Assembly (NCBI GenBank): GCA_963743305.1
Contig: CAVUPH010000032.1
Location: forward strand, 73,890 to 137,889
Source: an uncultured delta proteobacterium
GTDB taxonomy: Bacteria; Desulfobacterota; RBG-13-43-22
Reading direction: 5' to 3'
Length of the DNA: 64,000 nt
Part shown: one piece after another, positions 1 to 64,000 of the stretch
Layout: each line of letters opens with the position of its first letter
How positions within the stretch are numbered: the first letter of the stretch is position 1
Program-made: the position numbers and the translations under genes
Notes under the pieces: model-generated
The model's database searches: none
What the model saw: the letters and a program-made list of their open reading frames with translations, nothing else
What the model was told of the DNA's origin: nothing

Positions 1-116
1 AGAGGCGTTAAGGTCGTGCCCAGTTTCTTCGCTTCTTCCGCCGTAACAGCCCCCAGGGCAGCGCCCGCAAATGTCAGCAGTATGATGGCTGCGATGAAGA
101 TATAGCGTACTCTCAT
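1..116 (-). CDS. DUF1329-family periplasmic protein, N-terminal part (runs off window)
   Basis: Hand translation MRVRYIFIAAIILLTFAGAALGAVTAEEAKKLGTTLTP: signal peptide plus the A-x-x-L-G-T-T-L-T-P start typical of DUF1329. GGAGG RBS upstream. Follows a DUF1302 gene, its usual partner. Confidence 0.7.
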   Translation of the reverse strand, partial: MRVRYIFIAAIILLTFAGAALGAVTAEEAKKLGTTLTP

Positions 117-132
117 GTCGTCGTTCCTCCCG

Positions 133-1873
133 TTAGAATGTGGCTTTAAGTGTGAGTGCAATGGTTCCACGATCCTTAAGCAAAGCATAATCGCCATTGT
201 TGACGGTTACCGCCCCCGTCGGGTCCGTTGAGTAATTTCCAAAATAACCGTAATAGGCCAGATCGACGCGGTACCGCGACATGATGTCGGCCGATATGCC
301 GACGCTAAAGTAGCCCGCGCCCTGGTTGATGCCGGCGACTGTAGCCGCGTTGCCGCCCAGGCCGGTTCCAAAGGTGAGTGGCATCAAGAGATCCACCGAC
401 GGGAAAACTTGAAACCAGGTAGGGATGAAGCTGACGATCAACCCCGAAGGCGTCTTTGTCCACGCGGTCAATGGCGGTGTAGTCGGAGCGGCCCTTGAAG
501 ACCGCTTCGTTCTGCGTCACCCGATTCCATCGACACCAACTAAATTCCGCCGTCCAGGTTGCCGTATCAAACACCGGCGTTTTATTGATCAGGCCCAGGA
601 AATTCAGCACCCCGTGAAAGGTGTCACCCCTCGCCGCCGCGGTGTCGCCGGAATTGGGAAGGGCGGTAATATAACTTCCCGGAGCAAGCCCCAGCGCGGC
701 GGCATTGCTGTTACTGGCCACGAGGACCGTGTCACTAACCAACGGCATATTGGTCCGGTAAGAAAGTTCCGCACCCACGCTGAGGCCCAGGATTTGCTTA
801 GACAGACTTATACCGTACAGATTGATATTGTCGGCATAGGCGAAATTGAACTCGGCGGGCGAACCGTTTACCACAGGATTCAGATTCAGGAACGCCTGCG
901 GCAACTTGTCGGACAAATTCCGGTAATAAAAACCGAGCGTCCCGTCAATCCATTCGGGGCTCCAGCGCGTAGCGATCCCCCAGTCTTTCGCTTCGGGTGG
1001 ATTAATGTCGTTCCCTCTGCGGATGACCCCGAGATCTGGATCCAGGATTGATTGTGATCCGTTGAGAAAAAAATCGTAGATGCCCAGATACGAGCCGGCT
1101 TCCGGATAACGACTGGGTTCCCATTGTAAGAAGTATTGTCCGGTAATCGAAAGCCCTTTGAGAGGCGCGACTGAAACCGAGACATTGTTCAGGGGACGGA
1201 ACAACTCTTTTATGCTGGTACCCGGCACGGCATACGCCTTAAAGTAATCAATCGGCGATTGCATGTAAGCGATGCTGTTTAGTCCTGCGGTCAACCCCAG
1301 GCTTTCTCCAAAGAAGAGTGTATACCGCCCGGCCTTGACCTGGACCGGTATGTCGGCAATGCTGAATCTGCCGAAGCCAAAGGCATCGAGAACTTCGCCG
1401 TTCGGTCCGGCATAGTAGTATTTAACGTAATCACTCACACCGAGGGCCTGTTTTCCATTGTTTAAATGGTTCGAAGTGGCAACCGAATGGTTGTCAAAAC
1501 TATCCTTCGCGTAAGCCTGGTCGTACCAGCCGGCCCAACTGACTCGAAATCCGAAATCCTTCTTAAAGGTAGCGTCAAACTCGGATAAAACGTCCAGTCG
1601 ATTGGCCACAATACCGTTGGCAAAGTTACGGTCTCCGTCATCGAGATTCGGATTGGAGAGGATCGCCTTGTCCTGGCTTCCGACCCTGTAGCCCAGGTTG
1701 TAACGAAATGTATTATCCCAGTTTACCTTGAGGTCATCATTCCCCGTGTCGATTTTAAAGGCACTGGCGCCGCCACCTGCACCGAAAATGAACGCTACTA
1801 CCAACCCAACCGCAAGAAAGCGTTTACCTCGATTTTCCAGCAGGCGTTTCCCCCCCATCATGGTTTTACCCAT
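133..1873 (-). CDS. DUF1302-family outer-membrane beta-barrel protein (one +1 frameshift near 445)
   Basis: ORF 305-1873 (signal peptide, WDNTFRY, DDGDRNF) joins ORF 133-471 (ends LKDRGTIALTLKATF, terminal Phe) if one G is removed from a GGGG run. Confidence 0.75.
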
Positions 1874-2163
1874 CGTTCAACCTCCTCTCCTAAATTTTAT
1901 GCCCAGGGATTTCGGTATTGGTTGACATGACATTCCTGCCGCAAGAACGTATTCCAGATGATAACACGAGCGTTGAGAGCGTCTCCGCCTTGGACCACCG
2001 CACGATCCCGGAGAGCTGCCAGGTAAAAACACGGCCTTGTGGCATCACAAAACTGCGTGCTCGGGGTTCCTGTACGGCCCCGATTCTGACCTAAAAATAC
2101 AAAACCTCCTTTCAATATATTGTCTTGTTTCAAAAGCACTTGCCCTAGCAGGATAAAGTTTTT

Positions 2164-2607
2164 TCATTTTTGCTGCTGACAAAATCCCTCCTGGCGACTT
2201 CTTACCAGATAAGAGCCAACGATCGCCTCAGCCTCAATTTCCACCAGATGGGCCGGACGGGCCAAGGCCGCAACCTCGGCCATGGTGATTACCGGTTTGA
2301 TCTCCTTAAAGAATTCCGAATAGGCCTGCATATATTCAGCGGCCCGCTTGATGTCCGTCACATAAAGGCGCACCCTATAGACTTCCGAGAGCTGGGCCCC
2401 CGCCTTGATTAAAGCCATTTCAATTTTTTGGAAGATGATTTTGGTTTGCCGGTAAGCATCCCCCTCCGCCTCGACCACTCCCTCCGGATTGGTGGTGGTC
2501 GTACCGCCTACAAAAACGAAGTTCCCGACCTTGACGGCCCGGCTGTAACCCGCCTTTTCTTCCAGAGGCGCGCCAGAAGAAAAGTTCTCTCTCTTCAGCA
2601 AATCCAT
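2164..2607 (-). CDS. RidA/YjgF/UK114 family imine/enamine deaminase-like protein
   Basis: GYSRAVKVGNFVFVGGTT and LVEIEAEA motifs. Confidence 0.85.
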   Translation of the reverse strand: MDLLKRENFSSGAPLEEKAGYSRAVKVGNFVFVGGTTTTNPEGVVEAEGDAYRQTKIIFQKIEMALIKAGAQLSEVYRVRLYVTDIKRAAEYMQAYSEFFKEIKPVITMAEVAALARPAHLVEIEAEAIVGSYLVRSRQEGFCQQQK

Positions 2608-2696
2608 AGTCCGATCCTCTCGCTACTTAACCAGGGCAATCCTTAGTGAAAAAACGATCTTTAATCACTTGCAGCCGAAGCAGGCCTGATTTTTAA

Positions 2697-3764
2697 TCAA
2701 AATCCGTACCTTACATAATCATACTCGCAGGGGTTTCCATAGGCAATGTACATAGCATTGTCCTCAAGATCATAGATTACGGAGGCTACCGTCTTAAAGG
2801 GAATGGGCCCATCTTGGTCCACATGCCTGCAAATCGCATTCGGGGCGTTGTTATGGTCTCTTAGAACAGCCATCATCGTTTCGGCGGTAATCGACCCGTA
2901 TTGTCTTTTCATAAGCCTATTGATCCGCTGAATACGAAGATAGCTATCCGCCGCCCCCAAGGCGTAGACCCAATCCCCTTTTTGAAATCTGGGAGTCAAA
3001 TAATGGTTGGAGTGGACCAGGATATCCTCTTCCGGCTGAAGCACATTAAAATCGTCGGGGACTCCTTCTATCCCGATGATGTCCCCCTCCCGGCTGCCCA
3101 AACCATAATACAGCAGGCCCCGTCCCGCTTCACAGAAAACCCCCAGGGCATCGCCGATATTTTTTTGCCGCATCGCTTTGTGGTTAACGAACCCACAAGG
3201 GATATTTAGGCGGTGTTGTTCCTGCGGAGCCAAGGTCAGGTTCATGACTAACCCCAGACCGGCTGAGCTTAACGTCCACTCCAGGACACCCCCGAAGGCC
3301 AGCGTCAATTGCTCCAAACCATTGGCGTGTTTTATTTTCAATAAATTCAAAGGAAAATCAGGGGACCAGTCTATGTTTTGTCCGAGTATCGTCTTCCCGC
3401 CAGGCGTCGCCGTGCCCGTAGCCAGAAAAGAAGTGCATAAGGCGGTTATCTGGTTGTAGTAATCGCCCAATTCAATCATACACCTCAGCGCGAAGACCTC
3501 CTCAAAGCTGACCCCGGCGCCTTCGGCCTGGCCTTTCAACATCTCTATCATCGCTGGATCGAACTTCTCCACGGCCGGGAGAAATTTTTGCGCATTGGCG
3601 ATTATCTGTTCCCGGCTGGCCTTATAAACAAACGTAAAGGCCTCCTCATGCATGGCAATGGACTTAACAATATTCTCTTTGGCGCCGGTCCCATACTGTT
3701 TGCCGATTTCGTAGGGTGTACCGCTACACTCGATCACGCTAAACTTCTTCTTATTTAAGGGCAT
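2697..3764 (-). CDS. C45 family Ntn-hydrolase (acyl-CoA:6-APA acyltransferase-like amidase/acyltransferase)
   Basis: SGTPYEIGKQYG N-terminus, autocatalytic CTSF site, GQNIDW, HSNHY and GNPC motifs. Confidence 0.85.
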   Translation of the reverse strand: MPLNKKKFSVIECSGTPYEIGKQYGTGAKENIVKSIAMHEEAFTFVYKASREQIIANAQKFLPAVEKFDPAMIEMLKGQAEGAGVSFEEVFALRCMIELGDYYNQITALCTSFLATGTATPGGKTILGQNIDWSPDFPLNLLKIKHANGLEQLTLAFGGVLEWTLSSAGLGLVMNLTLAPQEQHRLNIPCGFVNHKAMRQKNIGDALGVFCEAGRGLLYYGLGSREGDIIGIEGVPDDFNVLQPEEDILVHSNHYLTPRFQKGDWVYALGAADSYLRIQRINRLMKRQYGSITAETMMAVLRDHNNAPNAICRHVDQDGPIPFKTVASVIYDLEDNAMYIAYGNPCEYDYVRYGF

Positions 3765-3941
3765 GACTTATCTCTCCTTCTCAGGCGCATCGTCAAATTC
3801 CGTTACCTGAATTTAGCGGTTCATTCCCATCGCAAAAATCCCTAGCCATCTTTTATAATCACTCACCTCCTTATTTTGAGCCAGTTCCAGAGGCTCGACC
3901 CGGGGTATTCTCGCAACCCCAGGGGCCATTTCCGAATATCC

Positions 3942-5384
3942 CTATTCCCCTTGGACCAGACCAGCCACAATCGCACCCGTCCTCTCCAACTCTTCTTTCG
4001 ACCTCGTTCGCTGCAGATGTGCGCCACTGATGAAGAAACCCAGCGCTATGATTAGGACAACGATCAAATCAAAGATCTCCGGGATATGGGGGGGAAAAAA
4101 CATTCCTATGAGGACAAATAATATGGAGCAGGCTCCCAAACCTGGCACAACGCCATGCTTCCACAGGCTATACTCTCCGGGCTGTTTCCTTCGGTAATAA
4201 AAAGTCGAACATACGCAGGCTATGCCGTAGCAGGCCAGAGCAGCAGCCATAGCGATGATCACCCCTACGGCCAAGCACCACTGCAACGGGCCGTTATCCC
4301 CCCCCCACAGGAGGGAACCTGGTATCATCGTGATCAGACCAAACGCGTACACCGTCAAAATCGCTACCCAGGGGGTCCTGAACCTCGAATGAAGTCTGCC
4401 AAATACCCGTGGAAGTATCCCCGCTCGTCCCATGGAATATAAAATTCGGGCCACTCCCATCATGCCCGCCGAGGCCGGCCCGATCGTGCCCAGAGTCACT
4501 ACCCCGATTAAAAGGACAAAGCCGGGGAAGCCCCAAAATTTCTTGCTGAGCGTCACTATAACCGGGTCTTCTATGGTCCAGCCCCTCATTTCGTTCCAGA
4601 AGCCATAGATAGTCATGGTAGTGTAGATAACATAGAAAATAGTACCAATGATAATAGATACAACGAGGCCGAAGCCCACCCCCTTCAGGGGATCCTTGGC
4701 TTCCTCACCCATGGCGGCTACAGCCTCAAAGCCGACAAAAACGACTGTGCCCCATAACAATCCGTAGGCAGCGCCGCTAACCCCTTTCAACCCTTCAAGT
4801 TTTCCCATGAGCGGGAGGAGACTGGTTCCTTCCATCGCTCCGCCGTGGAAGGGTCCGTTAGTCATAACATAGGCCGCCAGGGCGAGCACACAAGCAATCT
4901 GGAACAAAGCGGAGTAAAATAAAAACCTAAAACTCGCCGCAACTCCTATCCAAGCAAGAAAAGCCACAAAAGCAAAACCTACTGTAAAAATAATCCACCA
5001 GGGGACATAAATACCGCACTCGGCCAGGAGCCACCACAGGAACCAGTACCCTAAACCGGTTGCCCCTGCCGAAAGAAAGGCCCACATGGTAAAGCTTAGT
5101 CCGGCAACAACCCAGCCCACTCTGAATCCAATAGCATTGATGGCAAAGGTATAGAAAGATCCGGCAGAGGGGAGTTTCCTGGTAAGCTGAGACATGCTGT
5201 AGGCTACGATGAGCATCATGATGCCGGAGAGGACCATGGTGACCGGTGTCAAAACCCCGGTGAAGTAGATTACAGAACCAATGGCGACCGCCGCCCCAGC
5301 ACCGGGGGTATAAAAAGAAACTCCTGCCCAGGCCAGCATCCACTTGCCTAAAGCCCTGGATTCTAGCCTGTTCAACTTCTTCAT
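3942..5384 (-). CDS. APC-superfamily amino acid/amine permease
   Basis: About 12 hydrophobic segments, PSAGSFY, FVGFEAVAAMGEEAKDP and RILYSMGR..LP..F..LH.RF.TP motifs. RBS AGGAGG before MKKLN. Confidence 0.88.
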   Translation of the reverse strand: MKKLNRLESRALGKWMLAWAGVSFYTPGAGAAVAIGSVIYFTGVLTPVTMVLSGIMMLIVAYSMSQLTRKLPSAGSFYTFAINAIGFRVGWVVAGLSFTMWAFLSAGATGLGYWFLWWLLAECGIYVPWWIIFTVGFAFVAFLAWIGVAASFRFLFYSALFQIACVLALAAYVMTNGPFHGGAMEGTSLLPLMGKLEGLKGVSGAAYGLLWGTVVFVGFEAVAAMGEEAKDPLKGVGFGLVVSIIIGTIFYVIYTTMTIYGFWNEMRGWTIEDPVIVTLSKKFWGFPGFVLLIGVVTLGTIGPASAGMMGVARILYSMGRAGILPRVFGRLHSRFRTPWVAILTVYAFGLITMIPGSLLWGGDNGPLQWCLAVGVIIAMAAALACYGIACVCSTFYYRRKQPGEYSLWKHGVVPGLGACSILFVLIGMFFPPHIPEIFDLIVVLIIALGFFISGAHLQRTRSKEELERTGAIVAGLVQGE

Positions 5385-5514
5385 CCATTTAACCCCTCCT
5401 CTAAAAATCGCGGTGGGCCTATAAGCCTTCAACCGGACAATCTGTGGGCCGGAGCAAAAGCCGTATCCTAACCCCTGCGCAAACCCTATTTCATTAGTCT
5501 GCCCCTGCGCCAAG

Positions 5515-6942
5515 TTACGCGCCATAGCGGTACCGGTAATCATCCGTCAGCACACAGCGTCGGACCCGGGTGAAGGTCCGGGGACGGGTCAGACCCTCCC
5601 CGCCGGTGGCCACATGGAGGGACTTGAAACCCTCCCCGTCCACACCGATCCCGGCCACGGAGGCGCCGTTTTTCACCAGTTGTGAGGCGTCGGCCCGGCT
5701 GGCCAGGCGGGCCATATTGGCCAGGCTGTTGGAGTGAAAAACGATGGTGTGACGCATCCCCTGCTCCGCGGCAATCCCCAGGGTCAGGGCTTCTTCAAAG
5801 TCCCGGCAGCGGACCAGCGGCAGGATGGGCATGATCTGCTCCGTCCAGATGAGGGGGTGTTCGGCGTCGGTCTCCAGGATGGCGATCCGGGTCTCGGACG
5901 GAATGGTCAGTCCGATGGTCCGCTGGAGGATCTCGGCCACCGGCCGGCCGATATAGTCCATGTTGATGACGCTCTGGACCCTCCCGGGACGGATCTCCTT
6001 GAAGATCACCGGCACCAGGGCCCGCCCCTGTTCGGCGGTAAGTTCAAAGGCCCCGTGCTGTTTCAACCGCTCTTTGAGCCGGTCGGCGGCCGAGGCCACC
6101 ACGAAGATCTCCTTTTCGCTGGAACAGGGGGTGCAGTTGCTCAACGAGGCGCCCCGAATGATGCAGCGGGCGGCCCGGTCCAGGTCGGCCGTCTCGTCCA
6201 CGATGACCGGGGGATTGCCGGGTCCCCCGGAGATGACCCGTTTTCCGGTCTGGGCCGCAAATTCCACGACCCGGTGTCCGCCGGTAACCGCGATCATGTC
6301 CACCAGGGGATGGGTCATCAGCATCTGGGCCGTGGGGATCGAGGGTTCCGCCACCGTGGTCAGGCAGTCCGGCGGGCCTCCGGCGGCGACGATGGCCCGA
6401 TTCAGGTCCCGGACCACCCGGGCCGAGATCTCCTTGGTCTTGGGATGGGGGTTGAAAACAACAGAATTCCCGCCGGCCAGCATGAGGATGCTGTTGTGGA
6501 GGATGCCGGGGGCGGCGTTGGTGACGGCGTTGACCGAAGCGATGACCCCGACCGGAATCCTTTCCAGCAGCGTGGTCCCCCGATCGCCGCTGAACACTTC
6601 GGGGGCCAGATCCTCCAGGCCGGGGGCCTGACAGGCCACCTCGATCTTCAACATGGTGCCTTCCACGGCCCCCAATTCGGCTTCGGCCAATTCGAGTTCG
6701 CCGTAGGTCCGCCGGTTGGCCAACCCCACCTGCCTGATGATTTGAATTATTTTTTCCCGCAGTTCCAGGGAAAGCCCGACCAGTGCCGCCTGGGCCTTGA
6801 CCGCCGCCTGAATGGCCTCTTCCATGGTCCCGTACACCCCCCAGGCGGTCTCCGCGGCTGAAGACGTCTGTCCCGAACCGGCGGCCGGGTTCATTTCCGA
6901 CCAGATCAGGGAAACGATCCGTTCAATCTGATTTTTATCCAT
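5515..6942 (-). CDS. CoA-acylating aldehyde dehydrogenase (EutE/PduP family) with N-terminal encapsulation peptide
   Basis: PVGVIAS..TN, VTGG, GGPGNPPVIVDETAD, catalytic C-x-x-EKE, EQIMP, GEG.T..RTFTR.RRC. N-terminal helix DKNQIERIVSLIWSEM. Confidence 0.9.
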   Translation of the reverse strand: MDKNQIERIVSLIWSEMNPAAGSGQTSSAAETAWGVYGTMEEAIQAAVKAQAALVGLSLELREKIIQIIRQVGLANRRTYGELELAEAELGAVEGTMLKIEVACQAPGLEDLAPEVFSGDRGTTLLERIPVGVIASVNAVTNAAPGILHNSILMLAGGNSVVFNPHPKTKEISARVVRDLNRAIVAAGGPPDCLTTVAEPSIPTAQMLMTHPLVDMIAVTGGHRVVEFAAQTGKRVISGGPGNPPVIVDETADLDRAARCIIRGASLSNCTPCSSEKEIFVVASAADRLKERLKQHGAFELTAEQGRALVPVIFKEIRPGRVQSVINMDYIGRPVAEILQRTIGLTIPSETRIAILETDAEHPLIWTEQIMPILPLVRCRDFEEALTLGIAAEQGMRHTIVFHSNSLANMARLASRADASQLVKNGASVAGIGVDGEGFKSLHVATGGEGLTRPRTFTRVRRCVLTDDYRYRYGA

Positions 6943-6978
6943 GGCTATTCCAGTCCCCAATTATCCGTTTGATCCGGC

Positions 6979-8433
6979 TCAAGCCGTAAGACCATAGCGG
7001 TAGCGAAAGTCATCGGTCAGGACACAGCGCCGCACCAGGGTGAAGACCCGGGGCCGGGTGTGCCCTTCGCCGTTGGTGGCGATGTGAAAGGAGACGAACC
7101 CCTCCCCGGCGACGCCGACGCTGGCCAGTCCGCAGGAGCCGTTTTTGACGAAGGCCGCGCACTTGGCGCGTGCGGCCATTTTTCGAATGGTCTCCAGGTT
7201 GTTGGAGTGGATGGCCATGGTGTGGCCGTTGCCCTGTTCCGCGGCGATGGCCCGGTCGATGGCCTCCCCCGCGTCCCGGCAGCGAACCAGGGGGATGACC
7301 GGCATGATCTGCTCGGTCCAGACCAGGGGGTGATCGGGCCCCGTTTCCAGGATCACGATCTTGGCCTCCGGACCCACCGTCAGGCCGATGGCCTGGAGGA
7401 TGAAGGAAGGTGGCTTGCCGATGTACTCCATGTTGATCACCCCCGGCCGGCCGGGCTCCCGGATTTCTTTGAAGATACGCGGGAGCAGTTCCTGCCCCTG
7501 CGGTACGGTGATTTCATAGGCCCCGTACCGCTTCAACAGTTCCTTGAAGCGGTCGGCCACGGCGTCCACCACAAAAAGCTCCTTCTCGCTGGCGCAGGCC
7601 ATGCAGTTCGAGAAGGAGGCCCCTTCGATCACACAGCGGGCGGCCCGGTCCAGATCGGCTGTTTCGTCGACCACCACCGGCGGGTTGCCGGGGCCGCCGG
7701 CGATCAGCCGCTTACCGGTCTGGGCGGCAAAAGCCACCACCCCGTGCCCGCCGGTGACGGCGATCAGCCGGATCAGGGGATGGGTCATGAGCTGCTGGGC
7801 CGAAGGCACCGAGGGTTCCTCCAGGCAACAGATGCAGTTGGCCGGCCCCCCGGCCTCCTGGATGGCCCGATTTAGGTCCCGCACCACCCGGGCCGCCACG
7901 TTCCTGGTCTTGGGGTGGGGGTTGTTGACCACCGTGTTTCCCCCGGCCAGCATCATGATGGCGTTGAACAGGATGGTGGGAGCACCGTTGGTCACCGGGT
8001 TCACCGAGGCGATGACTCCCACCGGGATCCTTTCGATGATGGTTACACCCTTGTCTCCGGCGAAGACCTCCGGGATCAGGTCCTCCATCCCCAGGACCTC
8101 ACAGGCGGAAAGATTTTTTTTGATATTGTCTTCCGCAGAACCTAAGCCGGTCTCCAAATATTCCATTTGCCCGTAGGTTTCGGCCCCGGTCCGCCCGACC
8201 CGGCGTATAACCTGCAGGATTTCCTCCCGCTTCCGCAGCGGCAAGGCCATCAATTCTTTTTGCGCCCGGGCCGCCGCTTGAATACAGCTTTCAATGTCCG
8301 GAAAGACCCCGTCTCTTGCCGCCAAGGGGAACGATTCCGGAGCAGATTCTTCGGATACCTCGAACCCCTCGCTTTCCAGGCGACGAATGACCCGGGAAAC
8401 GATCTGTTCAAGCCGCTCTTTAGCTAAAGCCAT
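6979..8433 (-). CDS. Second CoA-acylating aldehyde dehydrogenase (EutE/PduP family) with encapsulation peptide
   Basis: Same motifs as 5515-6942 (NPVTN, GGPGNPPVVVDETAD, CASEKE). N-terminal helix KERLEQIVSRVIRRL. Confidence 0.9.
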   Translation of the reverse strand: MALAKERLEQIVSRVIRRLESEGFEVSEESAPESFPLAARDGVFPDIESCIQAAARAQKELMALPLRKREEILQVIRRVGRTGAETYGQMEYLETGLGSAEDNIKKNLSACEVLGMEDLIPEVFAGDKGVTIIERIPVGVIASVNPVTNGAPTILFNAIMMLAGGNTVVNNPHPKTRNVAARVVRDLNRAIQEAGGPANCICCLEEPSVPSAQQLMTHPLIRLIAVTGGHGVVAFAAQTGKRLIAGGPGNPPVVVDETADLDRAARCVIEGASFSNCMACASEKELFVVDAVADRFKELLKRYGAYEITVPQGQELLPRIFKEIREPGRPGVINMEYIGKPPSFILQAIGLTVGPEAKIVILETGPDHPLVWTEQIMPVIPLVRCRDAGEAIDRAIAAEQGNGHTMAIHSNNLETIRKMAARAKCAAFVKNGSCGLASVGVAGEGFVSFHIATNGEGHTRPRVFTLVRRCVLTDDFRYRYGLTA

Positions 8434-8538
8434 CTTTGGTGGATACCCTCCTTGTGTTCAGGCATTGGTCCCATTTTCCAGCAGGGCCTTGGCCCTCGTC
8501 GGTTGTTTGCCGAAATCTCAGGCCGATATTTTAGATAT

Positions 8539-9534
8539 CTAGTTTTTACCTAAACCGGGCTTACTTCTCTTCTTTTTATCCTCCCCCCGTGAGAAACCTT
8601 CCCCGGCAGATAGCAGGGTATAATATTTCGCCTCCAGTGGGTTGCCGGTTATGGGGGAATCAGTATCCAGTGAATAAAAAACCGGCCGCTTTCTTATTCC
8701 ATCCTCAATCTGGCTCAGACGTTTCAAGGTAGCCGTTTTGTCCACGAAGGCAATCTCGTGGATTAAAGCCCCCAACAGGGTCAGGATATGGGAAAAAGGA
8801 TCTACAAAAGACAATCCCTCCACATCCACGATGAGGTATTGGTCGGAAAGGGGAATAATCGGCGATTTGGGGGTATCGCTGATCCCAACGACAAAGGCAC
8901 GACACTTTTTGGCGAATTCGATCAACTCGATGGCCTGATTGGCATAGCGGGGGAAAGCGAAGACCACTAGAAGCAGGGAAGAACCATGGAGGGCAATATG
9001 GTCGAAGTTCTCCCAGGAAAGCTGGGTATCCAGACGCACTCCCGGTCGGATCTTTTTCAGGAGAAAGCCAAAATAGGAAGCCAGAACGGAGGAAGCCCGG
9101 TAGCCGGCTACGAGAACGCGTTCACTCCGGAAAATCTTGCGGGCCAGATTTTTAATTTCCTGTTCCGAAATGGAATGAATCATATGTTCCAGATTCCGCA
9201 GGGTGTTTTGATGATAGGCCTTCATGGGAGTCAGATTGTCGGTCCGTTTGGTGGACTTCAACATACGCTCCACACTGGTCAATTCAATATGGAGCAGCCC
9301 CTTAACGTAGACTTCAAATTCCTCATACCCGGAAAATCCGAGATCCAGAACAAAGCGAGTGACGGTAGGTTCGCTCACCCGGCATTCCCTAGCGATTTCT
9401 TTGGCTTTGATCAAAAAAAGCTTTTTATAATCGTTGATGATGAAATCCGCGATCCGTTTCTTCTTAGGCGACAGTCCGGGATAAATATTGATGATGCGAT
9501 CGAAGAGTTCTTTTTTTGCAGAATTGGTTTTCAT
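8539..9534 (-). CDS. RpiR/MurR/HexR-family transcriptional regulator (HTH + SIS)
   Basis: LSPKKKRIADFI, A..C.VSEPTVTRFV..LGFSGY.EF HTH. SIS motifs G.R.S, FPRY, ISDT..SPI. Confidence 0.9.
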   Translation of the reverse strand: MKTNSAKKELFDRIINIYPGLSPKKKRIADFIINDYKKLFLIKAKEIARECRVSEPTVTRFVLDLGFSGYEEFEVYVKGLLHIELTSVERMLKSTKRTDNLTPMKAYHQNTLRNLEHMIHSISEQEIKNLARKIFRSERVLVAGYRASSVLASYFGFLLKKIRPGVRLDTQLSWENFDHIALHGSSLLLVVFAFPRYANQAIELIEFAKKCRAFVVGISDTPKSPIIPLSDQYLIVDVEGLSFVDPFSHILTLLGALIHEIAFVDKTATLKRLSQIEDGIRKRPVFYSLDTDSPITGNPLEAKYYTLLSAGEGFSRGEDKKKRSKPGLGKN

Positions 9535-9554
9535 CAAAGATTCGGGGAAAAGGG

Positions 9555-10172
9555 TTAGTGGTCCCGACCCACCAAGGTGGCCAGAGCTTCCTCGGCGGCT
9601 GCCTTCGCGGCCTGAATGTTGGAGAGGGTTCCGGATAGATAGACCCGTCCGCTGGCTCCGAAGACGCTGGCATGAACCAGTTTGATATCCGCCGCCTTCT
9701 CCGCCTCATTGGCCGCGAATCCGGCATAGCCGGCCGGCACGACTTCAAGGATATACAGGGCGTCATCGGCCAAAATCATGTTGGCGTCCCGAAACCGGTT
9801 GACGATGGGGGTCATGAAAGGGTCGATCCGATCGATGGTTTCGGCCGCCAGTATCTTGGGCTTCAACCGGTCGGTCTCCTTCATTCCCAGATAATTCAAA
9901 ACCACCTCCCCGGCTTCCCGGACATCGGCCGGAGAATCTCCGTGGACTTCCAGCATGCCATAGGTCCGTTCCACCACCATGGCCCCCGGTCGAACCTTGG
10001 CCTTTTTAAGCACCACATCTGTCAGGGAATTGATCTCGATCCCCGGGGCAATTTCCAGAAAAAGACCCGATTGACCGGCGACCGGGTAGTAGCCTCGCGC
10101 CGTGCTGCTGATGTAACCGACGAATTGCTTCTGCAGTTGATCAATAAAGGCAAAGGCTCGCAGTTCAATCAT
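9555..10172 (-). CDS. BMC-T(dp) double-stacking trimeric shell protein (CcmP/CsoS1D type)
   Basis: ELRAFAFIDQLQ, ARGYYP, EIAPGIEIN, VVER.YG.LEVH, PAGYA..AANEAEKAA, FGASGRVYLSG. Confidence 0.9.
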   Translation of the reverse strand: MIELRAFAFIDQLQKQFVGYISSTARGYYPVAGQSGLFLEIAPGIEINSLTDVVLKKAKVRPGAMVVERTYGMLEVHGDSPADVREAGEVVLNYLGMKETDRLKPKILAAETIDRIDPFMTPIVNRFRDANMILADDALYILEVVPAGYAGFAANEAEKAADIKLVHASVFGASGRVYLSGTLSNIQAAKAAAEEALATLVGRDH

Positions 10173-10182
10173 GGGAGCTCCT

Positions 10183-11388
10183 CTAGATGCTCTTTAACCA
10201 TTCCCGCTTATTCGGGCAGATGGCCGTGTTGATGGTGCAAGTGGCGTTTCCCTGGCAGGTACAGACGTGGTCGCCCCCCCGACTGAAGCGGCTGTAACAG
10301 AAATCGCTGATCGGCTGCGCTACCCGGCAGTCCATGATCAAATCGGCGATCAGGCGGCCGATGGCCGGGGCCAGGCCAAAACCATGGCCGCTGAACCCCG
10401 CACAAAAAACAAATCCGGGGACTTCGCCGGTAAAACCGAGGATGGGGATACCATCCGACACTTGATCGATCAGCCCGGACCACACGCGAATGACCTGGAC
10501 GTTTTTCAGGATCGGGAAATAATCCAGGACCTGGCGGGAAATGGCCGGGCCGATGAAGTTGAACAGGGGCTTCCCGTCGCGGTAGATAAAATTCTCCGTT
10601 CCCACAAATCCCCCCCAGAAAAACGGTCCGTGAACGGTCTGGCGCCCGTAAAACAGCCCCCGGGCATGACCGATCATCTGCGGGAACAGCGGCGGGTAGG
10701 GTTCGGTAATCAAGGCCTCGGAAAACACCGGTTTCATGGGATAATCCAACCCCACCAGATTGGCGATCTTCCGACCCCCGATCCCGGCGGCATTGACGAC
10801 CAGGTCCGTGTCGAAGACCTGTTTATCCGTTATAATTCGGGCGACCTTTCCCTTTTTCAACTTGAGGTCCACCACTTGCTCTTGGGTAAAGAATCGCGCC
10901 CCCAATCGCTTGGCTTTCAGAAAAAATCCGTAGGTCACCCGGAAGGGGTTGGCATGCCCGTCCGTCGGGCAATAACTGGCGCCAATCACTTTTTCCCCCA
11001 CGTGGGGATTGATGTCCAGGACTTGTTGTCGATCGAGCATCTCCAGCTCCAGGCCGGTCGTTCGTTGATTCTCCACTGACTTCCGCATCGTAGCCAGATC
11101 TTCCTCGGTGGTGCAGAGGCGCAGGTTTCCCTGGCGGACATATTCCACATCCATTTCCAGTTCTTCGTGAAGCTGGCCGTAGAGGCGGATGCTTTCCAGG
11201 GCCAGGGGCATCTCTTTGAGATTACGGGCCGACTGCCGGACTCCGCCGCCATTGCTGCCCGAGGCCTCGCCCCCGATATCTCCCTTTTCGATGACCACGG
11301 GTTTGAGTCCCTCTTTGGCCAGATAGTAGGCCACGGCACATCCCATGACCCCTCCTCCCACAATCACTACATCGGCCGTATTCGCCAT
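10183..11388 (-). CDS. FAD-dependent amine/imino-acid oxidoreductase (DAO family; sarcosine oxidase beta / HcnC / OoxB-like)
   Basis: DVVIVGGGVMG, EASGSNGGGVRQ, DGHANP, DGIPILG, GFSGHGFGLAP. Cys-rich C-terminal tail. Confidence 0.88.
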   Translation of the reverse strand: MANTADVVIVGGGVMGCAVAYYLAKEGLKPVVIEKGDIGGEASGSNGGGVRQSARNLKEMPLALESIRLYGQLHEELEMDVEYVRQGNLRLCTTEEDLATMRKSVENQRTTGLELEMLDRQQVLDINPHVGEKVIGASYCPTDGHANPFRVTYGFFLKAKRLGARFFTQEQVVDLKLKKGKVARIITDKQVFDTDLVVNAAGIGGRKIANLVGLDYPMKPVFSEALITEPYPPLFPQMIGHARGLFYGRQTVHGPFFWGGFVGTENFIYRDGKPLFNFIGPAISRQVLDYFPILKNVQVIRVWSGLIDQVSDGIPILGFTGEVPGFVFCAGFSGHGFGLAPAIGRLIADLIMDCRVAQPISDFCYSRFSRGGDHVCTCQGNATCTINTAICPNKREWLKSI

Positions 11389-11488
11389 AGTCTCTCCTGC
11401 CCTTGACACTCTCAACCCTTACTCATCCCGATCCACCCAGATCGGTCCGTGGCTTCCAAGATCCCTCTCCGATCCCTTTTCCGGTTTC

Positions 11489-12148
11489 TCAGCCGGTGGC
11501 AAAAACCGATAAAGGCAAGGGCCGGACCGGGGCCCGGGCGGTCATCGGCTCCAGTTCCGCCGGCGACCGGCCCAGTTCCTGGGCCAGGATCTGGGTGACC
11601 AACCGCTCACAGGTCTGTCCCTGGCACAACCCCATGCCGGCCCGGGTAATGCGTTTAATCCCGCTGACCGTTTGCATCCCGTTGCGGATGGCCTCCTTGA
11701 TCTGGCCTCGAGTGATCTCCTCGCAGCGGCAAATCACCAAGTCGTCGTCAGCCGGGGCGGTCCCCGGGGCCTCCGGTTTCAGGCCCGATGCCCGGCCCTT
11801 CAGGGCTTTAAACCGCTCGACGACCCGATCGACGATCCGTTCCAATTCTTCATCCTCGGAAACCGGGGGTGGAGCCGCAACGCCCACCCCAGTTCCAGCC
11901 TCGGCCGTCTCGGTTGCCGGACCGGTTTCACCCCGAGACGTTTCTCGGCCGGGTTTCGATTCCGACGTCGTGGGAAAGGCGTCCGGCGGCGTCTCCGCTT
12001 CGGGACGGTAAACCACCTCGATCCCCTGCTCCTGGATTAGATCCTGGGCCGCGGCCGATATCCGGGCCCCCTCCCTTACGGCTAAGGTTTTATGCCCCTC
12101 CCGGACCAGGTCTTCGATATCTCGAGAAAAAATAAATTCAGGTCCCAT
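11489..12148 (-). CDS. BFD-like [2Fe-2S] subunit fused to a BMC-associated N-terminal domain and an encapsulation peptide
   Basis: C-terminal ICRCEEIT...KR.TRAGMG.CQG..C...R.PVRP. Internal helix EELERIVDRVVERF between Pro/Ala/Glu linkers. Confidence 0.82.
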   Translation of the reverse strand: MGPEFIFSRDIEDLVREGHKTLAVREGARISAAAQDLIQEQGIEVVYRPEAETPPDAFPTTSESKPGRETSRGETGPATETAEAGTGVGVAAPPPVSEDEELERIVDRVVERFKALKGRASGLKPEAPGTAPADDDLVICRCEEITRGQIKEAIRNGMQTVSGIKRITRAGMGLCQGQTCERLVTQILAQELGRSPAELEPMTARAPVRPLPLSVFATG

Positions 12149-12158
12149 GCGGGCGCCC

Positions 12159-12777
12159 TTATTCTTTCCGACCGGTTAGACCGTTTAAGGTTTCCACCAC
12201 TTTAGCGGCGGCCGCCAAAATTTCCGATTCGGTCCCGGCCAGATAGAGCCGACCGGCGGCCCCGAAAAAACTCAGGTCCACCAGGCGGACGTTACAGTGT
12301 TTTTCCGCTTCGTTGGCGGCAATCGAGGAATAAGCCGCCGGGGTAACTTCCAGCAGATAGACGTCGTTGCCCCCTAAGATGAGCATGCCCCGACTGTTCC
12401 GGTTGATGATGACGGCCTGATAGGGATCGATCTTGTTGACAATACTGGTCGCCAGAATCTTCGGGGTCAGCCGGTCTTCTGGCTTCAGACCGATTTCATT
12501 AAGGATCATCTGCCCGGCATGGAGGATCTCTTCTTGATCGAAGGAATGGATTTCCAGCATGCCGTATCTTCTTTCCACGATCATCTCTCCCGGGCGGGCA
12601 CTGGTCACCTTGAGGGCTATATCGGTCAACCGGTTGATTTCAATACCCGGCACGACCTCCACAAAGAGGGAAGACATGCCCTCCACCGGAAGAAATCCCC
12701 GGCAGCGACAGGCGAAATAGAGAGGCGAATTGAGGCTGAAGCCGATCAAGATGGCAGTAAGCACGTAGTTCCGGCAT
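12159..12777 (-). CDS. Second BMC-T(dp) shell protein (+1 frameshift near 12720)
   Basis: MPELRAYCHLDRLQPQFAS joined to YFACRCRGFLPVEG..VEVVPGIEIN...AANEAEK...FFGAAGRLYLAG. Paralog of 9555-10172. Confidence 0.85.
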
Positions 12778-12789
12778 GGGTGGATCTCC

Positions 12790-13411
12790 TTAGCTGTTAA
12801 TCCTGTTTTCTTGAATGAAGTCTTTGGTGATACGACGGAAGGTCTCGGACAACTCCTGGGTCTGGCAAAAGACTACCCCCAAGCCCTCCAATTTTTTTAA
12901 CAAGCGTTCCATTTCCGTTTTGAGGGCCTCGTTGGCCAGGACCTCGCAGACCATAAATCCGTCCCTGGCGGCGAGAACCCGCTTGCCTTGCAGCAGGGCC
13001 GAAAAAACCAGGTCGGGAGTCCGGATCATCGGCCATCAGATGAGCCACTTTGGAGGCCACCATCAGGCATAAAGTGGGTAGCACGAGCACATCGGCGCGG
13101 GCCAATACCTTCTCCAGCCCCTCGGGTTTGACCGTATCCAGGATGCACGGCGCCCCTCCCTGCTCACGGACATCGGCCCCACAGACCCGAGAACGCACTG
13201 CGGGAACCGTATACACCCCGGACCAGCCGGCCTGGGCTTCCAAGAGCGGCAATTGTTTCAGCGCCTCTTCCAGCCGCCGAATCCCGGCTTGGAAAACAAT
13301 CAGCGCCCGGGGTCCCGGAGGGGCCGAAGAACGGACCCGCGGCCTCCCTTGTTCGCCCGATTCCAGCAGGACTTCCGCCACCAGTTTCCGAATCTCTTCT
13401 TTCGAGATCAT
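12790..13411 (-). CDS. BMC-associated flavoprotein-like protein (PF02441-like) with encapsulation peptide (+1 frameshift near 13017)
   Basis: MISKEEIRKLVAEVLLES helix; DVLVLPTL....SKVA...AD joined to LV..ALLQGK.VLAARDG. Confidence 0.65.
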
Positions 13412-13433
13412 GGTGTGAAAAACGTCTCCCTCA

Positions 13434-14282
13434 TCACGAGGCCTGTGCCCAGGCAACGGATTGGCCTTTCTCTCCTAGACAGGAAAGGGCGATCCCGTAG
13501 GGCGTTACGACCTGGGGGACTTGAGGTTTAAAGACCTCCAGACCGAGATTCTGGGCGACCAATTCCGTTAAGCCACCCAACTCGCAGGTTCCCCCCACCA
13601 AACAAACCCTGGGGATGCCCTCGAACCCTTCCAAGGCTTTTCGAATAATGGCCGAAACCTTTTCAATCACCGGACGAACAACGGGGAGGATCTCCGGATG
13701 ACGGGAAGGGTCGATTTTGATCCTTTCGGCTTCCTCAAAGCTGATCCGCAGGTGACCGGACAGGACCAGGGAAAGATGAACCCCTCCGGTGGCTTCATCA
13801 CTGGTCCGGATAATCCGGCCGTCTCGAATCAGGGCTATCCCCGTGGTTCCCCCGCCGATATCCACCAGGGCCCCATCTTGGAGGTTGAGAAAACGGTTGG
13901 CCGCCGTGGGTTCGTCCAGGACCCGGACAACTTCCAACCCGGCTCCCTGCAGGATATAGCGGGTGGTATGCACATTGCCGGATTCCGTCTGCGGGGGAAA
14001 GGAGGTAGCCCCCTGATCGATGGGCAGCGAAGAGCGGCTTCGGATTTCTTCCATTATCGCCTTCAACAGGGTGAGGGTCCCGAAGTAATCAATAATCAGA
14101 CCGCTGCCTATTCCTTCGGAGCGCCGCATAGCCGCCGCCCTGGGCCGTCCCTGTTCATCCACTACAATCACCTTACTCTTGTAGGTTCCCAGGTCCACCC
14201 CGGCAAACAATTCCCGGGCCCCGGAGAAATCCCAAGTTTCCGGCCGATTCATGATCCGACGAATGGTCTTGAGGGCTGTCAT
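13434..14282 (-). CDS. eutJ: EutJ-family actin/Hsp70-like ATPase
   Basis: GVDLGT, TSFPP.T, VLDEPTAAN, VDIGGGTTGI, DEATGG.H, LVGGTC, TP.GIA. Confidence 0.9.
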   Translation of the reverse strand: MTALKTIRRIMNRPETWDFSGARELFAGVDLGTYKSKVIVVDEQGRPRAAAMRRSEGIGSGLIIDYFGTLTLLKAIMEEIRSRSSLPIDQGATSFPPQTESGNVHTTRYILQGAGLEVVRVLDEPTAANRFLNLQDGALVDIGGGTTGIALIRDGRIIRTSDEATGGVHLSLVLSGHLRISFEEAERIKIDPSRHPEILPVVRPVIEKVSAIIRKALEGFEGIPRVCLVGGTCELGGLTELVAQNLGLEVFKPQVPQVVTPYGIALSCLGEKGQSVAWAQAS

Positions 14283-14834
14283 CAGATTAAATTGGGATAA
14301 AGCTCCCGACTCAGGGAAGGGATCACCACATGGCTTTGAATCAACCCTTCATCGGTCAGGGCCGCTAAACCGGCGTCTACCGCCGCCTGGACGGAACCGA
14401 CATCTCCGGTTAAGGAAACATAGGATTTTCCGGCCAGACCCGTGGCACAGCGGATCTCGATAATCTCCACCGCCGCCGCCTTAACTGCCGCATCGGCCGC
14501 CAGGATGCAGGAGGACGCCGAATAGGTTTCAATGATCCCCAGGGCGCCAATGTTCAGGATCTGGGTGGCGCAACTGAGGGCCGGAAAAATACTCGGGTGG
14601 ACATTGGGGATCGTAAAGGAGTCGACCAGAAACTCCCCGGCGATTTCCCGGCCCACGTCCACCGCAGTTCTGCACCGAACCGACGTCGCCGGCGATCAGG
14701 GCCAAATAGCGCCCGGGGCAGACCGGCCGGGCCATGATCAGCTCGACGCTGGCCGCTTTGATCATCTCATCGGCGCAGTGGACCCCTTTGGCCACGCTGT
14801 TCAGTTCGATCAGCCCAATCGCTTTGTATGCCAT
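14282..14834 (-). CDS. pduT: PduT-like tandem BMC-T shell protein with Fe-S-ligating Cys (+1 frameshift near 14667)
   Basis: AIGLIELNSVAKG...AD.MIKAA, PVCPGRY, GDVGSV. Second domain ALGIIET.S....I.AAD.AVKAA.V...EIR...GL.GK. Confidence 0.85.
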
Positions 14835-14838
14835 GACC

Positions 14839-16185
14839 CTACCTCTTCTCCCGTTGGATAACGACCTGCCCGTCCACCGAAACCACCCGACCGGCCAGAC
14901 TGGCATGGATCCGGGCACCCAGGGCCTTCTCCGGTATCTCTCCCAGCAGATCCCCCTGGTTGACCCGATCACCGGCTTGGACGACGGGCCGGGCCGGCGC
15001 CCCTAAATGCTGTTTCAAGGGGATGGCCACCCGATCCGCCCGGATTTCCCGGGAATCGAAACGGGGATGACGGTCGTATTTCTTGATTTGAAGACGTTCC
15101 ATCAGCCGCTGCGTCGGGATCCTTCTCCCCTCGCGAAAGGCCGAGGGCCGGTAGTCCTCCCGAACGGTAGGCCGCTTCACCCCTTGGGCCAGCAGTTCCC
15201 GTTTGATCTGGGCGTTGACCTCCCGCGGGGAGATCATCATGGGGCAGGCGTATTTTTCGCAGACCCCGCATTCCGAACAGATCAGGGCGTCTTTTTGGAT
15301 CTCTTGAGCCGCCGGGGAGGTGGACCCCAGTTGCCGCATGATTTTATGGGGGTTCAGGGAATGTCCCAGCAAATAGCGAGGGCACATGTCGGTGCAGCGG
15401 GAGCATTGGCAGCAGGCCAAACGGGTAATATTCCGTAGACGGGCCGGATCCTTGATCTTATCCACGACCACCGGATGATCCGGAGCCAGGACTAAAAGGC
15501 CGCTGGTGGTCTTGCCGACCGGCGTCGCCAGATCCGAGACCACCTGGCCCATCATGGGCCCTCCCAGAACGACCCGAAATTCCCCGAGCACGGGCCCCCC
15601 CCGCCAACCCGATCACCTCTCCGACCGACAGGCCGATGGGGACCTTCAGGATCAGAGGTTCCGCCACCTCTCCCCCGACGGTTAGATACCTTTCGAGTAA
15701 CCGGGCGGCCTTCCTCCACGGCTTGGTCGATATTCAGGAGGGTTTCCACGTTGCTGACCACGGCCCCCACCTGCAGGGGCAGACCCCCCTTCCGGGACCA
15801 CCCGCCCCATGACCTCGTACACCAGGACCTGCTCATCCCCGGCCGGGTAGAAATCCGCCAGTTCAAAAAGATCGATCTTTTTGTAAGGCCCCCGCCCGAC
15901 CTTATCCCGCAGGACGGCCAGGGCCTTTTGATGTTTTCCCTTTAGACACAGGGTTCCTTGAGGGGCCCCGGTGCATTCCATGACCCGCAGGAGACCCCGG
16001 AGGATCCGATCGGCTTCCTGCTCCAGCAGATAGGGATCACTCATCAGCAGCGGTTCGCAGGAAGCCCCGTTGGCCAGGACCCGCTCCACCCTGGCCTTCA
16101 ATTTGACGTGGGTCGGGAAGCCGGCCCCCCCGGCCCCGACCACCCCGGCTTCCTGCACCCGGCTGATGATCTCCTGGCTCGTCAT
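14839..16185 (-). CDS. pduS: PduS/RnfC-like FMN + 2x[4Fe-4S] oxidoreductase (three +1 frameshifts near 15595, 15690, 15787)
   Basis: AGVVGAGGAGFPTHVKL, NGASCEPLL, YPAGDEQ, VSNVET, GGPMMG, CCQCSRCTDMCP, CSECGVCEKYACP, PLKQHLGAPA, GARIHAS. Directly upstream of pduT. Confidence 0.85.
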
Positions 16186-16198
16186 CACGCTGCTTTTC

Positions 16199-16474
16199 CT
16201 AAGTTCCGCTCAGATCCAAGCTGTCCACAATCCCCACCACCACCGCGTCCACGGGGATTAATTTCTCCTGGTCGAAGGCCTGCATGGCCGGACTGCCCTG
16301 GGTGATGATGACCAGTTCTCCCACCCCCGCTCCGATTTCATCGGCCGCCACCAGGACGTCGCCGGCCGGGGTCAATTTCTTGCCCAACGGCTGGACAAAG
16401 AGCAGCCGCAACGCGTGGATCTTTTCATTTTTTTTGGTCGACCAGACGTTCCCCATCACCTTGGCAATTTTCAT
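16199..16474 (-). CDS. BMC-P pentameric vertex protein (EutN/CcmL)
   Basis: MKIAKVMGNVWSTKK, VAADEIGAGVGELV, GSPA, PVDAVVVGIVD. Confidence 0.93.
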   Translation of the reverse strand: MKIAKVMGNVWSTKKNEKIHALRLLFVQPLGKKLTPAGDVLVAADEIGAGVGELVIITQGSPAMQAFDQEKLIPVDAVVVGIVDSLDLSGT

Positions 16475-16560
16475 GGTATCTTTCCCGAGACCCGCTTAGG
16501 CCGGTCTAGCCGTTAGATTCTCTCTTAGGTGTCCGTGATGCCGAAGCCAGGCCCCACCGA

Positions 16561-16866
16561 TCATCCCAGTCCTTCCCGGGCCTGAATGGCCTCCAGGCTG
16601 GTTTTGACCGCCGCAATATCCCCGAAGATCCCGATCATGGTCAAGTGCTGGGGACAGCTTCCTTTGAGGTCAAAGACATGAACGGCAGCGGCCTTTTCGG
16701 CAATGTCCGCGGCCGCCACCATATCCACCAACCGCCCTTGAACCAATCCCACGGCGCTGAAGTTGATGATCTCCAGCGTCTTCTTGCCGGTGGAACCCAT
16801 CCGGGTCATTAAGATATCGATGACCCCCGGTCCGGGGTGGGTAATGAACTGAATATTCAGCGCCAT
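16561..16866 (-). CDS. GrpU-like divergent BMC-H shell protein with GxCPQ Fe-S motif
   Basis: AVGLVQG, AADIAEKAA, GSCPQH, IFGDIAAV. Confidence 0.82.
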   Translation of the reverse strand: MALNIQFITHPGPGVIDILMTRMGSTGKKTLEIINFSAVGLVQGRLVDMVAAADIAEKAAAVHVFDLKGSCPQHLTMIGIFGDIAAVKTSLEAIQAREGLG

Positions 16867-17001
16867 CCTCTTTTCCTTATGGGTCCAGCCGGGCTGGTCC
16901 CCTTACCAAAACGAATCCGGCCTCTCCGCCCGCGGGGATCGATTTTTTGTTCTGGCCGGGGGACTGGTCCCGACCCCGCGGTCAACCGGACCCGGAACGA
17001 T

Positions 17002-17283
17002 TTATTTTTCGGCCTTGGGGAGAATGAACTCGATATCCCCGTGGGGTCTGGGGATAACGTGGACCGACAGGAGCTCGCCCACCCTTTTGGCCGCCGCCCC
17101 GCCGGCATCGGTAGCGGCTTTGACCGCGCCCACATCCCCCCGGACAAAAATCGTCACCAAACCGCCGCCGGCATGCTCTTTTCCCACCATCTTGACGTTG
17201 GCCGCTTTCACCATGGCATCGGCCGCCTCAATGGCACCGACCAATCCCCGGGTTTCCACCATACCTAATGCTTGTTCACCCAT
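17002..17283 (-). CDS. BMC-H hexameric shell protein (PduA/EutM-like)
   Basis: [26 protein letters not shown]...GDVGAVKAA...HVIPRPH. Confidence 0.96.
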
Positions 17284-17308
17284 GTTTTTTTCCTCCTACA
17301 GTTTGTTT

Positions 17309-17812
17309 TTATCGTTTCAATCGAATCGCCCTGGCCTTCATGGACCAGGCACGAGGTACTTCAATGGTTACCACGGCGGTTTGATCCATCCGCTCCGTCT
17401 TACGGACCGCGGTGGCCGGAGCCTCTCCTAAAACGGCCCCGGACCGATCCAAAACCACCACCAGCTCCCCCTTTTCCGGGAGCGGCAGAAACTCATGGGG
17501 CAGGGTCACCGCCGCCTTATCATCCGGCAGGCTTTCATCGACGATGAAAATGGCCTGACCCGGACAAATGGGCACGCAGGACTGACAGCCAATGCATTTA
17601 TCTTCATCCAGGTGCGGGAGGTTGGTAATATCCCTCCCCACCGAGATGGCTTCGACCCGGCAACTGGCCTCGCAGGGGTTGCAGGGAATATGTTCGGTGC
17701 ACTCGATCACGGCCACCGGCCCCCGCCGCCGCCGGGCTTCGGTAGGGATACCGGGACTGTCCCTTAATTCTTCTTCCGATAGAAAGCCTGTTTGCGATAA
17801 TCCTGGGGCCAT
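17309..17812 (-). CDS. 2x[4Fe-4S] ferredoxin subunit of a multi-subunit flavin amine/proline-type dehydrogenase
   Basis: CTEHIPCNPCEASC and CIGCQSCVPICPGQAI. C-terminal P.EFLPLP..G..V...DR.G domain. Confidence 0.85.
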   Translation of the reverse strand: MAPGLSQTGFLSEEELRDSPGIPTEARRRRGPVAVIECTEHIPCNPCEASCRVEAISVGRDITNLPHLDEDKCIGCQSCVPICPGQAIFIVDESLPDDKAAVTLPHEFLPLPEKGELVVVLDRSGAVLGEAPATAVRKTERMDQTAVVTIEVPRAWSMKARAIRLKR

Positions 17813-17817
17813 CCGTT

Positions 17818-18906
17818 TTACCTTTCCATCAGGGCGTAAAGTTGTTCCTTGTTCTGCCGGCGAGCTTCGCCATAGGGTCCGCTGCGCAAACCGGACATGC
17901 TTTCCAACTGCTCCGCCCGCTGGTGTTCAAAGGCGTCGGTATCCAAGTATCCCAGGCTGTGGGCCGCGGCCAATCCGGCAATGCGCCCCTCAATAATCGC
18001 CGTGCTGGCTTCCTCAATTCCGGAGACATCCCCCGCCACGTAAATCCCCGGAAGGGAAGTTTGCTGGTCGAGATCATGGATCGGCACATTCCCTCCCAAA
18101 GCGGAAAGCGAGGCCATTTTACAGCCGGCCATCCGCAAAAGCTGGGTCATCGGGTTGAGGCCCACGGCAATGCAGATGGTATCCACTTCCAGTTCCTTTT
18201 CCGTTCCGGCAACGGGTTGCCACTTGGAATCGACCTCAACGATCGTAGCCCCGATCACTCGGTCACTCCCCCGGGCCTCCTTGATGGTATGGGACAGGAA
18301 AAAAGGGACCCCGTAGCGGGCCACCTTGGCCGCGTGGACCCCATACCCGGAAATCCGAGGGGCGGCGTCGATGACTGCGGCTATCTGGCATCCGGCTTGA
18401 AGCAGTTGAAAACTGACCACGACCCCCACATTGCCGGAACCCACCATGAGAATGTTGTTCCCCGGCCGAACGCCATGAAGGTTGGCCATGGTCTGGGCCG
18501 CGCCGGCTCCGATTACCCCGGGAAGGGTCCACCCAGGGAAAGGGATCATATTTTCCGAAGCGCCGGTGGCCACCAGAACCCGCTCCGCCTTGACCTCTTC
18601 AATCCGGTCCTGAATCATGACATTCATGGTCCGGTTCTCATAAATCCCCAGGACCACTGCCTTCAGAAGGACTTCCACGCCAAGTTGGCGGGCCTCGTCC
18701 AACAGGCTTTGGCCGATATGAAATCCCCGTTCCTGGGCGCGGTGTTCTTTGGAACCGAAAAACTTATGGATCTGTTTAAAGAGCTGGCCGCCCGGCCGTT
18801 CGTTTTCATCAAAAACCACCACTTCGACCCCGCAGCGGGCCGCCTCGATCGCGGCGGAAAGGCCGGCCGGTCCCGCCCCAATACAAACCAGTTCGCATCG
18901 TCTCAT
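17818..18906 (-). CDS. NAD(P)/FAD-dependent oxidoreductase (HcnB / OoxA / sarcosine oxidase alpha N-terminal-like)
   Basis: IGAGPAGLSAA, GGQLFKQIHKFFGS, ATGASE..PFPGWTLPGV, GSGNVG, GIYVAGD..GIEEA. No GcvT/THF domain. Confidence 0.88.
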   Translation of the reverse strand: MRRCELVCIGAGPAGLSAAIEAARCGVEVVVFDENERPGGQLFKQIHKFFGSKEHRAQERGFHIGQSLLDEARQLGVEVLLKAVVLGIYENRTMNVMIQDRIEEVKAERVLVATGASENMIPFPGWTLPGVIGAGAAQTMANLHGVRPGNNILMVGSGNVGVVVSFQLLQAGCQIAAVIDAAPRISGYGVHAAKVARYGVPFFLSHTIKEARGSDRVIGATIVEVDSKWQPVAGTEKELEVDTICIAVGLNPMTQLLRMAGCKMASLSALGGNVPIHDLDQQTSLPGIYVAGDVSGIEEASTAIIEGRIAGLAAAHSLGYLDTDAFEHQRAEQLESMSGLRSGPYGEARRQNKEQLYALMER

Positions 18907-19226
18907 TTTTTCCCCGCCGGCGGCTCCGGTCCATGGCCGTGCTGCGTTTGGATTGACATACCCGCTTGAAGCGGTTCCACACAGGTCCGCACGTTGGGCC
19001 TTCCATCCACGACCATGATGCAGTCGGTGCATCGGCCAATGGCACAAAACATCCCCCGGGGTTCTTTTCGTTTCGCCGTGTAACGGTGGATGATAACCCC
19101 GTTGCTCCGGAGGGCCATGGCGATGGGTTCCCCCGCGAAACCCTCCATCGGTTGTTGATCAAAGGTAAACCGGACCTTTTCACCCTTTTCAAAAGTCCCC
19201 AGAATGGGATGGTCCTCGATGCGCAT
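18903..19226 (-). CDS. [2Fe-2S] (Fer2_4) subunit, HcnA / sarcosine oxidase alpha N-terminus-like
   Basis: GEPIAMAL...G, PRGMFCAIGRCTDC.M.VDG.PNVRTC. Overlaps the next start (ATGA). Confidence 0.88.
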   Translation of the reverse strand: MRIEDHPILGTFEKGEKVRFTFDQQPMEGFAGEPIAMALRSNGVIIHRYTAKRKEPRGMFCAIGRCTDCIMVVDGRPNVRTCVEPLQAGMSIQTQHGHGPEPPAGKK

Positions 19227-19261
19227 AGGTTTAAACCCGATTAGATGAAAATAATTTTACG

Positions 19262-19338
19262 GGAATACTGGTATGGAGTAATGGAATATTGATTTTTTTC
19301 AGACCAGCGTTCCATTACTCTAATACTCCATATACTCC
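19262..19338. repeat. Inverted array of degenerate octamers (TGGAGTAA / TCCATTAC type), intergenic hairpin element
   Basis: ggaatactgg-tatggagtaa-tggaatattg facing tccattac-tctaatac-tccatatac-tcc. Confidence 0.5.
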
Positions 19339-19370
19339 GTTTCCTTTCAGTCCTCTTGCTGCCGGGGTCC

Positions 19371-20694
19371 CTAACAAAATCCGAACATTTCCGTAAAAGT
19401 GAAGTTGGTCCCCACCAGGGGTATCCCGGTCATGGCGCAGGCCTCCAGAGTCAGGGAGCGGATGTCTTCCCGTTCCAGATTGGCCAGCTTGGTCTTCCCG
19501 GCGGCCTTGGCCAGGAGAACGGTCTCGTAAGTCATGGCCTGAATATAGTTGGCCACCCGTTGCGCCGCCGCCTCGATGTCCAGGTTCTTTCGCAATTCCG
19601 GGTCCTGGGTTCCGATCCCCCAGGGGCATTTTCCCTCGTGGCAGCGGAGGCAGACCACGCAGCCCATGGCGATCATGGCCCCGGTTCCGATGGCCACGGC
19701 ATCGGCGCCGATGGCCAAGGCCTTGGCTACATCGGCCCCGTCTTTGATCCCGCCGGAGACGATCAGACTCACCTCATCTTTGACGCCCATCTCCTCCAGG
19801 GCCCGGACGGCCTGGACCAGGGCCGGCAGGGTGGGGATCCCCAGGTGTTTGGAAGCCATGACCGGGGCGGCCCCGGTGCCGCCTTCGGAACCGTCGATGA
19901 CGACGCCGTCGGCGCCGGTCTTGACGGCGATCTTGACGTCTTCCTTAACCCGGCCGGCGGCCATCTTGATGAAGATGGGGATCTGATAGTCGGTCACGTC
20001 CCGCAGTTCCTGGATCTTCAAGACCATATCGTCGGCCCCGAAAATATCCCCATGGCGGGGATGACTGTGCAGGTCAATACCTTCCGGCAACTGCCGGAAT
20101 TGCGCAATTTCCTTGGTGATTTTACTGCCCATCAGGTGTCCGGAAAGACCGGGTTTGGCGCCGATGCCGGTGATCAGCTCCAGGGCATCAGCGGCCTCGA
20201 TGTTGGTCAGGGAAAAGCCCATCCGGCTGGGGGTGATCTGCACCACCTGTTTATAGGAATTCGCTCGTTCTTCGGGAAGCAACCCGCCTTCTCCATTGTT
20301 GATCGAGGTCCCCACGATCTGGGTGGACTTGGCCAGAGCGATTTTGGCCTCTTTGCTCAAGGCCCCATAAGACATGCCGGAAATCATGATCGGCGTTTCA
20401 ATGACCAGGGGTTTTTTGGCGAAGCGAGCCCCCAGGACCGTCCGGGTCTGGCAGTCCTCCCGGTAGGTGTCCACCGACAAACGGGAGAGCTGGGCCGCCA
20501 GGATGAGCAGGTCGTCGAAATTGGGATAGCGGGCTGGTGGAACCACATCCCCGTATCCGGTGCTTACCCGTATAGGCCTTGTATTTGACCTCGGCCACCG
20601 TTTCCGCATTCCAGACCCCGCGCTGGACATCCTTGGCCTTGGGCACCTTCCCTTTTTCCTCCTGGTATTGCTTATATTCTTTTTCCTCGGACAT
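19371..20694 (-). CDS. FMN-binding glutamate synthase domain protein (GlxD/MgsC/GltB2-like) (+1 frameshift near 20532)
   Basis: FDDL, MSYGALSKEAK, NGEGG, GAKPG..GHL...KI, DGSEGGTGA, SGGIKDGADVAKALAIGAD, CVVCLRCHEGKCPWGIGTQ [3Fe-4S] motif. Confidence 0.88.
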
Positions 20695-20696
20695 GG

Positions 20697-21401
20697 CTAC
20701 CTCCCCGGCTGAACCTGAAGATGTTGGGGTTTGAAGAGGTAATATTCGTGGCGGCCCAGGACCTTCGGAACCACACTCCGGAAGTGGTCCACCCCCTGCT
20801 CCAGACCATACTGCTTGAAAAGGCCTTCCAGCGCCTTTTTTTCTTCATCGGAAATGGGGATGATCGAGGCGTTTCCGCCCAGTTTGTCTTCCACCGCGGG
20901 GTCCAGGGTGTGAATGATGCCGTTGTACATGGACTCCCCAATAACCGGCCCCATTTCCCCGAGGACGATGATCCGTCCCCCCAGGGTCATGTATCCGGTC
21001 CACCGGCCCACACTGCCGCAAATGATGAGGTTGCCGCCTTTCATCCCCAGGCCGGCCCGGGTGCCGCTGTTTCCTTTGACCAGGATGGTACCCCCGAGCA
21101 TGGAAGGGCCGCAGTTGCTGCCGGTGTTCATCTCGACGATGATCTCCCCGGCCTTCATGTTGTCACCGGTGTACCAGCCGGTATTCCCCTTGACGTGCAG
21201 GGTCGGACCTTCCAGGAACCCACCGGTGTAGAAACCGGTGCTGCCCTCGACGGTGACGGTGCCTTCCCCTTTTAAGGCTGTAGCGAAATTGTGGACCGAG
21301 TGGGAATTCTTGATAACGATTTCCCGGTCCTGCTTAATGGTTTCCCTCAGTTTTCGGTTTACATCCCAACTGGTCATCCCGGCAATGTCTAAATTGACCA
21401 T
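20697..21401 (-). CDS. GXGXG beta-helix glutamate synthase domain protein (GlxC/MgsB/GltB3-like)
   Basis: Repeated V.G..G...G..M.GG.I.V.G units. Confidence 0.85.
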   Translation of the reverse strand: MVNLDIAGMTSWDVNRKLRETIKQDREIVIKNSHSVHNFATALKGEGTVTVEGSTGFYTGGFLEGPTLHVKGNTGWYTGDNMKAGEIIVEMNTGSNCGPSMLGGTILVKGNSGTRAGLGMKGGNLIICGSVGRWTGYMTLGGRIIVLGEMGPVIGESMYNGIIHTLDPAVEDKLGGNASIIPISDEEKKALEGLFKQYGLEQGVDHFRSVVPKVLGRHEYYLFKPQHLQVQPGR

Positions 21402-22288
21402 ACCTTTACTCCTCCTGGCTCCATCTCGGTGGCATACACATCCGAGACGATCGGGGTTAAGCAGATTTGCTCCGACCCAAATAGTACGGTCCCGTCTTCC
21501 CTTTCAAAGTAGAGCACCGGTTTAAAACCCAACCAATCCCGAAAGGCCCCTATCTGTTTATCCGTGCTGGCCAGGATGGTGAACACCCCGTCAAAGGCCT
21601 CCAGGGCCTGGTGCATGGCCCCTTCCAGGTCCTGTCCTTTTTCTTTCATCTGGTACGCGAGATACTGGGCCGCCAGCTCGGAGTCATTATTGGTCTTGAA
21701 GCGGACCCCCTTATTTTCCAGACTCCGCCGCATCTTGAAATAGTTGGTAAACTGGCCGTTATGGACTATAGCCAATTCCGGATAGAGGTAGGAGATAAAA
21801 GGATGGGCGAAGTTGATGTTTTCCACCGTCTCGGTAGCCAGGCGCACATGCCCGATACCGTGGGTGCAGGTTCCTACGCGGATCTCATGGGTGCGCTGCA
21901 GGTCTTCGGCCGAACCCTGGTCTTTGTAGACCTTCAAGTGTTGGCCCAGGGAGTGCACACATAATTGGGGATGACTGTCTATGTCCCAATGGAGCCGGCC
22001 GATCTGGGAAGGATCCATGTCGATGGATCCTTCATAAAAGCTGAAGATCCCCTCGCCATGGTAGCTGCGGGCCTTACGGACTTTGCCGAACATGGCGATG
22101 ATCTCCTCCAGCTCCCGCTCGTAACAGGGGTCGGTCAGGGAGGCTCGGATCTGGATGTCTTCCCGTTGCTCATACAGCGCCACCCCCGTCGCGTCCCGGC
22201 CGCGGTGCTCCAATTCCTTGAGCATATTGACCAGGTCCTGGGCCAGGGTGGGAGAATTTCTCCCGATTATTCCTGCTATCCCGCACAT
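21389..22288 (-). CDS. Class II (Ntn) glutamine amidotransferase (GlxB/MgsA/GltB1-like)
   Basis: MCGIAG with Cys nucleophile, HRG.DA.G, GIGHVRLATE, AHPF, VHNGQFTNY, DSE, RD.LG.KP. Confidence 0.88.
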   Translation of the reverse strand: MCGIAGIIGRNSPTLAQDLVNMLKELEHRGRDATGVALYEQREDIQIRASLTDPCYERELEEIIAMFGKVRKARSYHGEGIFSFYEGSIDMDPSQIGRLHWDIDSHPQLCVHSLGQHLKVYKDQGSAEDLQRTHEIRVGTCTHGIGHVRLATETVENINFAHPFISYLYPELAIVHNGQFTNYFKMRRSLENKGVRFKTNNDSELAAQYLAYQMKEKGQDLEGAMHQALEAFDGVFTILASTDKQIGAFRDWLGFKPVLYFEREDGTVLFGSEQICLTPIVSDVYATEMEPGGVKVWSI

Positions 22289-22353
22289 AATGGGTCTCCT
22301 TTTCCCTTGGAAAGGCCTAAATCGGCGAAAAAACGATTTCGCCCCCTCCGCTA

Positions 22354-23694
22354 TTAAAAATGAAAGGAATACTCATTGAACTCCCAGTCGGTTACGGCCT
22401 TGCGAAACCGTTCAATTTCATGCTCTTTGACGGCTACAAAGGCCTGGATCAGTTCGGGTCCCAAGGCCGAACAGAGGGTTTTATCGGCCTTCAACTCGGC
22501 CAGGGCATCCCGGAGATAAAGGGGAACCGTGGGATAGGTGCCCGGTTCGGCTCCGTAGATATCCCCTTCGATGGGCCGGCCCGGATCTATTTTGTTTTCA
22601 ATGCCGTCCAGGCCGGCGGCAAAGGCCGCGGCATAAACCAAATAGGGATTGGCCGAAGCGCAGGGGGCGCGGTTTTCAATCCGGGTCGCCGGCCCTCGTT
22701 CCCCGGGGATCCGGCAGTAGACCGTCCGGTTGTCCAGGCCCCAGACGATAAAATAGGGGGCGAAGGCATTGGGCACGTAACGTTTATAGGAATTGATCGT
22801 GGGGGCCAGCAGGGCCGACATCCCTTTGGCATGGGCCATCAGCCCCCCTAGGAACCAGCGCATGAGGTCAGACATCCCCCAATGCGGACTTTCAGGATCA
22901 TGGAACAGGTTTTTCCGCGAAGCCGGATCGCTCAACGAGAGATGGATATGAAAACCGTTTCCCCCACTTTCGGTCTTGGGACGGGCCATGAAGGTCAACA
23001 GCAGATCATTTTGAAAGGCAATTTCTTTGCATATGTATTTAAAGGTAAAAGTCTGATCAGCCACATCCATGGCCTGAGCGTACTTCCAGTTGATCTCGAA
23101 TTGCCCGGGAAAAAACTCGTGGTTGCAATAGATGATCTCCAACCCCAGTTCCAAAAAGGTATTCTGCAACTTTCGCAAGAGTCCGAGACGATCCACGCGG
23201 GGATTGGCCGTATAGACGTTGGAAAGGTTGGGGTTATACGACCCGCCCACCCCGGCGGCGTCCTGATTGAAGACAAAGAACTCCAACTCGGCGGCAGCCA
23301 CCGGCCGTAAATTTTTTTCCTCGTATTTTTTTAAGATCCCCTGGAGTACGTTTCGGGGATCGACCGGGTGGGGCACTCCATCCCGCTGGGCACTGGCGAT
23401 GAAACGGGCGGTCCCCTCCAGGTGGGGCAACACGGCAAAGGTCTGGGGATCGGGGATCAGGGTCATATCACGCCATTCGATTTCCGGCCCCATGCCGGTC
23501 CCCATGGCTACATCGTTGGCCAGATCGATGGCATAGGTGGCCTGGGCGAAGTTGATGCCCTCCTGGAGGACCTCTTCCAATCGCCGGGCGGGAGCCAGTT
23601 TACTGCGGCAGATCCCGAACAAATCCGGGAAATCAATTCGGAGGGTGTCGATCTGTTGAGCCTTGATTATTTCCTTAATTTCATTGAGCTCCAT
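22354..23694 (-). CDS. Glutamine synthetase-like gamma-glutamylamide ligase (GlnT/GmaS/PuuA/IpuC-like)
   Basis: ELEFF, HE..PGQFE, TFMARP, GNGFHIH.S, NSYKR, WG.DNR, RIENR, ANPYL. Lacks the DGSS and GYEAP ammonium-site signatures. Confidence 0.85.
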   Translation of the reverse strand: MELNEIKEIIKAQQIDTLRIDFPDLFGICRSKLAPARRLEEVLQEGINFAQATYAIDLANDVAMGTGMGPEIEWRDMTLIPDPQTFAVLPHLEGTARFIASAQRDGVPHPVDPRNVLQGILKKYEEKNLRPVAAAELEFFVFNQDAAGVGGSYNPNLSNVYTANPRVDRLGLLRKLQNTFLELGLEIIYCNHEFFPGQFEINWKYAQAMDVADQTFTFKYICKEIAFQNDLLLTFMARPKTESGGNGFHIHLSLSDPASRKNLFHDPESPHWGMSDLMRWFLGGLMAHAKGMSALLAPTINSYKRYVPNAFAPYFIVWGLDNRTVYCRIPGERGPATRIENRAPCASANPYLVYAAAFAAGLDGIENKIDPGRPIEGDIYGAEPGTYPTVPLYLRDALAELKADKTLCSALGPELIQAFVAVKEHEIERFRKAVTDWEFNEYSFHF

Positions 23695-23732
23695 GATTCC
23701 ACCTTTCTCTCCTTCGTCTAGCGGTTGACCCC

Positions 23733-23749
23733 GTTGTAAACATTACAAC
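23733..23749. promoter_or_regulatory. Palindromic operator GTTGTAA-ACA-TTACAAC (TTGT-N7-ACAA, HexR/RpiR-type)
   Basis: Perfect 7-bp inverted repeat between the promoter and the first gene of the BMC operon. Confidence 0.6.
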
Positions 23750-23763
23750 AATTTTTTGAAAAG

Positions 23764-23793
23764 ATATTATTTTTATTTCATAATAACTGTCAA
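23764..23793 (-). promoter_or_regulatory. Sigma70-type promoter of the BMC operon
   Basis: Minus strand TTGACA (23793-23788), 18-nt spacer, TAATAT (23769-23764), in an AT-rich intergenic region. Confidence 0.55.
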
Positions 23794-23996
23794 GCGAAAA
23801 ATTACTTCAACGGCTTTATTTATTTTTATTTCATAATTTTTAGTAAAATTAGTCTCTTAGAAATAATGACCGCTGCCTGAAGTCTTTCTTCGCAAAAAAA
23901 TGTTGATTTATTTCATTATCTTTAAATAATGTTACGAGGGTTTTCGTCCCAATTGTTTTCCGACCCTCTTGAAACCGCAGGCCGGGGGTGAAAAAA

Positions 23997-24707
23997 ATGA
24001 AAATACATTTAATTGAACACGATCCCGCGCACCTTCCAACCAACATCGAACCCTGGGCCCGGGAAAGGGGGCATTCCCTTTCTAAAACCGAAATCTTTCG
24101 AGGGGAGCCTTTCCCAGCAGCGGATACTTATGATTGGCTCATGGTCATGGGCGGATCGCAACATGCCTGGGAAGAACCCCTCTATCCCTGGCTGGTGTCT
24201 GAGAAGGATGGGATCGCCCAGGCCCTAGCCCGGAAGAAGATCATCCTGGGTATTTGTTTCGGGGCTCAGCTTTTAGCCGAGGCCCTCGGCGGAAAAGTGT
24301 TCCCCAACCGGCAGAAAGAAATTGGCTGGTATCCGGTGGTTCAGACCCCGGAGGGCCGATCCTCCGTGTTTTTTCAGGATATCCCCGGGCGTTTCACCAG
24401 CTTTCACTGGCACAGCGATCATTTCGATCTTCCGGCCGGCGCGGTGCGCTTGGCCTTCAACGACTGCTCGACCAACCAGGCCTTCATCCACCCGGAATAT
24501 CCTCTACTGGTACTCCAATTCCATCCCGAGTACACCCGGGAAATGGTCAGGCATTACGCGCGAGAATTCGGGAACGAGTGGCCTCCGGGACCTTTTGTGG
24601 CGGGGAAGGATCAGACCCTGGCTCAAGCCGAAGCGGTCCCGGACACCTACGGGCTGATGGAAAAAATCCTGGACAACATGGTTAAGGCCTTTGGACAAAC
24701 CCGTTAA
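23997..24707 (+). CDS. Class I glutamine amidotransferase-like hydrolase (possible gamma-glutamylamide hydrolase)
   Basis: VMGG, LGICFGAQLLA, EIGW, FHWH.D.F, QFHPE (Cys-His-Glu triad). Confidence 0.88.
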   Translation: MKIHLIEHDPAHLPTNIEPWARERGHSLSKTEIFRGEPFPAADTYDWLMVMGGSQHAWEEPLYPWLVSEKDGIAQALARKKIILGICFGAQLLAEALGGKVFPNRQKEIGWYPVVQTPEGRSSVFFQDIPGRFTSFHWHSDHFDLPAGAVRLAFNDCSTNQAFIHPEYPLLVLQFHPEYTREMVRHYAREFGNEWPPGPFVAGKDQTLAQAEAVPDTYGLMEKILDNMVKAFGQTR

Positions 24708-24760
24708 AGCACTAAATAACGTTACTTCGGGACTAAACCTAAATTGGAAAGGGGTAACCG

Positions 24761-25153
24761 ATGAAATTCTTGGTTGGATTTGACGGTTCAAACAGCGCCA
24801 AAGCTGCTCTGGCCTTGGCGCGTACTTACGCTAAAACATTCAATGCCGGCATCATGGTAGTCGCTTCAGTGGAAGGAGATATTATAAATCGAGATGCTCA
24901 GATGGAGAAAGCCAATGCCAACCTTACCTACGCCGCTCAGTTTCTGGCGGATGAGAGTATCCCCACCGAGATAGAGATTCTGGCCCGGGGATTTAAGCCT
25001 GGCGAGGACATCGTAAAATTTGCCGATCAAAACCAGTTTGACGCCGTTTTTATCGGTTTGAGGAGACGTTCCAGGGTTGATAAGCTGTTTTTCGGATCCA
25101 ATGCGCAGTTCATCATTTTATATGCGCCCTGCCCGGTTATCTCGGTGAAATAG
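24761..25153 (+). CDS. Universal stress protein (USP)
   Basis: LVGFDGS..A..AL, G.R.RS.V.KL.FGS.AQ.IIL.APCPV. Confidence 0.9.
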   Translation: MKFLVGFDGSNSAKAALALARTYAKTFNAGIMVVASVEGDIINRDAQMEKANANLTYAAQFLADESIPTEIEILARGFKPGEDIVKFADQNQFDAVFIGLRRRSRVDKLFFGSNAQFIILYAPCPVISVK

Positions 25154-25158
25154 TTTCC

Positions 25159-25407
25159 CGTGTTCGAGGACCCCGGTGCACAAGGGATCGTAATTCATGC
25201 CGATCTGATCGAGCCGATTAGCGAGACCCTGCCGCAGGGCATACCGGTACTGTTCTTACCACCGCACCGGAGGTCGGTGAGGCCTATAGCGTTCCGGCCG
25301 AGGCGCGTGCCGTTACCTCTGGGATGGTAGAGTGGGCACCCTGGTTAGAAAGTTTTTCGCCGTACGCCGGCCCTTTGGAGACAGCGCCCGGCACCTTGTT
25401 CTACACT
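25159..25407 (+). pseudogene. Internal fragment of an acyl-CoA synthetase (AMP-binding family)
   Basis: Hand translation VFEDPGAQGIVIHADLIEPI...LPQG..VL / APEVGEAYSVPAEARAV..G..EW..WL...PY.GP...APGTLFYT. Breaks off exactly where YTSGTTG is expected and contains a frameshift. Confidence 0.45.
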
Positions 25408-25491
25408 GATGGAAAAGATCCGGGACAACAGGGTAAAGGCTTTTGGATTGGCTCGCTAACGGGCCACCAGGGAAAGAGAAAGGAGGAAACT

Positions 25492-26466
25492 ATGGGCAAG
25501 ATACCGGTTTCTTTCGACCTAGAGAGGGGCGCAGCGGCTTTAAAACATCGGTCGCTTTCGGAGGGACTACCCGGTAAAATTTCCTTTTGGAACCAGGCCC
25601 TTTCTCCCTTACCCGCCGAGGACCTTCCGGCCGGCATCGCCTTTCTTGACCGGGAATTCATTCTCCGCCGTCAGAATAAACAATATGCCGAGTATCTGCG
25701 GCTTTATTCGCCCTTCGGCCCGGAGCAGGCTTTAGGTCGGTGCTATTTCGACTATCTGCCGGGGAGCCGGGAGCAACTGGAGGAGTGGTTCCGGGAAACC
25801 CGGGACTGTGGCCGGTGTGAAACCCAATACGAATATCCTCTCCGATTGACCTATCCCACCCAAGAAAATCTGACCTATTGGAACGTTTCCATGACGGCCG
25901 TTTCCCGTTTTTCCTCCCAGGTAGAAGGCATCGTGATTTTCTGCATCGATAGGACTCCGGAGAAAAGGGCCACTCAAATCCTGCACGATCAACAGACGGA
26001 GTTGGAAAGGCAGGCCGGACAGCTTGAAGAGGCGAAAACCGCCTTGCGTTTTTTACAATTCCTGCGGGAGGAAGATATTAAAGAGCTGGGACTGCGACTG
26101 ACGGCGAACACCCGGAACCTCATCCAGCCCACCCTGCAACAACTCAAGAACTGTTGCCCGCATAAACAACAGCGCACCCTTTTGCAAACGATCGAATCCT
26201 GCCTGGAGGTAATCGTCGGGCCCTTTTCCCGCCGTTTACAGAATGCCGCCTTCGACCTGACCCCCAAAGAAATCGTGATCGCCAATCATATCAAATCCGG
26301 CAGGACCAGCAAAGAAATCGCGGAACTCCTCTCGGTTTCCACCTCCAGTATCGATTTCCACCGCAATAACATCAGGAAAAAACTTGGAATTAACAAGAAA
26401 AAGGGGACCGGGTTGAGGGAGCATTTGTTTTCCCTGACTAGGGAACAATACCAGCTTCTTCCATAA
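25492..26466 (+). CDS. PAS-domain + LuxR-type HTH transcriptional regulator
   Basis: PAGIAFLD...N..Y PAS-like region, coiled coil, LTPKE..IA..IK.G.TSKEIA..L..S..I.FHR.NIRKKLG. RBS AAGGAGG. Confidence 0.85.
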   Translation: MGKIPVSFDLERGAAALKHRSLSEGLPGKISFWNQALSPLPAEDLPAGIAFLDREFILRRQNKQYAEYLRLYSPFGPEQALGRCYFDYLPGSREQLEEWFRETRDCGRCETQYEYPLRLTYPTQENLTYWNVSMTAVSRFSSQVEGIVIFCIDRTPEKRATQILHDQQTELERQAGQLEEAKTALRFLQFLREEDIKELGLRLTANTRNLIQPTLQQLKNCCPHKQQRTLLQTIESCLEVIVGPFSRRLQNAAFDLTPKEIVIANHIKSGRTSKEIAELLSVSTSSIDFHRNNIRKKLGINKKKGTGLREHLFSLTREQYQLLP

Positions 26467-26676
26467 ATTAATTCCCTATTTTTTTACTATTTACAATTTC
26501 ATGGTTCCTTCTAATATCGTAACCTTAATAAACTGGCCCGCCGCAAGCGCAAGCGGACGGGGTATCTGAGACTTCAATAAGGAATGGTCATTCTTAGCCA
26601 GCTTAGGGGAATTTGACTCCAATGGAGATTAAATTCGAAATTGGGGTTTTTCCTTTCAGCGCGAAAGGAGGTTTTC

Positions 26677-27927
26677 ATGACGCCGAACAACCCTTATGAG
26701 ATTGCCCGACAGCAGGTGGATATTGCCGGAAAACATCTGGATCTGAATCCGGGCATCCTGGAAATGCTGAAGAGCACCAAGCGCGAGGTGGTGGTCCACT
26801 TCCCGGTGAAGCTCGACGACGGATCTTTGAAGATCTTTACCGGTTACCGGGTGGTCCATAACCCGGCCCGGGGCCCGGCCAAGGGCGGAATCCGCTACCA
26901 TCCGGACGTGAACCTGGATGAAGTGCGGGCCCTGTCCATGTGGATGACCTGGAAGACCGCCGTAGTCAACATCCCCTTCGGCGGGTCCAAGGGGGGGGTC
27001 TGCTGCAACCCCAAGGGAATGTCGCTCCGGGAGATTGAAAATCTGACCCGACGATTTACCTGGGAGATCGCCCCTTATATTGGCCCGGAAAGCGACATCC
27101 CGGCCCCGGATGTCTATACCAACCCCCAGGTCATGGCCTGGATCATGGATACCTACAGCATCCTGAAAGGCTATACGGTCCCTGGGGTGGTAACCGGGAA
27201 GCCGGTCGAACTGGGTGGGTCCCTGGGGCGGCTAGAAGCCACAGGCAAAGGGGTTTTTATAACGGCCCGGGAGGCGGCCCAACGGATCGGCCTGCCGCTG
27301 GAGGGCGCGCGGGTGGTCATTCAAGGGGCCGGCAATGTGGGCGGGATCGCCGCCCGGAATTTTAGCCGGGCCGGATGCCGGGTTATCGCCATCAGCGACA
27401 CCAAGGGAGGTATCTATAATTCCTCGGGGCTGGATGTCGAAAAGGCCCTGGATTGCAAGGATCGCTCCCAATGCTTCCTGACCCGGGAACTGGAAGTGGA
27501 AGACATCCGGAAGGAGGAACTCCTGGAACTGGAGTGCGATATCCTGGTGCCGGCGGCCCTGGAAAACCAAATCACGGAAAAAAACGCCCCGCGACTGAAA
27601 TGCCGGATCATCGCCGAAGGGGCCAACGGCCCGACCACCCCTGCCGCGGATGAAATCCTCTTCGATCGGGGGGTCCTGGTCGTGCCCGACATCCTGGCCA
27701 ACGCCGGAGGCGTCACCGTTTCTTATTTTGAATGGGTTCAGAACCTCCAGGAGCTGTTCTGGAGCGAGGAAGAGGTTTACGACCGGCTCCAGAAGATCTT
27801 AAGCCGGGCTTTTGCCGAAACCGATCAGATCGCCCGGCAGAAAAAGATCTCTATGCGCACGGCCGCTTATATCCTGGGGATCCAGCGGGTGGCCAAGGCG
27901 ATGGAACTGAGAGGGATCTATCCCTAA
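26677..27927 (+). CDS. gdhA: Glutamate dehydrogenase (Glu/Leu/Phe/Val family)
   Basis: GPAKGGIRYHP, MTWK, PFGGSKGG, DIPAPDV, VTGKP, GR.EATG.G, QGAGNVG, EGANGP, NAGGVTVSYFEW. Confidence 0.92.
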   Translation: MTPNNPYEIARQQVDIAGKHLDLNPGILEMLKSTKREVVVHFPVKLDDGSLKIFTGYRVVHNPARGPAKGGIRYHPDVNLDEVRALSMWMTWKTAVVNIPFGGSKGGVCCNPKGMSLREIENLTRRFTWEIAPYIGPESDIPAPDVYTNPQVMAWIMDTYSILKGYTVPGVVTGKPVELGGSLGRLEATGKGVFITAREAAQRIGLPLEGARVVIQGAGNVGGIAARNFSRAGCRVIAISDTKGGIYNSSGLDVEKALDCKDRSQCFLTRELEVEDIRKEELLELECDILVPAALENQITEKNAPRLKCRIIAEGANGPTTPAADEILFDRGVLVVPDILANAGGVTVSYFEWVQNLQELFWSEEEVYDRLQKILSRAFAETDQIARQKKISMRTAAYILGIQRVAKAMELRGIYP

Positions 27928-28180
27928 AAGAGGCGGCCTGGCAGAAGGCGGGATCCAGGCTGGACGGTACCTTAGCCTTTTTTTCTATTTTGTTTGGTAT
28001 TAGTTACCCTTTATGGGCCGGCGCCAGACCAAGTTGCCTTTTACTTCGTAGGTGCCACAATATTCCTGAGGACTGCTGCAAGGCAGCGGGAGGGGCCGGG
28101 GCTAATCAAGTCGCCTCTGCTCTGTCGACTTTTTCCAGTCCGCACATCGCGGTGGATAATAAAATCATAAGGAGAGCGCT

Positions 28181-29884
28181 ATGGACAACGTGGACCTGAT
28201 TCTAATCAACGGTAAGGTGGTGACGGTTAATCGGAACTTTGGCATCGCCGAGGCGGTGGCGGTCAAGAACGGTCGGATCGCCGCCGTGGGTGGTACCGAG
28301 ATCATCAATTCTCTGGCCGGTCCCGGAACCAAGGTCATCGACCTGGCCGGGGCAACGATGCTGCCGGGCATCAACGACGCCCACATGCATGCCCCCTTCT
28401 TCGGGGCGACCCGGCCCCCATTGGCTCTGGACCTGGCCTATCCGGCCGTCCAAGCCATCGGCGACATTGTCGAAGCGGTCCGCCGGAAGGCGGCCGAGGT
28501 CAAACCGGGGGAATGGATCCGGGGTTTCGGCTGGAATCAAGGTTCCCTCAAGGAATGCCTGGAAGACCCGTCCGTGTTACCCCGAAGATCCGACATCGAC
28601 CCGGTTTCCCCAAACAATCCGGTCATCCTGACCGATTTTTCCGGTCACACCGTTCTGGTCAATCAGGAGGCCCTGGAACTAGCCGGTTTGCACCGGGATT
28701 CCCCCAACCCGGTTTCTGGTGAAATGGAGCGGGACCCGCAGGGCGAATTGACCGGGATCTTCAAGGAATTGGGCGCCCAGGCCCTGATCACCTCCCATGT
28801 GCCGATCCTCACCCGGGAAGAAAAAAAGATCGCCCTGCTGAACGCCATTTCCATCTTAAACTCCCACGGGGTGACCAGCTTTACCGACGCGGCCATCGGC
28901 CCCGGCGGGGAATCCTATGTCAGCGGCGTCATGAGCGCCGAATTTGTGGACATTTACCGGGAATTGCTGGCCCAAGGGCAATTGACGGCCCGGGCGACCA
29001 TCCTGCTGCTTTTGGGCAATTATGGCGCCCTGACCTACGAGGACCTGGAGAATGGGCTTCGCACCTTCAAGGTGCCGACCGGCTTGGACCGGGAATGGCT
29101 GAACTTCCCCGGGGTTAAGATTTTCGCCGACGGTATTCCCCTGACCTATACCTCCTGGATGAATGAAGACTACGTGAGCGGGAACTACGGCCACGGGGTA
29201 CCGGTTATCCCCGGTCAGACCGACCAGGAACAACATGATAACCTGGTGGCCATGATCGGCCTGGTACACGGGCACGGTTTCCAGGTCGCCGTCCATGCCA
29301 CCGGGGATCGGGCCATCGACGCGGCCGTAGACGGGTTTGTCCAAGCCATCAAGAACAAGCCGGGCGGTGATCCGCGCCATTACGTGATCCATGGGGATTT
29401 CATCAGCGCCGCGACCTGTCAGCGCCTGGCGGCAATCCGCGGCGGAGTAGCCATGCAGCCCACCATCGAGGCCATGATCTCCGATTTCGAGCCATCGGTG
29501 GTGGGCGAACAGCGGGCCGCCTACGAATGGCCCATGCGCACGGCCCTGGACAAGGGAGTGAACCTGACCAGCAGTTCGGACGCCCCCATCACCGTGCCGA
29601 ACTGGATCCTGGGAGTGGAGAACGCCGTCCTGAGGGAAAGCCTGACGTCGGGTGCGGTCAGCGGGCCCGAGGAGGCCGTCACCGTGGAAGAGGCCATCCG
29701 GACCTATACCATCAATGGTGCCTACCAGGATCATCTGGAGACGGTCAAAGGATCGATCGAAGTGGGCAAGGTGGCCGATTTCTGTATCATCGACCAGGAT
29801 ATCCTGTCCATCGATCCCCATAAAATCCGGAACACGAAGGTCCTCAAGACCATCGTTAACGGCCAGGTGGTTTACGAGGGTTGA
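28181..29884 (+). CDS. Amidohydrolase family 3 (YtcJ / N-substituted formamide deformylase-like)
   Basis: PG.NDAHMH, WIRG.GW, SGH...N, VKIFADG, VHATGDRA, SSDAP, YTINGAY, GSIEVGK.AD. Confidence 0.88.
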   Translation: MDNVDLILINGKVVTVNRNFGIAEAVAVKNGRIAAVGGTEIINSLAGPGTKVIDLAGATMLPGINDAHMHAPFFGATRPPLALDLAYPAVQAIGDIVEAVRRKAAEVKPGEWIRGFGWNQGSLKECLEDPSVLPRRSDIDPVSPNNPVILTDFSGHTVLVNQEALELAGLHRDSPNPVSGEMERDPQGELTGIFKELGAQALITSHVPILTREEKKIALLNAISILNSHGVTSFTDAAIGPGGESYVSGVMSAEFVDIYRELLAQGQLTARATILLLLGNYGALTYEDLENGLRTFKVPTGLDREWLNFPGVKIFADGIPLTYTSWMNEDYVSGNYGHGVPVIPGQTDQEQHDNLVAMIGLVHGHGFQVAVHATGDRAIDAAVDGFVQAIKNKPGGDPRHYVIHGDFISAATCQRLAAIRGGVAMQPTIEAMISDFEPSVVGEQRAAYEWPMRTALDKGVNLTSSSDAPITVPNWILGVENAVLRESLTSGAVSGPEEAVTVEEAIRTYTINGAYQDHLETVKGSIEVGKVADFCIIDQDILSIDPHKIRNTKVLKTIVNGQVVYEG

Positions 29885-29958
29885 CCGATCCTCCTCGAGA
29901 GACATCTGCCGGTTAAGGGGTACAGCGCAGTGAACGTTATTGAATTGAGGAGGACTTT

Positions 29959-31155
29959 ATGAAACGGAAAAAGGGACTGGGTACCGGGCTGGTTTTGTTG
30001 ATTTTCCTGGTGGGATTCGTGTTTTTCCCGGGCCTGACTCGGGCCGCCGAAACACTGAACGTCGGAATGATTATGCCCTTATCCGGGCCGATCAGCATCG
30101 TCGGGGTCGGTCTAAGCAGAGCGGTGGAACTTTATTTTGATAAGATCAACGAGGAGGGCGGCCTCAAGCTGGGCGGAAAGACCTACCAGCTTAAATTGAT
30201 CGTCGAAGACGACAAAAACGATCCGACCGTGGCTTCCGCGGCCGCCAAAAAGCTGGTCTACAAAGACGGCTGCAAATTTGTCTTCGGGGCCATCACCCCC
30301 CCCAGCGCCGCGGCCATTTACCAGGTTTGCGCCAAGGCCAAGGCCCTGCACCTGATCACCTGGATCGACGCCCCCGGCTTACCGGGCGACGTCAGCGATA
30401 AGAAACCTTATGCCGTCAGACTCTCCATCTCCTCAGACGCCGGCTGGGAGATGGACTACGATTACCTCCGCGCCACTTGGCCCGACGCGAAACGCCTGGT
30501 TATTGTCGTTCCCAATCTGGGTCTCCCGATCGACCGGGCGAAAAAACTGGCTCAGGAGCGGGGACTGGAAGTGGTCGGCGTGGAGACCTGGGACATTGGG
30601 ACGGCCGATTTCCTGCCCTTTTATACTAAGGCCCTAGCCGCCAAACCGGATGTGATCCAGGCCATGTGTTCTGCCCAGGCCGGTTACCAGCTTCGGGCCG
30701 CTCGCCAGTTAGGCTATCAGGGGGCCTTCATCTCCGACGCCCCCACCGCACCGGCCCTGATTCTCTCCCTGGTCGGTCCGGCGGGATCGGACAAAGTCAT
30801 CAGCAACGGGATGGACCTGGGGAGTGCGACGCCGAGCATGAAAGATTGCATGAACCGGTGGGCCAAAAAATTCAAGGAACCCTTTTTCTCCGATTCGATT
30901 ATCACCTGGGCCGAGGCCGAGGTCTTCGTCCAAGCCCTGAAAAAGGCCAACAGCGTCGTACCGGAAAAAGTGGTCGCCGCCTTTGATGCCATGACCGCAC
31001 CGGACAGCTTTCAGACGGCCTTCGGTCCGGGCCACATGGCCGGGAAAAACCGTTTCGGGGTCAATCGGGTAGTGGTCCGCCCCATGCCGATCAGTCGATT
31101 GGATAAGGGGAAGATTTCTTTTGTCGGCTTCAAGATGCCGGTGGTCGATAAATAG
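29959..31155 (+). CDS. ABC transporter substrate-binding protein (LivK/LivJ fold)
   Basis: Signal peptide, VG...PLSGP, INEEGG, VEDD..DP..A..AA.KLV. Confidence 0.85.
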   Translation: MKRKKGLGTGLVLLIFLVGFVFFPGLTRAAETLNVGMIMPLSGPISIVGVGLSRAVELYFDKINEEGGLKLGGKTYQLKLIVEDDKNDPTVASAAAKKLVYKDGCKFVFGAITPPSAAAIYQVCAKAKALHLITWIDAPGLPGDVSDKKPYAVRLSISSDAGWEMDYDYLRATWPDAKRLVIVVPNLGLPIDRAKKLAQERGLEVVGVETWDIGTADFLPFYTKALAAKPDVIQAMCSAQAGYQLRAARQLGYQGAFISDAPTAPALILSLVGPAGSDKVISNGMDLGSATPSMKDCMNRWAKKFKEPFFSDSIITWAEAEVFVQALKKANSVVPEKVVAAFDAMTAPDSFQTAFGPGHMAGKNRFGVNRVVVRPMPISRLDKGKISFVGFKMPVVDK

Positions 31156-31167
31156 GTAAGTCCAAAA

Positions 31168-31199
31168 GCGGCCCGGAAGGATATACTCCTCCGGGCCGC
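31168..31199. other. Intergenic stem-loop after the binding-protein gene (mRNA stabiliser/attenuator)
   Basis: GCGGCCCGGA...TCCGGGCCGC inverted repeat. Confidence 0.45.
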
Positions 31200-31308
31200 C
31201 TCCCGGTCCTTCTTTCGGGCCGATTGGACCAACAATCACCGGAGCGCTGGGAGGTAGTTTCCCCCCTCGACTCAACTAACCGCTCCGGTCCCACTACAGG
31301 GTAGCGCC

Positions 31309-32178
31309 TTGGAAATTTCATCGGCTTTATTCTGGCAAGGGATAATCAATGGGCTGGCCCTGGGGTGGATCTATGTCCTCATGGCCCTTGGATTAACCTT
31401 GATTTTCGGCATTATGCACATCATGCAGTTCGCCCACGGCGAAATCTACATGATCGGGGCCTATATCGTCTATTACCTGATCGCCTCTTTCGGCCTGCCC
31501 CTCATTCCAGCGACGCTCTTATCCATGATGGCCATGGCGGTTACCGGAGTGTTTTTGGAGCGCTTATTATTTCGCCGGCTTAAGGGGGAAATTTTGACAG
31601 CCATTGTCGCCACCACCGGTCTGACCCTGATTATTCAAAGCGGGGCCGTCGTCCTCTTCGGACTGTACGAACGCTCCATCCCCTTGCTGGCCATCGGCCC
31701 CCTGAACTTACTAGGCAGCGCCGTTCCCAAGGATCGGATCATCGCCGTCACCGTAGCCGTCACCTTAAGCTTGGCCCTCTACGTTTTCCTGAAAAAGACT
31801 AAATACGGCCAGGCCATGGTGGCCAGTGCCCAGAGCCCGGAGGGGGCAATCCTGCAAGGTATCGGCCCGGATCAGATGGCCGCCTTGGCCATGGCCATCG
31901 GTTGCGCCCTGGCCGCCGCGGGCGGTACCCTGGCCGGATCGCTCTTCGCCTTGAGTCCTTACATGGGTCTAGCGCCCCTGGTCAAAGGGCTGATCATTAT
32001 CGTCCTGGGCGGCATGGGCAGCCTGGCGGGGGCCTTCCTGGCCGGGATGATCCTCGGTTTGATCGATGGGCTGGTGCCCATCCTCTTCGGGCATGCCTGG
32101 GCGGCCATCGGGCCGCTGCTCCTCGTCATCCTGGTGCTGGTCATAAAACCCCAGGGACTTTTTGGCCATGCGGAATAA
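31309..32178 (+). CDS. livH: Branched-chain amino acid-type ABC permease (LivH-like)
   Basis: GL.LG..Y.L.ALGLTLIFG....FAHGE; IVLGGMGS..GA. Confidence 0.85.
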   Translation: MEISSALFWQGIINGLALGWIYVLMALGLTLIFGIMHIMQFAHGEIYMIGAYIVYYLIASFGLPLIPATLLSMMAMAVTGVFLERLLFRRLKGEILTAIVATTGLTLIIQSGAVVLFGLYERSIPLLAIGPLNLLGSAVPKDRIIAVTVAVTLSLALYVFLKKTKYGQAMVASAQSPEGAILQGIGPDQMAALAMAIGCALAAAGGTLAGSLFALSPYMGLAPLVKGLIIIVLGGMGSLAGAFLAGMILGLIDGLVPILFGHAWAAIGPLLLVILVLVIKPQGLFGHAE

Positions 32179-33175
32179 TCGTTTCGTAAAAATAGTGATG
32201 GGATGTGGATCAGCAGCCGTCATCATCGCGGCCCCTTTGCTCCTGCACAGCCCATATTGGACTTCAGCCTTGACGGTAATAGCCCTCAACGTCCTTTTGA
32301 CGGCCAGTTTGCGAACGGTTACCCTGATTGGAGAGTTCTCCCTCGGTCACGCCGGCTTCATGCTCGTCGGCGCCTATACCGCCGGGCTTTTATCGATGCA
32401 GGCCGGTCTGCCCTTTGGGCTGACGGTGCCGGCCGGAGCGCTGCTGGCCGGATGCCTGGCCTTGGCTCTGGGCTATCCTTTCATGCGAGTCAAGGGCATT
32501 TATTTCGCCATCCTGACCGTGGTCACCTCGGAAAGCCTGCGGGTCTTAGCCTGGAATTGGGAAAGTCTGACCGGCGGTTCCAAGGGCCTGGTGGGCATAC
32601 CGGAACCGGGAACGCTCTCCATCCCCGGTTGGGGTGAGGTCCATTTCAGCGATTTTTTAGCCTACTACTACCTGGTCGTCATCGCGGTCGCCTTTAGTCT
32701 CACCATCCTCTATCTGCTGGAAAGATCCCGGCTCGGTTTCACCTGGCTGGCCATCAGGGAAGCGGACAAACTGGCCGGGGCGGTGGGGATCAACGTCTCC
32801 CGGTATAAGGTCCTCTGTTTCACCACGGCCAGCTTCTTTGCGGGTCTGGGGGGCGCCCTGATCGCCTACCAAGAACAGGCCATCAGCGCTGACGCGAATG
32901 CCACTTTCGGGGTCATGCAGACGATCTACCTGCTGGTCTATATGGTCGTTGGCGGGGAACGGCGCTTCTCCGGGCCGATTTTTGGCGCGGTCCTCCTGTC
33001 CTTGCTGGCTGAATTCACGCGAGCGGTCCAGAACTATCAACCGATGGTTATGGGGGTCATCGCCCTCGCCGTAGTCCTGTTTCAGCGTCAGGGTCTGGTC
33101 GCCCTGCCCTCCAGGCTTCTCACTCTCTGGCCCGGTTCCTCAAGCGCCCGTCCGGCCCGGACGAAGCCGGAGTAA
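32168..33175 (+). CDS. livM: Branched-chain amino acid-type ABC permease (LivM-like)
   Basis: SLGHAGF..GAY, R..G.YFAI.T, LTGG..GL, AIRE....A.A.GI. Confidence 0.85.
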   Translation: MRNNRFVKIVMGCGSAAVIIAAPLLLHSPYWTSALTVIALNVLLTASLRTVTLIGEFSLGHAGFMLVGAYTAGLLSMQAGLPFGLTVPAGALLAGCLALALGYPFMRVKGIYFAILTVVTSESLRVLAWNWESLTGGSKGLVGIPEPGTLSIPGWGEVHFSDFLAYYYLVVIAVAFSLTILYLLERSRLGFTWLAIREADKLAGAVGINVSRYKVLCFTTASFFAGLGGALIAYQEQAISADANATFGVMQTIYLLVYMVVGGERRFSGPIFGAVLLSLLAEFTRAVQNYQPMVMGVIALAVVLFQRQGLVALPSRLLTLWPGSSSARPARTKPE

Positions 33176-33179
33176 ACCG

Positions 33180-33974
33180 ATGGCCCTGCTTTCGGCCGAA
33201 GGCTTAACCAAAATTTTCGGCGGGTTGGCCGCGGTGGTCGATCTGGACATAAAACTCGACCCGGGTCAGATCGTCGGCTTGATCGGCCCTAACGGAGCGG
33301 GGAAGTCGACGGCTTTAAACATGATCGGCGGTACGTATCTGCCGACTCGGGGGCGGATCACTTTCAGTGGGCGGGAGATTACCCGCCGACCGGCCCATTA
33401 CCGGGCCCGGTTGGGGATCGCTCGAGTCTTCCAGGAAAATATCCTTTTCAAAGAGTTCACCGTCCTGGAAAACGTCATGGTCGGCTTTCACCTCAAAAAG
33501 CGGATGGGTCCGGCTGATTTATTCCGCTTCACCGCTGGACGGACCGGTTATGGAGCGGGGTCCCTGGCTCAAGGACGGGCGCTGCTGGAACAAGTTGGTC
33601 TAGCCGACGACCTGGAAACCCCGGCCGGGAACCTGCCCCACGGCCGGCAACGTATCCTCAGTCTGGCCATCGGCCGGGCGACCGGTGCGCAACTGCTGCT
33701 GCTGGATGAGCCATTGACCGGTTTGAATGCCGAGGAAATTTCAACCATGTCTGAACTAATCCGGACCCTGAAGACAGAACACGGCATCACCTGTTTAGTC
33801 GTGGAACACAACGTCAAGGCGCTTATGGGGCTCTGCGACCGCATCTACGTCCTGAATTTTGGGCGACGGATCGCCGAGGGGACCCCGGAGGAAATCGCCC
33901 GGCACCCCCAGGTCATTAAAGCTTATCTGGGGGCTGAAGAGGATTCGGACTGGGCCGGGCGGCTGACGGCCTGA
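33180..33974 (+). CDS. livG: ABC ATP-binding protein (LivG-like)
   Basis: FGGLAAV, GPNGAGKST, LLLLDEP, VEH, IAEGTP, AYLG. Confidence 0.88.
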   Translation: MALLSAEGLTKIFGGLAAVVDLDIKLDPGQIVGLIGPNGAGKSTALNMIGGTYLPTRGRITFSGREITRRPAHYRARLGIARVFQENILFKEFTVLENVMVGFHLKKRMGPADLFRFTAGRTGYGAGSLAQGRALLEQVGLADDLETPAGNLPHGRQRILSLAIGRATGAQLLLLDEPLTGLNAEEISTMSELIRTLKTEHGITCLVVEHNVKALMGLCDRIYVLNFGRRIAEGTPEEIARHPQVIKAYLGAEEDSDWAGRLTA

Positions 33975-33993
33975 GGGCTCAGCGGTAGCACGA

Positions 33994-34707
33994 ATGGACA
34001 CACTGCTTACCATCACCGATCTCAAGGTCCGGTTCGGAGGAGCCGAGGTACTCAAAGGCGTCTCCCTAACGGTGGGAAAAGGCGAAATCGTGATGTTGAT
34101 CGGCTCCAACGGCGCGGGGAAAACGACCACCCTGAGGACCATTTCCGGTCTGAAGCGAGCCTACACCGGAGAGGTGCTATTTGAAGGCCGACGGGTGGAT
34201 CTTCTCAGCCCTCAGGATACAGTCAAGGCCGGAATCGGCCATGTTCCCCAGGGCCGGGCCCTTTTTCCCTACCTGTCGGTCATGGAAAACCTTCTGCTCG
34301 GGGCTTATCTGCGACATGACCAAGGGGTCATAGCCCGGGACCTGGAAGGTGTCTTCGACCATTTCCCCGCGCTGAAGGACCGCAAGCGTCAGTTGGCCGG
34401 CACCCTCTCCGGGGGCGAACAGCAGATGCTGGCTATCGCGCGGGCGTTGATGGGTCGTCCCAAACTGTTGATGCTCGACGAACCGTCCTTGGCTTTATCG
34501 CCGATCCTGGTCCGGGAGATCGGCCGGGTGGTCGTCGAAATCAACCGGGCGGGGACCAGTATTCTGTTAGTCGAACAAAATGCCCACCTGGCCTTCAGCC
34601 TGGCTCAACGAGGGTATGTATTGGAGACTGGTCAAATCGTCGAGTCCGGGTCAACCGCCGAACTGATGAGCGATGATCGGGTCAAACGAGCCTACTTAGG
34701 CCGGTAA
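33994..34707 (+). CDS. livF: ABC ATP-binding protein (LivF-like)
   Basis: GSNGAGKTT, LSGGEQQMLAIARALM, LDEPS, LVEQN. Confidence 0.9.
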   Translation: MDTLLTITDLKVRFGGAEVLKGVSLTVGKGEIVMLIGSNGAGKTTTLRTISGLKRAYTGEVLFEGRRVDLLSPQDTVKAGIGHVPQGRALFPYLSVMENLLLGAYLRHDQGVIARDLEGVFDHFPALKDRKRQLAGTLSGGEQQMLAIARALMGRPKLLMLDEPSLALSPILVREIGRVVVEINRAGTSILLVEQNAHLAFSLAQRGYVLETGQIVESGSTAELMSDDRVKRAYLGR

Positions 34708-34841
34708 ATCGACCGGGGATGAGGGATTTTGATAAAGCGCCCGGCAGCCCGCAGTCTTTTAAGGATTTCCTCCCCCTCCATGAGCAGTCGTATTGACGCC
34801 GGACGAAAGGTTCGGCTTTAACGGAGTGTGATTAGCATCCC

Positions 34842-35240
34842 TTATTTTTTGTTCAGCAGGACGGGGATTCTCTTCGATTGGCTGAGGGCTTCGTCCGCCG
34901 TCACCAAGGTCAGATGATACACCACGGCCGTAGCCCCCAGGAATCGATCCACCGGGTCCTGGTGGGGCAAATCCAACTGCCGACTTTGAATCGCCACCTG
35001 GTAATTGAAGGGGGCTTCCAAGAAAGGCAGTTTCTTAAAAACCTGGTCCAGCCATTCGCCAGGATCGGGCCGCAATTGAATCCGCCCCTTTTCATTCAAA
35101 ATCAGCGCTTCCCAGGTACTGAAGGGTGATAGCCAAAGTTCGTTCGTCTGGTCTTCCAGAGCCTGGGCCACTTTTTTTGACAGCCGATTAGGCTCCAAAA
35201 GACTCCATAGCCAGATATGGGTATCCAGTAGCAGCTTCAT
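34842..35240 (-). CDS. vapC: PIN-domain (VapC-type) toxin
   Basis: LLLDTH, S..S.WE, H.DP.DR...A.A......LVT.D. Confidence 0.88.
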   Translation of the reverse strand: MKLLLDTHIWLWSLLEPNRLSKKVAQALEDQTNELWLSPFSTWEALILNEKGRIQLRPDPGEWLDQVFKKLPFLEAPFNYQVAIQSRQLDLPHQDPVDRFLGATAVVYHLTLVTADEALSQSKRIPVLLNKK

Positions 35241-35482
35241 TGCTTCAAGGCTTCCCAGTCCGCTTCAGACATTATGGGGGAAACGATATCCCCAGTGATT
35301 TTCCCGGTAGACTTGAAAGACCCCAACCAGGTAGCCGGCTTTTTTGGTTTGGGAGGAGGGACCACCTGGGCAATCGGCTTCCCCTTTTTCGTCACCAGGA
35401 TCGGCTGACCGGTCTTGTTCACTTTCTCCAGTAGGGAAAGGCAGGTGGCCTTGAATTTGGATATGGATACAATTTCTTCCAC
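35237..35482 (-). CDS. Phd/YefM-family antitoxin
   Basis: SISKFKA...LL..V......VTK.GKP.A. Overlaps toxin start (ATGA). Confidence 0.88.
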   Translation of the reverse strand: MEEIVSISKFKATCLSLLEKVNKTGQPILVTKKGKPIAQVVPPPKPKKPATWLGSFKSTGKITGDIVSPIMSEADWEALKQ

Positions 35483-35515
35483 AGGCAGACTCCCTTCGGA
35501 ATTTTTTACCGTAAT

Positions 35516-35540
35516 TTACCATGGTCATTGTCCATGGTCA
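35516..35540. promoter_or_regulatory. Tandem imperfect palindromes (ttaCCATGGtca, tgtCCATGGtca): probable TA autoregulatory operator
   Basis: Two CCATGGTCA copies immediately upstream of the antitoxin gene. Confidence 0.5.
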
Positions 35541-35571
35541 ATGCGAATATATTTGGAACGTTTTTTTTGAT

Positions 35572-35605
35572 AAAAAAAGGGGAGCGTTCCGCGGAACGCT
35601 CCCCT
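35572..35605 (-). terminator. Rho-independent terminator of secDF
   Basis: AGGGGAGCGTTCC/GGAACGCTCCCCT perfect stem followed by a T run on the minus strand. Confidence 0.8.
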
Positions 35606-35635
35606 GGGACAATCGACTTAAGATGGCTGCTCGGG

Positions 35636-38339
35636 CTATTTACGCCCTTTCTTCTTTCCAGCCTTAGCCTTCTCCGGCGGTTTGGGCTTCTCGATTTTTT
35701 CAGCCATCGGTTTCTCGGGCTCCGCTTTTTCCTTGAGGACGACCGGTTTTTCACCGGCCGGTTTCCGGGCCCTTCCTTTCTTTCCCGGCCAAAGGTAGAC
35801 GATGGGCGAGGCCACGAAGATCGAGGAATACGTTCCCACCACCACACCGATCAGCAGGGCCAGGGCGAAATCGTGGATCACCACCCCTCCCAGGAAGAAG
35901 AGCGCCAGCAAGACCAGGAAAACCGTCATGGAGGTGATAATGGTCCGCGAAAGTACTTCATTGATGCTGAGGTTGATGATCTCCCCGAAATTTCGCCGGC
36001 CCAGACGGTTCATGGTCTCCCGGATCCGGTCAAAGACCACCACCGTATCCGTCAGGGAGTAGCCGGCCAAGGTCAAAAGGGCCGTGACGATCAGCAGGGT
36101 AATCTCCTTATCCAGGAGATAAAATATGCCCAGGACCGCCAGGACATCGTGGAAGGTAGCGATGGCCGCCGCTACGCCGAAACGGAATTCAAAACGCCAG
36201 GCCAGATAAAGGATGATCCCGGCCAGGGAAATGAGGATGGCGATTAAAGCGGCTTTTTTCAAGGCGGCGCTGACCGAGGCCCCGATTTCCGCCTTACTTT
36301 CCAGAACGAATTTGAGTTCGGGAAAATCCTCCTGCAGAGCCTTTCCCGATGGCGTCCGCTTCCTTAGTCACTGTTTTTTCTGTTTTTTTAATCCGCACCA
36401 TGAGGATATTTTCGTTGGCCACCTGCTGCAACTCGAAATCTTTGAACCCTCGCTGGATCAGGGCGCTTCGGACCTTGTCCAGGCGGAAAGACTGCTGGGC
36501 CTTGAATTGGGCCATGGTGCCGCCTCCGAATTCCACACCCAGGTTGGCTTCCCCGCGGTTGATCTGCACGAAGGCTATCAACCCGATTAGGGACAGTATC
36601 CCGGAAAGAAAAAAGGCGTACTTCCTCAGGCCGATAAAATCAATCTTGGTTTTTTTGATGAATTCCACGAAATGCAGCGGCTTGAGGAGCCGTTTGAGGC
36701 TCAGATAGTCGTAGATGACCCGGGTGCAAAAAAGCGCCGTAAAGAGGTTGAAGATGACGCCGATGCTTAGGGTGACGGCAAACCCTTTGATGGGACCGGA
36801 CCCGAAAAGGAACAAGGCGAAGGCGGTAATCAGGGTGGTCACGTGCGAGTCGATAATGGTCCAGAAGGCCTTGTCATAGCCCCCGTCCACGCCCGACTTG
36901 ACCGGTTTACCGGCCTTAAACTCCTCCCGCATCCGCTCGAAGATCAGGACGTTGGAGTCCACGGCCATACCGATGGAGAGGATGACCCCGGCGATCCCGG
37001 GCAGGGTCAGGGTGGCCCGGAAGAGGCTCATGGCCGCCAACATAAACACGACGTTGAAAATCATAGCCAGGTTGGCCAAAATCCCTGAAAATCGGTAATA
37101 ATACATCATGAACAGCACTACCAGGGCCGTGCCCACCAAGCCGGAAACCAGTCCTTTCTGGATCGAGTCCAGTCCCAGGGAAGGCCCGACGGTCACGTTC
37201 TGGACGATTTGCACCGGCGCCGGCAAGGCCCCGGCCCGCAGGACAATGGCCAGATCCGCGGCTTCATCGGGGGTGAAGGAACCGGTGATCTGGGCCTGGC
37301 CGCCGGATATCCGCTCCTGAATGACCGGCGCCGATTGAACAATTTGGTCCAGGATGATGGCCAACTGGCGCCCCACGTTGTCCTTGGTCACCTGGTCAAA
37401 GACCCGGGTTCCGTGGGCATTCAGCTCCACGCTCACATGCGGCTCATTAAAATTGCCGCCGAACTGGACCGAAGCGGTTTTAATGGCCGCCCCGGTCATC
37501 AGGGCCTTGCTGAACAGCAACACCGGCTGCTTGCTGACCCGGCCCGTTTCCTTATCGAGCTCCTTCCGGATATAAATTTCCCGTTCCGGAGGAATTCGAT
37601 CGGCTAAAACCTGATTTAAGTCGGCATGGGAAAAATCCTTTTTCAAGCGTCCGCTGTTGACGGCCTCGTCAATCATGGCCCGGAGATCCAGTTTCGTTTC
37701 CGAGTCCACCAGCTTAAATTCCAACTGCGCGGTCTTGCCGATCAGGTCCAAGGCCCGCTGCGGGTCCTTGACCCCCGGCAACTGAACCACCATCTCATCC
37801 GCTCCCTGGCGGACAATAACCGGTTCGGTAACCCCGAACTGATCGATTCGGTTGCGGATAATTTCCAGACTCTGGGAGAGGGCGTTCTCCCGAATCGAAC
37901 TGATTTCCTTGTCCTTCAAGGAGAATTCCACCTGGAGACCCGCCGGCTGCTGGCCGGTGGACTGGATGGTGATTCCGGGGAATTCCTCCTTAATGGCGCT
38001 CTGGAGGGTCGGGAGTTGCTCCGGGTTGGGCAGGATAAAGACCATGCGGTTGAATCCCCGGGTCTCTCCTTTACTGATCGGAATCTGTTTCTTCCGTAAC
38101 GTCTCCCGAAGGTCTTGCTGCATCAAATCCAGTTGGTTGCTGACCGCCTTGTCCAGGTCCACCTTGAGGATCAGGTGCATACCGCCCTGGAGGTCCAGGC
38201 CTAAACGAAGTCCCTCGGCGGGCAGAACCTTCCCCCACCAGGAGGGAAGGTTCTTGGTAGCCAGAGGCAACAAAATAAGAACGGACAGTCCGAGGAGAAT
38301 GGCGATGAGGGTGAATTTCCAGCGAATCTTTCTTAGCAT
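35636..38339 (-). CDS. secDF: Fused protein translocase SecDF (+1 frameshift near 36342)
   Basis: LGLDLQGG, IRNRIDQFGVTEP, LRAGALPAP, GMAVDSNVLIFER. SecF part (LGVEFGGG) continues after the shift into HDV, GYSLTDTVVVFDRIRE, GTYSSIFVA. Confidence 0.9.
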
Positions 38340-38677
38340 AGCATCAACCTTTTACTCTTGGATTTAATTAGATCCTCGTTCAGAAGAACCTCTATTTTGT
38401 TTGACTTAAAACTTTTTTTTTTGACACTAATCAGTTGAAAAGTCAAGCGTTTATTTTCTTTTGCCGGCTAACGTTGAAAATGGCTTGGGTTTCAGTGGAT
38501 TTAAGGTTCAAAAGTGTAAAATTCGCCTGTTTTACCGCGGTCGGGCCACGGCGGTGAAACTATGTTGGACAAAAGGCCATTTTTTTGCTAATTTATACGG
38601 CAAAAACAAAACGCCTAAAAAGCGGTGATCAATTCCATTTTCGTACCAACAGCCAAGAATCGACCAGGTAATCGCCC

Positions 38678-39937
38678 ATGGCCCTTCAAGCGTTAAAAGG
38701 ATTTAAGGATGTGCTTCCCGGGGAAAGCGAGAAATGGGCTTTTCTGGAACAGACCGCCCGAAAAATCTTTCAAAATTACGGATACGCGGAGATAAAGACC
38801 CCCATTCTGGAAAAAACGGAGCTCTTCGCCCGGACCATCGGGGCCGCCACCGACATCGTCGAAAAGGAGATGTACACCTTCACCGATCGCAGCGGGGAAT
38901 CGGTCACTCTGCGGCCGGAGGCCACCGCCTCAGTCCTGCGGGCCTTTATCGAGCACCATCTTCATACCCGACAGAGCCTGCAGAAGCTCTTCAGCGTCGG
39001 CCCCATGTTCCGTCACGAGCGCCCCCAGAAAGGACGCCTGCGGCAGTTTCATCAGATCAACGCCGAATGCCTGGGCTCGGCCGGACCCTTTACCGATGCC
39101 GAGATTATCTTGCTGCTGCTCCAAATCCTCAAAGCCTTCGGTTTGGCCGATCTTCGCCTGCGCCTGAATTCCCTGGGCTGCCCGGCCTGCCGGCCCTCCT
39201 TCAGTTCCGCGCTCCAGAATTTCTTCGAGGACCGGAAAGGTTCCTTTTGCGAGGACTGCCGACGCCGGATCACGACCAATCCCCTGCGGGTCTTCGACTG
39301 CAAGGTGGAGCGCTGCCAGAATTTTTTGCAGGAGGCGCCAATCCTCCCGGACTTCTGCTGCCCGGACTGCCGAGACCACTTTGAGCGAGTACAGGAATTA
39401 ATATCCCCCTGGGACGTCCCGGTCCATCTCGACCCCAGGCTGGTCCGGGGTTTGGATTATTACTGCCGAACCACTTTTGAAGTCAGCGCCGTTCACCTCG
39501 GCGCCCAGGATGCCGTGGCCGGCGGCGGACGCTATGACGGGCTGTTGAAGACCCTGGGCGGGCCGGATCTTCCGGCCATGGGTTTCGCCATCGGAGTGGA
39601 GCGGGCGGCGCTCCTCCTCGGAAGGGAACAACAATGGGAAACGGATCCCTTTGTCTTTTTCGCCGCCCTGGGGGAAGATGCCCGCCGCCAGGCCTTCCAA
39701 TGGGTACAGTCCCTGCGTGAGCAAGGGATCTCCGCCGAGATGGAACCGGAGGAGAAAAGTCTTAAAAGCCAGTTTCGCCGAGCGGACAAATTGCGGGCCC
39801 GCTATGTAGTCATCCTGGGAACGGAAGAACTGGAAAAAAGCCTGGCCCTTGTGCGGATCATGGAAAATAAAACCCAGGAAGAAGTGCCCTTAAGCGAATT
39901 GGTGGATTATTTCACCCTGAAGCACAAGAAGGATTGA
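38678..39937 (+). CDS. hisS: Histidine--tRNA ligase
   Basis: EKEMYTF, LRPEATA, FRHERPQKGRLRQFHQ, LVRGLDYY, GGGRYD, GFAIGVER. Confidence 0.96.
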   Translation: MALQALKGFKDVLPGESEKWAFLEQTARKIFQNYGYAEIKTPILEKTELFARTIGAATDIVEKEMYTFTDRSGESVTLRPEATASVLRAFIEHHLHTRQSLQKLFSVGPMFRHERPQKGRLRQFHQINAECLGSAGPFTDAEIILLLLQILKAFGLADLRLRLNSLGCPACRPSFSSALQNFFEDRKGSFCEDCRRRITTNPLRVFDCKVERCQNFLQEAPILPDFCCPDCRDHFERVQELISPWDVPVHLDPRLVRGLDYYCRTTFEVSAVHLGAQDAVAGGGRYDGLLKTLGGPDLPAMGFAIGVERAALLLGREQQWETDPFVFFAALGEDARRQAFQWVQSLREQGISAEMEPEEKSLKSQFRRADKLRARYVVILGTEELEKSLALVRIMENKTQEEVPLSELVDYFTLKHKKD

Positions 39938-39993
39938 TCCTTCCCTTTGAAAAAGGGAGGGTGGAAGAGATTTTTGAGATAAGGAGAAATATT

Positions 39994-41775
39994 TTGCCCC
40001 ATCACGATCACTCTTGGCGGCGTACCCATGATTGCGGTTCCCTGAGCCTTAAAGACGTCGGACAAAACGTAACCCTGGCCGGCTGGGTGGATACCCGCCG
40101 CGACCACGGGGGCTTAATATTTATCGATCTCCGCGACCGGGCCGGGATTACCCAGGTAGTTTTTAATCCCGAGACCAATCCCCAGGCCCACCAGGAGGCC
40201 CATCAACTGCGGAACGAATTTGTCCTGACCATCCGGGGTCTGGTCCGCGGAAGGCCGGAGGGGATGACCAACTCCAATTTAAAAACCGGTGAAATCGAGG
40301 TGCTGGTTCAGGAGTACCGCCTGCTCAATACCTCCAAAACCCCGCCTTTTTCTTTAGAGGACTCGGCCGAGGTTTCCGAGGCCGTCCGCCTGCGCTACCG
40401 GTATCTGGACCTGCGGCGGCCGTCCCTGCAAAAAAATTTCCTTTTCCGCCACCGGGTTATTCAATTCGTGCGCGAATTCCTGAACCAGCGGGGTTTGGTG
40501 GATATCGAGACTCCCTTCCTGACCAAAAGCACCCCTGAAGGCGCCCGGGATTATCTGGTACCCAGCCGGGTGCAAGCGGGAAAATTTTACGCCCTGCCCC
40601 AGTCCCCCCAACTGTTCAAACAGCTCCTGATGGTGGCCGGTTTTGACCGGTATTACCAGGTAGTGCGCTGTTTTCGGGATGAAGACCTGCGGGCCGACCG
40701 GCAGCCGGAATTCACCCAGTTGGATATGGAGTTTTCCTTTATCGAGGAAGAAGAAATTATTGAGTTAATTGAGGAGCTGATCGTTCAGCTCTTCACCGAA
40801 ACCCTGGGAATCACGGTTAACCGCCCCTTCCGGCGTCTCTCCTACCACCAGGCCACGAACCTTTACGGAACGGATCGCCCGGACCTGCGCTTCGGGCTGC
40901 CCCTGAAGGACCTGACCCCCCTGGTTAAGGATTCAGGGGCCAAGGTTTTTGCCGAGGCCGCCCAGAAGGGCGGGTGCGTGAAAGCCATCCGAGTACCGGG
41001 CGGCGGGGGCTTCTCCCGGAAGGAACTGGACGACCTGGTGGCCCTGGCTATGAGCTGGGGGGCCAAGGGATTGGCCTGGTCCAAGATCAACCCCGAGGGC
41101 TGGCAATCCCCTCTGGCAAAATTCTTAACCGAGGAGGAACGCCGGGCCATCAATCTGGCCCTGGAAGCCGAGCCGGGAGACTTGCTCCTCTTCCAGGCCG
41201 ATATTCCGGCCGTGGTGCACGAGGTGCTGGGAAAAGTCCGCTTGCACCTGGGCCCCAAAATCACTCCGCCGCGTCCGGATCAGTATGAATTCACCTGGGT
41301 CGATCAATTCCCGCTGGTGGAATACCGGACGGAGGAAGGCCGCTATGGAGCCGTCCATCATCCGTTCACCGCCCCGCTGGAAGAAGACCTTCCCCGGCTG
41401 GAAACCAGCCCGGAGACCGTCCGCTCCCGGGCCTATGACCTAGTGCTGAACGGCAGCGAAATCGGGGGCGGCAGCATCCGAATCCACCAGCGTACCCTGC
41501 AGGAACGTGTTTTCAAGGTATTGAATATTTCATCTGAGGAAGCGGAGGAAAAGTTCGGTTTTCTCCTGGAAGCCCTGGAACTGGGGGCACCGCCCCACGG
41601 GGGGATTGCCTTCGGCTTGGACCGGCTGGTCATGCTGATGACCGGGGCCGCCTCCCTGAGGGAAGTCATCGCCTTTCCCAAAACCCAGAAGGCCGTCTGT
41701 TTGTTGACCAACGCCCCCTCGACCGTCGACCGGATCCAGTTGAATGAACTGGGAATCCGGCTGGATGTGAAATAA
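39994..41775 (+). CDS. aspS: Aspartate--tRNA ligase (probably non-discriminating; RRDHGG)
   Basis: RTH.CG, GWV..RRDHGG, TPEGARDYLVP, LPQSPQLFKQ, FRDEDLRADRQPEF, PPHGGIAFGLDR. TTG start after AAGGAG. Confidence 0.95.
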   Translation: MPHHDHSWRRTHDCGSLSLKDVGQNVTLAGWVDTRRDHGGLIFIDLRDRAGITQVVFNPETNPQAHQEAHQLRNEFVLTIRGLVRGRPEGMTNSNLKTGEIEVLVQEYRLLNTSKTPPFSLEDSAEVSEAVRLRYRYLDLRRPSLQKNFLFRHRVIQFVREFLNQRGLVDIETPFLTKSTPEGARDYLVPSRVQAGKFYALPQSPQLFKQLLMVAGFDRYYQVVRCFRDEDLRADRQPEFTQLDMEFSFIEEEEIIELIEELIVQLFTETLGITVNRPFRRLSYHQATNLYGTDRPDLRFGLPLKDLTPLVKDSGAKVFAEAAQKGGCVKAIRVPGGGGFSRKELDDLVALAMSWGAKGLAWSKINPEGWQSPLAKFLTEEERRAINLALEAEPGDLLLFQADIPAVVHEVLGKVRLHLGPKITPPRPDQYEFTWVDQFPLVEYRTEEGRYGAVHHPFTAPLEEDLPRLETSPETVRSRAYDLVLNGSEIGGGSIRIHQRTLQERVFKVLNISSEEAEEKFGFLLEALELGAPPHGGIAFGLDRLVMLMTGAASLREVIAFPKTQKAVCLLTNAPSTVDRIQLNELGIRLDVK

Positions 41776-41782
41776 ATATCAT

Positions 41783-41984
41783 CTCCCCTTCCCTAGACAG
41801 GAGGGGGGCTTCAACGTGAGCCCTTCGTCAGTGAACCCTTCGACTTTGAGCTCAGGGCCTTGAGCTGGTCGAAAAGGCTCAGGTCCGAACTGCTCAGCCG
41901 AACGTTGGGGGGTGGGTGAAACCCGGACCTCCGACTCAACCGGCTTCACCCCCTCCCTAGCCCTCCCCCGTCAAGGGGGAGGGA
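41783..41984. repeat. Composite REP/MITE-like palindromic element
   Basis: CCCTCCCCCGTCAAGGGGGAGGG hairpin plus a CTTCGAC..GCTCAGG..GTCGAA module. Shares ACGTGAGC / CTCAGCCGAACGTT with 49391-49456. Confidence 0.6.
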
Positions 41985-42005
41985 ATGAGAAGAGAGGAGT
42001 CCCTT

Positions 42006-43835
42006 ATGGCCCGCTGGAATCCCATCAAAAAGGTCCTGGACCACGAACATACCCGTTTCTGGCAGTATGATCTGAAAAATATTTCCGAGCCCAACCTCCA
42101 AAGGGATGTTTTTCCTTACGAGGAGGTCTGCCGGATAGACTTCGATCATAAGTTCATACCCATCGACCCGGCCGATGAGCTCTGGATCACCGACACTACC
42201 TTTCGGGACGGCCAGCAGGCCCGGCCCCCTTATTCGGTGGAACAGATCCTCCACATTTTTGATTTCCTCAGCCGCCTTTCCGGCCCCCGGGGGGTAATCC
42301 GCCAAACCGAATTTTTCCTGTACAGCGACCGGGATAAGGCCGCGGTTCGGCGTTGCCAGGAAAGAGACGTCCCCTATCCGGAGATTACCGGCTGGATCCG
42401 GGCCCACCCCAAAGACCTGGACCTGGTTCAGGAGATGGGCCTCAAGGAAACCGGAATCCTGACCTCGGTCTCCGATTATCATATTTTTTACAAGCTCAAC
42501 CTCGACCGGCCCAAGGCGCTGGACCAATACCTGGAAATCGTCAACCGGGCACTGGACCTGGGGATAGCCCCCCGCTGCCACTTTGAAGACATCACCCGGG
42601 CCGACATCTACGGTTTTTGCATTCCCTTTGCTATCGAGCTCATGAAACTGCGGGAGTCCTCGGGCATCGACATCAAGATCCGCCTCTGTGACACTATGGG
42701 CTACGGGGTTACCTATCCTGGGACCGCCCTGCCCCGGAGCGTGCCCCGACTGGTCCGGGCCATGATCGAAGATGCCGGGGTGCCCGGCAACCTGCTGGAA
42801 TGGCACGGGCATAACGATTTTCATAAGGGTTTTATCAACGCCACCACCGCCTGGCTTTACGGCTGTGCCGCCATCAACGGCGCCCTGTTGGGATTCGGGG
42901 AACGGACCGGCAATACCCCCATCGAAGGGCTGCTGATCGAATATATCAGCCTCTTGGGCCGGAATAACGGCATCAACACTCGGGTGATCACCGAGATGGC
43001 GGATTATTTTGAAAAAGAAATTCATTTCCAGATTCCCCCCAACTATCCCTTTGTGGGGACGGATTTCAATGCCACCAGCGCCGGGATCCACGCCGACGGT
43101 CTGATCAAAAACGAGGAGATATACAACATCTTTAACACCGCGAAGATCTTAGATCGCCCGATCAGTATCATCATTACCGACAAATCCGGAACCGCGGGGA
43201 TCGTCCACTGGCTCAACAAGCACCTCAACCTGACCGGATCCGAAACGATCTCCAAGAACCATCCGGGGGTTCATAAAATATACAAGTGGGTCATGCGGCA
43301 ATACGAAGAAGGCCGGGTAACCTCCCTCTCCTCTCAGGAAATGATGCGGGTCAGTCGGAAATACCTGCCCGAATATTTCCTGTCGGAATTTGATGCCCTG
43401 AAACAGAAGGCCTACCAACTGGCTTATCACATCGTGGAAGAGATTCTGGAACAGGAGGCGATCCGGTCCCTGAATCCCGTCCAGCAGGAGCCGGTGATGG
43501 AAAATTTTATCGAGCTCAATCCCTTCATCCAGTTTATTTATGTCATCGACCTGGAAGGAAAAAAGATCACGAAAAACATCACCCGCATCGTGGATCGGGC
43601 CAAGTATCAGGTGATCAAAGAGGATGAGGATTTTTCCGGTCGTTCCTGGTTCACCCAGCCCATCAAGGACGGCAAGATTTTTGTCTCCGATTTCTATACC
43701 TCCCGCATCACCGGGGCACTGTGCATCACCGTTTCCGGACCGATCCGCAACCCGGAGGAGGATATCGTCGGGATCCTGGGGATCGACCTCAAATTCGAAG
43801 ACCTGGTCAAAATGGAACAGGAAGGGGAAATCTAA
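42006..43835 (+). CDS. Re-citrate synthase (LeuA/HMGL-like fold) with C-terminal Cache-like domain
   Basis: PNL.RD.FPY.EV, ITDTTFRDGQQ, RQTEFFLY, SDYHIF.KL, RCH.EDITRAD.YGF, EWHGHNDF, GERTGN. C-terminus D.S.R.WF...VS..Y.S.ITG..CITVS.PI...G.LG.D. Confidence 0.8.
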   Translation: MARWNPIKKVLDHEHTRFWQYDLKNISEPNLQRDVFPYEEVCRIDFDHKFIPIDPADELWITDTTFRDGQQARPPYSVEQILHIFDFLSRLSGPRGVIRQTEFFLYSDRDKAAVRRCQERDVPYPEITGWIRAHPKDLDLVQEMGLKETGILTSVSDYHIFYKLNLDRPKALDQYLEIVNRALDLGIAPRCHFEDITRADIYGFCIPFAIELMKLRESSGIDIKIRLCDTMGYGVTYPGTALPRSVPRLVRAMIEDAGVPGNLLEWHGHNDFHKGFINATTAWLYGCAAINGALLGFGERTGNTPIEGLLIEYISLLGRNNGINTRVITEMADYFEKEIHFQIPPNYPFVGTDFNATSAGIHADGLIKNEEIYNIFNTAKILDRPISIIITDKSGTAGIVHWLNKHLNLTGSETISKNHPGVHKIYKWVMRQYEEGRVTSLSSQEMMRVSRKYLPEYFLSEFDALKQKAYQLAYHIVEEILEQEAIRSLNPVQQEPVMENFIELNPFIQFIYVIDLEGKKITKNITRIVDRAKYQVIKEDEDFSGRSWFTQPIKDGKIFVSDFYTSRITGALCITVSGPIRNPEEDIVGILGIDLKFEDLVKMEQEGEI

Positions 43836-44059
43836 ATAACTTTCTTCTTGACAAGGGTTCGAAAATCCCGCTAAATGTCTCTGATATCTACCCAAAAAAG
43901 GATTGAAGCCCCTTGCGTCAAAAGGCCGGGAACCTTCAATTCCCAAAGATTTTTCGAGTCCGCCAACCCGACCAGCCGCCAAAAGCGGAGAGGGGGGCGG
44001 CGCTCGAACCCTGATTTTCAACTGCCCATAAATAAACTAAACTAAAGGAGGATGGTATT

Positions 44060-44272
44060 GTGGCTGAAATAACAGCCCCCATGGCGGGGAAAGTGATTGA
44101 TATTAAAGTAAGTATCGGGGATGCGGTCCAGGAGGACGACGAAGTGGCCATCATCGAGGCTATGAAAATGGAAATGCCGATTTTAACCTACACCGGCGGC
44201 ACGGTAAAAGAGATCAAAGTGGAAAAAGGGTCGTCAGTGGAGGCCGATCAGGTCATCATAATTATTGAGTGA
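44060..44272 (+). CDS. Stand-alone biotin carboxyl carrier protein
   Basis: APM.GKV, EAMKM biotinylation motif. Confidence 0.92.
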   Translation: MAEITAPMAGKVIDIKVSIGDAVQEDDEVAIIEAMKMEMPILTYTGGTVKEIKVEKGSSVEADQVIIIIE

Positions 44273-44287
44273 AATTCCCCTTCGAAA

Positions 44288-44320
44288 GGGTTGAGATGAA
44301 GGTTATCTCAACCCTTTTTT
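44288..44320 (+). terminator. Rho-independent terminator
   Basis: GGGTTGAGAT...ATCTCAACCC stem followed by TTTTTT. Confidence 0.65.
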
Positions 44321-44431
44321 GTTTAATCCCAAGCCAAAAATTGTTGATGGTTCCGGTTTAATTGTACCAGATAAACTCTCAGAAAAATGGGTATAAGCAT
44401 CTAATTTAAGTTAAAGTCCGGGGTGGTCGCT

Positions 44432-45985
44432 ATGACGGTAGAAGATCGAATTAAAGAATTGATCGCGTTGAATGCTCAGGCGGAATTGGCCGGCGGTCAG
44501 GACAAGATCGATGCCCAACATAAAAAGGGCAAATTGACGGCCCGAGAACGGATTGAACACCTTCTGGATAAAGGGAGCTTTGAGGAATTCGATAAATTCG
44601 TAGTTCACCGTTGTACGGATTTCGGCATGGAAAACCAGAAGATTTTCGGGGACGGGGTGGTAACCGGATACGGACGGATCAACGGCCGGCTGGTTTATGT
44701 CTTCTCCCAGGACTTCACTGTTTTTGGCGGGAGTCTGAGCGGACCTTTTGGTGAAAAGGTCTGCAAAGTCATGGACCTGGCCGAGCGTAACGGGGCGCCC
44801 ATCATTGGCCTCAATGATTCCGGCGGCGCCCGGATACAGGAAGGGGTAGTCAGTCTGGGCAGCTACGGGGAGATCTTCCGCCGGAATGTCCAGTGTTCCG
44901 GAATCATTCCCCAGATATCCGTAATCATGGGGCCCTGCGCCGGCGGGGCGGTCTATTCCCCGGCCATCACCGATTTTATCATCATGGTGGAAAAAACCAG
45001 CCACATGTTCATCACCGGGCCCCAGGTCATCAAGGCCGTAACCCACGAAGAAGTGGAACCGGAAGCGCTGGGCGGCGCCATCCGGCACAACTCCACCAGC
45101 GGGGTGGCCCACCTGTCGGCCAAGGATGATCGGGCCGCCCTGGACAAGGTCCGGGAACTACTTTCCTTCCTGCCCCAGAACTGCAACGAGAAACCTCCGA
45201 AACTACCTACCCGGGACGATCCCAACCGGATCGATCTGGAACTTCGGAATGTCATCCCGGAAAATCCTCGAACGCCTTACGATATAAAAAAGATCATCCT
45301 CACCGTCGTGGATGACCGAAAATTCTTTGAAACCCAAAAAATGTACGCCCCCAACATGGTGGTCGGTTTCGCCCGACTGAACGGGACGCCGGTGGGGATC
45401 GTGGCCAATCAACCCCGGGCACTGGCCGGGTGTCTGGATATCAACGCCTCGGATAAATGCGCCCGGTTTGTACGCTTCTGCGACTGTTTCAACCTGCCCA
45501 TCATCACCTTTGTGGATGTACCGGGGTTTCTGCCCGGTGTGGCTCAGGAACACGGAGGCATCATCCGCCACGGGGCCAAGATCATCTATGCCTACTGTGA
45601 CGCCATGGTGCCCAAGATTACCCTGATCACCCGCAAGGCTTACGGGGGCGCTTACGACGTCATGGGCAGCAAACACCACGGTGGGGACATCAATTTCGCC
45701 TATCCCATGGCCGAAATCGCCGTCATGGGACCGGACGGCGCGGTGCCCATCGTCTTCCGCAACCAGATCAAGGAATCATCGGACCCGGAAAAGACCCGCC
45801 AGGAACTGGTCGAGGAATACCGGCGCACTTTCGCCAGCCCCTACAAGGCGGCTGAATTGGGATATATCGATGAAATCATCCTGCCGGAATACACCCGACC
45901 CAAGCTGATTCGCGCGCTGGAATCCTTAGAAACCAAATTCGATGTCCGCCGACTTCCCAGGCGACACGGGAATATTCCCTTATGA
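44432..45985 (+). CDS. Acyl-CoA carboxyltransferase (PccB / methylmalonyl-CoA decarboxylase alpha)
   Basis: [62 protein letters not shown]. Confidence 0.92.
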
Positions 45986-46175
45986 CTCGCTGACTCGCTA
46001 AACTCGAAATTTGAAGCACGCAATCGACTCGGCTGATCCTTTCGGTAAACTCAAGGCCCTGAGCGACTCGACTGAGCTCGCCGAAGTCTTGTCGAAGGGC
46101 TCGTCGCAGGCCGAAACACGCACGAAGGATTAAAATCCAACTATTTGAAACAACCAACTCTTCGAATTTCGGATT
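45986..46175. repeat. Intergenic REP-like palindromic mosaic
   Basis: Contains CCTGAGC..CTTGTCGAAGG and TTCGAATTTCGGATT modules related to 41783-41984 and 48311-48365. Confidence 0.4.
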
Positions 46176-46205
46176 AAGAAATCACACCGGAAGAGGAGCC
46201 CCACC

Positions 46206-47882
<1,677 letters not shown>

Positions 47883-47893
47883 GAGATGCGATC

Positions 47894-48295
47894 ATGACGG
47901 CAGCGAAAAAGATAAGGGTACTGGCGGCCAAGCCCGGCCTGGACGGGCACGACCGGGGCATTAAGGTGATTTGCTACGCCCTGCGGGATGCGGGGATGGA
48001 AGTGGTCTATACCGGTCTGCGGCAGACCCCGGAGCAGATTGTGACCACGGCCATGCAGGAAGACGTGGACGTCATTGCCCTGAGCGTCCTCTCCGGGGCG
48101 CACGAATACCTCTTCCCGAGGGTCATGGAACTGGTCCGGGAAAAAGGGATTCCCGATGTCCTGGTCGTGGGAGGCGGGATCATCCCCGATGAAGATATCC
48201 CGGCCATGAAAGCCGCGGGCATCGCCGAGATTTTCGGCCCGGGCACCTACACCGCGGAGATCATCCAGTACATCCAGGATCATGTGAGAAGCTGA
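47894..48295 (+). CDS. Cobalamin-binding small subunit of the mutase
   Basis: [10 protein letters not shown] (DxHxxG), S.LSGAH, GGIIP, FGPGT. Confidence 0.93.
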
Positions 48296-48310
48296 AACCT
48301 GATTCTCGGT

Positions 48311-48510
48311 TCAAATCCGAAATCCGAATTTCGAAATCCGAACAAAATCCAATGACCAAAATTCAACGACCGAGGAAGGATGACAATTTCGCCAAAAACT
48401 CCTCAGGCCGGACTCATTGCGAGGAGTGAAGCGACGAAGCAGATCCCCAAGAACCGGAGCTTCTCGGCAAGGAGGGATATGTTCTCTGCGTCTCTTCGCT
48501 CGCAATGACG
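48311..48510. repeat. AAATCCG heptamer-type repeats plus a CATTGCGAG...CTCGCAATG REP-like doublet
   Basis: aaatccgaaatccgaatttcgaaatccgaac; cattgcgaggagtgaagcgacgaagca (48415) and ttcgctcgcaatgac (48509) form inverted ends. Confidence 0.55.
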
Positions 48511-48559
48511 GTGTTTTCTCGACTCTTAGTTTGCCTTGGTCTGCGCCGGGGTGAACGCG

Positions 48560-49324
48560 TTACCGTTCCTGCCAGACCGGCTTTCGCTTCTCCAGGAAAG
48601 CCTTGAGCCCCTCCTCCGCGTCGTGGGTCTTCATCATTTCCTGCAGGTAGATTTTTTCAATGGCCAGAAGCCCCTGATCAGCCGGATCCATCAATCCGGC
48701 GTTGAAGGCCTTCTTGGTCAGGGCCAGTACCAGGCCGCTTAAGCCGGAAAACTTCCCCAAAAATTTTTGCAGTTCCTCTTCCAGAGCCTCGGCCGGCACC
48801 ACTTTGTTGATCAACCCCAGGGAAAGGGCCTCCTGGGCCGGGATGATATCTCCCGAAAGGATCAGTTCCAGAGCCTTCTTGCGGGCCGTCAGGCGGGGCA
48901 TAATCAGGGCGGCAATGGGTGGGAAAACGCCCACCTGGATCTCCGGCTGACCGAACTTGGCCTTTTCCGACGCTATGACCAGGTCGCAGTAGAGGGCCAG
49001 CTCACAGCCCCCGCCCAGGGCCGCCCCCTGGACCGAAGCGATGGAAACGGCCGGCAGGCTGTCCATCCGCCGGAAGATGCCGTGAAAGACCTCGATCATT
49101 TCATTGACCTGGTCTCCCAGGTGTTCGCCCACGTCCACCCCGGCCGAAAAGGCTTTGCCGGCCGCCTTGAACAAGAGCAGTTTGAATGATTGACCCTTCA
49201 ATGAATCAAGGGCCTGATTGATCTCCTTCATCATGGCGATATTCAGGACATTCAAAGGGTCCCGTTTCAAGGTGATCGTAGCCAGTCCTTCTTTGACTTC
49301 CAACTGAATAAACTGATAACTCAT
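48560..49324 (-). CDS. Enoyl-CoA hydratase family protein (cyclohexadienoyl-CoA hydratase Dch-like)
   Basis: PLNVL...M, AFSAGVDVGEH, LGGGCELA..CD, GQPEI.VGVFPP, DA.EGL.AFLEKR.P.W. Confidence 0.8.
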   Translation of the reverse strand: MSYQFIQLEVKEGLATITLKRDPLNVLNIAMMKEINQALDSLKGQSFKLLLFKAAGKAFSAGVDVGEHLGDQVNEMIEVFHGIFRRMDSLPAVSIASVQGAALGGGCELALYCDLVIASEKAKFGQPEIQVGVFPPIAALIMPRLTARKKALELILSGDIIPAQEALSLGLINKVVPAEALEEELQKFLGKFSGLSGLVLALTKKAFNAGLMDPADQGLLAIEKIYLQEMMKTHDAEEGLKAFLEKRKPVWQER

Positions 49325-49390
49325 GGTTGTTCCTTCCTTTCGTCCGCTGTAATGCCTAGGGAATTTTCAGGTTTTAATCCATGCTTCAAG

Positions 49391-49456
49391 ACCCCCTCTC
49401 CCCCTCGCGGGAGAGGGCCTCGACGTGAGCTCAGCCGAACGTTTGGGGTGAGGGGG
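49391..49456. repeat. REP/MITE-like element related to 41783-41984
   Basis: CCCTCTCCCCCTCGCGGGAGAGGG hairpin + CGACGTGAGCTCAGCCGAACGTTTGGGGTGAGGGG. Confidence 0.55.
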
Positions 49457-49760
49457 ATATAGGTATCTACTTGTTATATTCCTAATAAATCCAGGTGTTG
49501 TCAATCCCAAATTGAAGGAAATAGTCCTTCCGCCGAGTGGACCGCGCGGAACCAATCAAAAGCCTTTGATCGACCACTCTCCGGATACGACTTTACTCAC
49601 GAGTAAAATCGTGTCCTAACTATTTTACTATGACAATGATCCGTGTCCGGTAGTTGTCTGTGGCAAAAAATCTTTTTTGGATTTTTCGGGTTGGTATCTT
49701 TTTAAGATTAAAAAGGGTTATTCCCGCCGCTTCCGGCGTGAATAACCCCTTGAATATCCT

Positions 49761-49836
49761 TGGTGGAGCTGAACGGGATCGAACCGTCGACCTCTTGACT
49801 GCCAGTCAAGCGCTCTCCCAGCTGAGCTACAGCCCC
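49761..49836 (-). tRNA. tRNA-Ala(GGC)
   Basis: GGGGCTGTAGCTCAGCTGGGAGAGCG-CTTGA CT GGC AG TCAAG-...GGTTCGATCCC...CTCCACCA. Confidence 0.96.
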
Positions 49837-49978
49837 GTAATTAATAAAAAGATTATTATATTTTTATTGGAAACCCTTGTCAATAATTTTTTAACCATTT
49901 TTTCTTGACAATTTCATGATCTTTTACGTAAAATCAACTCTCGTTTGCGAATATTTTTCGTGAATAATCCACCCAACC

Positions 49979-50066
49979 GCCGGAGTGGTGAAACTGGTAG
50001 ACGCAGGGGACTCAAAATCCCCCGACCCCCGCGGTCATGTCGGTTCAATTCCGACCTCCGGCACCA
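49979..50066 (+). tRNA. tRNA-Leu(CAA)
   Basis: GCCGGAGTGGTGAAACTGGTAGACGCA-GGGGA CT CAA AA TCCCC-long variable arm-GGTTCAATTCC...GGCACCA. Confidence 0.96.
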
Positions 50067-50086
50067 CATATTAGCATGACAGATTA

Positions 50087-50128
50087 GGGACCTAAGGCTT
50101 TAATCGGCTTTAGGCCCCTTTTCTTTTT
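50087..50128 (+). terminator. Probable terminator after tRNA-Leu
   Basis: gggacctaaggc...gctttaggcccc followed by a T-rich run. Confidence 0.55.
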
Positions 50129-50211
50129 TGATTAGAATGAATTTTTCCTTGACACCCTTTTTTTTCTTGTTAATCTTGCTCGGAGTATTACTATTTAGAG
50201 GGGATTATTCT

Positions 50212-50463
50212 ATGCAATCATTTCGTCTTCTCGTAATTGTTTTCTTTGGAACGGTGATCCTGTGCGGTGCCCTCCTGCTGATTGGCTGCAACAGTTCCAC
50301 CTCGGGAGGTAGCAGCACTCTTAAGTGCACCTATCCCAATGTTCCGAGCTCAGATCAGTGCAATAATATTTCTCTCGGAAATTCTTGTCAAAGCCCTTTC
50401 ACTTATGATTCTAATTCAAAAACCTGCAATATTAATGACTGCTCTGCCTGCGCGCAATTCTAA
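50212..50463 (+). CDS. Small Cys-rich predicted lipoprotein
   Basis: Hydrophobic leader ending LIGC (lipobox), Ser/Gly linker, six further Cys. AT-rich. Confidence 0.6.
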   Translation: MQSFRLLVIVFFGTVILCGALLLIGCNSSTSGGSSTLKCTYPNVPSSDQCNNISLGNSCQSPFTYDSNSKTCNINDCSACAQF

Positions 50464-50622
50464 GAAATAGCCTCACCCTTACTCTTAGCAGCCAAAACCG
50501 GACCCGCCGGGTGAGGAGATTAACCCCTGATAACGGTTCCCGTGGCGCCCAGTGGCGCCACGTTCTACCCGGTGGCCTGAGCTAGCTCTCTACATTCCCA
50601 TTCATCTTCCTTGTATTAGGGG

Positions 50623-50748
50623 CTATTTCAACACCTCCCCCAACCAATCCTTGATCTCACCCATCTCCCGGGTGAATAATTCCCGAATAGCCTCAAAAAC
50701 TCTTTGATACCCGGAGAATTCTCTCCGATTCCTCAACCCGCTGGCTCA
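50623..50748 (-). pseudogene. Truncated paralog of the C-terminus of the 51243-51740 protein
   Basis: SQRVEESERIL/SGYQRVFEAIRELFTREMGEIKDWLGEVLK* aligns with QEQIEEMKEVLANYERIFEAVRQLFSREIEEIEELVTELLE*. Confidence 0.55.
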
Positions 50749-50750
50749 AA

Positions 50751-51221
50751 TCAATCGATTTTGGACTCAAACATTGACCGGCGATGGGTCACCCAGCCAT
50801 CCAAGGACCATTTCCCGCCGCCTGCTACCATTAAAGTGATCCCGATCGCAATAACCAGAAGATGGTATTCGAACCCTTCGCCCTTTTGGTTTCCAAACCA
50901 GTTCATGAAAAATCCGTTTTGCACGTGGTTCATCAGGGCGCAGACCACCATGTTCACCACAATCCCGAAGGCCGCCACCCGAGTTAGAAACCCGGTGGCC
51001 AAGGCCAATGACCCGAGAAATTCAGCCATGATGGCCAGGAAGGCCAGGATTAAAGGTATCCCGGCTTTGTCGGTAAAAAAAACGAGCGTAGTGCTGAAAC
51101 CCGGCCCGCCGAACCATCCAAAAACCTTTTGGGCTCCGTGAGGGAAAAATACTATCCCCAGCATCAACCGAAGAACCAGGCTGGAAACTGCTTCATCGGT
51201 TTGAAGTAGTCTACTGAACAT
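50751..51221 (-). CDS. DoxX family membrane protein
   Basis: LRL.LG..F.PHGAQK..GWFGG.G, E..G...L..G..TR..A, G.EY, G.G.WSLD. Confidence 0.9.
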   Translation of the reverse strand: MFSRLLQTDEAVSSLVLRLMLGIVFFPHGAQKVFGWFGGPGFSTTLVFFTDKAGIPLILAFLAIMAEFLGSLALATGFLTRVAAFGIVVNMVVCALMNHVQNGFFMNWFGNQKGEGFEYHLLVIAIGITLMVAGGGKWSLDGWVTHRRSMFESKID

Positions 51222-51242
51222 ATTATCCTACCCCCATAGGTT

Positions 51243-51740
51243 CTATTCCAACAATTCCGTTACCAACTCCTCGATTTCCTCTATTTCCCGGCTGAAAAGT
51301 TGCCTGACCGCCTCGAAGATTCTTTCGTAGTTGGCCAGTACTTCCTTCATTTCCTCAATCTGTTCCTGTTGCTTAATTGCGAACAGGAAGGCCCCCTCTC
51401 CCATCTTGAGTAAGTCGGTTTTTCGACCAATTAATCCCAGTTTCTTAGCGGCAGGTTTCTTCCCGATAACTGCCGGGACCAATGCCGGAGCCTTCTTCCG
51501 TGGCTTCCTTTCTGGGACCTTCTTGACTTTAGCGGTCGCAGCCTTCTTCGGCCCCGGTTTCCGGCGTTGGACTTTCTTGGCCTGTTTCTTCGGAGAGGCC
51601 TTGGCGACCACCTCAGGTTTTTCGACTTTCTTTTTCACTACCGCTTTCCTTGGCTTTTTAATCGGGGCTTCGGACCTTGTTTCGACGATTTTGGACGGTT
51701 GTTGCAAATCGGTGACCCCGATCTTCTTTTCCTTTTTCAT
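51243..51740 (-). CDS. Hypothetical protein: Lys/Pro/Ala-rich basic N-terminal region plus acidic coiled-coil C-terminus
   Basis: ORF with RBS GAGGAG. KKPRK/KKQAKK/RKPRKK repeats. Confidence 0.65.
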   Translation of the reverse strand: MKKEKKIGVTDLQQPSKIVETRSEAPIKKPRKAVVKKKVEKPEVVAKASPKKQAKKVQRRKPGPKKAATAKVKKVPERKPRKKAPALVPAVIGKKPAAKKLGLIGRKTDLLKMGEGAFLFAIKQQEQIEEMKEVLANYERIFEAVRQLFSREIEEIEELVTELLE

Positions 51741-51942
51741 AAATTTCTCCTCATTTTGATTGATGGTTGAAGGATGGGACGGAAACGCTTTGATATAAAA
51801 GGGAAAATAGCCGAGTACTAAAAAATAGTCAACAGAATTAGTATGTCAGCCATGTTTTTCACTTCCCGAGAAAACTAGTAAAAAAACTAATTCGACTCAA
51901 GAAACTTATTTTGCTTTTGTCCTGATCTGACAATCCCCGGGT

Positions 51943-52321
51943 TTATGCTGGCATCAAAGTTACACTGAAGGAGGCGCCTCTATGGACCCGAGCTAAGATT
52001 TTCTGGAAATTGTCAAGTTCGCCCGGACTCCTGTTTACGAGAACCTGGTCCTTTTCAATGTATAGTGTGGTACCGCCGACCAGCCGACCTTCCCCATCAA
52101 AGAGACCCCCACCGCTGGAACCGGAGAGATGGCCGCCGTGGTCTGATTGAAGGGTGGCGGTCCACCCGGAGTTGCGCGACGATGCCGTCGGAAAGGAAAA
52201 CGTCCCAGGGGTATTAATTCTTGGCATAGAACTGCCTGGTTTGCGGGTCACCGGTCATTGGCCTCTTTTCTGGTTCCAATTTCGTCTTTCCTTTTTTCCC
52301 AACTCGTTGTGGTTTTCTCAT
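51943..52321 (-). pseudogene. Decayed trypsin-like (S1C) serine protease fragment
   Basis: GSSGGGLFDGEGRLVG catalytic-Ser motif, with no recognisable His/Asp regions. Confidence 0.45.
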
Positions 52322-52400
52322 GGTGGCTCTCCTAAGGGAGCCACCTCTAAATTTCACTGGATTATAAGTAACGGTGAAGAAATGAAGCACCGGGGCTTAC

Positions 52401-52708
52401 ATGCCGACTATATCGATGTTTTACGGAATTATCATCCGCATGTTCTGTTCCCCCGCAGAACATAATCCTCCCCATATTGATGCGTACTACCAAGAGTTCA
52501 TGGCGATAGTCGATATTCTATCGGGCGAGGTATCTGCGGGTAGCATCCCCCCTAAACAGACAAAGCTTGTCCTCGCTTGGGTCGAAATCCACTTGGCAAA
52601 TTCTCCGAACTACGAAACCCATCTCTCTTCTCCTCGGTAACGATCAAGTTTGATAGCATCGAATGGGCCAACCATCTCGACCTTGACCCGGAATTCCTGT
52701 ACGAGTAG
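52401..52708 (+). pseudogene. DUF4160/DUF2442 toxin-antitoxin-like pair with internal deletion
   Basis: MPTISMFYGIIIRM....EHNPPHI.A.Y...LV.AW.EIH (DUF4160) runs into FSSVTIKFDSIEWANHLDLDPEFLYE* (DUF2442 C-terminus). Confidence 0.6.
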
Positions 52709-52788
52709 AGCGTAGATGCAATTACATAACAGGAAACGCCGATTTCGCCGGTGGGAAAGATTTACGATTTGGTGGGGAGAAGAGAAGC

Positions 52789-53292
52789 TCAGGAAGGCTT
52801 TGGCGACAGGGCGACGCGCCGGCGGCCTGGGGGCCGGCGGTAATGCCGGTAATACTCGTTGAGAAAACGCTTGATATCCGGGCGCCCTTTGAGCGGCCGG
52901 TCCAATTTTTCCACGGCTCGGATCACGTCCCCGGCCGAGGCCCCTGTCGGAAACAGGTTGGCCAACACCACCAGGCTCAACCCCAGGGTCTCATCGTCGG
53001 TGTAGAGGATAAAAGGGTATTGATCGCTGCCGCGAATAAACCGGGCAAACTTGACCACCCAGGGTTCATCAATTTGACAGGAAGCGAGATCGCAGGACTC
53101 CACCGGGATGGTGGTGTACTTCATGCCGGCCGCCTTCACCCGTCTGGCCAATCCCTTGTCCCGGAGTTCCGGAGGCAGGATATCCAGCACCATCCGGTAG
53201 CCCTGGCCGGCCAGGACGGTCCATTCCTCCTCCTTGGGCCGACCGATAAGAATCGAATCCTTATCCAGTTTGATATGTTTCAGGAGATACAT
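52789..53292 (-). CDS. Hypothetical protein, possibly PTP/DUF442-like fold without the CX5R motif
   Basis: G.P..E.W..LA..GY..V.D, V.A.GM.Y..IPV, then PFILYTDDETLG where HCxxGxR would be expected. Confidence 0.45.
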   Translation of the reverse strand: MYLLKHIKLDKDSILIGRPKEEEWTVLAGQGYRMVLDILPPELRDKGLARRVKAAGMKYTTIPVESCDLASCQIDEPWVVKFARFIRGSDQYPFILYTDDETLGLSLVVLANLFPTGASAGDVIRAVEKLDRPLKGRPDIKRFLNEYYRHYRRPPGRRRVALSPKPS

Positions 53293-53417
53293 GTTGAAAG
53301 ACCACCGTGCGGCGAAGCCGCAATCAAATTCAAAATCAAAAAAAATTCAAAAGTTGCAGGAATACCGAATCAGGAACTCCTGATTTTCGCTCAGCGCTTT
53401 GCGCCCGGCGTTTCCTC

Positions 53418-55862
53418 TTAATGCGCCACCAACTCGGGGAGAACCGGGACCTCTTCCAGATAAAAAGGCCGGGTCTCTCCTTCCGGCATTTCCTTAAAGA
53501 GCTTTTCCGGATCAGTCAACACCAGGGCCTGACGAAGCACTTCATCCATACTTTCCACTGGAAAAATTTCCAGGGACTTTAGCACCTTGGCGGGAATGTC
53601 CCTCAGGTCTTTTTCATTGTCCTTGGGAATGATCACCGTCTTCACTTTGCCGCGCTGAGCGGCAATCAATTTTTCCTTCAACCCGCCTATGGGCAGGACC
53701 CGACCACGCAACGTGATCTCGCCGGTCATGGCCACTTTCCGTTTGACCGGAATTTTGAGCAGGGCCGAGACAATGGAAGTGGCGATGGTAATCCCCGCCG
53801 AGGGTCCGTCCTTGGGAATGGCCCCCTCGGGAATATGAATATGGATATCCATTTTCTGATAAAAATTGATGGGCAGCCCCAGGCGTTCCGCCCGGGAACG
53901 GACGTAACTCAAGGCCGCCTGGGCCGACTCCTGCATGACCTCCCCCAGTTTTCCGGTGATGATCAGCTTGCCTTTGCCCGGCATCAGCACTACCTCGGTC
54001 AAGAGTAGTTCTCCGCCGAACTCCGTCCAGGCCAGCCCGGTGGTAATGCCGATCTCGTCCTTTTCTTCGGTTTCCCCATAACGGAACTTGGAGACCCCCA
54101 AGTATTTGGGAATGGAGGAGGCGTTGATCTCCACCCGGGTACCCATCCCCTTCTTGACCACTTCCTTGGCCACCTTCCGGCAAAGCGAGGCAATTTCCCG
54201 CTCCAGGTTGCGCACCCCGGCCTCCCGGGTGAAATGGCGAATAATCGCCAAAATGGCGTTATCGGAAATCTCGATATGCTCGGGTGCCAGGCCATTGGCC
54301 TCCACCTGTTTCTTCACCAGGAATTGGCGGGCGATTTGAAGTTTTTCCTGTTCCGTATATCCCGGCAAGCGGATGATTTCCATCCGGTCCTGCAGGGGCA
54401 GGGGGATGGAATAGAGGGTGTTGGCCGTCGTAATAAAAAAGACCTCCGACAGGTCATAATCGATATCCAGATAATGGTCATTGAAGGCGAAGTTCTGTTC
54501 CGGGTCCAGGACTTCCAGCAGGGCCGCCGAAGGATCTCCCCGGAAATCCGTGCTCATCTTGTCCACTTCATCGAGGCAGAAAACCGGATTGTTGGACTTG
54601 GCCTTGCGCAACGATTGGACGATCTTTCCCGGAAGCGCCCCGATATACGTCCGCCGATGGCCCCGAATTTCCGCTTCATCGCGAACCCCGCCCAGAGACA
54701 GACGGATGAAATTGCGCCCCGTGGACCGGGCAATCGATTTGGCCAGGGAGGTTTTCCCCACGCCCGGGGGGCCCACAAAACAAAGAATCGGACCGCGGAT
54801 TTTCTTATTCAAGCTCTGAACCGCCAGGTATTCCAGGATCCGCTCTTTCGGTTTTTCCAGGCCGTAGTGGTCTTCATGGAGAATTTTTTCCGCTTCGTCG
54901 ATATCCAGTTTCACCCGGCTTTTGTTGTACCAGGGCAGTGCCAGCAGCCAGTCGATGTAATTGCGCACCACCGTCGCCTCCGCCGACATGGGGGACATCA
55001 TTTTCAATTTTTTCAATTCGTGGCGGACCTTGGTTCCGGCCTCCTTGGACATGCGTTTGCGTTTAATCTGCTTTTCCAGTTCCTGGATCTCATTCTTAAA
55101 GTCGTCCTGCTCCCCCATCTCTTTCTGGATGGCCCGCATCTGCTCGTTCAAGTAGTAATCCCGCTGGGTCTTCTCCATTTGTTTCTTGACCCGGCCTTTG
55201 ATGCGCTGTTCGATCTCTAAGATATCAATTTCGCCCCGCATGAATTCGTAAAGCTTTTCCAGTCGCTGGCTGACCTGAATGATCTCCAGGACCTCCTGCT
55301 TCTGCTCCAACTTGATTCCTAAATGGGGGACCAGGGCATCGACCAGGCGGGTGGGATCATCGAGGCCGTTGATGGTATGGACCAGCTCCTGGGGAATTTT
55401 CTTGTTGAATTTTTGATAATTCTCAAAGGTGTTCTTGACCGTCCGGACCAGCGCTTCCCTCTCGGATTCCGTGGCCGGAAGATCCGTCAGTTCCTCCACT
55501 TCCACCAGAAAAAAGGTCTTATTGGGCAAATAGCGCCGGGCCCGGGCCCGATACCGGCCCTCGATCAAGACCTTGACCGTCCCGTCAGGCAGACGAAGCA
55601 TTTGCAAAATCGTGCTCACGGTTCCTACCTGATAAAGCTCCCTTTCCGAAGGATCGTCTATTTTGGCCTGACGCTGGGCCAGGAGAAAAACATCTTTTTC
55701 CAGGGACATGCTGTACTCCAGCGCCTGGATGGATTTTTCGCGCCCCACAAACAAAGGGGCCACCATCCCGGGAAAAACAACAATGTCTCTGAGCGGCAGC
55801 ACGGGGATGATTTGTTTAAGCCCCCGAGATTGATGCTGGTCTTTAGAAATGATTTCCGACAT
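53418..55862 (-). CDS. lon: ATP-dependent protease La
   Basis: [44 protein letters not shown]. Confidence 0.97.
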
Positions 55863-55873
55863 AAGGACTTCCT

Positions 55874-57133
55874 TTAGGCTGATTCGGCCTGATTTTCATA
55901 AAGGAGTATGGGCGCCTCCTTGGTTAACACCACTTCCTCACTGATGATGCATTCCCTCACATTGCTCAACGAGGGAATCTCAAACATGATATCCAACATG
56001 GAATTCTCCAGGATGGAACGCAGTCCCCGGGCCCCGGATTTGCGTTTCAGCGCCTCCCGGGCAACGGCCTTAATAGCCCCCTCGGTGAACTTCAAATCGA
56101 CGCCCTGTAATTGGAAAAGCTTTTGATACTGACGAACGATGGCATTTTTGGGTTCCCTAAGGATCCGAATCAAGGCCTCTTCGCTCAGTTCATCCAAGGT
56201 GGCAATGACCGGCAGACGGCCGATAAATTCCGGGATCAATCCGAATTTAAGCAGGTCTTCCGGTCGGACCCCCTCCAAAATCTCTCCCAGGCGTTTTTTC
56301 TCGGAACGTTTTTGGATATTGGCCCCGAAGCCCATGGCCTTGGCTCCCAACCGGCCCTGGATTATTTTATCCAGTCCGTTAAAGGCCCCCCCGCAGATGA
56401 AAAGGATATTGGAGGTGTCCACCCGAACGAATTCCTGCTGGGGGTGCTTGCGCCCGCCCTTGGGGGGAACACTGGCCATGGTCCCCTCGATAATCTTAAG
56501 TAGTGCCTGCTGAACTCCTTCCCCGGATACATCCCGGGTGATGGAGGTGTTCTCCGACTTGCGGGCAATTTTATCGATCTCGTCAATATAGACGATCCCG
56601 CGACTGGCCCGTTCCACATCATATTCAGCGGCCTGCAACAAATTCAAAATGATATTTTCCACGTCCTCGCCCACGTACCCGGCTTCCGTCAGCGCCGTAG
56701 CGTCGGCAATGGTAAAAGGCACTTTTAAGATTTTAGCCAGAGTCTGAGCTAAAAGGGTCTTGCCGGATCCGGTGGGACCGATTAACAAAATGTTACTTTT
56801 TTGCAGATCCACCCCGTCCATGTCGATCTTGGTGTCAATCCGTTGGTAGTGGTTATGGACGGCCACCGACAATATCTTCTTGGCTTTTTCCTGTTCAATG
56901 ACGTATTGATCGAGGGTGGCCTTGATATCCGCCGGTTTGGGAACTTTATCACCGACCTGGGCTTCCTCCTTCTCGTATTCTTCGGCAATGATTTCATTGC
57001 AGAGACCGATGCATTCATCGCAAATGTAGACCGAAGGCCCGGCGATCAACTTTTTGACTTCCTCCTGGTTTTTCCCGCAAAAGGAGCAGACCAGTTCGTT
57101 CCCCTTGCCCTTGTCATTGCCTCTCTTGTTCAT
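55874..57133 (-). CDS. clpX: ClpX ATPase
   Basis: CSFCGK...ICDEC zinc finger, [22 protein letters not shown]. Confidence 0.97.
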
Positions 57134-57165
57134 GCTACCTTCCTCATTTCTGCCTTGACTTGACT

Positions 57166-57771
57166 TTAACTCACCGCGGCGGGTGCCGGTTCTCGTTGAG
57201 AAATCACCTTGTCCACGATGCCGTATTCCTTAGCCTGTTCCCCGGTCATGAAAAAATCCCGATCCGTGTCTTTTTGAATTTTTTCATAAGGCTGCCCGGT
57301 ATGCCGGACCAGAATATTGTTCAGCTCTTCCCGCATGCGCAAAATCTCCCGAGCCTGGATATCCACATCGGTGGCCTGTCCCTGGAACCCCCCTAAGGGT
57401 TGATGGATTAGAATTCGGGAGTGGGGCAAGGCATAACGCAGTCCCGGGGCGCCGGCCGCCAGCAACAAAGCGCCCATACTCGAAGCCTGTCCGAGGCACA
57501 AGGTGGAAATATTCGGTTTGATGTACTGCATGGTGTCGTAAATCGCCAGACCGGAAGTGACAACTCCACCCGGAGAATTGATATACATGTGGATATCCTT
57601 ATCCGGATCATCGGCCTCCAGGAAAAGGAGCTGGGCGATAATCAGATTGGCGACATGGTCTTCAATGGGGGAACCTAAAAAGAGGATTCGGTCCTTGAGC
57701 AGACGGGAATAGATATCATAGGCCCTCTCCCCCCGGCTGTCCTGTTCGACTACAATAGGTATTAACGTCAT
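57166..57771 (-). CDS. clpP: ClpP protease
   Basis: [34 protein letters not shown]. Confidence 0.97.
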
Positions 57772-57789
57772 AAATATTCCTCAACGATT

Positions 57790-59079
57790 CTATGAATGAG
57801 TGATTTGGGCCTGATCTTTTAAAAAGGTCAACGTTTTTTCTTCGAGCAATTGGGCGCTCAACTGGGGCAGCATATTGTTTTTCTGGTACACTTCCCGAAC
57901 AAAACCAGCCGATTGGTTGACTCCCTGAGCAATCTTGGCGAATTCGGCCTCCAGTTCCTCTTGAAGCACCTCCAGAGACTCCAAGGTTGCTATTTTTTCC
58001 AGAATCAACTGCCGGCGCACCCTTTTTTGAGCTACCGGTTTCATATTTTCCCGGATTCGATTGTGGTCCGCCTCGTTTTGGGGCCAAGTCATACCTCGTC
58101 GGGTCATGTCCTGCTCCAAACGGGCCATCATGGCCTCCATTTCCTGATCGACCAACGCTTCGGGAACCTCAAACTCCGTTTTGGCCATTAACTGTTCCAG
58201 GAGCTCTTCGTTTACTTTAGCCTCAGCCCGCTGTTTTTCCATATTTTCCAGATCTTCCCGAATCTTAGCCTTGAGATCCTCCAGGGAATTGAATAACCCC
58301 TCTTGCAGGCTTTTAGCAAATTCATCGTTTAATTCCGGAAGGTTCCGTTCCTTGATCTCTTTCAGGGTGACCCTGTATTTTATCCTTTTACCGGCGAGCA
58401 AGGCATTTCCATGGGTTTCCGGGAATTGAATCTCAAATTCCCTGGTTTCACCCTTTTTCTGACCCAACAGTTCTTTTTCGAAATCCGCGTTAAAATACCC
58501 GCCGCCTACCTCCAAATCAAAATTGGCGGCCGAACCATCGGGTAACGGCTGATCGTCCAGCCAGGAATTATAATCAATGACCGCAAAATCCCCCTCTTGA
58601 AGCGGTCGCTCGGTCTCCAAGGAGGATAACACGCCATGGGATCGCTGGATGAGAGTCAGCCGGTGCTCCACGTCCTCTTCTTTTACGGCCGCCTCCTGCC
58701 GGTTTAACGATAATCCCTTATAATCCGAGATGATAATTTCCGGTTTCAATTCGATCGTGGCTTGAAAGGTAAAGGGCCCCTCGGGATTAAGGGTCGGTTG
58801 GTCCAGCAGGGGCATAGCTATGGGAATCAAATGGGATTCTTTCAAGGCCTCCGGGTAACTTTTAGAAACCAGATTTCGGACCACCTCATCCTCAATCTGA
58901 GGGCCATAATACTTTTCTACCATACTTCGGGGGACTTTCCCCGGCCGGAACCCCTTCATTTTGACTTTCTTGTTGACACCTCGGTAAACCGTCTGCCATT
59001 CTTCTTTTACCTTTTCCGGTTCGACCTCGATAATCAATTTTTTTCGAATCGGGGATAAATCTTCCACCTGTATTTTCAT
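57790..59079 (-). CDS. tig: Trigger factor
   Basis: GFRPGKVP ribosome-binding motif, FKBP-like domain. Upstream of clpP. Confidence 0.95.
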   Translation of the reverse strand: MKIQVEDLSPIRKKLIIEVEPEKVKEEWQTVYRGVNKKVKMKGFRPGKVPRSMVEKYYGPQIEDEVVRNLVSKSYPEALKESHLIPIAMPLLDQPTLNPEGPFTFQATIELKPEIIISDYKGLSLNRQEAAVKEEDVEHRLTLIQRSHGVLSSLETERPLQEGDFAVIDYNSWLDDQPLPDGSAANFDLEVGGGYFNADFEKELLGQKKGETREFEIQFPETHGNALLAGKRIKYRVTLKEIKERNLPELNDEFAKSLQEGLFNSLEDLKAKIREDLENMEKQRAEAKVNEELLEQLMAKTEFEVPEALVDQEMEAMMARLEQDMTRRGMTWPQNEADHNRIRENMKPVAQKRVRRQLILEKIATLESLEVLQEELEAEFAKIAQGVNQSAGFVREVYQKNNMLPQLSAQLLEEKTLTFLKDQAQITHS

Positions 59080-59104
59080 AGCCTTGTCCTTGTTGCGCCG
59101 GTAT

Positions 59105-59191
59105 TGGTGCGAGAGGGGGGATTTGAACCCCCACCCTGTCGCCAGGGCTGGATCCTAAGTCCAGTGCGTCTACCAACTCCGCCACTCTCGC
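59105..59191 (-). tRNA. tRNA-Leu(TAG)
   Basis: GCGAGAGTGGCGGAGTTGGTAGACGCA-CTGGA CT TAG GA TCCAG-...GGTTCAAATCCC...CGCACCA. Usual position upstream of tig. Confidence 0.96.
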
Positions 59192-59304
59192 CCTGTACTA
59201 TCGCCTCTTTATAGGGTTATCTTTAATTTTTTAATATACTTATTCCGCAACCAAAAGTCAAGGTTCCTGACCTGGGGCGGACAGGGTCAAAAGGTCCGGG
59301 GGAG

Positions 59305-59802
59305 CGCCCCGTCCCCGGTCCTCATGCTGACGGCCCGCGACTCCGAGACCGACCTGGTGGTCGGGCTCGCCGTCGGCGCTGACGACTACCTGACCAAGCC
59401 GTTCAGCGCCCGCGAGCTGGTCGCCCGGGTCCACGCCCTGCTCCGCCGGGTCGACCGCAGCCCGGGCTGCCGGCGCGAAGCCCGACACCGTGCGGGTCGG
59501 CGACGTCGTCATCGACGTCGAGGCCCGGCGCGTGCGCCGCGGCGACGAGGTCGTGCACCTCACGCCGACGGAGTTCGACCTGCTGCTCCACCTCGCGCCG
59601 CCCCGGCCGGGTCCTGACGCGCGAGCAGCTGCTCGGTGAGGTCTGGGGCTACCGCGACGGCTCGGGAGCCCGCACCGTCGACTCGCACGTCGCGGCGTTG
59701 CGCCGAAAGCTCGGCGTCGACATCGTGCGGACCGTGCACGGCGTCGGCTACGCCGCCGACGACGCCCACCACGACAAGAGTGTCGAGGACCGGGCCTCGT
59801 GA
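59305..59802 (+). CDS. OmpR-family response regulator, N-terminally truncated at the junction and frameshifted
   Basis: [35 protein letters not shown]; LT.TEF.LL; RTVDSHV..LRRKL; RTV.GVGY. Confidence 0.8.
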
Positions 59803-60850
59803 ACCGCCCCCTGCGCGACGCCCACCTGCGCGACGTCCACCTCCGGGACCTCGACATCCGGCACCCGCTCGCGCCGATCCCGTCGATCAAGCTGAAGCTC
59901 CAGGGGTTCGTCATCGCGGTCACCGTCGCGGTGACGGTGTTCGTCTTCTGGGTCGGCATCAAGGTCGGCATCTGGCCATCCGTCAGCGGTGTCATCGCCG
60001 CGCTGGTGGCCATGGTGATGGTCCGCTATCTGTCGCGGGATGACGTCGCCGCTCCGCGAGATGGCCTCGGCGGCCGACGCCATGGCCAAGGGCGACTACA
60101 GCCGCCGGGTGACCGACTCCTCACACGCGACGAGGTCGGCGCACTGGCCCGGGCCTTCAACGGCATGGCCGCCGAGCTCGCCGAGACCGACCGGATGCGC
60201 CGCGACCTCGTCGCCAACGTGTCGCACGAGCTGCGCACCCCGATCACCGCGCTCCAGGCTCAGCTCGAGAACCTCGTCGACGGCATCGGCGACCCCGACC
60301 CCGAGACCTTCCGCACGATGCTGGCGCAGGTCGAGCGGCTCGGCCGCCTGGTCAAGCAGCTCCTCGACCTGTCGCGCCTCGAGTCGGGGCGCGCTGGCGC
60401 TCGAGCGGTCCGAGTTCGCCGTCGAACCCCTCCTCGAGCACACGGTGCGCGAGCAGCAGCTGCACGAACCCGCGGTCGGGGTCGCGGTCAGCGTCGAACC
60501 TGCCAACCTCACCGCCGCGGCGACCCCGAACACGTCCATCAGGTGGTCGCGAAGCCTGCTCGACGCGGTGCGGTACACGCCACACGGCGGCACCGTCGAG
60601 GTGCACGCCCGGCGCGGCACCGATGGCGTGACGATCGAGGTGCTCGACGAGGGCCCGGGATTCCCGAGTCCGAGCGAGCGTGTTCGAACGCTTCTACCGC
60701 GCTGACGCGGCGCGGGCCTCGAGCGACGGCGGCACGGGCCTCGGCCTCGCGATCGCCCGATGGATCGTGGATCTGCACGGCGGGCAGATCCATCCCGAAC
60801 CGCGGGACCCGCACGGGTGCCGAATGGTCGTGACACTGCCCCGCAACTGA
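59799..60850 (+). CDS. HAMP-containing sensor histidine kinase (frameshifted)
   Basis: [48 protein letters not shown] across frames. Confidence 0.82.
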
Positions 60851-60898
60851 ATCCGACCCCCCGTCACCGACGAACAGACCGAGAGCAGGAGAACACCG

Positions 60899-61540
60899 AT
60901 GGCGCTGGCCCCGATCGACGAAGCCCTCAAGCGAATCCGCCGCGGCGAGATGGTCCTCGTCGTCGACGACGAGGACCGCGAGAACGAGGGCGACCTGACC
61001 ATGGCCGCGAGCTGGGTCAACGGGGACTCCATCAACTTCATGCTGCGGTGGGCGCGGGGCCTCGTGTGCATGCCGTTCTGCGGTGAGCACCTCTCCCACC
61101 TCGACCTGCGCCCGATGGTCCCGCCCGACGAGGCCGGCTGCGACACCGCGTTCACCGTCTCGATCGACCACCTCGGTGCCGGCAGCGGGATTGGTGCCGC
61201 CGACCGGGCGCTGACCATCCAGCGCGCCATCGACGTCGGCGCCCGTCCGAGCGAGTTCCGGCGCCCGGGTCACGTGTTCCCACTCCCGCGCCCGCCCGGG
61301 CGGTGTGCTCGAGCGGCGCGGCCACACCGAGACGGCCGTCGACCTCGCCCGGCTCGCCGGCCTGCCGCCGGTCGCGGTCATCTGCGAGGTCCTCCACGAC
61401 GACGGCTCGCCGGCCCGCTACCCGTACCTCGAGATGTACGCGACCGAGCACCGCATCGCGATGATCTCGGTCGACCAGGTCGCCGAGTACCGGACGGCCC
61501 AGGCCTCGGTCGACCGCTCCCCGCCCCGCTGCTCCTCTAA
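60899..61540 (+). CDS. ribB: 3,4-dihydroxy-2-butanone-4-phosphate synthase (frameshift near 61285)
   Basis: VVDDEDRENEGDL, GLVC, TAFTVSID, GI.A.DRA.TI, RPGHVFPL, R.GHTE..VDLARLAGL, ICE. Confidence 0.88.
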   Translation: MALAPIDEALKRIRRGEMVLVVDDEDRENEGDLTMAASWVNGDSINFMLRWARGLVCMPFCGEHLSHLDLRPMVPPDEAGCDTAFTVSIDHLGAGSGIGAADRALTIQRAIDVGARPSEFRRPGHVFPLPRPPGRCARAARPHRDGRRPRPARRPAAGRGHLRGPPRRRLAGPLPVPRDVRDRAPHRDDLGRPGRRVPDGPGLGRPLPAPLLL

Positions 61541-61572
61541 AGCCCGTTCCCACTCCCGCACAGACCGCACGC

Positions 61573-61829
61573 TCAGGGGCCGGGGTCTTCGCCGATCTCG
61601 CGCAGCGCCGACGCGATCGCGAACCGCAGCTTCCACGCAGTGTCCCGGCGAGATGGGCGACGAGTCCGAGCCCGGCCCGGCCCGCCTCCTCCAGCGTCGG
61701 CACGACGCGCGGCTCGCCCATGCCGCAGGCGTCGCAGTCGTCCACGAGCGCCACCGCCCACGACACGGGCGGGCGTTCGTCGTCGTCATCGGGGTGGTCG
61801 TCGAGGGCGTCGGCGATCGAGCGGCGCAT
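61573..61829 (-). CDS. Small hypothetical protein (frameshifted)
   Basis: RBS GGAGGAG; MRRSIADALDD...DDCDACG.../LRFAIASALREIGEDPGP. Confidence 0.4.
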
Positions 61830-61858
61830 GGGACTCCTCCTGCACGCGGGATTGGGGT

Positions 61859-62503
61859 TCAGACGAGCGAGACGACGACGCGGCGAGCGCGAGGTGGTAC
61901 GTGACCATGATCGCGACCGGGGCGTAGCGGCACCGGCGCGACGAACCGCGTCTCGCCGATCAGGCCGTCCGACACGAAGAACAGCAGCGCGCCGGCGATC
62001 GCCGCCACGTTGGCGCTCCGCTCGCGCCGACCACCATCGACCGCGATGGCGAGGAAATAGGCGACCACCGGCGCGACCAGGGCACGGTGACCGGAACGCA
62101 GCGCGCGCGCGCTGGAACCGGCCGACGAGCCGCCCACCGACGACTCCCACGAACACGAGACCGATCAGCCGTGCCTACGCGCCGCCGGCGCCCGGATGCA
62201 GGAAGAACCCGACCGCGAACAGCAGCTGCCCGACCAGGAAGGAGCACGAGCCCGGGGACGAACCGGTCGCCCGGGAGCATCAGGAAGACGTCCCCGGCGA
62301 GGCAGAACACCGCACGGCGACGAACCACGCCCGGGTGTCGGCGTGCACCGGGTCGACCGTCGCCGCCATCGCCGACCGACGCGGCGGTCGTCGCCGGCTT
62401 GCAGACGTATTCGAGCGGCTTCGCCTCGCGAGCTACGGCGATCCAATCGCCGACGGCGAACGCACCTGCGACCGCGAGCAGCACCCAGCACGGTCGAGGT
62501 CAT
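61859..62503 (-). CDS. YhhN-family lysoplasmalogenase-like membrane protein (frameshifted)
   Basis: EYVCKP, F.LAGDVFLML...F.PGL, GALLFFVSD.LI. Confidence 0.72.
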
Positions 62504-62560
62504 GGCCGGGACGCTAGATCAGTTCCCGCGCCGGCCACGGCTTGGACGACACTGTCGCCC

Positions 62561-63419
62561 GTGGGCGTCGACGTGCGAGCTCGGTTCGACCGGCTCGGTG
62601 AGCGGTTCCGACCGTTGGGGTGGGCCCTCCGCGTCCAGGACCGTTACACGGCGATCAACGGACGGGCCCTGGCGAACTCGATCACGCTCGACGGGTTCCT
62701 CGCGCGCTGTTCGCGCTCATCGTCCTCGCCGCGGCCGTGGTCGGCTTCGTGTCGGCCAACGACCACGACATCACCCATCGCATCGTGAGCTCCCTCGGCG
62801 TGAACGGCAGCGCGGAGAAGATCGTCACGGACGCGGTCGACACCGCGCGTCGGAGCCGCCGGCTCGCGACCGTCGCCGGCGTACTCGGACTCCTGGTCGT
62901 CGGCACCGGGTTCGCCGTCGCCATCGCGAGCACGTACGACGCCACGTCGCACGTCCCATCCGTGGCCTCGTCGACCGGTTCATCGGGCTCGTCTGGCTCG
63001 CCGGGGCCCTGATGATCTTCGTCGCCGCCGGGTTCGCGACCTCGTTGTGGACGAGCCTGCCCACGGTCTTCGGCCCCCTCGTGGTCGTGATCACCGTGGG
63101 CGCCAACACCGTCGGGTTCCTGTGGACGTCGGTGGTCCTGCCCAACCGGCGGGTCCCGCTGCACGCGCTCGTCCCCGCGGCGCTCGTCGGCGGCGTCAGC
63201 CTGGAGGTGCTCAAGGTCGTCGGCGCCATCGTCGTGCCGCGGCTCGTCGCGAACTCCTCCGAGCTCTACGGGACCATCGGCGCCGTGTTCGCCCTGCTCG
63301 TCTGGCTGCTCGTGCTCGGGCGCCTCGTCGTGTACGTCTCGGTGCTCGAGGTCATGCGATGGGAGCGCAAGCACGGGACGACCGAGGTGCTCGTCGCCAC
63401 ACCGACACTCCCCGCGTAG
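62561..63419 (+). CDS. YihY/BrkB-family membrane protein (frameshifted)
   Basis: LPNRRV......P.AL.G....E.LK; YGTIGAVFALL.WL. Confidence 0.7.
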
Positions 63420-63447
63420 CGCACGCCCGCGAAACCCGGTACCGCGA

Positions 63448-64000
63448 TCAGGGCTGCAGGCGTTCGAGGACCCACCCGTGGCGGGCCGCGGTTCGCCGGG
63501 TGGCGGAGGCGGTCGTCCACGGGGTCATGCGGTGCTGCCAGAAACTCGACGTCGTCGGGCGTCACCAGGAAGCCGCCCAGGACGGTGGGAGCGGGACGGC
63601 ACCGTCGTCGCCGAACCGCTCCCGCTGGAACGCGACCACGGCCTCGAGCTGCTGGCGGCTCCCGACCGTCTCGCTCTGCCGCGACACCCACACGCTCGCT
63701 GGCTCGGACGCGGCCGGGTGTTCCAGTTCGCCACCGACTCGGCTTCCGGCGCCTTCGTGGCGTGCCTCGATGCGCACCTGGCGGTCGAGATCGTGCCAAT
63801 GCGACACCAGCGCGCGCACGGGTTGTCCGCGAGGTCACAACCCTTGCGCTGTCGTAGTTGGTGGAAGAACATGAAGCCCTGGTCGGTCACGCCGCGCAGC
63901 AGCACGATCCGCGCCGACGGCACGCCCTTGGCGTCGGCGGTCGGCGACCATGAGCGAATCGGCGGCGGCGCCCAGTACGAGGGACTGCGCCTCCGCGTAC
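63448..64000 (-). CDS. pdxH: Pyridoxamine 5'-phosphate oxidase (partial, frameshifted)
   Basis: PSARIVLLRG...GF.F, W..L.RQVRIE, S.QS, P.P.SW, HDR, W..ERLQP across frames. Confidence 0.8.

Follow-up and report, generated by a model that had tools for sequence, protein, structure and literature searches.

A tightly packed run of 24 BMC-locus genes, all on the minus strand, was identified by ORF calling and Pfam and NCBIfam searches at positions 2164–23694 of the window, the 64,000-nucleotide stretch of DNA that was analysed. The largest intergenic gap was 177 nt, and every gene of the run counted as domain-confirmed (Pfam, NCBIfam). All 24 genes were present in the order given in a preliminary description. 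The end that it had placed at 24707 was that of a plus-strand gene divergent from the ligase gene and encoding a class-I glutamine amidotransferase-like protein of the PuuD-like fold class (GATase-I, 23988–24707; PF00117 and Peptidase_C26); the run itself stopped at 23694. A possibly linked plus-strand block at 26641–34707, identified with Pfam, encoded a glutamate dehydrogenase (GDH, 26641–27927), an Amidohydro_3 amidase (28181–29884) and a Liv-type ABC transporter (29959–34707). In genome G003 (L093), the corresponding BMC locus was likewise flanked by the amidase and ABC genes, in the same order and with 55–80% identity. No second BMC locus was found in the genome of the window, and all five of its PF00936 matches fell inside the run.

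The host is a sulfate-reducer-like bacterium, and the locus is predicted to encode a protein-shelled organelle. The shell genes included a BMC-H hexamer (17002–17283; PF00936, E = 1e-28), which scored 133.3 bits on the EutM model NF012018, at the model's cut-off, a BMC-P pentamer (16199–16474; PF03319, E = 7e-29) and two BMC-Tdp (CcmP-like) trimers detected with NF053796 (12159–12764, 216 bits, profile positions 21–205 of 213; 9555–10172, 234 bits, positions 3–205 of 213), the first of which had no Pfam match at E = 1e-3. Two proteins of the shell were predicted to be of the Fe-S type: a GrpU-like protein (16561–16866) with a partial PF00936 match and a G-x-CPQH motif conserved in 16/16 orthologues, and a PduT-like tandem BMC protein (14282–14834; TIGR02526 on both halves) with a pore-loop cysteine conserved in 12/12. 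The locus also encoded a PduS-like flavin/Fe-S electron-transfer protein (14839–16188; Complex1_51K, Fer4_17 and RnfC_N on ORF pieces) and an EutJ-like actin-fold ATPase (13434–14282; NF011660, 287 bits, cut-off 182). The claim of a new BMC type was not upheld. Judging from the HMM names and two tree entries of the catalogue of Sutter et al. (2021), the locus is probably a member of the MIC6 type, which is listed there as functionally uncharacterised and whose homologue of the GrpU-like protein is labelled 'grpU-like1'.

EutB had no match in the 90%-complete genome, and the one glycyl-radical enzyme, a PFL-like protein, was encoded on a separate contig (C6) outside the BMC locus; the control of the genome search for diol dehydratase was silent. 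PduL/PTAC also had no match in the 90%-complete genome. Neither a phosphotransacylase nor an alcohol dehydrogenase for CoA and NAD+ recycling was found (Pfam; PTAC search of the genome), which counts against an amine-oxidation metabolosome.

The 446-aa glutamine synthetase (GS)-like protein (22354–23694; PF00120, E = 4e-102) was assigned as a gamma-glutamyl-amine ligase. None of the cut-offs of the NCBIfam GS/GlnT/PuuA equivalogs was reached; the score against the gamma-glutamylputrescine synthetase model was 265 bits. In the alignment, all catalytic metal, ATP and glutamate residues were retained, and all five residues of the GS ammonium site were replaced (D50>A, S53>T, Y179>V, N264>G and E327>F), the same pattern as in PuuA of E. 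coli and GlnT of rhizobia (GlnT/GMAS). Because every ammonium-site residue was lost, the ligase appears unlike an ammonia-fixing GS, and the alignment supports the view that it is not a true glutamine synthetase. The other GS of the genome, on contig C10, had all five residues intact.

Three genes encoded a GlxBCD-like synthase: a class-II (Ntn) glutamine-amidotransferase subunit (GlxB-like, 21389–22288; GATase_6/7), a GXGXG subunit (GlxC-like, 20697–21401; PF01493, E = 4e-22) and an FMN glutamate-synthase-domain subunit with an Fe-S motif (GlxD-like, 19371–20630; PF01645, E = 2e-106). The first two were each 30% identical to their rhizobial counterparts, and the GlxB-like subunit begins with MCGIAG and therefore retains the catalytic Cys1. 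The FMN subunit was 50% identical to GlxD of R. leguminosarum versus 30% to the other Glu_synthase homologue of the genome, and is by sequence much nearer GlxD than GltB. Its CxxCxxCxxxxCP motif aligned with the 3Fe-4S cysteines of GltB.

Three electron-transfer subunits matched successive parts of SoxA. The 2Fe-2S subunit (Fer2_4, 18903–19226; PF13510, E = 4e-28), the equivalent of the SoxA N-terminus, matched positions 10–100 of TIGR01372 (soxA), and the SoxA-like FAD/NAD(P) oxidoreductase subunit (Pyr_redox_2, 17818–18906, with an ATG start at 18906; PF07992, E = 2e-37) matched soxA positions 167–496 (E = 2e-43). The third was a BFD/SoxA-A3 2Fe-2S subunit (11489–12148; PF04324 and PF17806 at residues 138–218). 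The 4Fe-4S ferredoxin subunit (17309–17812; Fer4 families) corresponded to the C-terminal ~165 aa of the fused protein of shell-less loci: Pyr_redox_2 and ferredoxin were separate genes in 11/11 BMC-type loci, whereas they were fused in 51/52 shell-less loci. The DAO-family flavin dehydrogenase (10183–11388; PF01266, E = 6e-75) was SoxB- or L-proline dehydrogenase beta-like. Its best PDB chain was 1y56_B (E = 1e-52), the beta subunit of the Pyrococcus L-proline dehydrogenase, followed by SoxB and glycine oxidase. In a quick tree search with a midpoint root, the BMC-type DAO proteins formed a single clade (11/11, SH-aLRT 100), with GlxBCD-linked forms nearest. A C-terminal four-cysteine tail was present in 10 of the 11 BMC-type proteins versus 0 of 51 others, and is counted here among the encapsulation signals particular to BMC versions.

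Both acylating aldehyde dehydrogenases (ALDH1, 6979–8433; ALDH2, 5515–6960) exceeded the cut-off of NF011927 (502 and 506 bits, cut-off 403), and the best PDB chains for ALDH1 were 5jfl and 4c3s, titled 'Aldehyde dehydrogenase' (E = 8e-94). An N-terminal EP-like helix was observed on both ALDHs and on a flavoprotein (12790–13411). The BFD subunit carried an N-terminal extension of ~130 aa, consisting of a small domain, a linker and an EP-like amphipathic helix, in 11/11 BMC-type loci versus 0/52 shell-less loci; the small domain was homologous to the flavoprotein C-terminus (hhalign, 96%). Encapsulation-type extensions were limited to the BFD subunit, the flavoprotein and the two ALDHs, in BMC versions only, as counted with an EP pattern derived from the same BMC sequences; the ligase, GlxBCD and Fer2 proteins had no extension. 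The flavoprotein had no Pfam or NCBIfam match, and its name, used in the preliminary description, is supported by predicted fold only: for the orthologue in relative L006 (AF2 model, mean pLDDT 77.6), the top Foldseek matches were the HFCD-family FMN proteins TvaF, EpiD, UbiX and CoaBC (E to 3.4e-7).

The remaining genes encoded a RidA-family imine deaminase (2164–2607; PF01042, E = 3e-25), a C45 Ntn acyltransferase/hydrolase (2697–3764; NF040521, 191 bits, cut-off 85), an APC-family permease (3942–5543; AA_permease, Pfam) and an RpiR/SIS transcription regulator (8539–9537; HTH_6 and SIS). RidA would be equally compatible with a free imino-acid product. The gene followed ALDH in 4/4 relatives and ended most shell-less operons, and the RpiR/SIS regulator beside the locus was also conserved in relatives. 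A second ALDH copy was present in one of the four relatives examined downstream. The permease had no orthologue at the same position in the four relatives examined, with a TRAP transporter replacing it in three, and the C45 hydrolase was not found in the loci of relatives examined. Both are, from this comparison, accessory and particular to this genome. Distant APC permeases flanked shell-less operons. The variation of transporters among genomes suggests that the substrate may differ or be amino acid-like rather than a simple alkylamine.

The Pyr_redox subunit was used to fetch 80 loci; shell genes were present in 15, and 14 of these 15 also contained GlxBCD-module genes. The predicted synteny of the glnT-glxBCD module with shell genes was confirmed, with the run from ligase through shell genes to DAO intact in nine loci from nine Desulfobacterota MAGs. 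Eleven further loci, nearly all from Firmicutes, had a shell-less operon of ligase, GlxBCD, Fer2, PyrR/Fd, BFD, DAO and RidA genes, which therefore indicates that ligase, synthase and dehydrogenase work as a single unit and that the shell genes are an insertion into it.

The proposed succession of ligase, GlxBCD-type synthase, SoxA/SoxB-like flavin dehydrogenase and acylating ALDHs is supported. The analysis itself establishes the gene content, the conservation of synteny, the ligase active-site signatures and the extensions specific to BMC versions. With slightly better than even confidence, we read the locus as an intact MIC6 metabolosome leading from the ligase through an N-substituted glutamate and its encapsulated oxidation to acyl-CoA, for which we infer every chemical step, the encapsulated protein set, the electron route and the substrate. 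The ligase would join an imported amino compound to the gamma-carboxyl of glutamate, consuming ATP. The GlxBCD-like synthase would hydrolyse the gamma-amide and transfer the amine onto 2-oxoglutarate, and the FMN subunit, connected via the Fe-S site, would then yield an N-substituted glutamate by reduction. Oxidation of the N–C bond on the substituent side would take place inside the shell, through the SoxB/proline-dehydrogenase-like flavoenzyme with its BFD 2Fe-2S subunit; RidA would aid imine hydrolysis to glutamate and an aldehyde, and the two encapsulated ALDHs would convert the aldehyde to acyl-CoA. Electrons could exit via BFD, the dehydrogenase four-cysteine tail, PduS, PduT, the GrpU-like protein, ferredoxin and the Fer2/Pyr_redox subunits, and the nearby GDH could free nitrogen and restore 2-oxoglutarate.

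An unlikely alternative is a Puu-like route, in which the ligase would gamma-glutamylate a diamine or omega-amino compound at one amino group and the DAO complex would, in the manner of PuuB, oxidise the other end to a gamma-glutamyl-aminoaldehyde within the shell; the ALDHs would form the CoA thioester, and the PuuD-like class-I amidotransferase-like protein would free glutamate. The PuuA-like ligase pocket and the 265-bit score are consistent with this route, PuuB is also a DAO-family enzyme, and such pathways are accompanied by APC permeases, e.g. PuuP. The GATase-I/Peptidase_C26 gene adjoined the ligase gene here and in four Syntrophomonas-type shell-less loci, and adjoined RidA in L091. 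It was not universal, however, accompanying only 4/8 ligase-showing shell-less loci and lying adjacent in 1/4 BMC relatives examined. The route would also give no function to the GlxBCD genes, which are strictly co-conserved, and the ALDHs are CoA-acylating whereas PuuC is not.

Direct oxidation is a quite unlikely reading. Its substrate would be an amine or an amino acid in free form, with proline, sarcosine, D-amino acids and opine-like compounds as candidates. The encapsulated dehydrogenase would form an imine for RidA to hydrolyse, and the cytosolic ligase and Fe-S-bearing GlxBCD would recapture the released amine or nitrogen and electrons in a GOGAT-like manner. Most fetched loci contained the dehydrogenase module alone with RidA. 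The module also occurred widely with neither ligase nor GlxBCD genes, in 41 short loci with a DAO gene; it can clearly work on a free substrate, which counts against the preferred pathway. The relationship to 1y56_B, the GltB Fe-S cysteines of the FMN subunit, the resemblance of the PyrR-Fd fusion to a permuted GltD (Pyr_redox_2 and 2x4Fe-4S) and the GDH gene adjoining the dehydrogenase module in several loci (e.g. L009 and L033) point the same way. Against it stand the ligase, which lacks every ammonium-site residue, the separate intact GS and Glu_synthase homologue of the genome, and the closeness of the FMN subunit to GlxD; a keto-acid product would require neither acylating ALDHs nor a shell. 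Of the plain GS/GOGAT alternative raised earlier, the GS part is not supported, and the Fe-S motif of the GlxD-like subunit leaves some probability for a GOGAT-like role.

Five single-base frame breaks were observed within 2.8 kb, three in PduS, one in PduT and one in the flavoprotein. Each of the five sites was one base shorter in independent, near-identical contigs of public short-read runs; these contigs had a depth of only 2–5 and may derive from related strains (PduS, 15590, 15695 and 15782/15784; PduT, 14665; flavoprotein, 13011/13014). PduS was intact in relatives L006 and L010 (448 aa), as was PduT in relatives (183 aa), and, outside this locus, a further GS gene also looked split, which suggests an assembly-wide indel problem. 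The five frameshifts are probably assembly errors. A decaying pseudogene cluster is very improbable: the clustering of the breaks would fit one, as would the flavoprotein, whose corrected frame stopped at 12790–12792 and which is without the C-terminal small domain that relatives have, but the shorter public contigs, the split GS gene and the full length of the remaining 21 genes argue against it.

The metabolosome reading can be compared with the rhizobial cluster annotated soxBDAG-glxBCD-glnT, presumably the N-methylglutamate locus. The described match to glnT-glxBCD stood for the PuuA/GlnT-like ligase site and the GlxD identity, and was qualified by the FMN subunit: rhizobial and Acinetobacter GlxD lack the GOGAT-type CxxCxxCxxxxCP motif, so that the synthase of the BMC locus is more than a copy of the N-methylglutamate enzyme, is probably redox-coupled and could act in a GOGAT-like manner. 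The dehydrogenase of the BMC locus is without the folate-binding SoxA C-terminal half and without SoxD and SoxG subunits, which counts against the proposed pathway. Beyond the preliminary description, the analysis added this motif, the two Fe-S-type shell proteins and the frameshifts as probable assembly errors. The functional idea survived every test run here, as a proposal whose chemistry we infer from the genes. The locus type, as far as the catalogue entries above indicate, had already been listed, and amine oxidation is proposed as a function for the function-orphan MIC6 type.

The locus consisted of 24 co-directional ORFs (window 2164–23694, minus strand), with a largest intergenic gap of 177 nt. 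In transcription order, these encoded a glutamine synthetase (GS)-like ligase, a class-II amidotransferase (GlxB), a GXGXG protein (GlxC), an FMN glutamate-synthase domain protein (GlxD), a Fer2_4 2Fe-2S protein (Fer2), a Pyr_redox_2 flavoprotein (PyrR) and a 4Fe-4S ferredoxin (Fd), then BMC-H, a partial-BMC 'GrpU-like' protein, BMC-P, PduS, PduT, EutJ, a protein without family and a CcmP-like BMC-Tdp, and finally a BFD/SoxA-A3 2Fe-2S subunit (BFD), a DAO-family flavoenzyme (DAO), a second CcmP-like Tdp, RpiR, two aldehyde dehydrogenases (ALDH1 and ALDH2), an APC permease, a C45 Ntn hydrolase and RidA. The preliminary description had listed the same gene run, and its labels were confirmed with Pfam and NCBIfam, or by fold in the case of the flavoprotein. 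Its end of the run at 24707 is in fact that of a divergent class-I amidotransferase gene (23988–24707, plus strand). All five BMC-domain matches of the 4.9-Mb, 90%-complete assembly fell inside the locus. The shell genes represented three classes, BMC-H (PF00936), BMC-P (PF03319) and BMC-T, and the set included GrpU-like, PduT and the two CcmP-like Tdp proteins. Beyond RidA, an 80-aa ORF (1897–2139) had no Pfam match up to E 5, and a DUF1302 protein (305–1873) adjoined this end of the locus. The RidA end of a Syntrophobacteraceae locus (L094, 3381–6659) carried DUF1329, DUF1302 and MMPL/RND proteins, the DUF1302 proteins of the two loci sharing 24% identity.

Although proposed as a new BMC type, the locus matched an orphan type that had been catalogued before. 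This type, MIC6 ('metabolosome with incomplete core 6'), is listed in the BMC catalogue that Sutter et al. published in 2021 (PMC8217296), in which MIC2–7 appear as function-unknown types with no obvious signature enzyme. Supplementary Data 6 of PMC8217296 names the profiles HMM01266_1_mic6 (DAO) and HMM04324_1_mic6 (Fer2_BFD); the GS HMM in that paper is named for another type, MIC2. As the MIC6 profile names imply, the DAO and Fer2_BFD genes sit among the window shell genes (Pfam). In the tree file of PMC8217296, MIC6 is represented by the grpU-like B1H13_00910 (99 aa) and the ccmP-like Tdp B1H13_00940 (205 aa) of a Desulfobacteraceae MAG, which lie six locus tags apart. The spacing of the window genes (GrpU, BMC-P, PduS, PduT, EutJ, flavoprotein, BMC-Tdp) equals that of these entries. 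By this indirect match of profile names and gene spacing, the locus is very probably MIC6. Literature searches, with most subscription journals outside their reach, returned no functional proposal for a MIC6-type BMC. Among the hits listed, those for the name MIC6 were mitochondrial MIC60-type papers, microcompartments with N-methylglutamate gave one unrelated Methylobacterium paper, and none for sulfate reducers bore the term N-methylglutamate. As far as these searches reach, the chemistry proposed here is unpublished.

The ligase was aligned with E. coli GlnA and PuuA, the second GS of the genome (contig C10) and the rhizobial and Acinetobacter GlnT. It retained E129, E131, E212, E220, H269, H271, R321, R339, R344, E357 and R359. 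All five ammonium-site residues were substituted (D50 to A, S53 to T, Y179 to V, N264 to G and E327 to F), the same positions being P, V, V, A and Y in PuuA and A, A, C, T and W in rhizobial GlnT; the C10 GS retained all five. Ligase orthologues of shell-less loci had the same ammonium-site loss. The preliminary description had named a plain GS/GOGAT role as a rival to its own proposal. Judged from the sequence, the replaced residues rule out such a role for the ligase; the FMN subunit was not fully cleared of it, given its Fe-S cysteines. A separate Glu_synthase homologue was encoded elsewhere in the genome, on contig C10. The amidotransferase started with MCGIAG and thus retained the catalytic Cys1. 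The FMN subunit shared 50% and 47% identity with the plasmid-encoded GlxD of Rhizobium and Acinetobacter, respectively, and 30% with the other Glu_synthase of the genome. Identity between the window and R. leguminosarum plasmid pRLN2 was 30% for GlxB and GlxC and 33% for GlnT. The Rhizobium cluster, annotated as soxBDAG, glxA, glxBCD, glnT, purU and dimethylamine monooxygenase, is one we take to be the N-methylglutamate locus. A CxxCxxCxxxxCP motif in the FMN subunit aligned onto the 3Fe-4S cysteines of GltB (chains 7mfm and 2vdc). The four cysteines were retained in the window protein and in 5/5 aligned anaerobe orthologues; Rhizobium and Acinetobacter GlxD had an insertion and no cysteine at this site. 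Because of these GltB-type cysteines, we infer that the anaerobic synthase would exchange electrons with a partner in a GOGAT-like reaction, with the gamma-glutamyl-amide as amide donor.

The best solved relative of DAO was 1y56 chain B (E 1e-52), presumably the Pyrococcus L-proline dehydrogenase, followed by SoxB and glycine oxidase. Three separate proteins, Fer2, PyrR and BFD, covered SoxA positions 10–100, 167–496 and 523–596, respectively. The folate-binding domain (GCV_T), SoxD and SoxG had no match in the locus (Pfam, NCBIfam). Since it was found alone in many genomes, the dehydrogenase module is an autonomous dehydrogenase of an amine or amino acid.

With the Pyr_redox subunit as probe, 80 loci of species-representative genomes were retained from 559 confirmed relatives and mapped with tblastn. 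Shell genes were present in 15 of the 80 loci, which were labelled Desulfobacterales, Desulfobacteraceae, Syntrophobacteraceae, Desulfatiglandales or 'delta proteobacterium', with one exception (Gammaproteobacteria). The co-location of GlxBCD-module and shell genes, which the preliminary description had left to a search of relatives, was observed in 14 of these 15. The ligase–shell–DAO order of the window was kept in 9/15, and one locus (L022) was rearranged. Four more short contigs (74–75% identity) stopped ahead of the shell region. The same enzymes were encoded without any shell gene in 11 loci, from Syntrophomonas, Acetobacterium, Desulfosporosinus, Anaeromicropila, other Bacillota and one Spirochaetaceae, in the order (APC permease)-(GATase I)-ligase-GlxB-GlxC-GlxD-Fer2-PyrR::Fd-BFD-DAO-RidA. 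In one such operon of Syntrophomonas, the gene of a bacterial WD40 beta-propeller protein separated the APC permease from the GATase-I gene (L017, 3389–4432). The other 50/80 loci, mainly from gut and rumen Firmicutes and Treponema, contained Fer2-PyrR::Fd-BFD-DAO alone, with or without RidA. The stand-alone RidA-Fer2-PyrR::Fd-BFD-DAO operon (L009, L024–L080) was widespread, its carriers including the cultured Ruminococcus callidus, Blautia schinkii, Butyricicoccus porcorum and Pseudobutyrivibrio xylanivorans; in gut and rumen Firmicutes and Treponema it was sometimes adjoined by glutamate dehydrogenase. Downstream of RpiR, each of four relatives had one or two ALDH genes ahead of RidA (4/4), and in three of them a TRAP transporter came next; APC and C45 genes were found in none of the four. 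In an even sample of the phylum, DAO was detected at 68–87% identity in four of 400 other genomes, with BMC domains at most ~7 kb away in all four, and was not found in two same-genus genomes. The trait is rare and patchy in the phylum.

The shell-bearing loci could be distinguished by several changes in the dehydrogenase module. In a DAO phylogeny (quick maximum likelihood, 62 proteins, midpoint root; rows of <330 aa and DAO-less loci excluded), the BMC-type DAO formed a single clade on a long branch (11/11, SH-aLRT 100). Its nearest neighbours were GlxBCD-linked forms, the smallest starred set beyond the clade comprising the 11 BMC forms and six from shell-less loci with ligase-GlxBCD. BFD had an N-terminal extension of ~130 residues in 11/11 BMC loci, compared with ≤41 residues ahead of the domain in 52 shell-less proteins. 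In the extension, a small domain of 45 aa was joined by a Pro/Ala/Glu-rich linker to an amphipathic helix (EELERIVDRVVERFKALKG), and no Pfam match was obtained up to E 5. An encapsulation-peptide pattern occurred in 10/11 BMC forms and 0/52 others, a count that is partly circular as the pattern was derived from the BMC BFD sequences. A 30-aa DAO tail with four cysteines was present in 10/11 BMC forms and in 0/51 others. PyrR and Fd were separate genes in 11/11 BMC loci and a single fused gene in 51/52 others. N-terminal helices resembling encapsulation peptides, conserved in the ALDH orthologues, were also found on ALDH1, ALDH2 and the flavoprotein, where they are putative targeting signals; the ligase, GlxB, GlxC, GlxD and Fer2 were without extension. 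The CPQH motif of the GrpU-like protein (16/16) and the pore-loop cysteine of PduT (12/12) were conserved; we take both to be Fe-S ligands, as in work on GrpU and PduT.

The protein without family (window 12790–13411, minus strand) had no Pfam match up to E 5. The AF2 model of its orthologue L006, based on a 10-sequence alignment (mean pLDDT 77.6), matched the FMN-binding HFCD proteins TvaF, EpiD, UbiX and CoaBC in Foldseek (best E about 3e-7). The predicted fold bears out the earlier 'flavoprotein' label, and by this model the protein is a flavoprotein. Its N-terminus was an amphipathic helix of the encapsulation-peptide kind. After frame correction, the window protein still stopped at 12790 and had no C-terminal small domain of the kind present in its orthologues. 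This domain is homologous to the small domain of BFD (hhalign 96.2%, E 2e-9), as detected by profile–profile comparison; an HMM from the BFD N-domain alone missed it.

ALDH1 and ALDH2 were acylating aldehyde dehydrogenases (NF011927 above cut-off, NCBIfam). The locus encoded neither a phosphotransacylase (PduL/Pta) nor an alcohol dehydrogenase (Pfam), and the PduL family PF06130 had no match in the 90%-complete genome. No aminotransferase or kinase was encoded within the locus, and no B12-dependent lyase was found in the genome; the diol dehydratase search carries no weight, as its control was silent. A PFL-like glycyl-radical enzyme (800-aa frame) was encoded on contig C6 (94595–96520), distant from the shell genes.

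The preliminary description had proposed that an amine is converted via a gamma-glutamylamide to an N-alkylglutamate, which is oxidized inside the shell to glutamate and an aldehyde. With the synthase amended to reductive, and in an already catalogued BMC type, this partly supported pathway is the simplest model employing all conserved genes. A cytosolic ligase and the reductive GlxBCD synthase would make an N-substituted glutamate from an amino compound, and this product would be oxidized by the encapsulated DAO/BFD dehydrogenase to glutamate and an aldehyde. The encapsulated ALDHs would convert the aldehyde to acyl-CoA, and electrons would exit via Fe-S proteins of the lumen and shell. NAD+ recycling is assigned to PduS and PduT because PduL and alcohol dehydrogenase are absent; CoA recycling is left unexplained by the model. 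In a more speculative extension, which we regard as improbable, electrons of the luminal dehydrogenase would be routed across the shell to the very synthase that made its substrate. Their path would lead from the four-cysteine DAO tail and BFD through PduT and the GrpU-like protein, the Fe-S members of the shell, to the cytosolic ferredoxin/Pyr_redox module and the Fe-S GlxBCD, and the split of PyrR and Fd in BMC loci would mark the point where the shell entered this path. With the ATP-dependent ligase added, the outcome would be a PLP- and B12-independent, internally redox-balanced amine-to-aldehyde 'transamination' across a protein shell.

A route like the Puu pathway of E. coli (PuuA, PuuB, PuuC, PuuD and PuuP) would account for the ligase without ammonium site, the DAO-family oxidase, the ALDH, the GATase-I-type hydrolase and the APC permease. 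However, it offers no role for GlxBCD and is unlikely; unlike the window locus, the Puu pathway has no GlxBCD, a non-acylating ALDH and no shell. The PuuC model scored only 38–44 bits on the locus ALDHs (cut-off 850), and the GATase-I gene of the PuuD type was not universal. Direct oxidation of a free substrate, followed by GOGAT-like recapture, would agree with RidA, with the Fe-S motif and with modules that stand alone. It is, however, inconsistent with the lost ammonium site of the ligase, and we give it little credence.

In the window, the reading frame of PduS was split over three frames, and those of PduT and the flavoprotein over two each. Logan contigs from four public runs were aligned over window 12700–16300 (depth 2–5, possibly sister strains). 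Near-identical contigs were one base shorter at 13011/13014, 14665, 15590, 15695 and 15782/15784, the five breaks, and dropping one base per site gave exactly the lengths of the intact orthologues in relatives (PduS 448 aa, PduT 183 aa). As the public contigs have one base fewer and the lengths in relatives are restored, the breaks are probably assembly errors and not decay; a decayed pseudogene locus, which the split frames might suggest, is contradicted at all five breaks and highly implausible. The five single-base insertions relative to the public short-read contigs spanned 2.8 kb of window 12790–16188, two of them falling in G-runs (G6 at ~15781–15786, G8 at ~15591–15602). The GS gene on contig C10 likewise looked split, and indel errors may be more widespread in the assembly. 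Public runs with small shares of the sequence were labelled soil, wetland and freshwater sediment, labels that carry no weight here.

For the amended pathway, the surroundings of the locus give only hints at the substrate. Transporters varied (APC in the window and shell-less operons, TRAP in three relatives), and amidases of three families were encoded nearby (C45 and Amidohydro_3 in the window, Amidohydro_3 in genome G003, Amidase in locus L008). Glutamate dehydrogenase adjoined the locus in the window and two short-module loci. Because of these genes, an amino-acid-like or amide-derived amine is favoured over methylamine. The TRAP binding protein was rejected as a guide to the substrate, its best solved relative, a lactate binder, being too distant (just E 2e-23). 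The Amidohydro_3 amidase of the window was encoded together with a Liv-type ABC transporter (binding protein, two permeases, two ATPases; 28181–34707). This block recurred in L093 from Desulfatiglandales (3611–9978; 55–80% identity, order kept), flanking the same BMC type but on its opposite side. Directly 5' of the ligase, a molybdopterin oxidoreductase and a 4Fe-4S partner were encoded in L006 (265–4960), L011 (2436–5071) and L012 (2228–4869), L006 additionally having an aldehyde:ferredoxin oxidoreductase there; these may be alternative aldehyde or electron outlets. In window 41985–47882, genes for a carboxyl transferase and a methylmalonyl-CoA mutase lay together with one for an HMGL-like carboxyltransferase-type protein that has a fused PDC sensor-like domain. 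This group resembles a methylmalonyl-CoA (propionate/succinate) pathway block, a possible propionyl-CoA sink. The GC content was 0.71–0.72 in window 60001–64000, compared with about 0.48–0.65 elsewhere, and two ORFs therein (61152–62156 and 63525–63923) had no Pfam match at E 1e-10. A foreign origin of the segment or a mis-join (MAG contamination 5.7%) may account for this.

If the amended pathway is true, an orphan BMC type would gain a directly testable function, and flavin-dependent C–N oxidation would be added to the few aldehyde-forming signature reactions of metabolosomes. The gamma-glutamyl/N-substituted-glutamate chemistry of aerobic methylotrophs would have an anaerobic, Fe-S-wired counterpart, widespread without shells in Firmicutes and encapsulated once in Desulfobacterota. 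The shell-less and encapsulated operons form a natural experiment, in which putative targeting peptides were gained, a fusion protein was split and a cysteine tail was gained, and such pairs are useful for synthetic compartment engineering.

Among the closest known systems, the N-methylglutamate pathway (gmaS/glnT, mgsABC/glxBCD, mgdABCD/soxBDAG) has the same three-part logic of a ligase, a three-subunit synthase and a SoxAB-type dehydrogenase, with a ligase without ammonium-site residues in both. The CxxCxxCxxxxCP motif distinguishes the window FMN subunit from rhizobial GlxD. While the N-methylglutamate pathway uses a full-length, folate-binding SoxA with SoxD and SoxG, the window has a split N-terminal SoxA half and a ferredoxin. 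Unlike this aerobic pathway, the window system sits in a BMC locus of an apparent anaerobe and is without an Amt transporter. The heteromeric L-proline dehydrogenase of the Pyrococcus type shares with the window DAO its partners, namely Pyr_redox_2, 2Fe-2S and ferredoxin proteins; the BMC forms differ in their four-cysteine tail, the BFD with its putative encapsulation peptide and the ligase-GlxBCD linkage. The window dehydrogenase may also resemble the HcnABC/opine oxidase group. With the EUT and RMM/AAUM metabolosomes, the locus shares a shell, an acylating ALDH, predicted in the window to trap an amine-derived aldehyde, and the accessory proteins EutJ, PduS and PduT. In contrast to these types, the aldehyde-forming step in the window would be catalysed by a flavin dehydrogenase.

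Follow-up and report, generated by a model that had tools for sequence, protein, structure and literature searches.

Five genes of a probable flavin/Fe-S dehydrogenase are divided by shell genes in a MIC6-type microcompartment locus

Results

Profile searches with Pfam and NCBIfam placed the five genes of a split dehydrogenase on the minus strand of the window, the whole 64,000-nucleotide stretch of DNA analysed here. All coordinates below refer to this strand unless noted otherwise. Three of the genes precede the shell genes. The first (18903..19226) encodes a gamma-like 2Fe-2S subunit (Fer2_4, PF13510, 97.6 bits) with the motif C-x4-C-x2-C-x12-C, which matches the gamma subunit as described in the text excerpts of PMC4575208. 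The second (Pyr_redox_2, 17818..18906, Pfam 129.6 bits) encodes the FAD/nucleotide-binding subunit and corresponds to the N-terminal part of the alpha subunit; the reading frame as called spans 17818-19047, but translation probably begins at the ATG at 18906. This protein scored 148 bits against the NCBIfam model soxA (TIGR01372, model residues 167-496), and its PDB matches were SoxA residues 130-446 and 1y56_A. The third gene (17309..17812, Fer4 families of Pfam) encodes a 2x[4Fe-4S] ferredoxin subunit, in which eight cysteines are invariant among 20 sequences. All three proteins are as long as their homologues from loci without shell genes.

The downstream half comprises two genes enclosed by a pair of CcmP-like BMC-T genes. 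One of them (11489..12148, PF04324 and PF17806) encodes a BFD [2Fe-2S]/SO_alpha_A3 protein, the C-terminal part of the alpha subunit, for which 1y56_A residues 410-491 were the sole match in a PDB search. The other (10183..11415, probably starting at the ATG at 11388) encodes the DAO-family catalytic beta subunit (PF01266, 253 bits). Its top PDB match was 1y56_B with 182.6 bits, compared to 116 for SoxB, and with NCBIfam it scored 154 bits against the glycine oxidase ThiO. Microcompartment-specific additions are confined to these two proteins and are missing from a natural deletion variant (L090). The BFD/A3 protein carries an extension of about 130 aa, consisting of a conserved N-domain, a linker and an amphipathic helix, which is absent from the 88-108 aa homologues without shell genes. 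The DAO protein ends in a Cys-rich tail, C-x-C-x5-C-x6-CPNKREWLKSI, that is shared by every one of the 27 distinct microcompartment-type loci and is absent elsewhere. The Cys motifs of the subunits are consistent with the family descriptions in the excerpts of PMC4575208.

In the window, the two halves lie 5161 nt apart. The stretch between them holds genes for a BMC-H shell protein (17002..17283; PF00936, 99 bits), a divergent BMC-H protein (16561..16866; PF00936, 33.7 bits), a BMC-P vertex protein (16199..16474; PF03319, 100.7 bits), a PduS-like flavin/Fe-S protein (14839..16188; Complex1_51K, SLBB, Fer4 and RnfC_N in this order), a PduT-type tandem BMC-T protein (14282..14972; two BMC domains in two frames), an EutJ-family chaperone-like ATPase (13434..14282; NF011660, 287 bits, above the cut-off of 182) and a microcompartment accessory protein that is flavoprotein(PF02441)-like and has an amphipathic helix at its N-terminus (12797..13456). 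The divergent BMC-H protein carries GSCPQ, which we take to be a GrpU-type motif. It is probably of the GrpU type, a label taken from the MIC6 description in the excerpts of PMC8217296. The flavoprotein-like protein of the window gave no Pfam or NCBIfam match; its intact homologue (L089:11544-12332) reached an Atlas feature score of 0.92 and TM values of 0.60-0.66 to PF02441 clusters. The two CcmP-like BMC-T(dp) copies (12159..12764 and 9555..10172) scored 216 and 234 bits with NF053796, below its cut-off of 340. The next gene encodes an RpiR-family regulator (HTH_6 and SIS by Pfam, 8539..9537), which keeps the same position in related loci; it has no role in the pathway proposed below and was counted against it. 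This gene placement confirms the preliminary description, in which the dehydrogenase genes were divided by shell genes. In 23 of the 24 related loci that have both halves, shell genes occupy a gap of 5.1-7.2 kb, so the split arrangement is not a matter of chance.

Five one-base insertions, probably assembly errors, interrupt the PduS-like, PduT-like and flavoprotein-like genes of the window. The PduS-like gene lies in three frames. Compared to two related loci (L002, L093), it has insertions near 15783, 15696 and 15590, at each of which public contigs have one letter fewer, and the gene is intact in relatives (439-446 aa). One inserted base near 14666 splits the PduT-type gene, which is a single ORF in relatives; in runs X1 and X5, one letter is missing at 14665/14667. 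A frameshift near 13014-13019 in the flavoprotein-like gene was recognized as an indel by comparison with relatives and public contigs.

Gene contiguity, fusions and PDB matches support the assignment of all five products to a single dehydrogenase of the HcnABC/opine dehydrogenase/proline dehydrogenase type. In a shell-free locus (L044), the genes follow each other unbroken in the order Fer2_4, Pyr_redox_2, ferredoxin, BFD/A3 and DAO, with a similar order in L045, and L090, the deletion variant, likewise has all five side by side. Some relatives encode single proteins that join Pyr_redox_2 with BFD/A3 (L046, 470 aa; L126, 484 aa) or with the ferredoxin (L092, 530 aa), and L126 also carries a fusion of DAO and ferredoxin (574 aa). 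In L057 and L058, the SoxA-like proteins combine Fer2_4, Pyr_redox_2 and A3 in one chain. The alpha subunit is present in two pieces (Pyr_redox_2 and BFD/A3), DAO is the beta and Fer2_4 the gamma subunit, and the ferredoxin is an addition. As judged by sequence similarity, the archaeal L-proline dehydrogenase PDH1 (1Y56) is the nearest relative of known structure.

The absence of a folate-binding domain, also part of the earlier description, was borne out by PF01571 and tblastn searches. Pfam detected no GcvT domain in the window, and the single PF01571 match of the whole 4.9-Mb genome lies on a different contig. A tblastn search of 140 loci and the window, in which the GcvT regions from two canonical alpha subunits served as queries, gave zero matches in the window and in all microcompartment-type loci. 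GcvT is present in canonical N-methylglutamate-type operons of the same phylum.

Upstream of the dehydrogenase genes lies a GS-like ligase gene (22354..23694; Gln-synt_C, 342 bits), a candidate for a gamma-glutamyl-amine synthetase. The protein scored below the cut-offs of every NCBIfam model, including TIGR03105 (GS type III), GlnA and GGputSyn, the last of which was among its better matches (265 bits, cut-off 650). It is followed by an MgsA-like class-II amidotransferase with an N-terminal Cys (21389..22288; GATase_6 and GATase_7, starting with MCGIAG), an MgsB-like GXGXG protein (20697..21401; PF01493, 79 bits) and an MgsC-like FMN/Fe-S glutamate-synthase domain protein (19371..20630; PF01645, 357 bits). 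The MgsC-like protein is 41-52% identical to MgsC of canonical operons with a GcvT-bearing alpha subunit, whereas its identity to the phylum sample's GltB-like genes of about 500 aa does not exceed 44%. The Cys motif does not discriminate between an Mgs-like trio and a split glutamate synthase, and canonical MgsC has the same motif. Further GS and Glu_synthase genes are located elsewhere in the genome, on contig C10. On the plus strand, a class-I glutamine amidotransferase-like protein (23988..24707; PF00117, 72 bits) is a possible gamma-glutamyl-amide hydrolase; homologues adjoin the system in L008, L053, L055, L061 and L078.

The locus belongs to the catalogued MIC6 microcompartment type, which we detected at 12 loci in genomes and at dozens in metagenomes. 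Gene order is kept in all 12 genome loci as far as the contigs extend. Among 80 metagenome loci retrieved via MgsC, Fer2_4 follows MgsC in 45 of 58, BMC-H comes after the ferredoxin in 42 of 44, and of the 50 with enough upstream DNA, 45 have the GS gene ahead of the Mgs-like trio; in L089, the GS and Mgs genes are situated among the shell genes. The GS-like and MgsABC-like genes are integral to the dehydrogenase system and in nearly all cases are found immediately upstream of it. In a quick DAO tree, the proteins linked to the GS/Mgs set form one clade, in which the microcompartment-type proteins and L090 group together (support 98), with L092 as sister (98) and then the L126-type proteins (90). 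Canonical MgdA-like and other DAO proteins are placed apart. A second microcompartment variant (L060 from G399, L125, L140) carries the shell, an aldehyde dehydrogenase and MgsABC, and no dehydrogenase within the stretch examined; the top DAO match in G399 is 30% identical. Literature searches turned up no published functional assignment for this locus type.

Two acylating aldehyde dehydrogenases (6979..8433 and 5515..6960) passed the NF011927 cut-off of 403 with 502 and 506 bits. The N-terminus of the first, KERLEQIVSRVIRRLE, resembles an encapsulation-peptide helix; like the window, L002, L006, L010, L011, L078 and L089 have two copies. A RidA-family imine/enamine deaminase (2164..2607; PF01042, 88.8 bits) is also encoded; of 10 loci that extend 1.6 kb or more past the aldehyde dehydrogenase, 9 have this gene downstream of it. 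The shell-free operon L092 encodes a permease, GS, MgsABC and the dehydrogenase, followed by a fusion of RidA and aldehyde:ferredoxin oxidoreductase, and in L126, L128 and L136 an aldehyde:ferredoxin oxidoreductase likewise comes after the dehydrogenase. Because the shell-free sister operons end in this enzyme, once fused to RidA, the genomic context, together with the two aldehyde dehydrogenases and RidA, supports the earlier suggestion that the product is a free aldehyde. The source of the aldehyde need not be this dehydrogenase in every locus, as shown by L078, where no dehydrogenase gene lies between GS, MgsABC and the aldehyde dehydrogenases.

Discussion

On balance, we favour the view that the products of the five genes make up a single flavin/Fe-S dehydrogenase of the archaeal proline dehydrogenase, opine dehydrogenase and HcnABC kind, acting in a glutamate-tagged amine pathway within MIC6. 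In such a pathway, the GS-like enzyme would use ATP to join a primary amine to glutamate, and the MgsABC-like trio would then form an N-substituted glutamate. The dehydrogenase within the shell would oxidise this compound to an imine, whose hydrolysis, possibly helped by RidA, would yield glutamate and the free aldehyde, and the encapsulated acylating aldehyde dehydrogenases would convert the latter to acyl-CoA. The aldehyde is probably released from the glutamate-tagged amine inside the microcompartment, with the whole complex probably brought in via the BFD/A3 extension and the Cys-rich DAO tail. Electrons from the flavins and, via the PduS-like protein, from the NADH of the aldehyde dehydrogenases probably exit through the PduT-type and GrpU-type Fe-S shell proteins, and this would stand in for the missing alcohol dehydrogenase. 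Among the observations that count against this proposal, solved GmaS structures match the GS-like ligase no better than ordinary GS, and the nearest solved relative of DAO is proline dehydrogenase instead of an N-alkylglutamate dehydrogenase. A phosphotransacylase of family PF06130 was not found in the 90%-complete genome, which leaves the CoA recycling step without explanation. The proposal would give a pathway to MIC6, a microcompartment type catalogued without function.

PDH1 is the best solved match of both DAO and BFD/A3, and its alpha subunit likewise consists of Pyr_redox_2 and a BFD/A3-like C-terminus without GcvT. In contrast, the alpha subunit of the window is spread over three genes, the enzyme has gained a 2x[4Fe-4S] ferredoxin and microcompartment-specific extensions, and the GS-like and Mgs-like genomic partners suggest another substrate. 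PDH2 is reportedly, from work of Kawakami and colleagues in 2004, an alpha-beta-gamma-delta form of proline dehydrogenase. Opine dehydrogenase, D-hydroxyproline dehydrogenase and HCN synthase are flavin-containing alpha4 beta4 gamma4 enzymes according to the excerpts of PMC4575208. They share the three subunit kinds, the two 2Fe-2S motifs and the lack of a folate domain, and act on secondary amines, including the N-substituted glutamate in nopaline. However, these are described there as aerobic, soluble enzymes of Proteobacteria and, unlike the window system, without a ferredoxin subunit, shell or GS/Mgs link. The N-methylglutamate pathway (GmaS, MgsABC, MgdABCD) likewise has a ligase, a three-part GltB-like synthase and a SoxAB-related dehydrogenase, and its canonical loci in the same phylum sample (L057, L058) account for the MgsC identity given above. 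The window dehydrogenase, however, falls into a separate clade with 28-31% identity to MgdA-like proteins, and with GcvT absent the C unit cannot pass to tetrahydrofolate. Neither SoxD-like nor SoxG-like genes turned up in the scanned ORFs. The amine may be other than methylamine. TRAP transporters, whose usual cargo is organic acids, adjoin eight related loci, and in the window there are genes for an APC permease, a Liv-type ABC system and an Amidohydro_3 protein; these genes thus give no indication of a simple volatile alkylamine.

We regard it as rather improbable that a free primary amine or amino acid is oxidised directly to the imine, as by glycine oxidase or proline dehydrogenase. RidA would then yield aldehyde and ammonia, and the GS-like ligase together with a split GltB-like trio, acting as a dedicated GS-GOGAT, would recapture the ammonia and may also accept electrons via Fer2_4, Pyr_redox_2 and the ferredoxin. 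The best family scores of DAO (ThiO and PDH1 beta), the conservation of RidA and the presence of all three GltB domains plus the Fe-S Cys motif in the trio are consistent with this. Pyr_redox_2 and the 2x[4Fe-4S] protein, fused in L092, also resemble GltD in composition, and together with Fer2_4 their genes adjoin the trio outside the shell block. On the other hand, the 148 bits of Pyr_redox_2 on soxA compare to at most 55 bits on GltD-type models, and its fusions to BFD/A3 (L046, L126) tie it to the dehydrogenase. Likewise, the MgsC-like protein is nearer to canonical MgsC than to the GltB-like genes, and separate GS and Glu_synthase genes exist on contig C10.

It is unlikely that BFD/A3 and DAO alone are inside the shell, with Fer2_4, Pyr_redox_2 and ferredoxin outside and electrons crossing the Fe-S shell proteins. 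Such a division would agree with the gene order, with extensions on only these two subunits and with the two kinds of Fe-S shell proteins in the excerpted MIC6 description, but fusions connect all pieces of the enzyme. In EutBC and PduCDE, one tagged subunit carries the complex into the shell, and a single tag suffices. Within the family, FMN is present only in the assembled alpha-beta-gamma enzyme (excerpts of PMC4575208). The earlier idea that the split order mirrors a luminal and an outer part is not supported, as Pyr_redox_2 and BFD/A3 are also split in the shell-free L044, L045 and L092. Given these splits, the L046 and L126 fusions and the contiguous genes of L090, one assembled complex is the simpler reading.

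Quite improbable is a Puu-like route in which the dehydrogenase turns the free distal amino group of a gamma-glutamylated diamine or amino compound into the aldehyde, as with PuuB, before an aldehyde dehydrogenase acts and the class-I amidotransferase-like protein, as a hydrolase, removes the tag: the necessary set of GS-like ligase, DAO-family oxidoreductase, aldehyde dehydrogenase and GATase1 or Peptidase_C26 protein is complete and GGputSyn is among the better GS matches, but its score is far below the cut-off, GATase1 occurs in some loci only, and the Mgs-like trio, the most conserved part of the system, would be left without a role between ligase and dehydrogenase.

The glutamate-tagged amine pathway that we prefer can be set beside known microcompartments. 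The MIC6 catalogue (Sutter et al. 2021, PMC8217296, supplementary file 4) lists three loci, with no function given in its excerpts, compared to the 12 genome loci, dozens of metagenome loci and proposed pathway here. Its excerpted description does not mention Fer2_4, Pyr_redox_2, ferredoxin or GS/Mgs-like genes, and agrees with our loci in the anaerobic deltaproteobacterial hosts, the N-terminal helix on the aldehyde dehydrogenase, the pfam04324 2Fe-2S protein and a pfam01266 oxidoreductase with a C-terminal 4xCys extension of about 30 aa. Unlike Eut, Pdu and GRM metabolosomes, the window locus has no phosphotransacylase or alcohol dehydrogenase, and its signature enzyme is a flavin/Fe-S amine dehydrogenase instead of a B12 or glycyl-radical lyase. 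As in these metabolosomes, the shell would confine an aldehyde on its way to acyl-CoA, the conversion being catalysed by an encapsulated acylating aldehyde dehydrogenase, and the accessory proteins EutJ, PduS-like and PduT-like are encoded in the window locus.

Gene layout and assembly state of the locus

The whole locus lies on the minus strand of the window. It starts, in transcription order, with a GS-like ligase (23694-22354), followed by a trio consisting of a class-II amidotransferase (22288-21389), a GXGXG protein (21401-20697) and a Glu_synthase FMN-domain protein (20630-19371). Three pieces of the dehydrogenase come after the trio, namely Fer2_4 (19226-18903), Pyr_redox_2 (18906-17818) and a 2x[4Fe-4S] ferredoxin (17812-17309). 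The shell block that follows the ferredoxin carries, in this order, BMC-H, a divergent BMC-H, BMC-P, a PduS-like protein, a tandem BMC-T, EutJ, a flavoprotein-like protein and a CcmP-like BMC-T. Behind this first CcmP-like BMC-T, the BFD/SO_alpha_A3 protein (BFD/A3; 12148-11489) and DAO (11415-10183), the catalytic beta subunit, are encoded. A second CcmP-like BMC-T, an RpiR regulator and two acylating aldehyde dehydrogenases come next, and a permease, a C45 hydrolase and RidA lie farther downstream. The preliminary description had placed a five-piece amine dehydrogenase around the shell genes, and its coordinates and domain calls proved to be correct for all pieces. The G+C content of window positions 60001-64000 is 0.71-0.72, compared to 0.48-0.65 elsewhere in the window.

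Compared with the related loci L002 and L093, the window carries single inserted bases near 15783, 15696 and 15590 (PduS-like), 14666 (tandem BMC-T) and 13019 (flavoprotein-like), two of these five within G runs. The insertions fall at 13014-13019, 14665-14667, 15589-15590, 15695-15697 and 15782-15784. Contigs from four public runs each lack one letter, at 13014, 14665/14667, 15590, 15695 and 15782/15784, and one 182-nt public contig otherwise differs by one letter only. Because the public short-read contigs lack these bases, the five insertions are most likely assembly errors. We therefore rejected the PduS-like, PduT-like and flavoprotein-like genes as pseudogenes, given that the contigs without the inserted bases are near-identical; the accessory genes, the PduT-type one included, are probably intact. 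All five dehydrogenase genes are intact in the assembly.

Scanning species-representative genomes with DAO gave 12 loci (63-89% identical), all from Desulfobacterota-type MAGs; their gene order agrees up to the contig ends. The related loci come from records labelled Desulfobacterales, Desulfatiglandales or Thermodesulfobacteriota. A metagenome scan with the MgsC-like protein was used in addition, and the best 80 of 130 relatives (at least 66% identical) were kept. Among these best 80 of 130, Fer2_4 is located immediately after MgsC in 45 of the 58 loci that reach 1.5 kb or more downstream. The GS-like gene is found upstream in 45 of the 50 loci with enough room, and BMC-H comes after the ferredoxin in 42 of 44. 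The two halves of the dehydrogenase are separated by 5.1-7.2 kb of shell genes in all but one of the 24 loci containing both. The order is shuffled in the related locus L089, which has its Mgs genes and ligase interspersed with shell genes.

The five pieces as one putative enzyme

Judging from their domains, motifs and relatives, the five pieces, which sum to 1265 residues, probably form one enzyme. The best solved relative of DAO is chain B of 1Y56, the proline dehydrogenase PDH1 of Pyrococcus horikoshii (182.6 bits), compared to 116 bits for SoxB and 119 bits for glycine oxidase. The sole solved match of BFD/A3 is the C-terminus of chain A of the same structure (residues 410-491), and Pyr_redox_2 matches SoxA residues 130-446 as well as 1Y56 chain A. 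As in the family of proline, opine and D-hydroxyproline dehydrogenases (PDH, opine-DH, D-HypDH) and HcnABC, a DAO-family beta subunit is combined with a Pyr_redox_2-type alpha subunit, and both carry N-terminal ADP-binding motifs (VGGGVMG in DAO, GAGPAG in Pyr_redox_2). Holoenzymes of this family contain two FAD and one FMN at the alpha/beta interface and carry out dye-linked oxidation of secondary amines or imino acids. In the part of the literature source considered here, the family 2Fe-2S motifs are C-x4-C-x2-C-x11-12-C in gamma and C-x-C-x15-20-C-x4-C in alpha (PMC4575208). Both recur in the window, as C-x4-C-x2-C-x12-C in Fer2_4 and as C-x-C-x32-C-x4-C in BFD/A3, the latter with a spacer that is longer than the x15-20 of the family. 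A longer Cys spacer is typical of BFD domains. The eight ferredoxin Cys residues are invariant across 20 sequences.

DAO proteins that are at least 67% identical occur in five of the 401 genomes of the phylum sample, the genome of the window counted, and the next best match is 36% identical. In shell-free loci of weaker DAO paralogues, the dehydrogenase pieces are contiguous. The order in L044 is Fer2_4, Pyr_redox_2, ferredoxin, short BFD/A3 and DAO, and L045 is similar; L046 carries Fer2_4, a 470-aa fusion of Pyr_redox_2 with BFD/A3, and DAO. Fusions are also found in two metagenome relatives, with DAO joined to 2x[4Fe-4S] and Pyr_redox_2 joined to BFD/A3 in L126, and Pyr_redox_2 joined to the ferredoxin in L092. 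When DAO, Pyr_redox_2 and the ferredoxin were modelled together, a score of 0.86 was obtained for the ferredoxin as partner; a control with DAO swapped for an unrelated protein reached 0.85, and the score is given no weight here.

The GS-like ligase and the Mgs-like trio

In the N-methylglutamate pathway, a GmaS-type ligase is encoded in one operon with MgsA (GATase_2), MgsB (GXGXG) and MgsC (Glu_synthase). The domain set and order in the window match this operon, with the ligase scoring under every model cut-off. Against solved structures, the ligase reached 222 and 219.5 bits with GmaS and 241 bits with ordinary GS; as the solved GmaS structures score below ordinary GS, identity as GmaS is not assignable. 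The Cys motif of MgsC does not tell GOGAT from N-methylglutamate synthase, since it occurs in both kinds of enzyme, and it was dropped for this purpose. Other GS and Glu_synthase genes are present elsewhere in the genome of the window, and the copies at the locus are therefore specialised.

Absence of a folate-binding domain

The claim of the preliminary description that the locus lacks a GcvT-like domain was borne out, as no match to PF01571 (GCV_T) was found in the window. Across the 4.9-Mb, 90%-complete genome a single match was found, on a different contig. The alpha subunit of heterotetrameric sarcosine oxidase and MgdABCD carries GCV_T and GCV_T_C; the enzyme of the window has neither, and its BFD/A3 protein stops right after the A3 domain. 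These known enzymes also have the small subunits SoxD (delta) and SoxG (gamma), whereas a scan of the region 5515-23694, covering 24 ORFs of 70 aa or more, gave no member of either family.

Two genomes of the phylum sample, G110 and G392, carry canonical operons with MgsABC-like genes, DAO, a GS-like gene and a SoxA-like alpha subunit of 997-1028 aa that contains Fer2_4, Pyr_redox_2, A3, GCV_T and GCV_T_C. Compared with the window, their MgsC proteins are 41-52% identical, but their DAO proteins only 29-31%. In tblastn searches with the GcvT parts of both alpha subunits, matches were confined to these operons, a single DAO-GcvT fusion and the GcvT of the genome itself; there were none in the window, the microcompartment-type loci or the sister loci. 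With MgsC near, DAO far and GcvT absent, the comparison indicates that the system of the window couples an Mgs-like front end to a different, folate-domain-free dehydrogenase.

Features confined to the microcompartment-type loci

DAO of the window ends with the C-terminal tail HVCTCQGNATCTINTAICPNKREWLKSI. This tail, C-x-C-x5-C-x6-CPNKREWLKSI, was observed in all 27 distinct microcompartment-type loci that contain the DAO 3′ end (32 rows, five of which were the same DNA fetched twice). It carries four Cys in 25 of them and three in L004 and L005, and it is absent from every shell-free homologue compared.

BFD/A3 of the microcompartment-type loci has an extra N-terminal part of about 130 residues, and its homologues without shell genes are 88-108 residues long. 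Three elements make up the extension: a conserved domain about 45 residues long, a linker of low complexity and an amphipathic helix (EDEELERIVDRVVERFKAL in the window) that resembles the N-termini of both aldehyde dehydrogenases and of the flavoprotein-like protein. In its layout, the extension may recall the two-part N-terminal shell-cargo linker of EutQ (PMC12487888). The related locus L053 encodes at 4299-4874 a 191-aa Nitro_FeMo-Co protein (PF02579) whose N-terminal part shares ~30% identity with residues 1-100 of the BFD/A3 extension. This similarity suggests that the extension could be a portable module. In the microcompartment-type loci, no additions were found in Fer2_4, Pyr_redox_2 or the ferredoxin.

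A natural deletion derivative is found in L090 (1-5962), where the shell block between BMC-H and the BFD domain is gone. An N-terminal remnant of BMC-H is fused in frame to the BFD domain, DAO lacks the Cys tail, and the five dehydrogenase genes are contiguous and followed by the 57-residue rest of the second BMC-T.

Descent and aldehyde-converting neighbours

We calculated a quick maximum-likelihood DAO tree from 52 sequences fetched for this analysis, excluding re-fetched duplicates, L013, L017, L037, L059, hits below 330 residues and L008, which contains a stop. The microcompartment-type loci and L090 form a clade (SH-aLRT 98) with L092 as sister (98) and the L126 group next (90); canonical MgdA-like and other DAO proteins are placed elsewhere. 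It thus appears that the dehydrogenase and the GS/Mgs set share their descent and that the shell was gained within this lineage. The shell-free L092, the encapsulated form and the secondary deletion in L090 provide a natural series for experimental comparison.

The genes beside the dehydrogenase suggest that its product would be an aldehyde: in the window, two acylating aldehyde dehydrogenases are encoded, both above the NF011927 cut-off. The complete shell-free operon of L092 (5374-16778) comprises an APC permease, the GS-like gene, MgsABC-like genes, Fer2_4, Pyr_redox_2-ferredoxin, a short BFD/A3 and a tail-less DAO. It ends with a single 703-aa ORF in which RidA is fused to an aldehyde:ferredoxin oxidoreductase. 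An aldehyde:ferredoxin oxidoreductase also follows the dehydrogenase in L126 (3661-21154), L128 and L136, which are mutually close and therefore not independent cases. These three loci adjoin genes for S-(hydroxymethyl)glutathione dehydrogenase, i.e. glutathione-dependent formaldehyde dehydrogenase (717 bits, cut-off 544), and S-formylglutathione hydrolase (417 bits, cut-off 282), both exceeding their equivalog cut-offs. Ten loci extend 1.6 kb or more past the acylating aldehyde dehydrogenase, and nine of them, all except L089, encode RidA downstream of it. No phosphotransacylase was found in the 90%-complete genome.

Relation to the MIC6 microcompartment

In the portion of the published catalogue considered here, MIC6 is described by a pfam01266 oxidoreductase with a C-terminal extension of ~30 aa carrying four Cys, and by a pfam04324 [2Fe-2S] protein (PMC8217296). 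Every item of this portion fits the locus of the window: PF04324 matches the BFD/A3 protein (11489-12148) with 55.1 bits, the shell proteins are present, with the tandem BMC-T split here by one inserted base, and both aldehyde dehydrogenases score above the NF011927 cut-off and carry N-terminal amphipathic helices by eye. The same portion of the description names no substrate, nor the other three dehydrogenase genes, nor the upstream genes (PMC8217296). Searching the full-text literature, we found no functional assignment of MIC6 and no relevant paper linking microcompartments to N-methylglutamate or sarcosine oxidase. The divergent BMC-H, which gave a weak PF00936 match and carries a GSCPQ motif, is probably of the GrpU type.

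In MIC6, as in many other microcompartment types, an aldehyde dehydrogenase is present and no enzyme is known that would supply the aldehyde. If the assignment made here is true, a glutamate-tag-fed flavin/Fe-S amine dehydrogenase would be a new class of signature enzyme for metabolosomes, and electron export would be the reason for two Fe-S shell proteins alongside the PduS-like protein. It would also imply a folate-independent anaerobic counterpart of the N-methylglutamate pathway, and sulfate reducers living in sediments, wetlands and groundwater would break down amines by a route that has gone unrecognised.

The PduS-like protein has the permuted order Complex1_51K, SLBB, Fer4_17 and C-terminal RnfC_N (window 14839-16188; L060:628-1947; L093:3955-5295), which is kept in intact relatives of 439-446 aa. 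RnfC, PrdC and PduS begin with the barrel-sandwich domain. The flavoprotein-like protein (window 12797-13456; L089:11544-12332) has no family match; in the ESM Atlas it resembles PF02441 flavoproteins (feature score 0.92, TM 0.60-0.66), and it is probably an ‘eut_hyp’-like microcompartment flavoprotein. An RpiR/SIS regulator (window 8539-9537) is located between the second BMC-T and the aldehyde dehydrogenase in every related locus reaching there. The usual ligands of SIS domains are phosphosugars, at odds with a simple amine as inducer.

Possible substrates

TRAP genes (DctP/Q/M) adjoin the system in eight loci (L004, L006, L008, L010, L051, L053, L078 and L089). In their place, the window and L003 carry an Amidohydro_3 gene with a Liv-type ABC transporter, and the window also encodes an APC permease and a C45 hydrolase. 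The solute-binding protein of the L053 TRAP system was considered as a substrate clue; its best solved match is a lactate-binding protein (97 bits), which gives no pointer.

MIC6 might be an organelle that confines formaldehyde, a reading we regard as rather unlikely. Methylamine would be oxidised in sulfate-reducing Desulfobacterota by a folate-independent, anaerobic version of the N-methylglutamate pathway, formaldehyde would be freed within the shell and trapped as formyl-CoA, and the electrons would leave via Fe-S shell pores. The relationship of the trio to MgsC of canonical N-methylglutamate operons hints at this reading, as does the position of L126, L128 and L136 beside the two genes of glutathione-dependent formaldehyde oxidation. 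On the other hand, the TRAP, APC and Liv-type transporters and the amidohydrolases near the loci suggest a larger, acid-bearing amine. A further hint at formaldehyde comes from corrinoid methyltransferase genes beside the trio in a sister microcompartment variant, found in L060 (G399:C39:7000-26900), L125 and L140 and also in L137 and L139. 

The second variant encodes shell proteins, an aldehyde dehydrogenase, Peptidase_C26 and MgsABC-like proteins (MgsC 79% identical), followed by a B12-binding (corrinoid) protein, a URO-D-type methyltransferase, a PIG-L deacetylase and an MtrA-like protein. The five-piece dehydrogenase was not found in the second-variant DNA examined, and the best DAO match in its genome G399 is 30% identical. 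L078 likewise carries the ligase, the trio and the aldehyde dehydrogenases and lacks the dehydrogenase. Since both the second variant and L078 have the trio without the dehydrogenase, the trio, and not only the dehydrogenase, may be central to the system.
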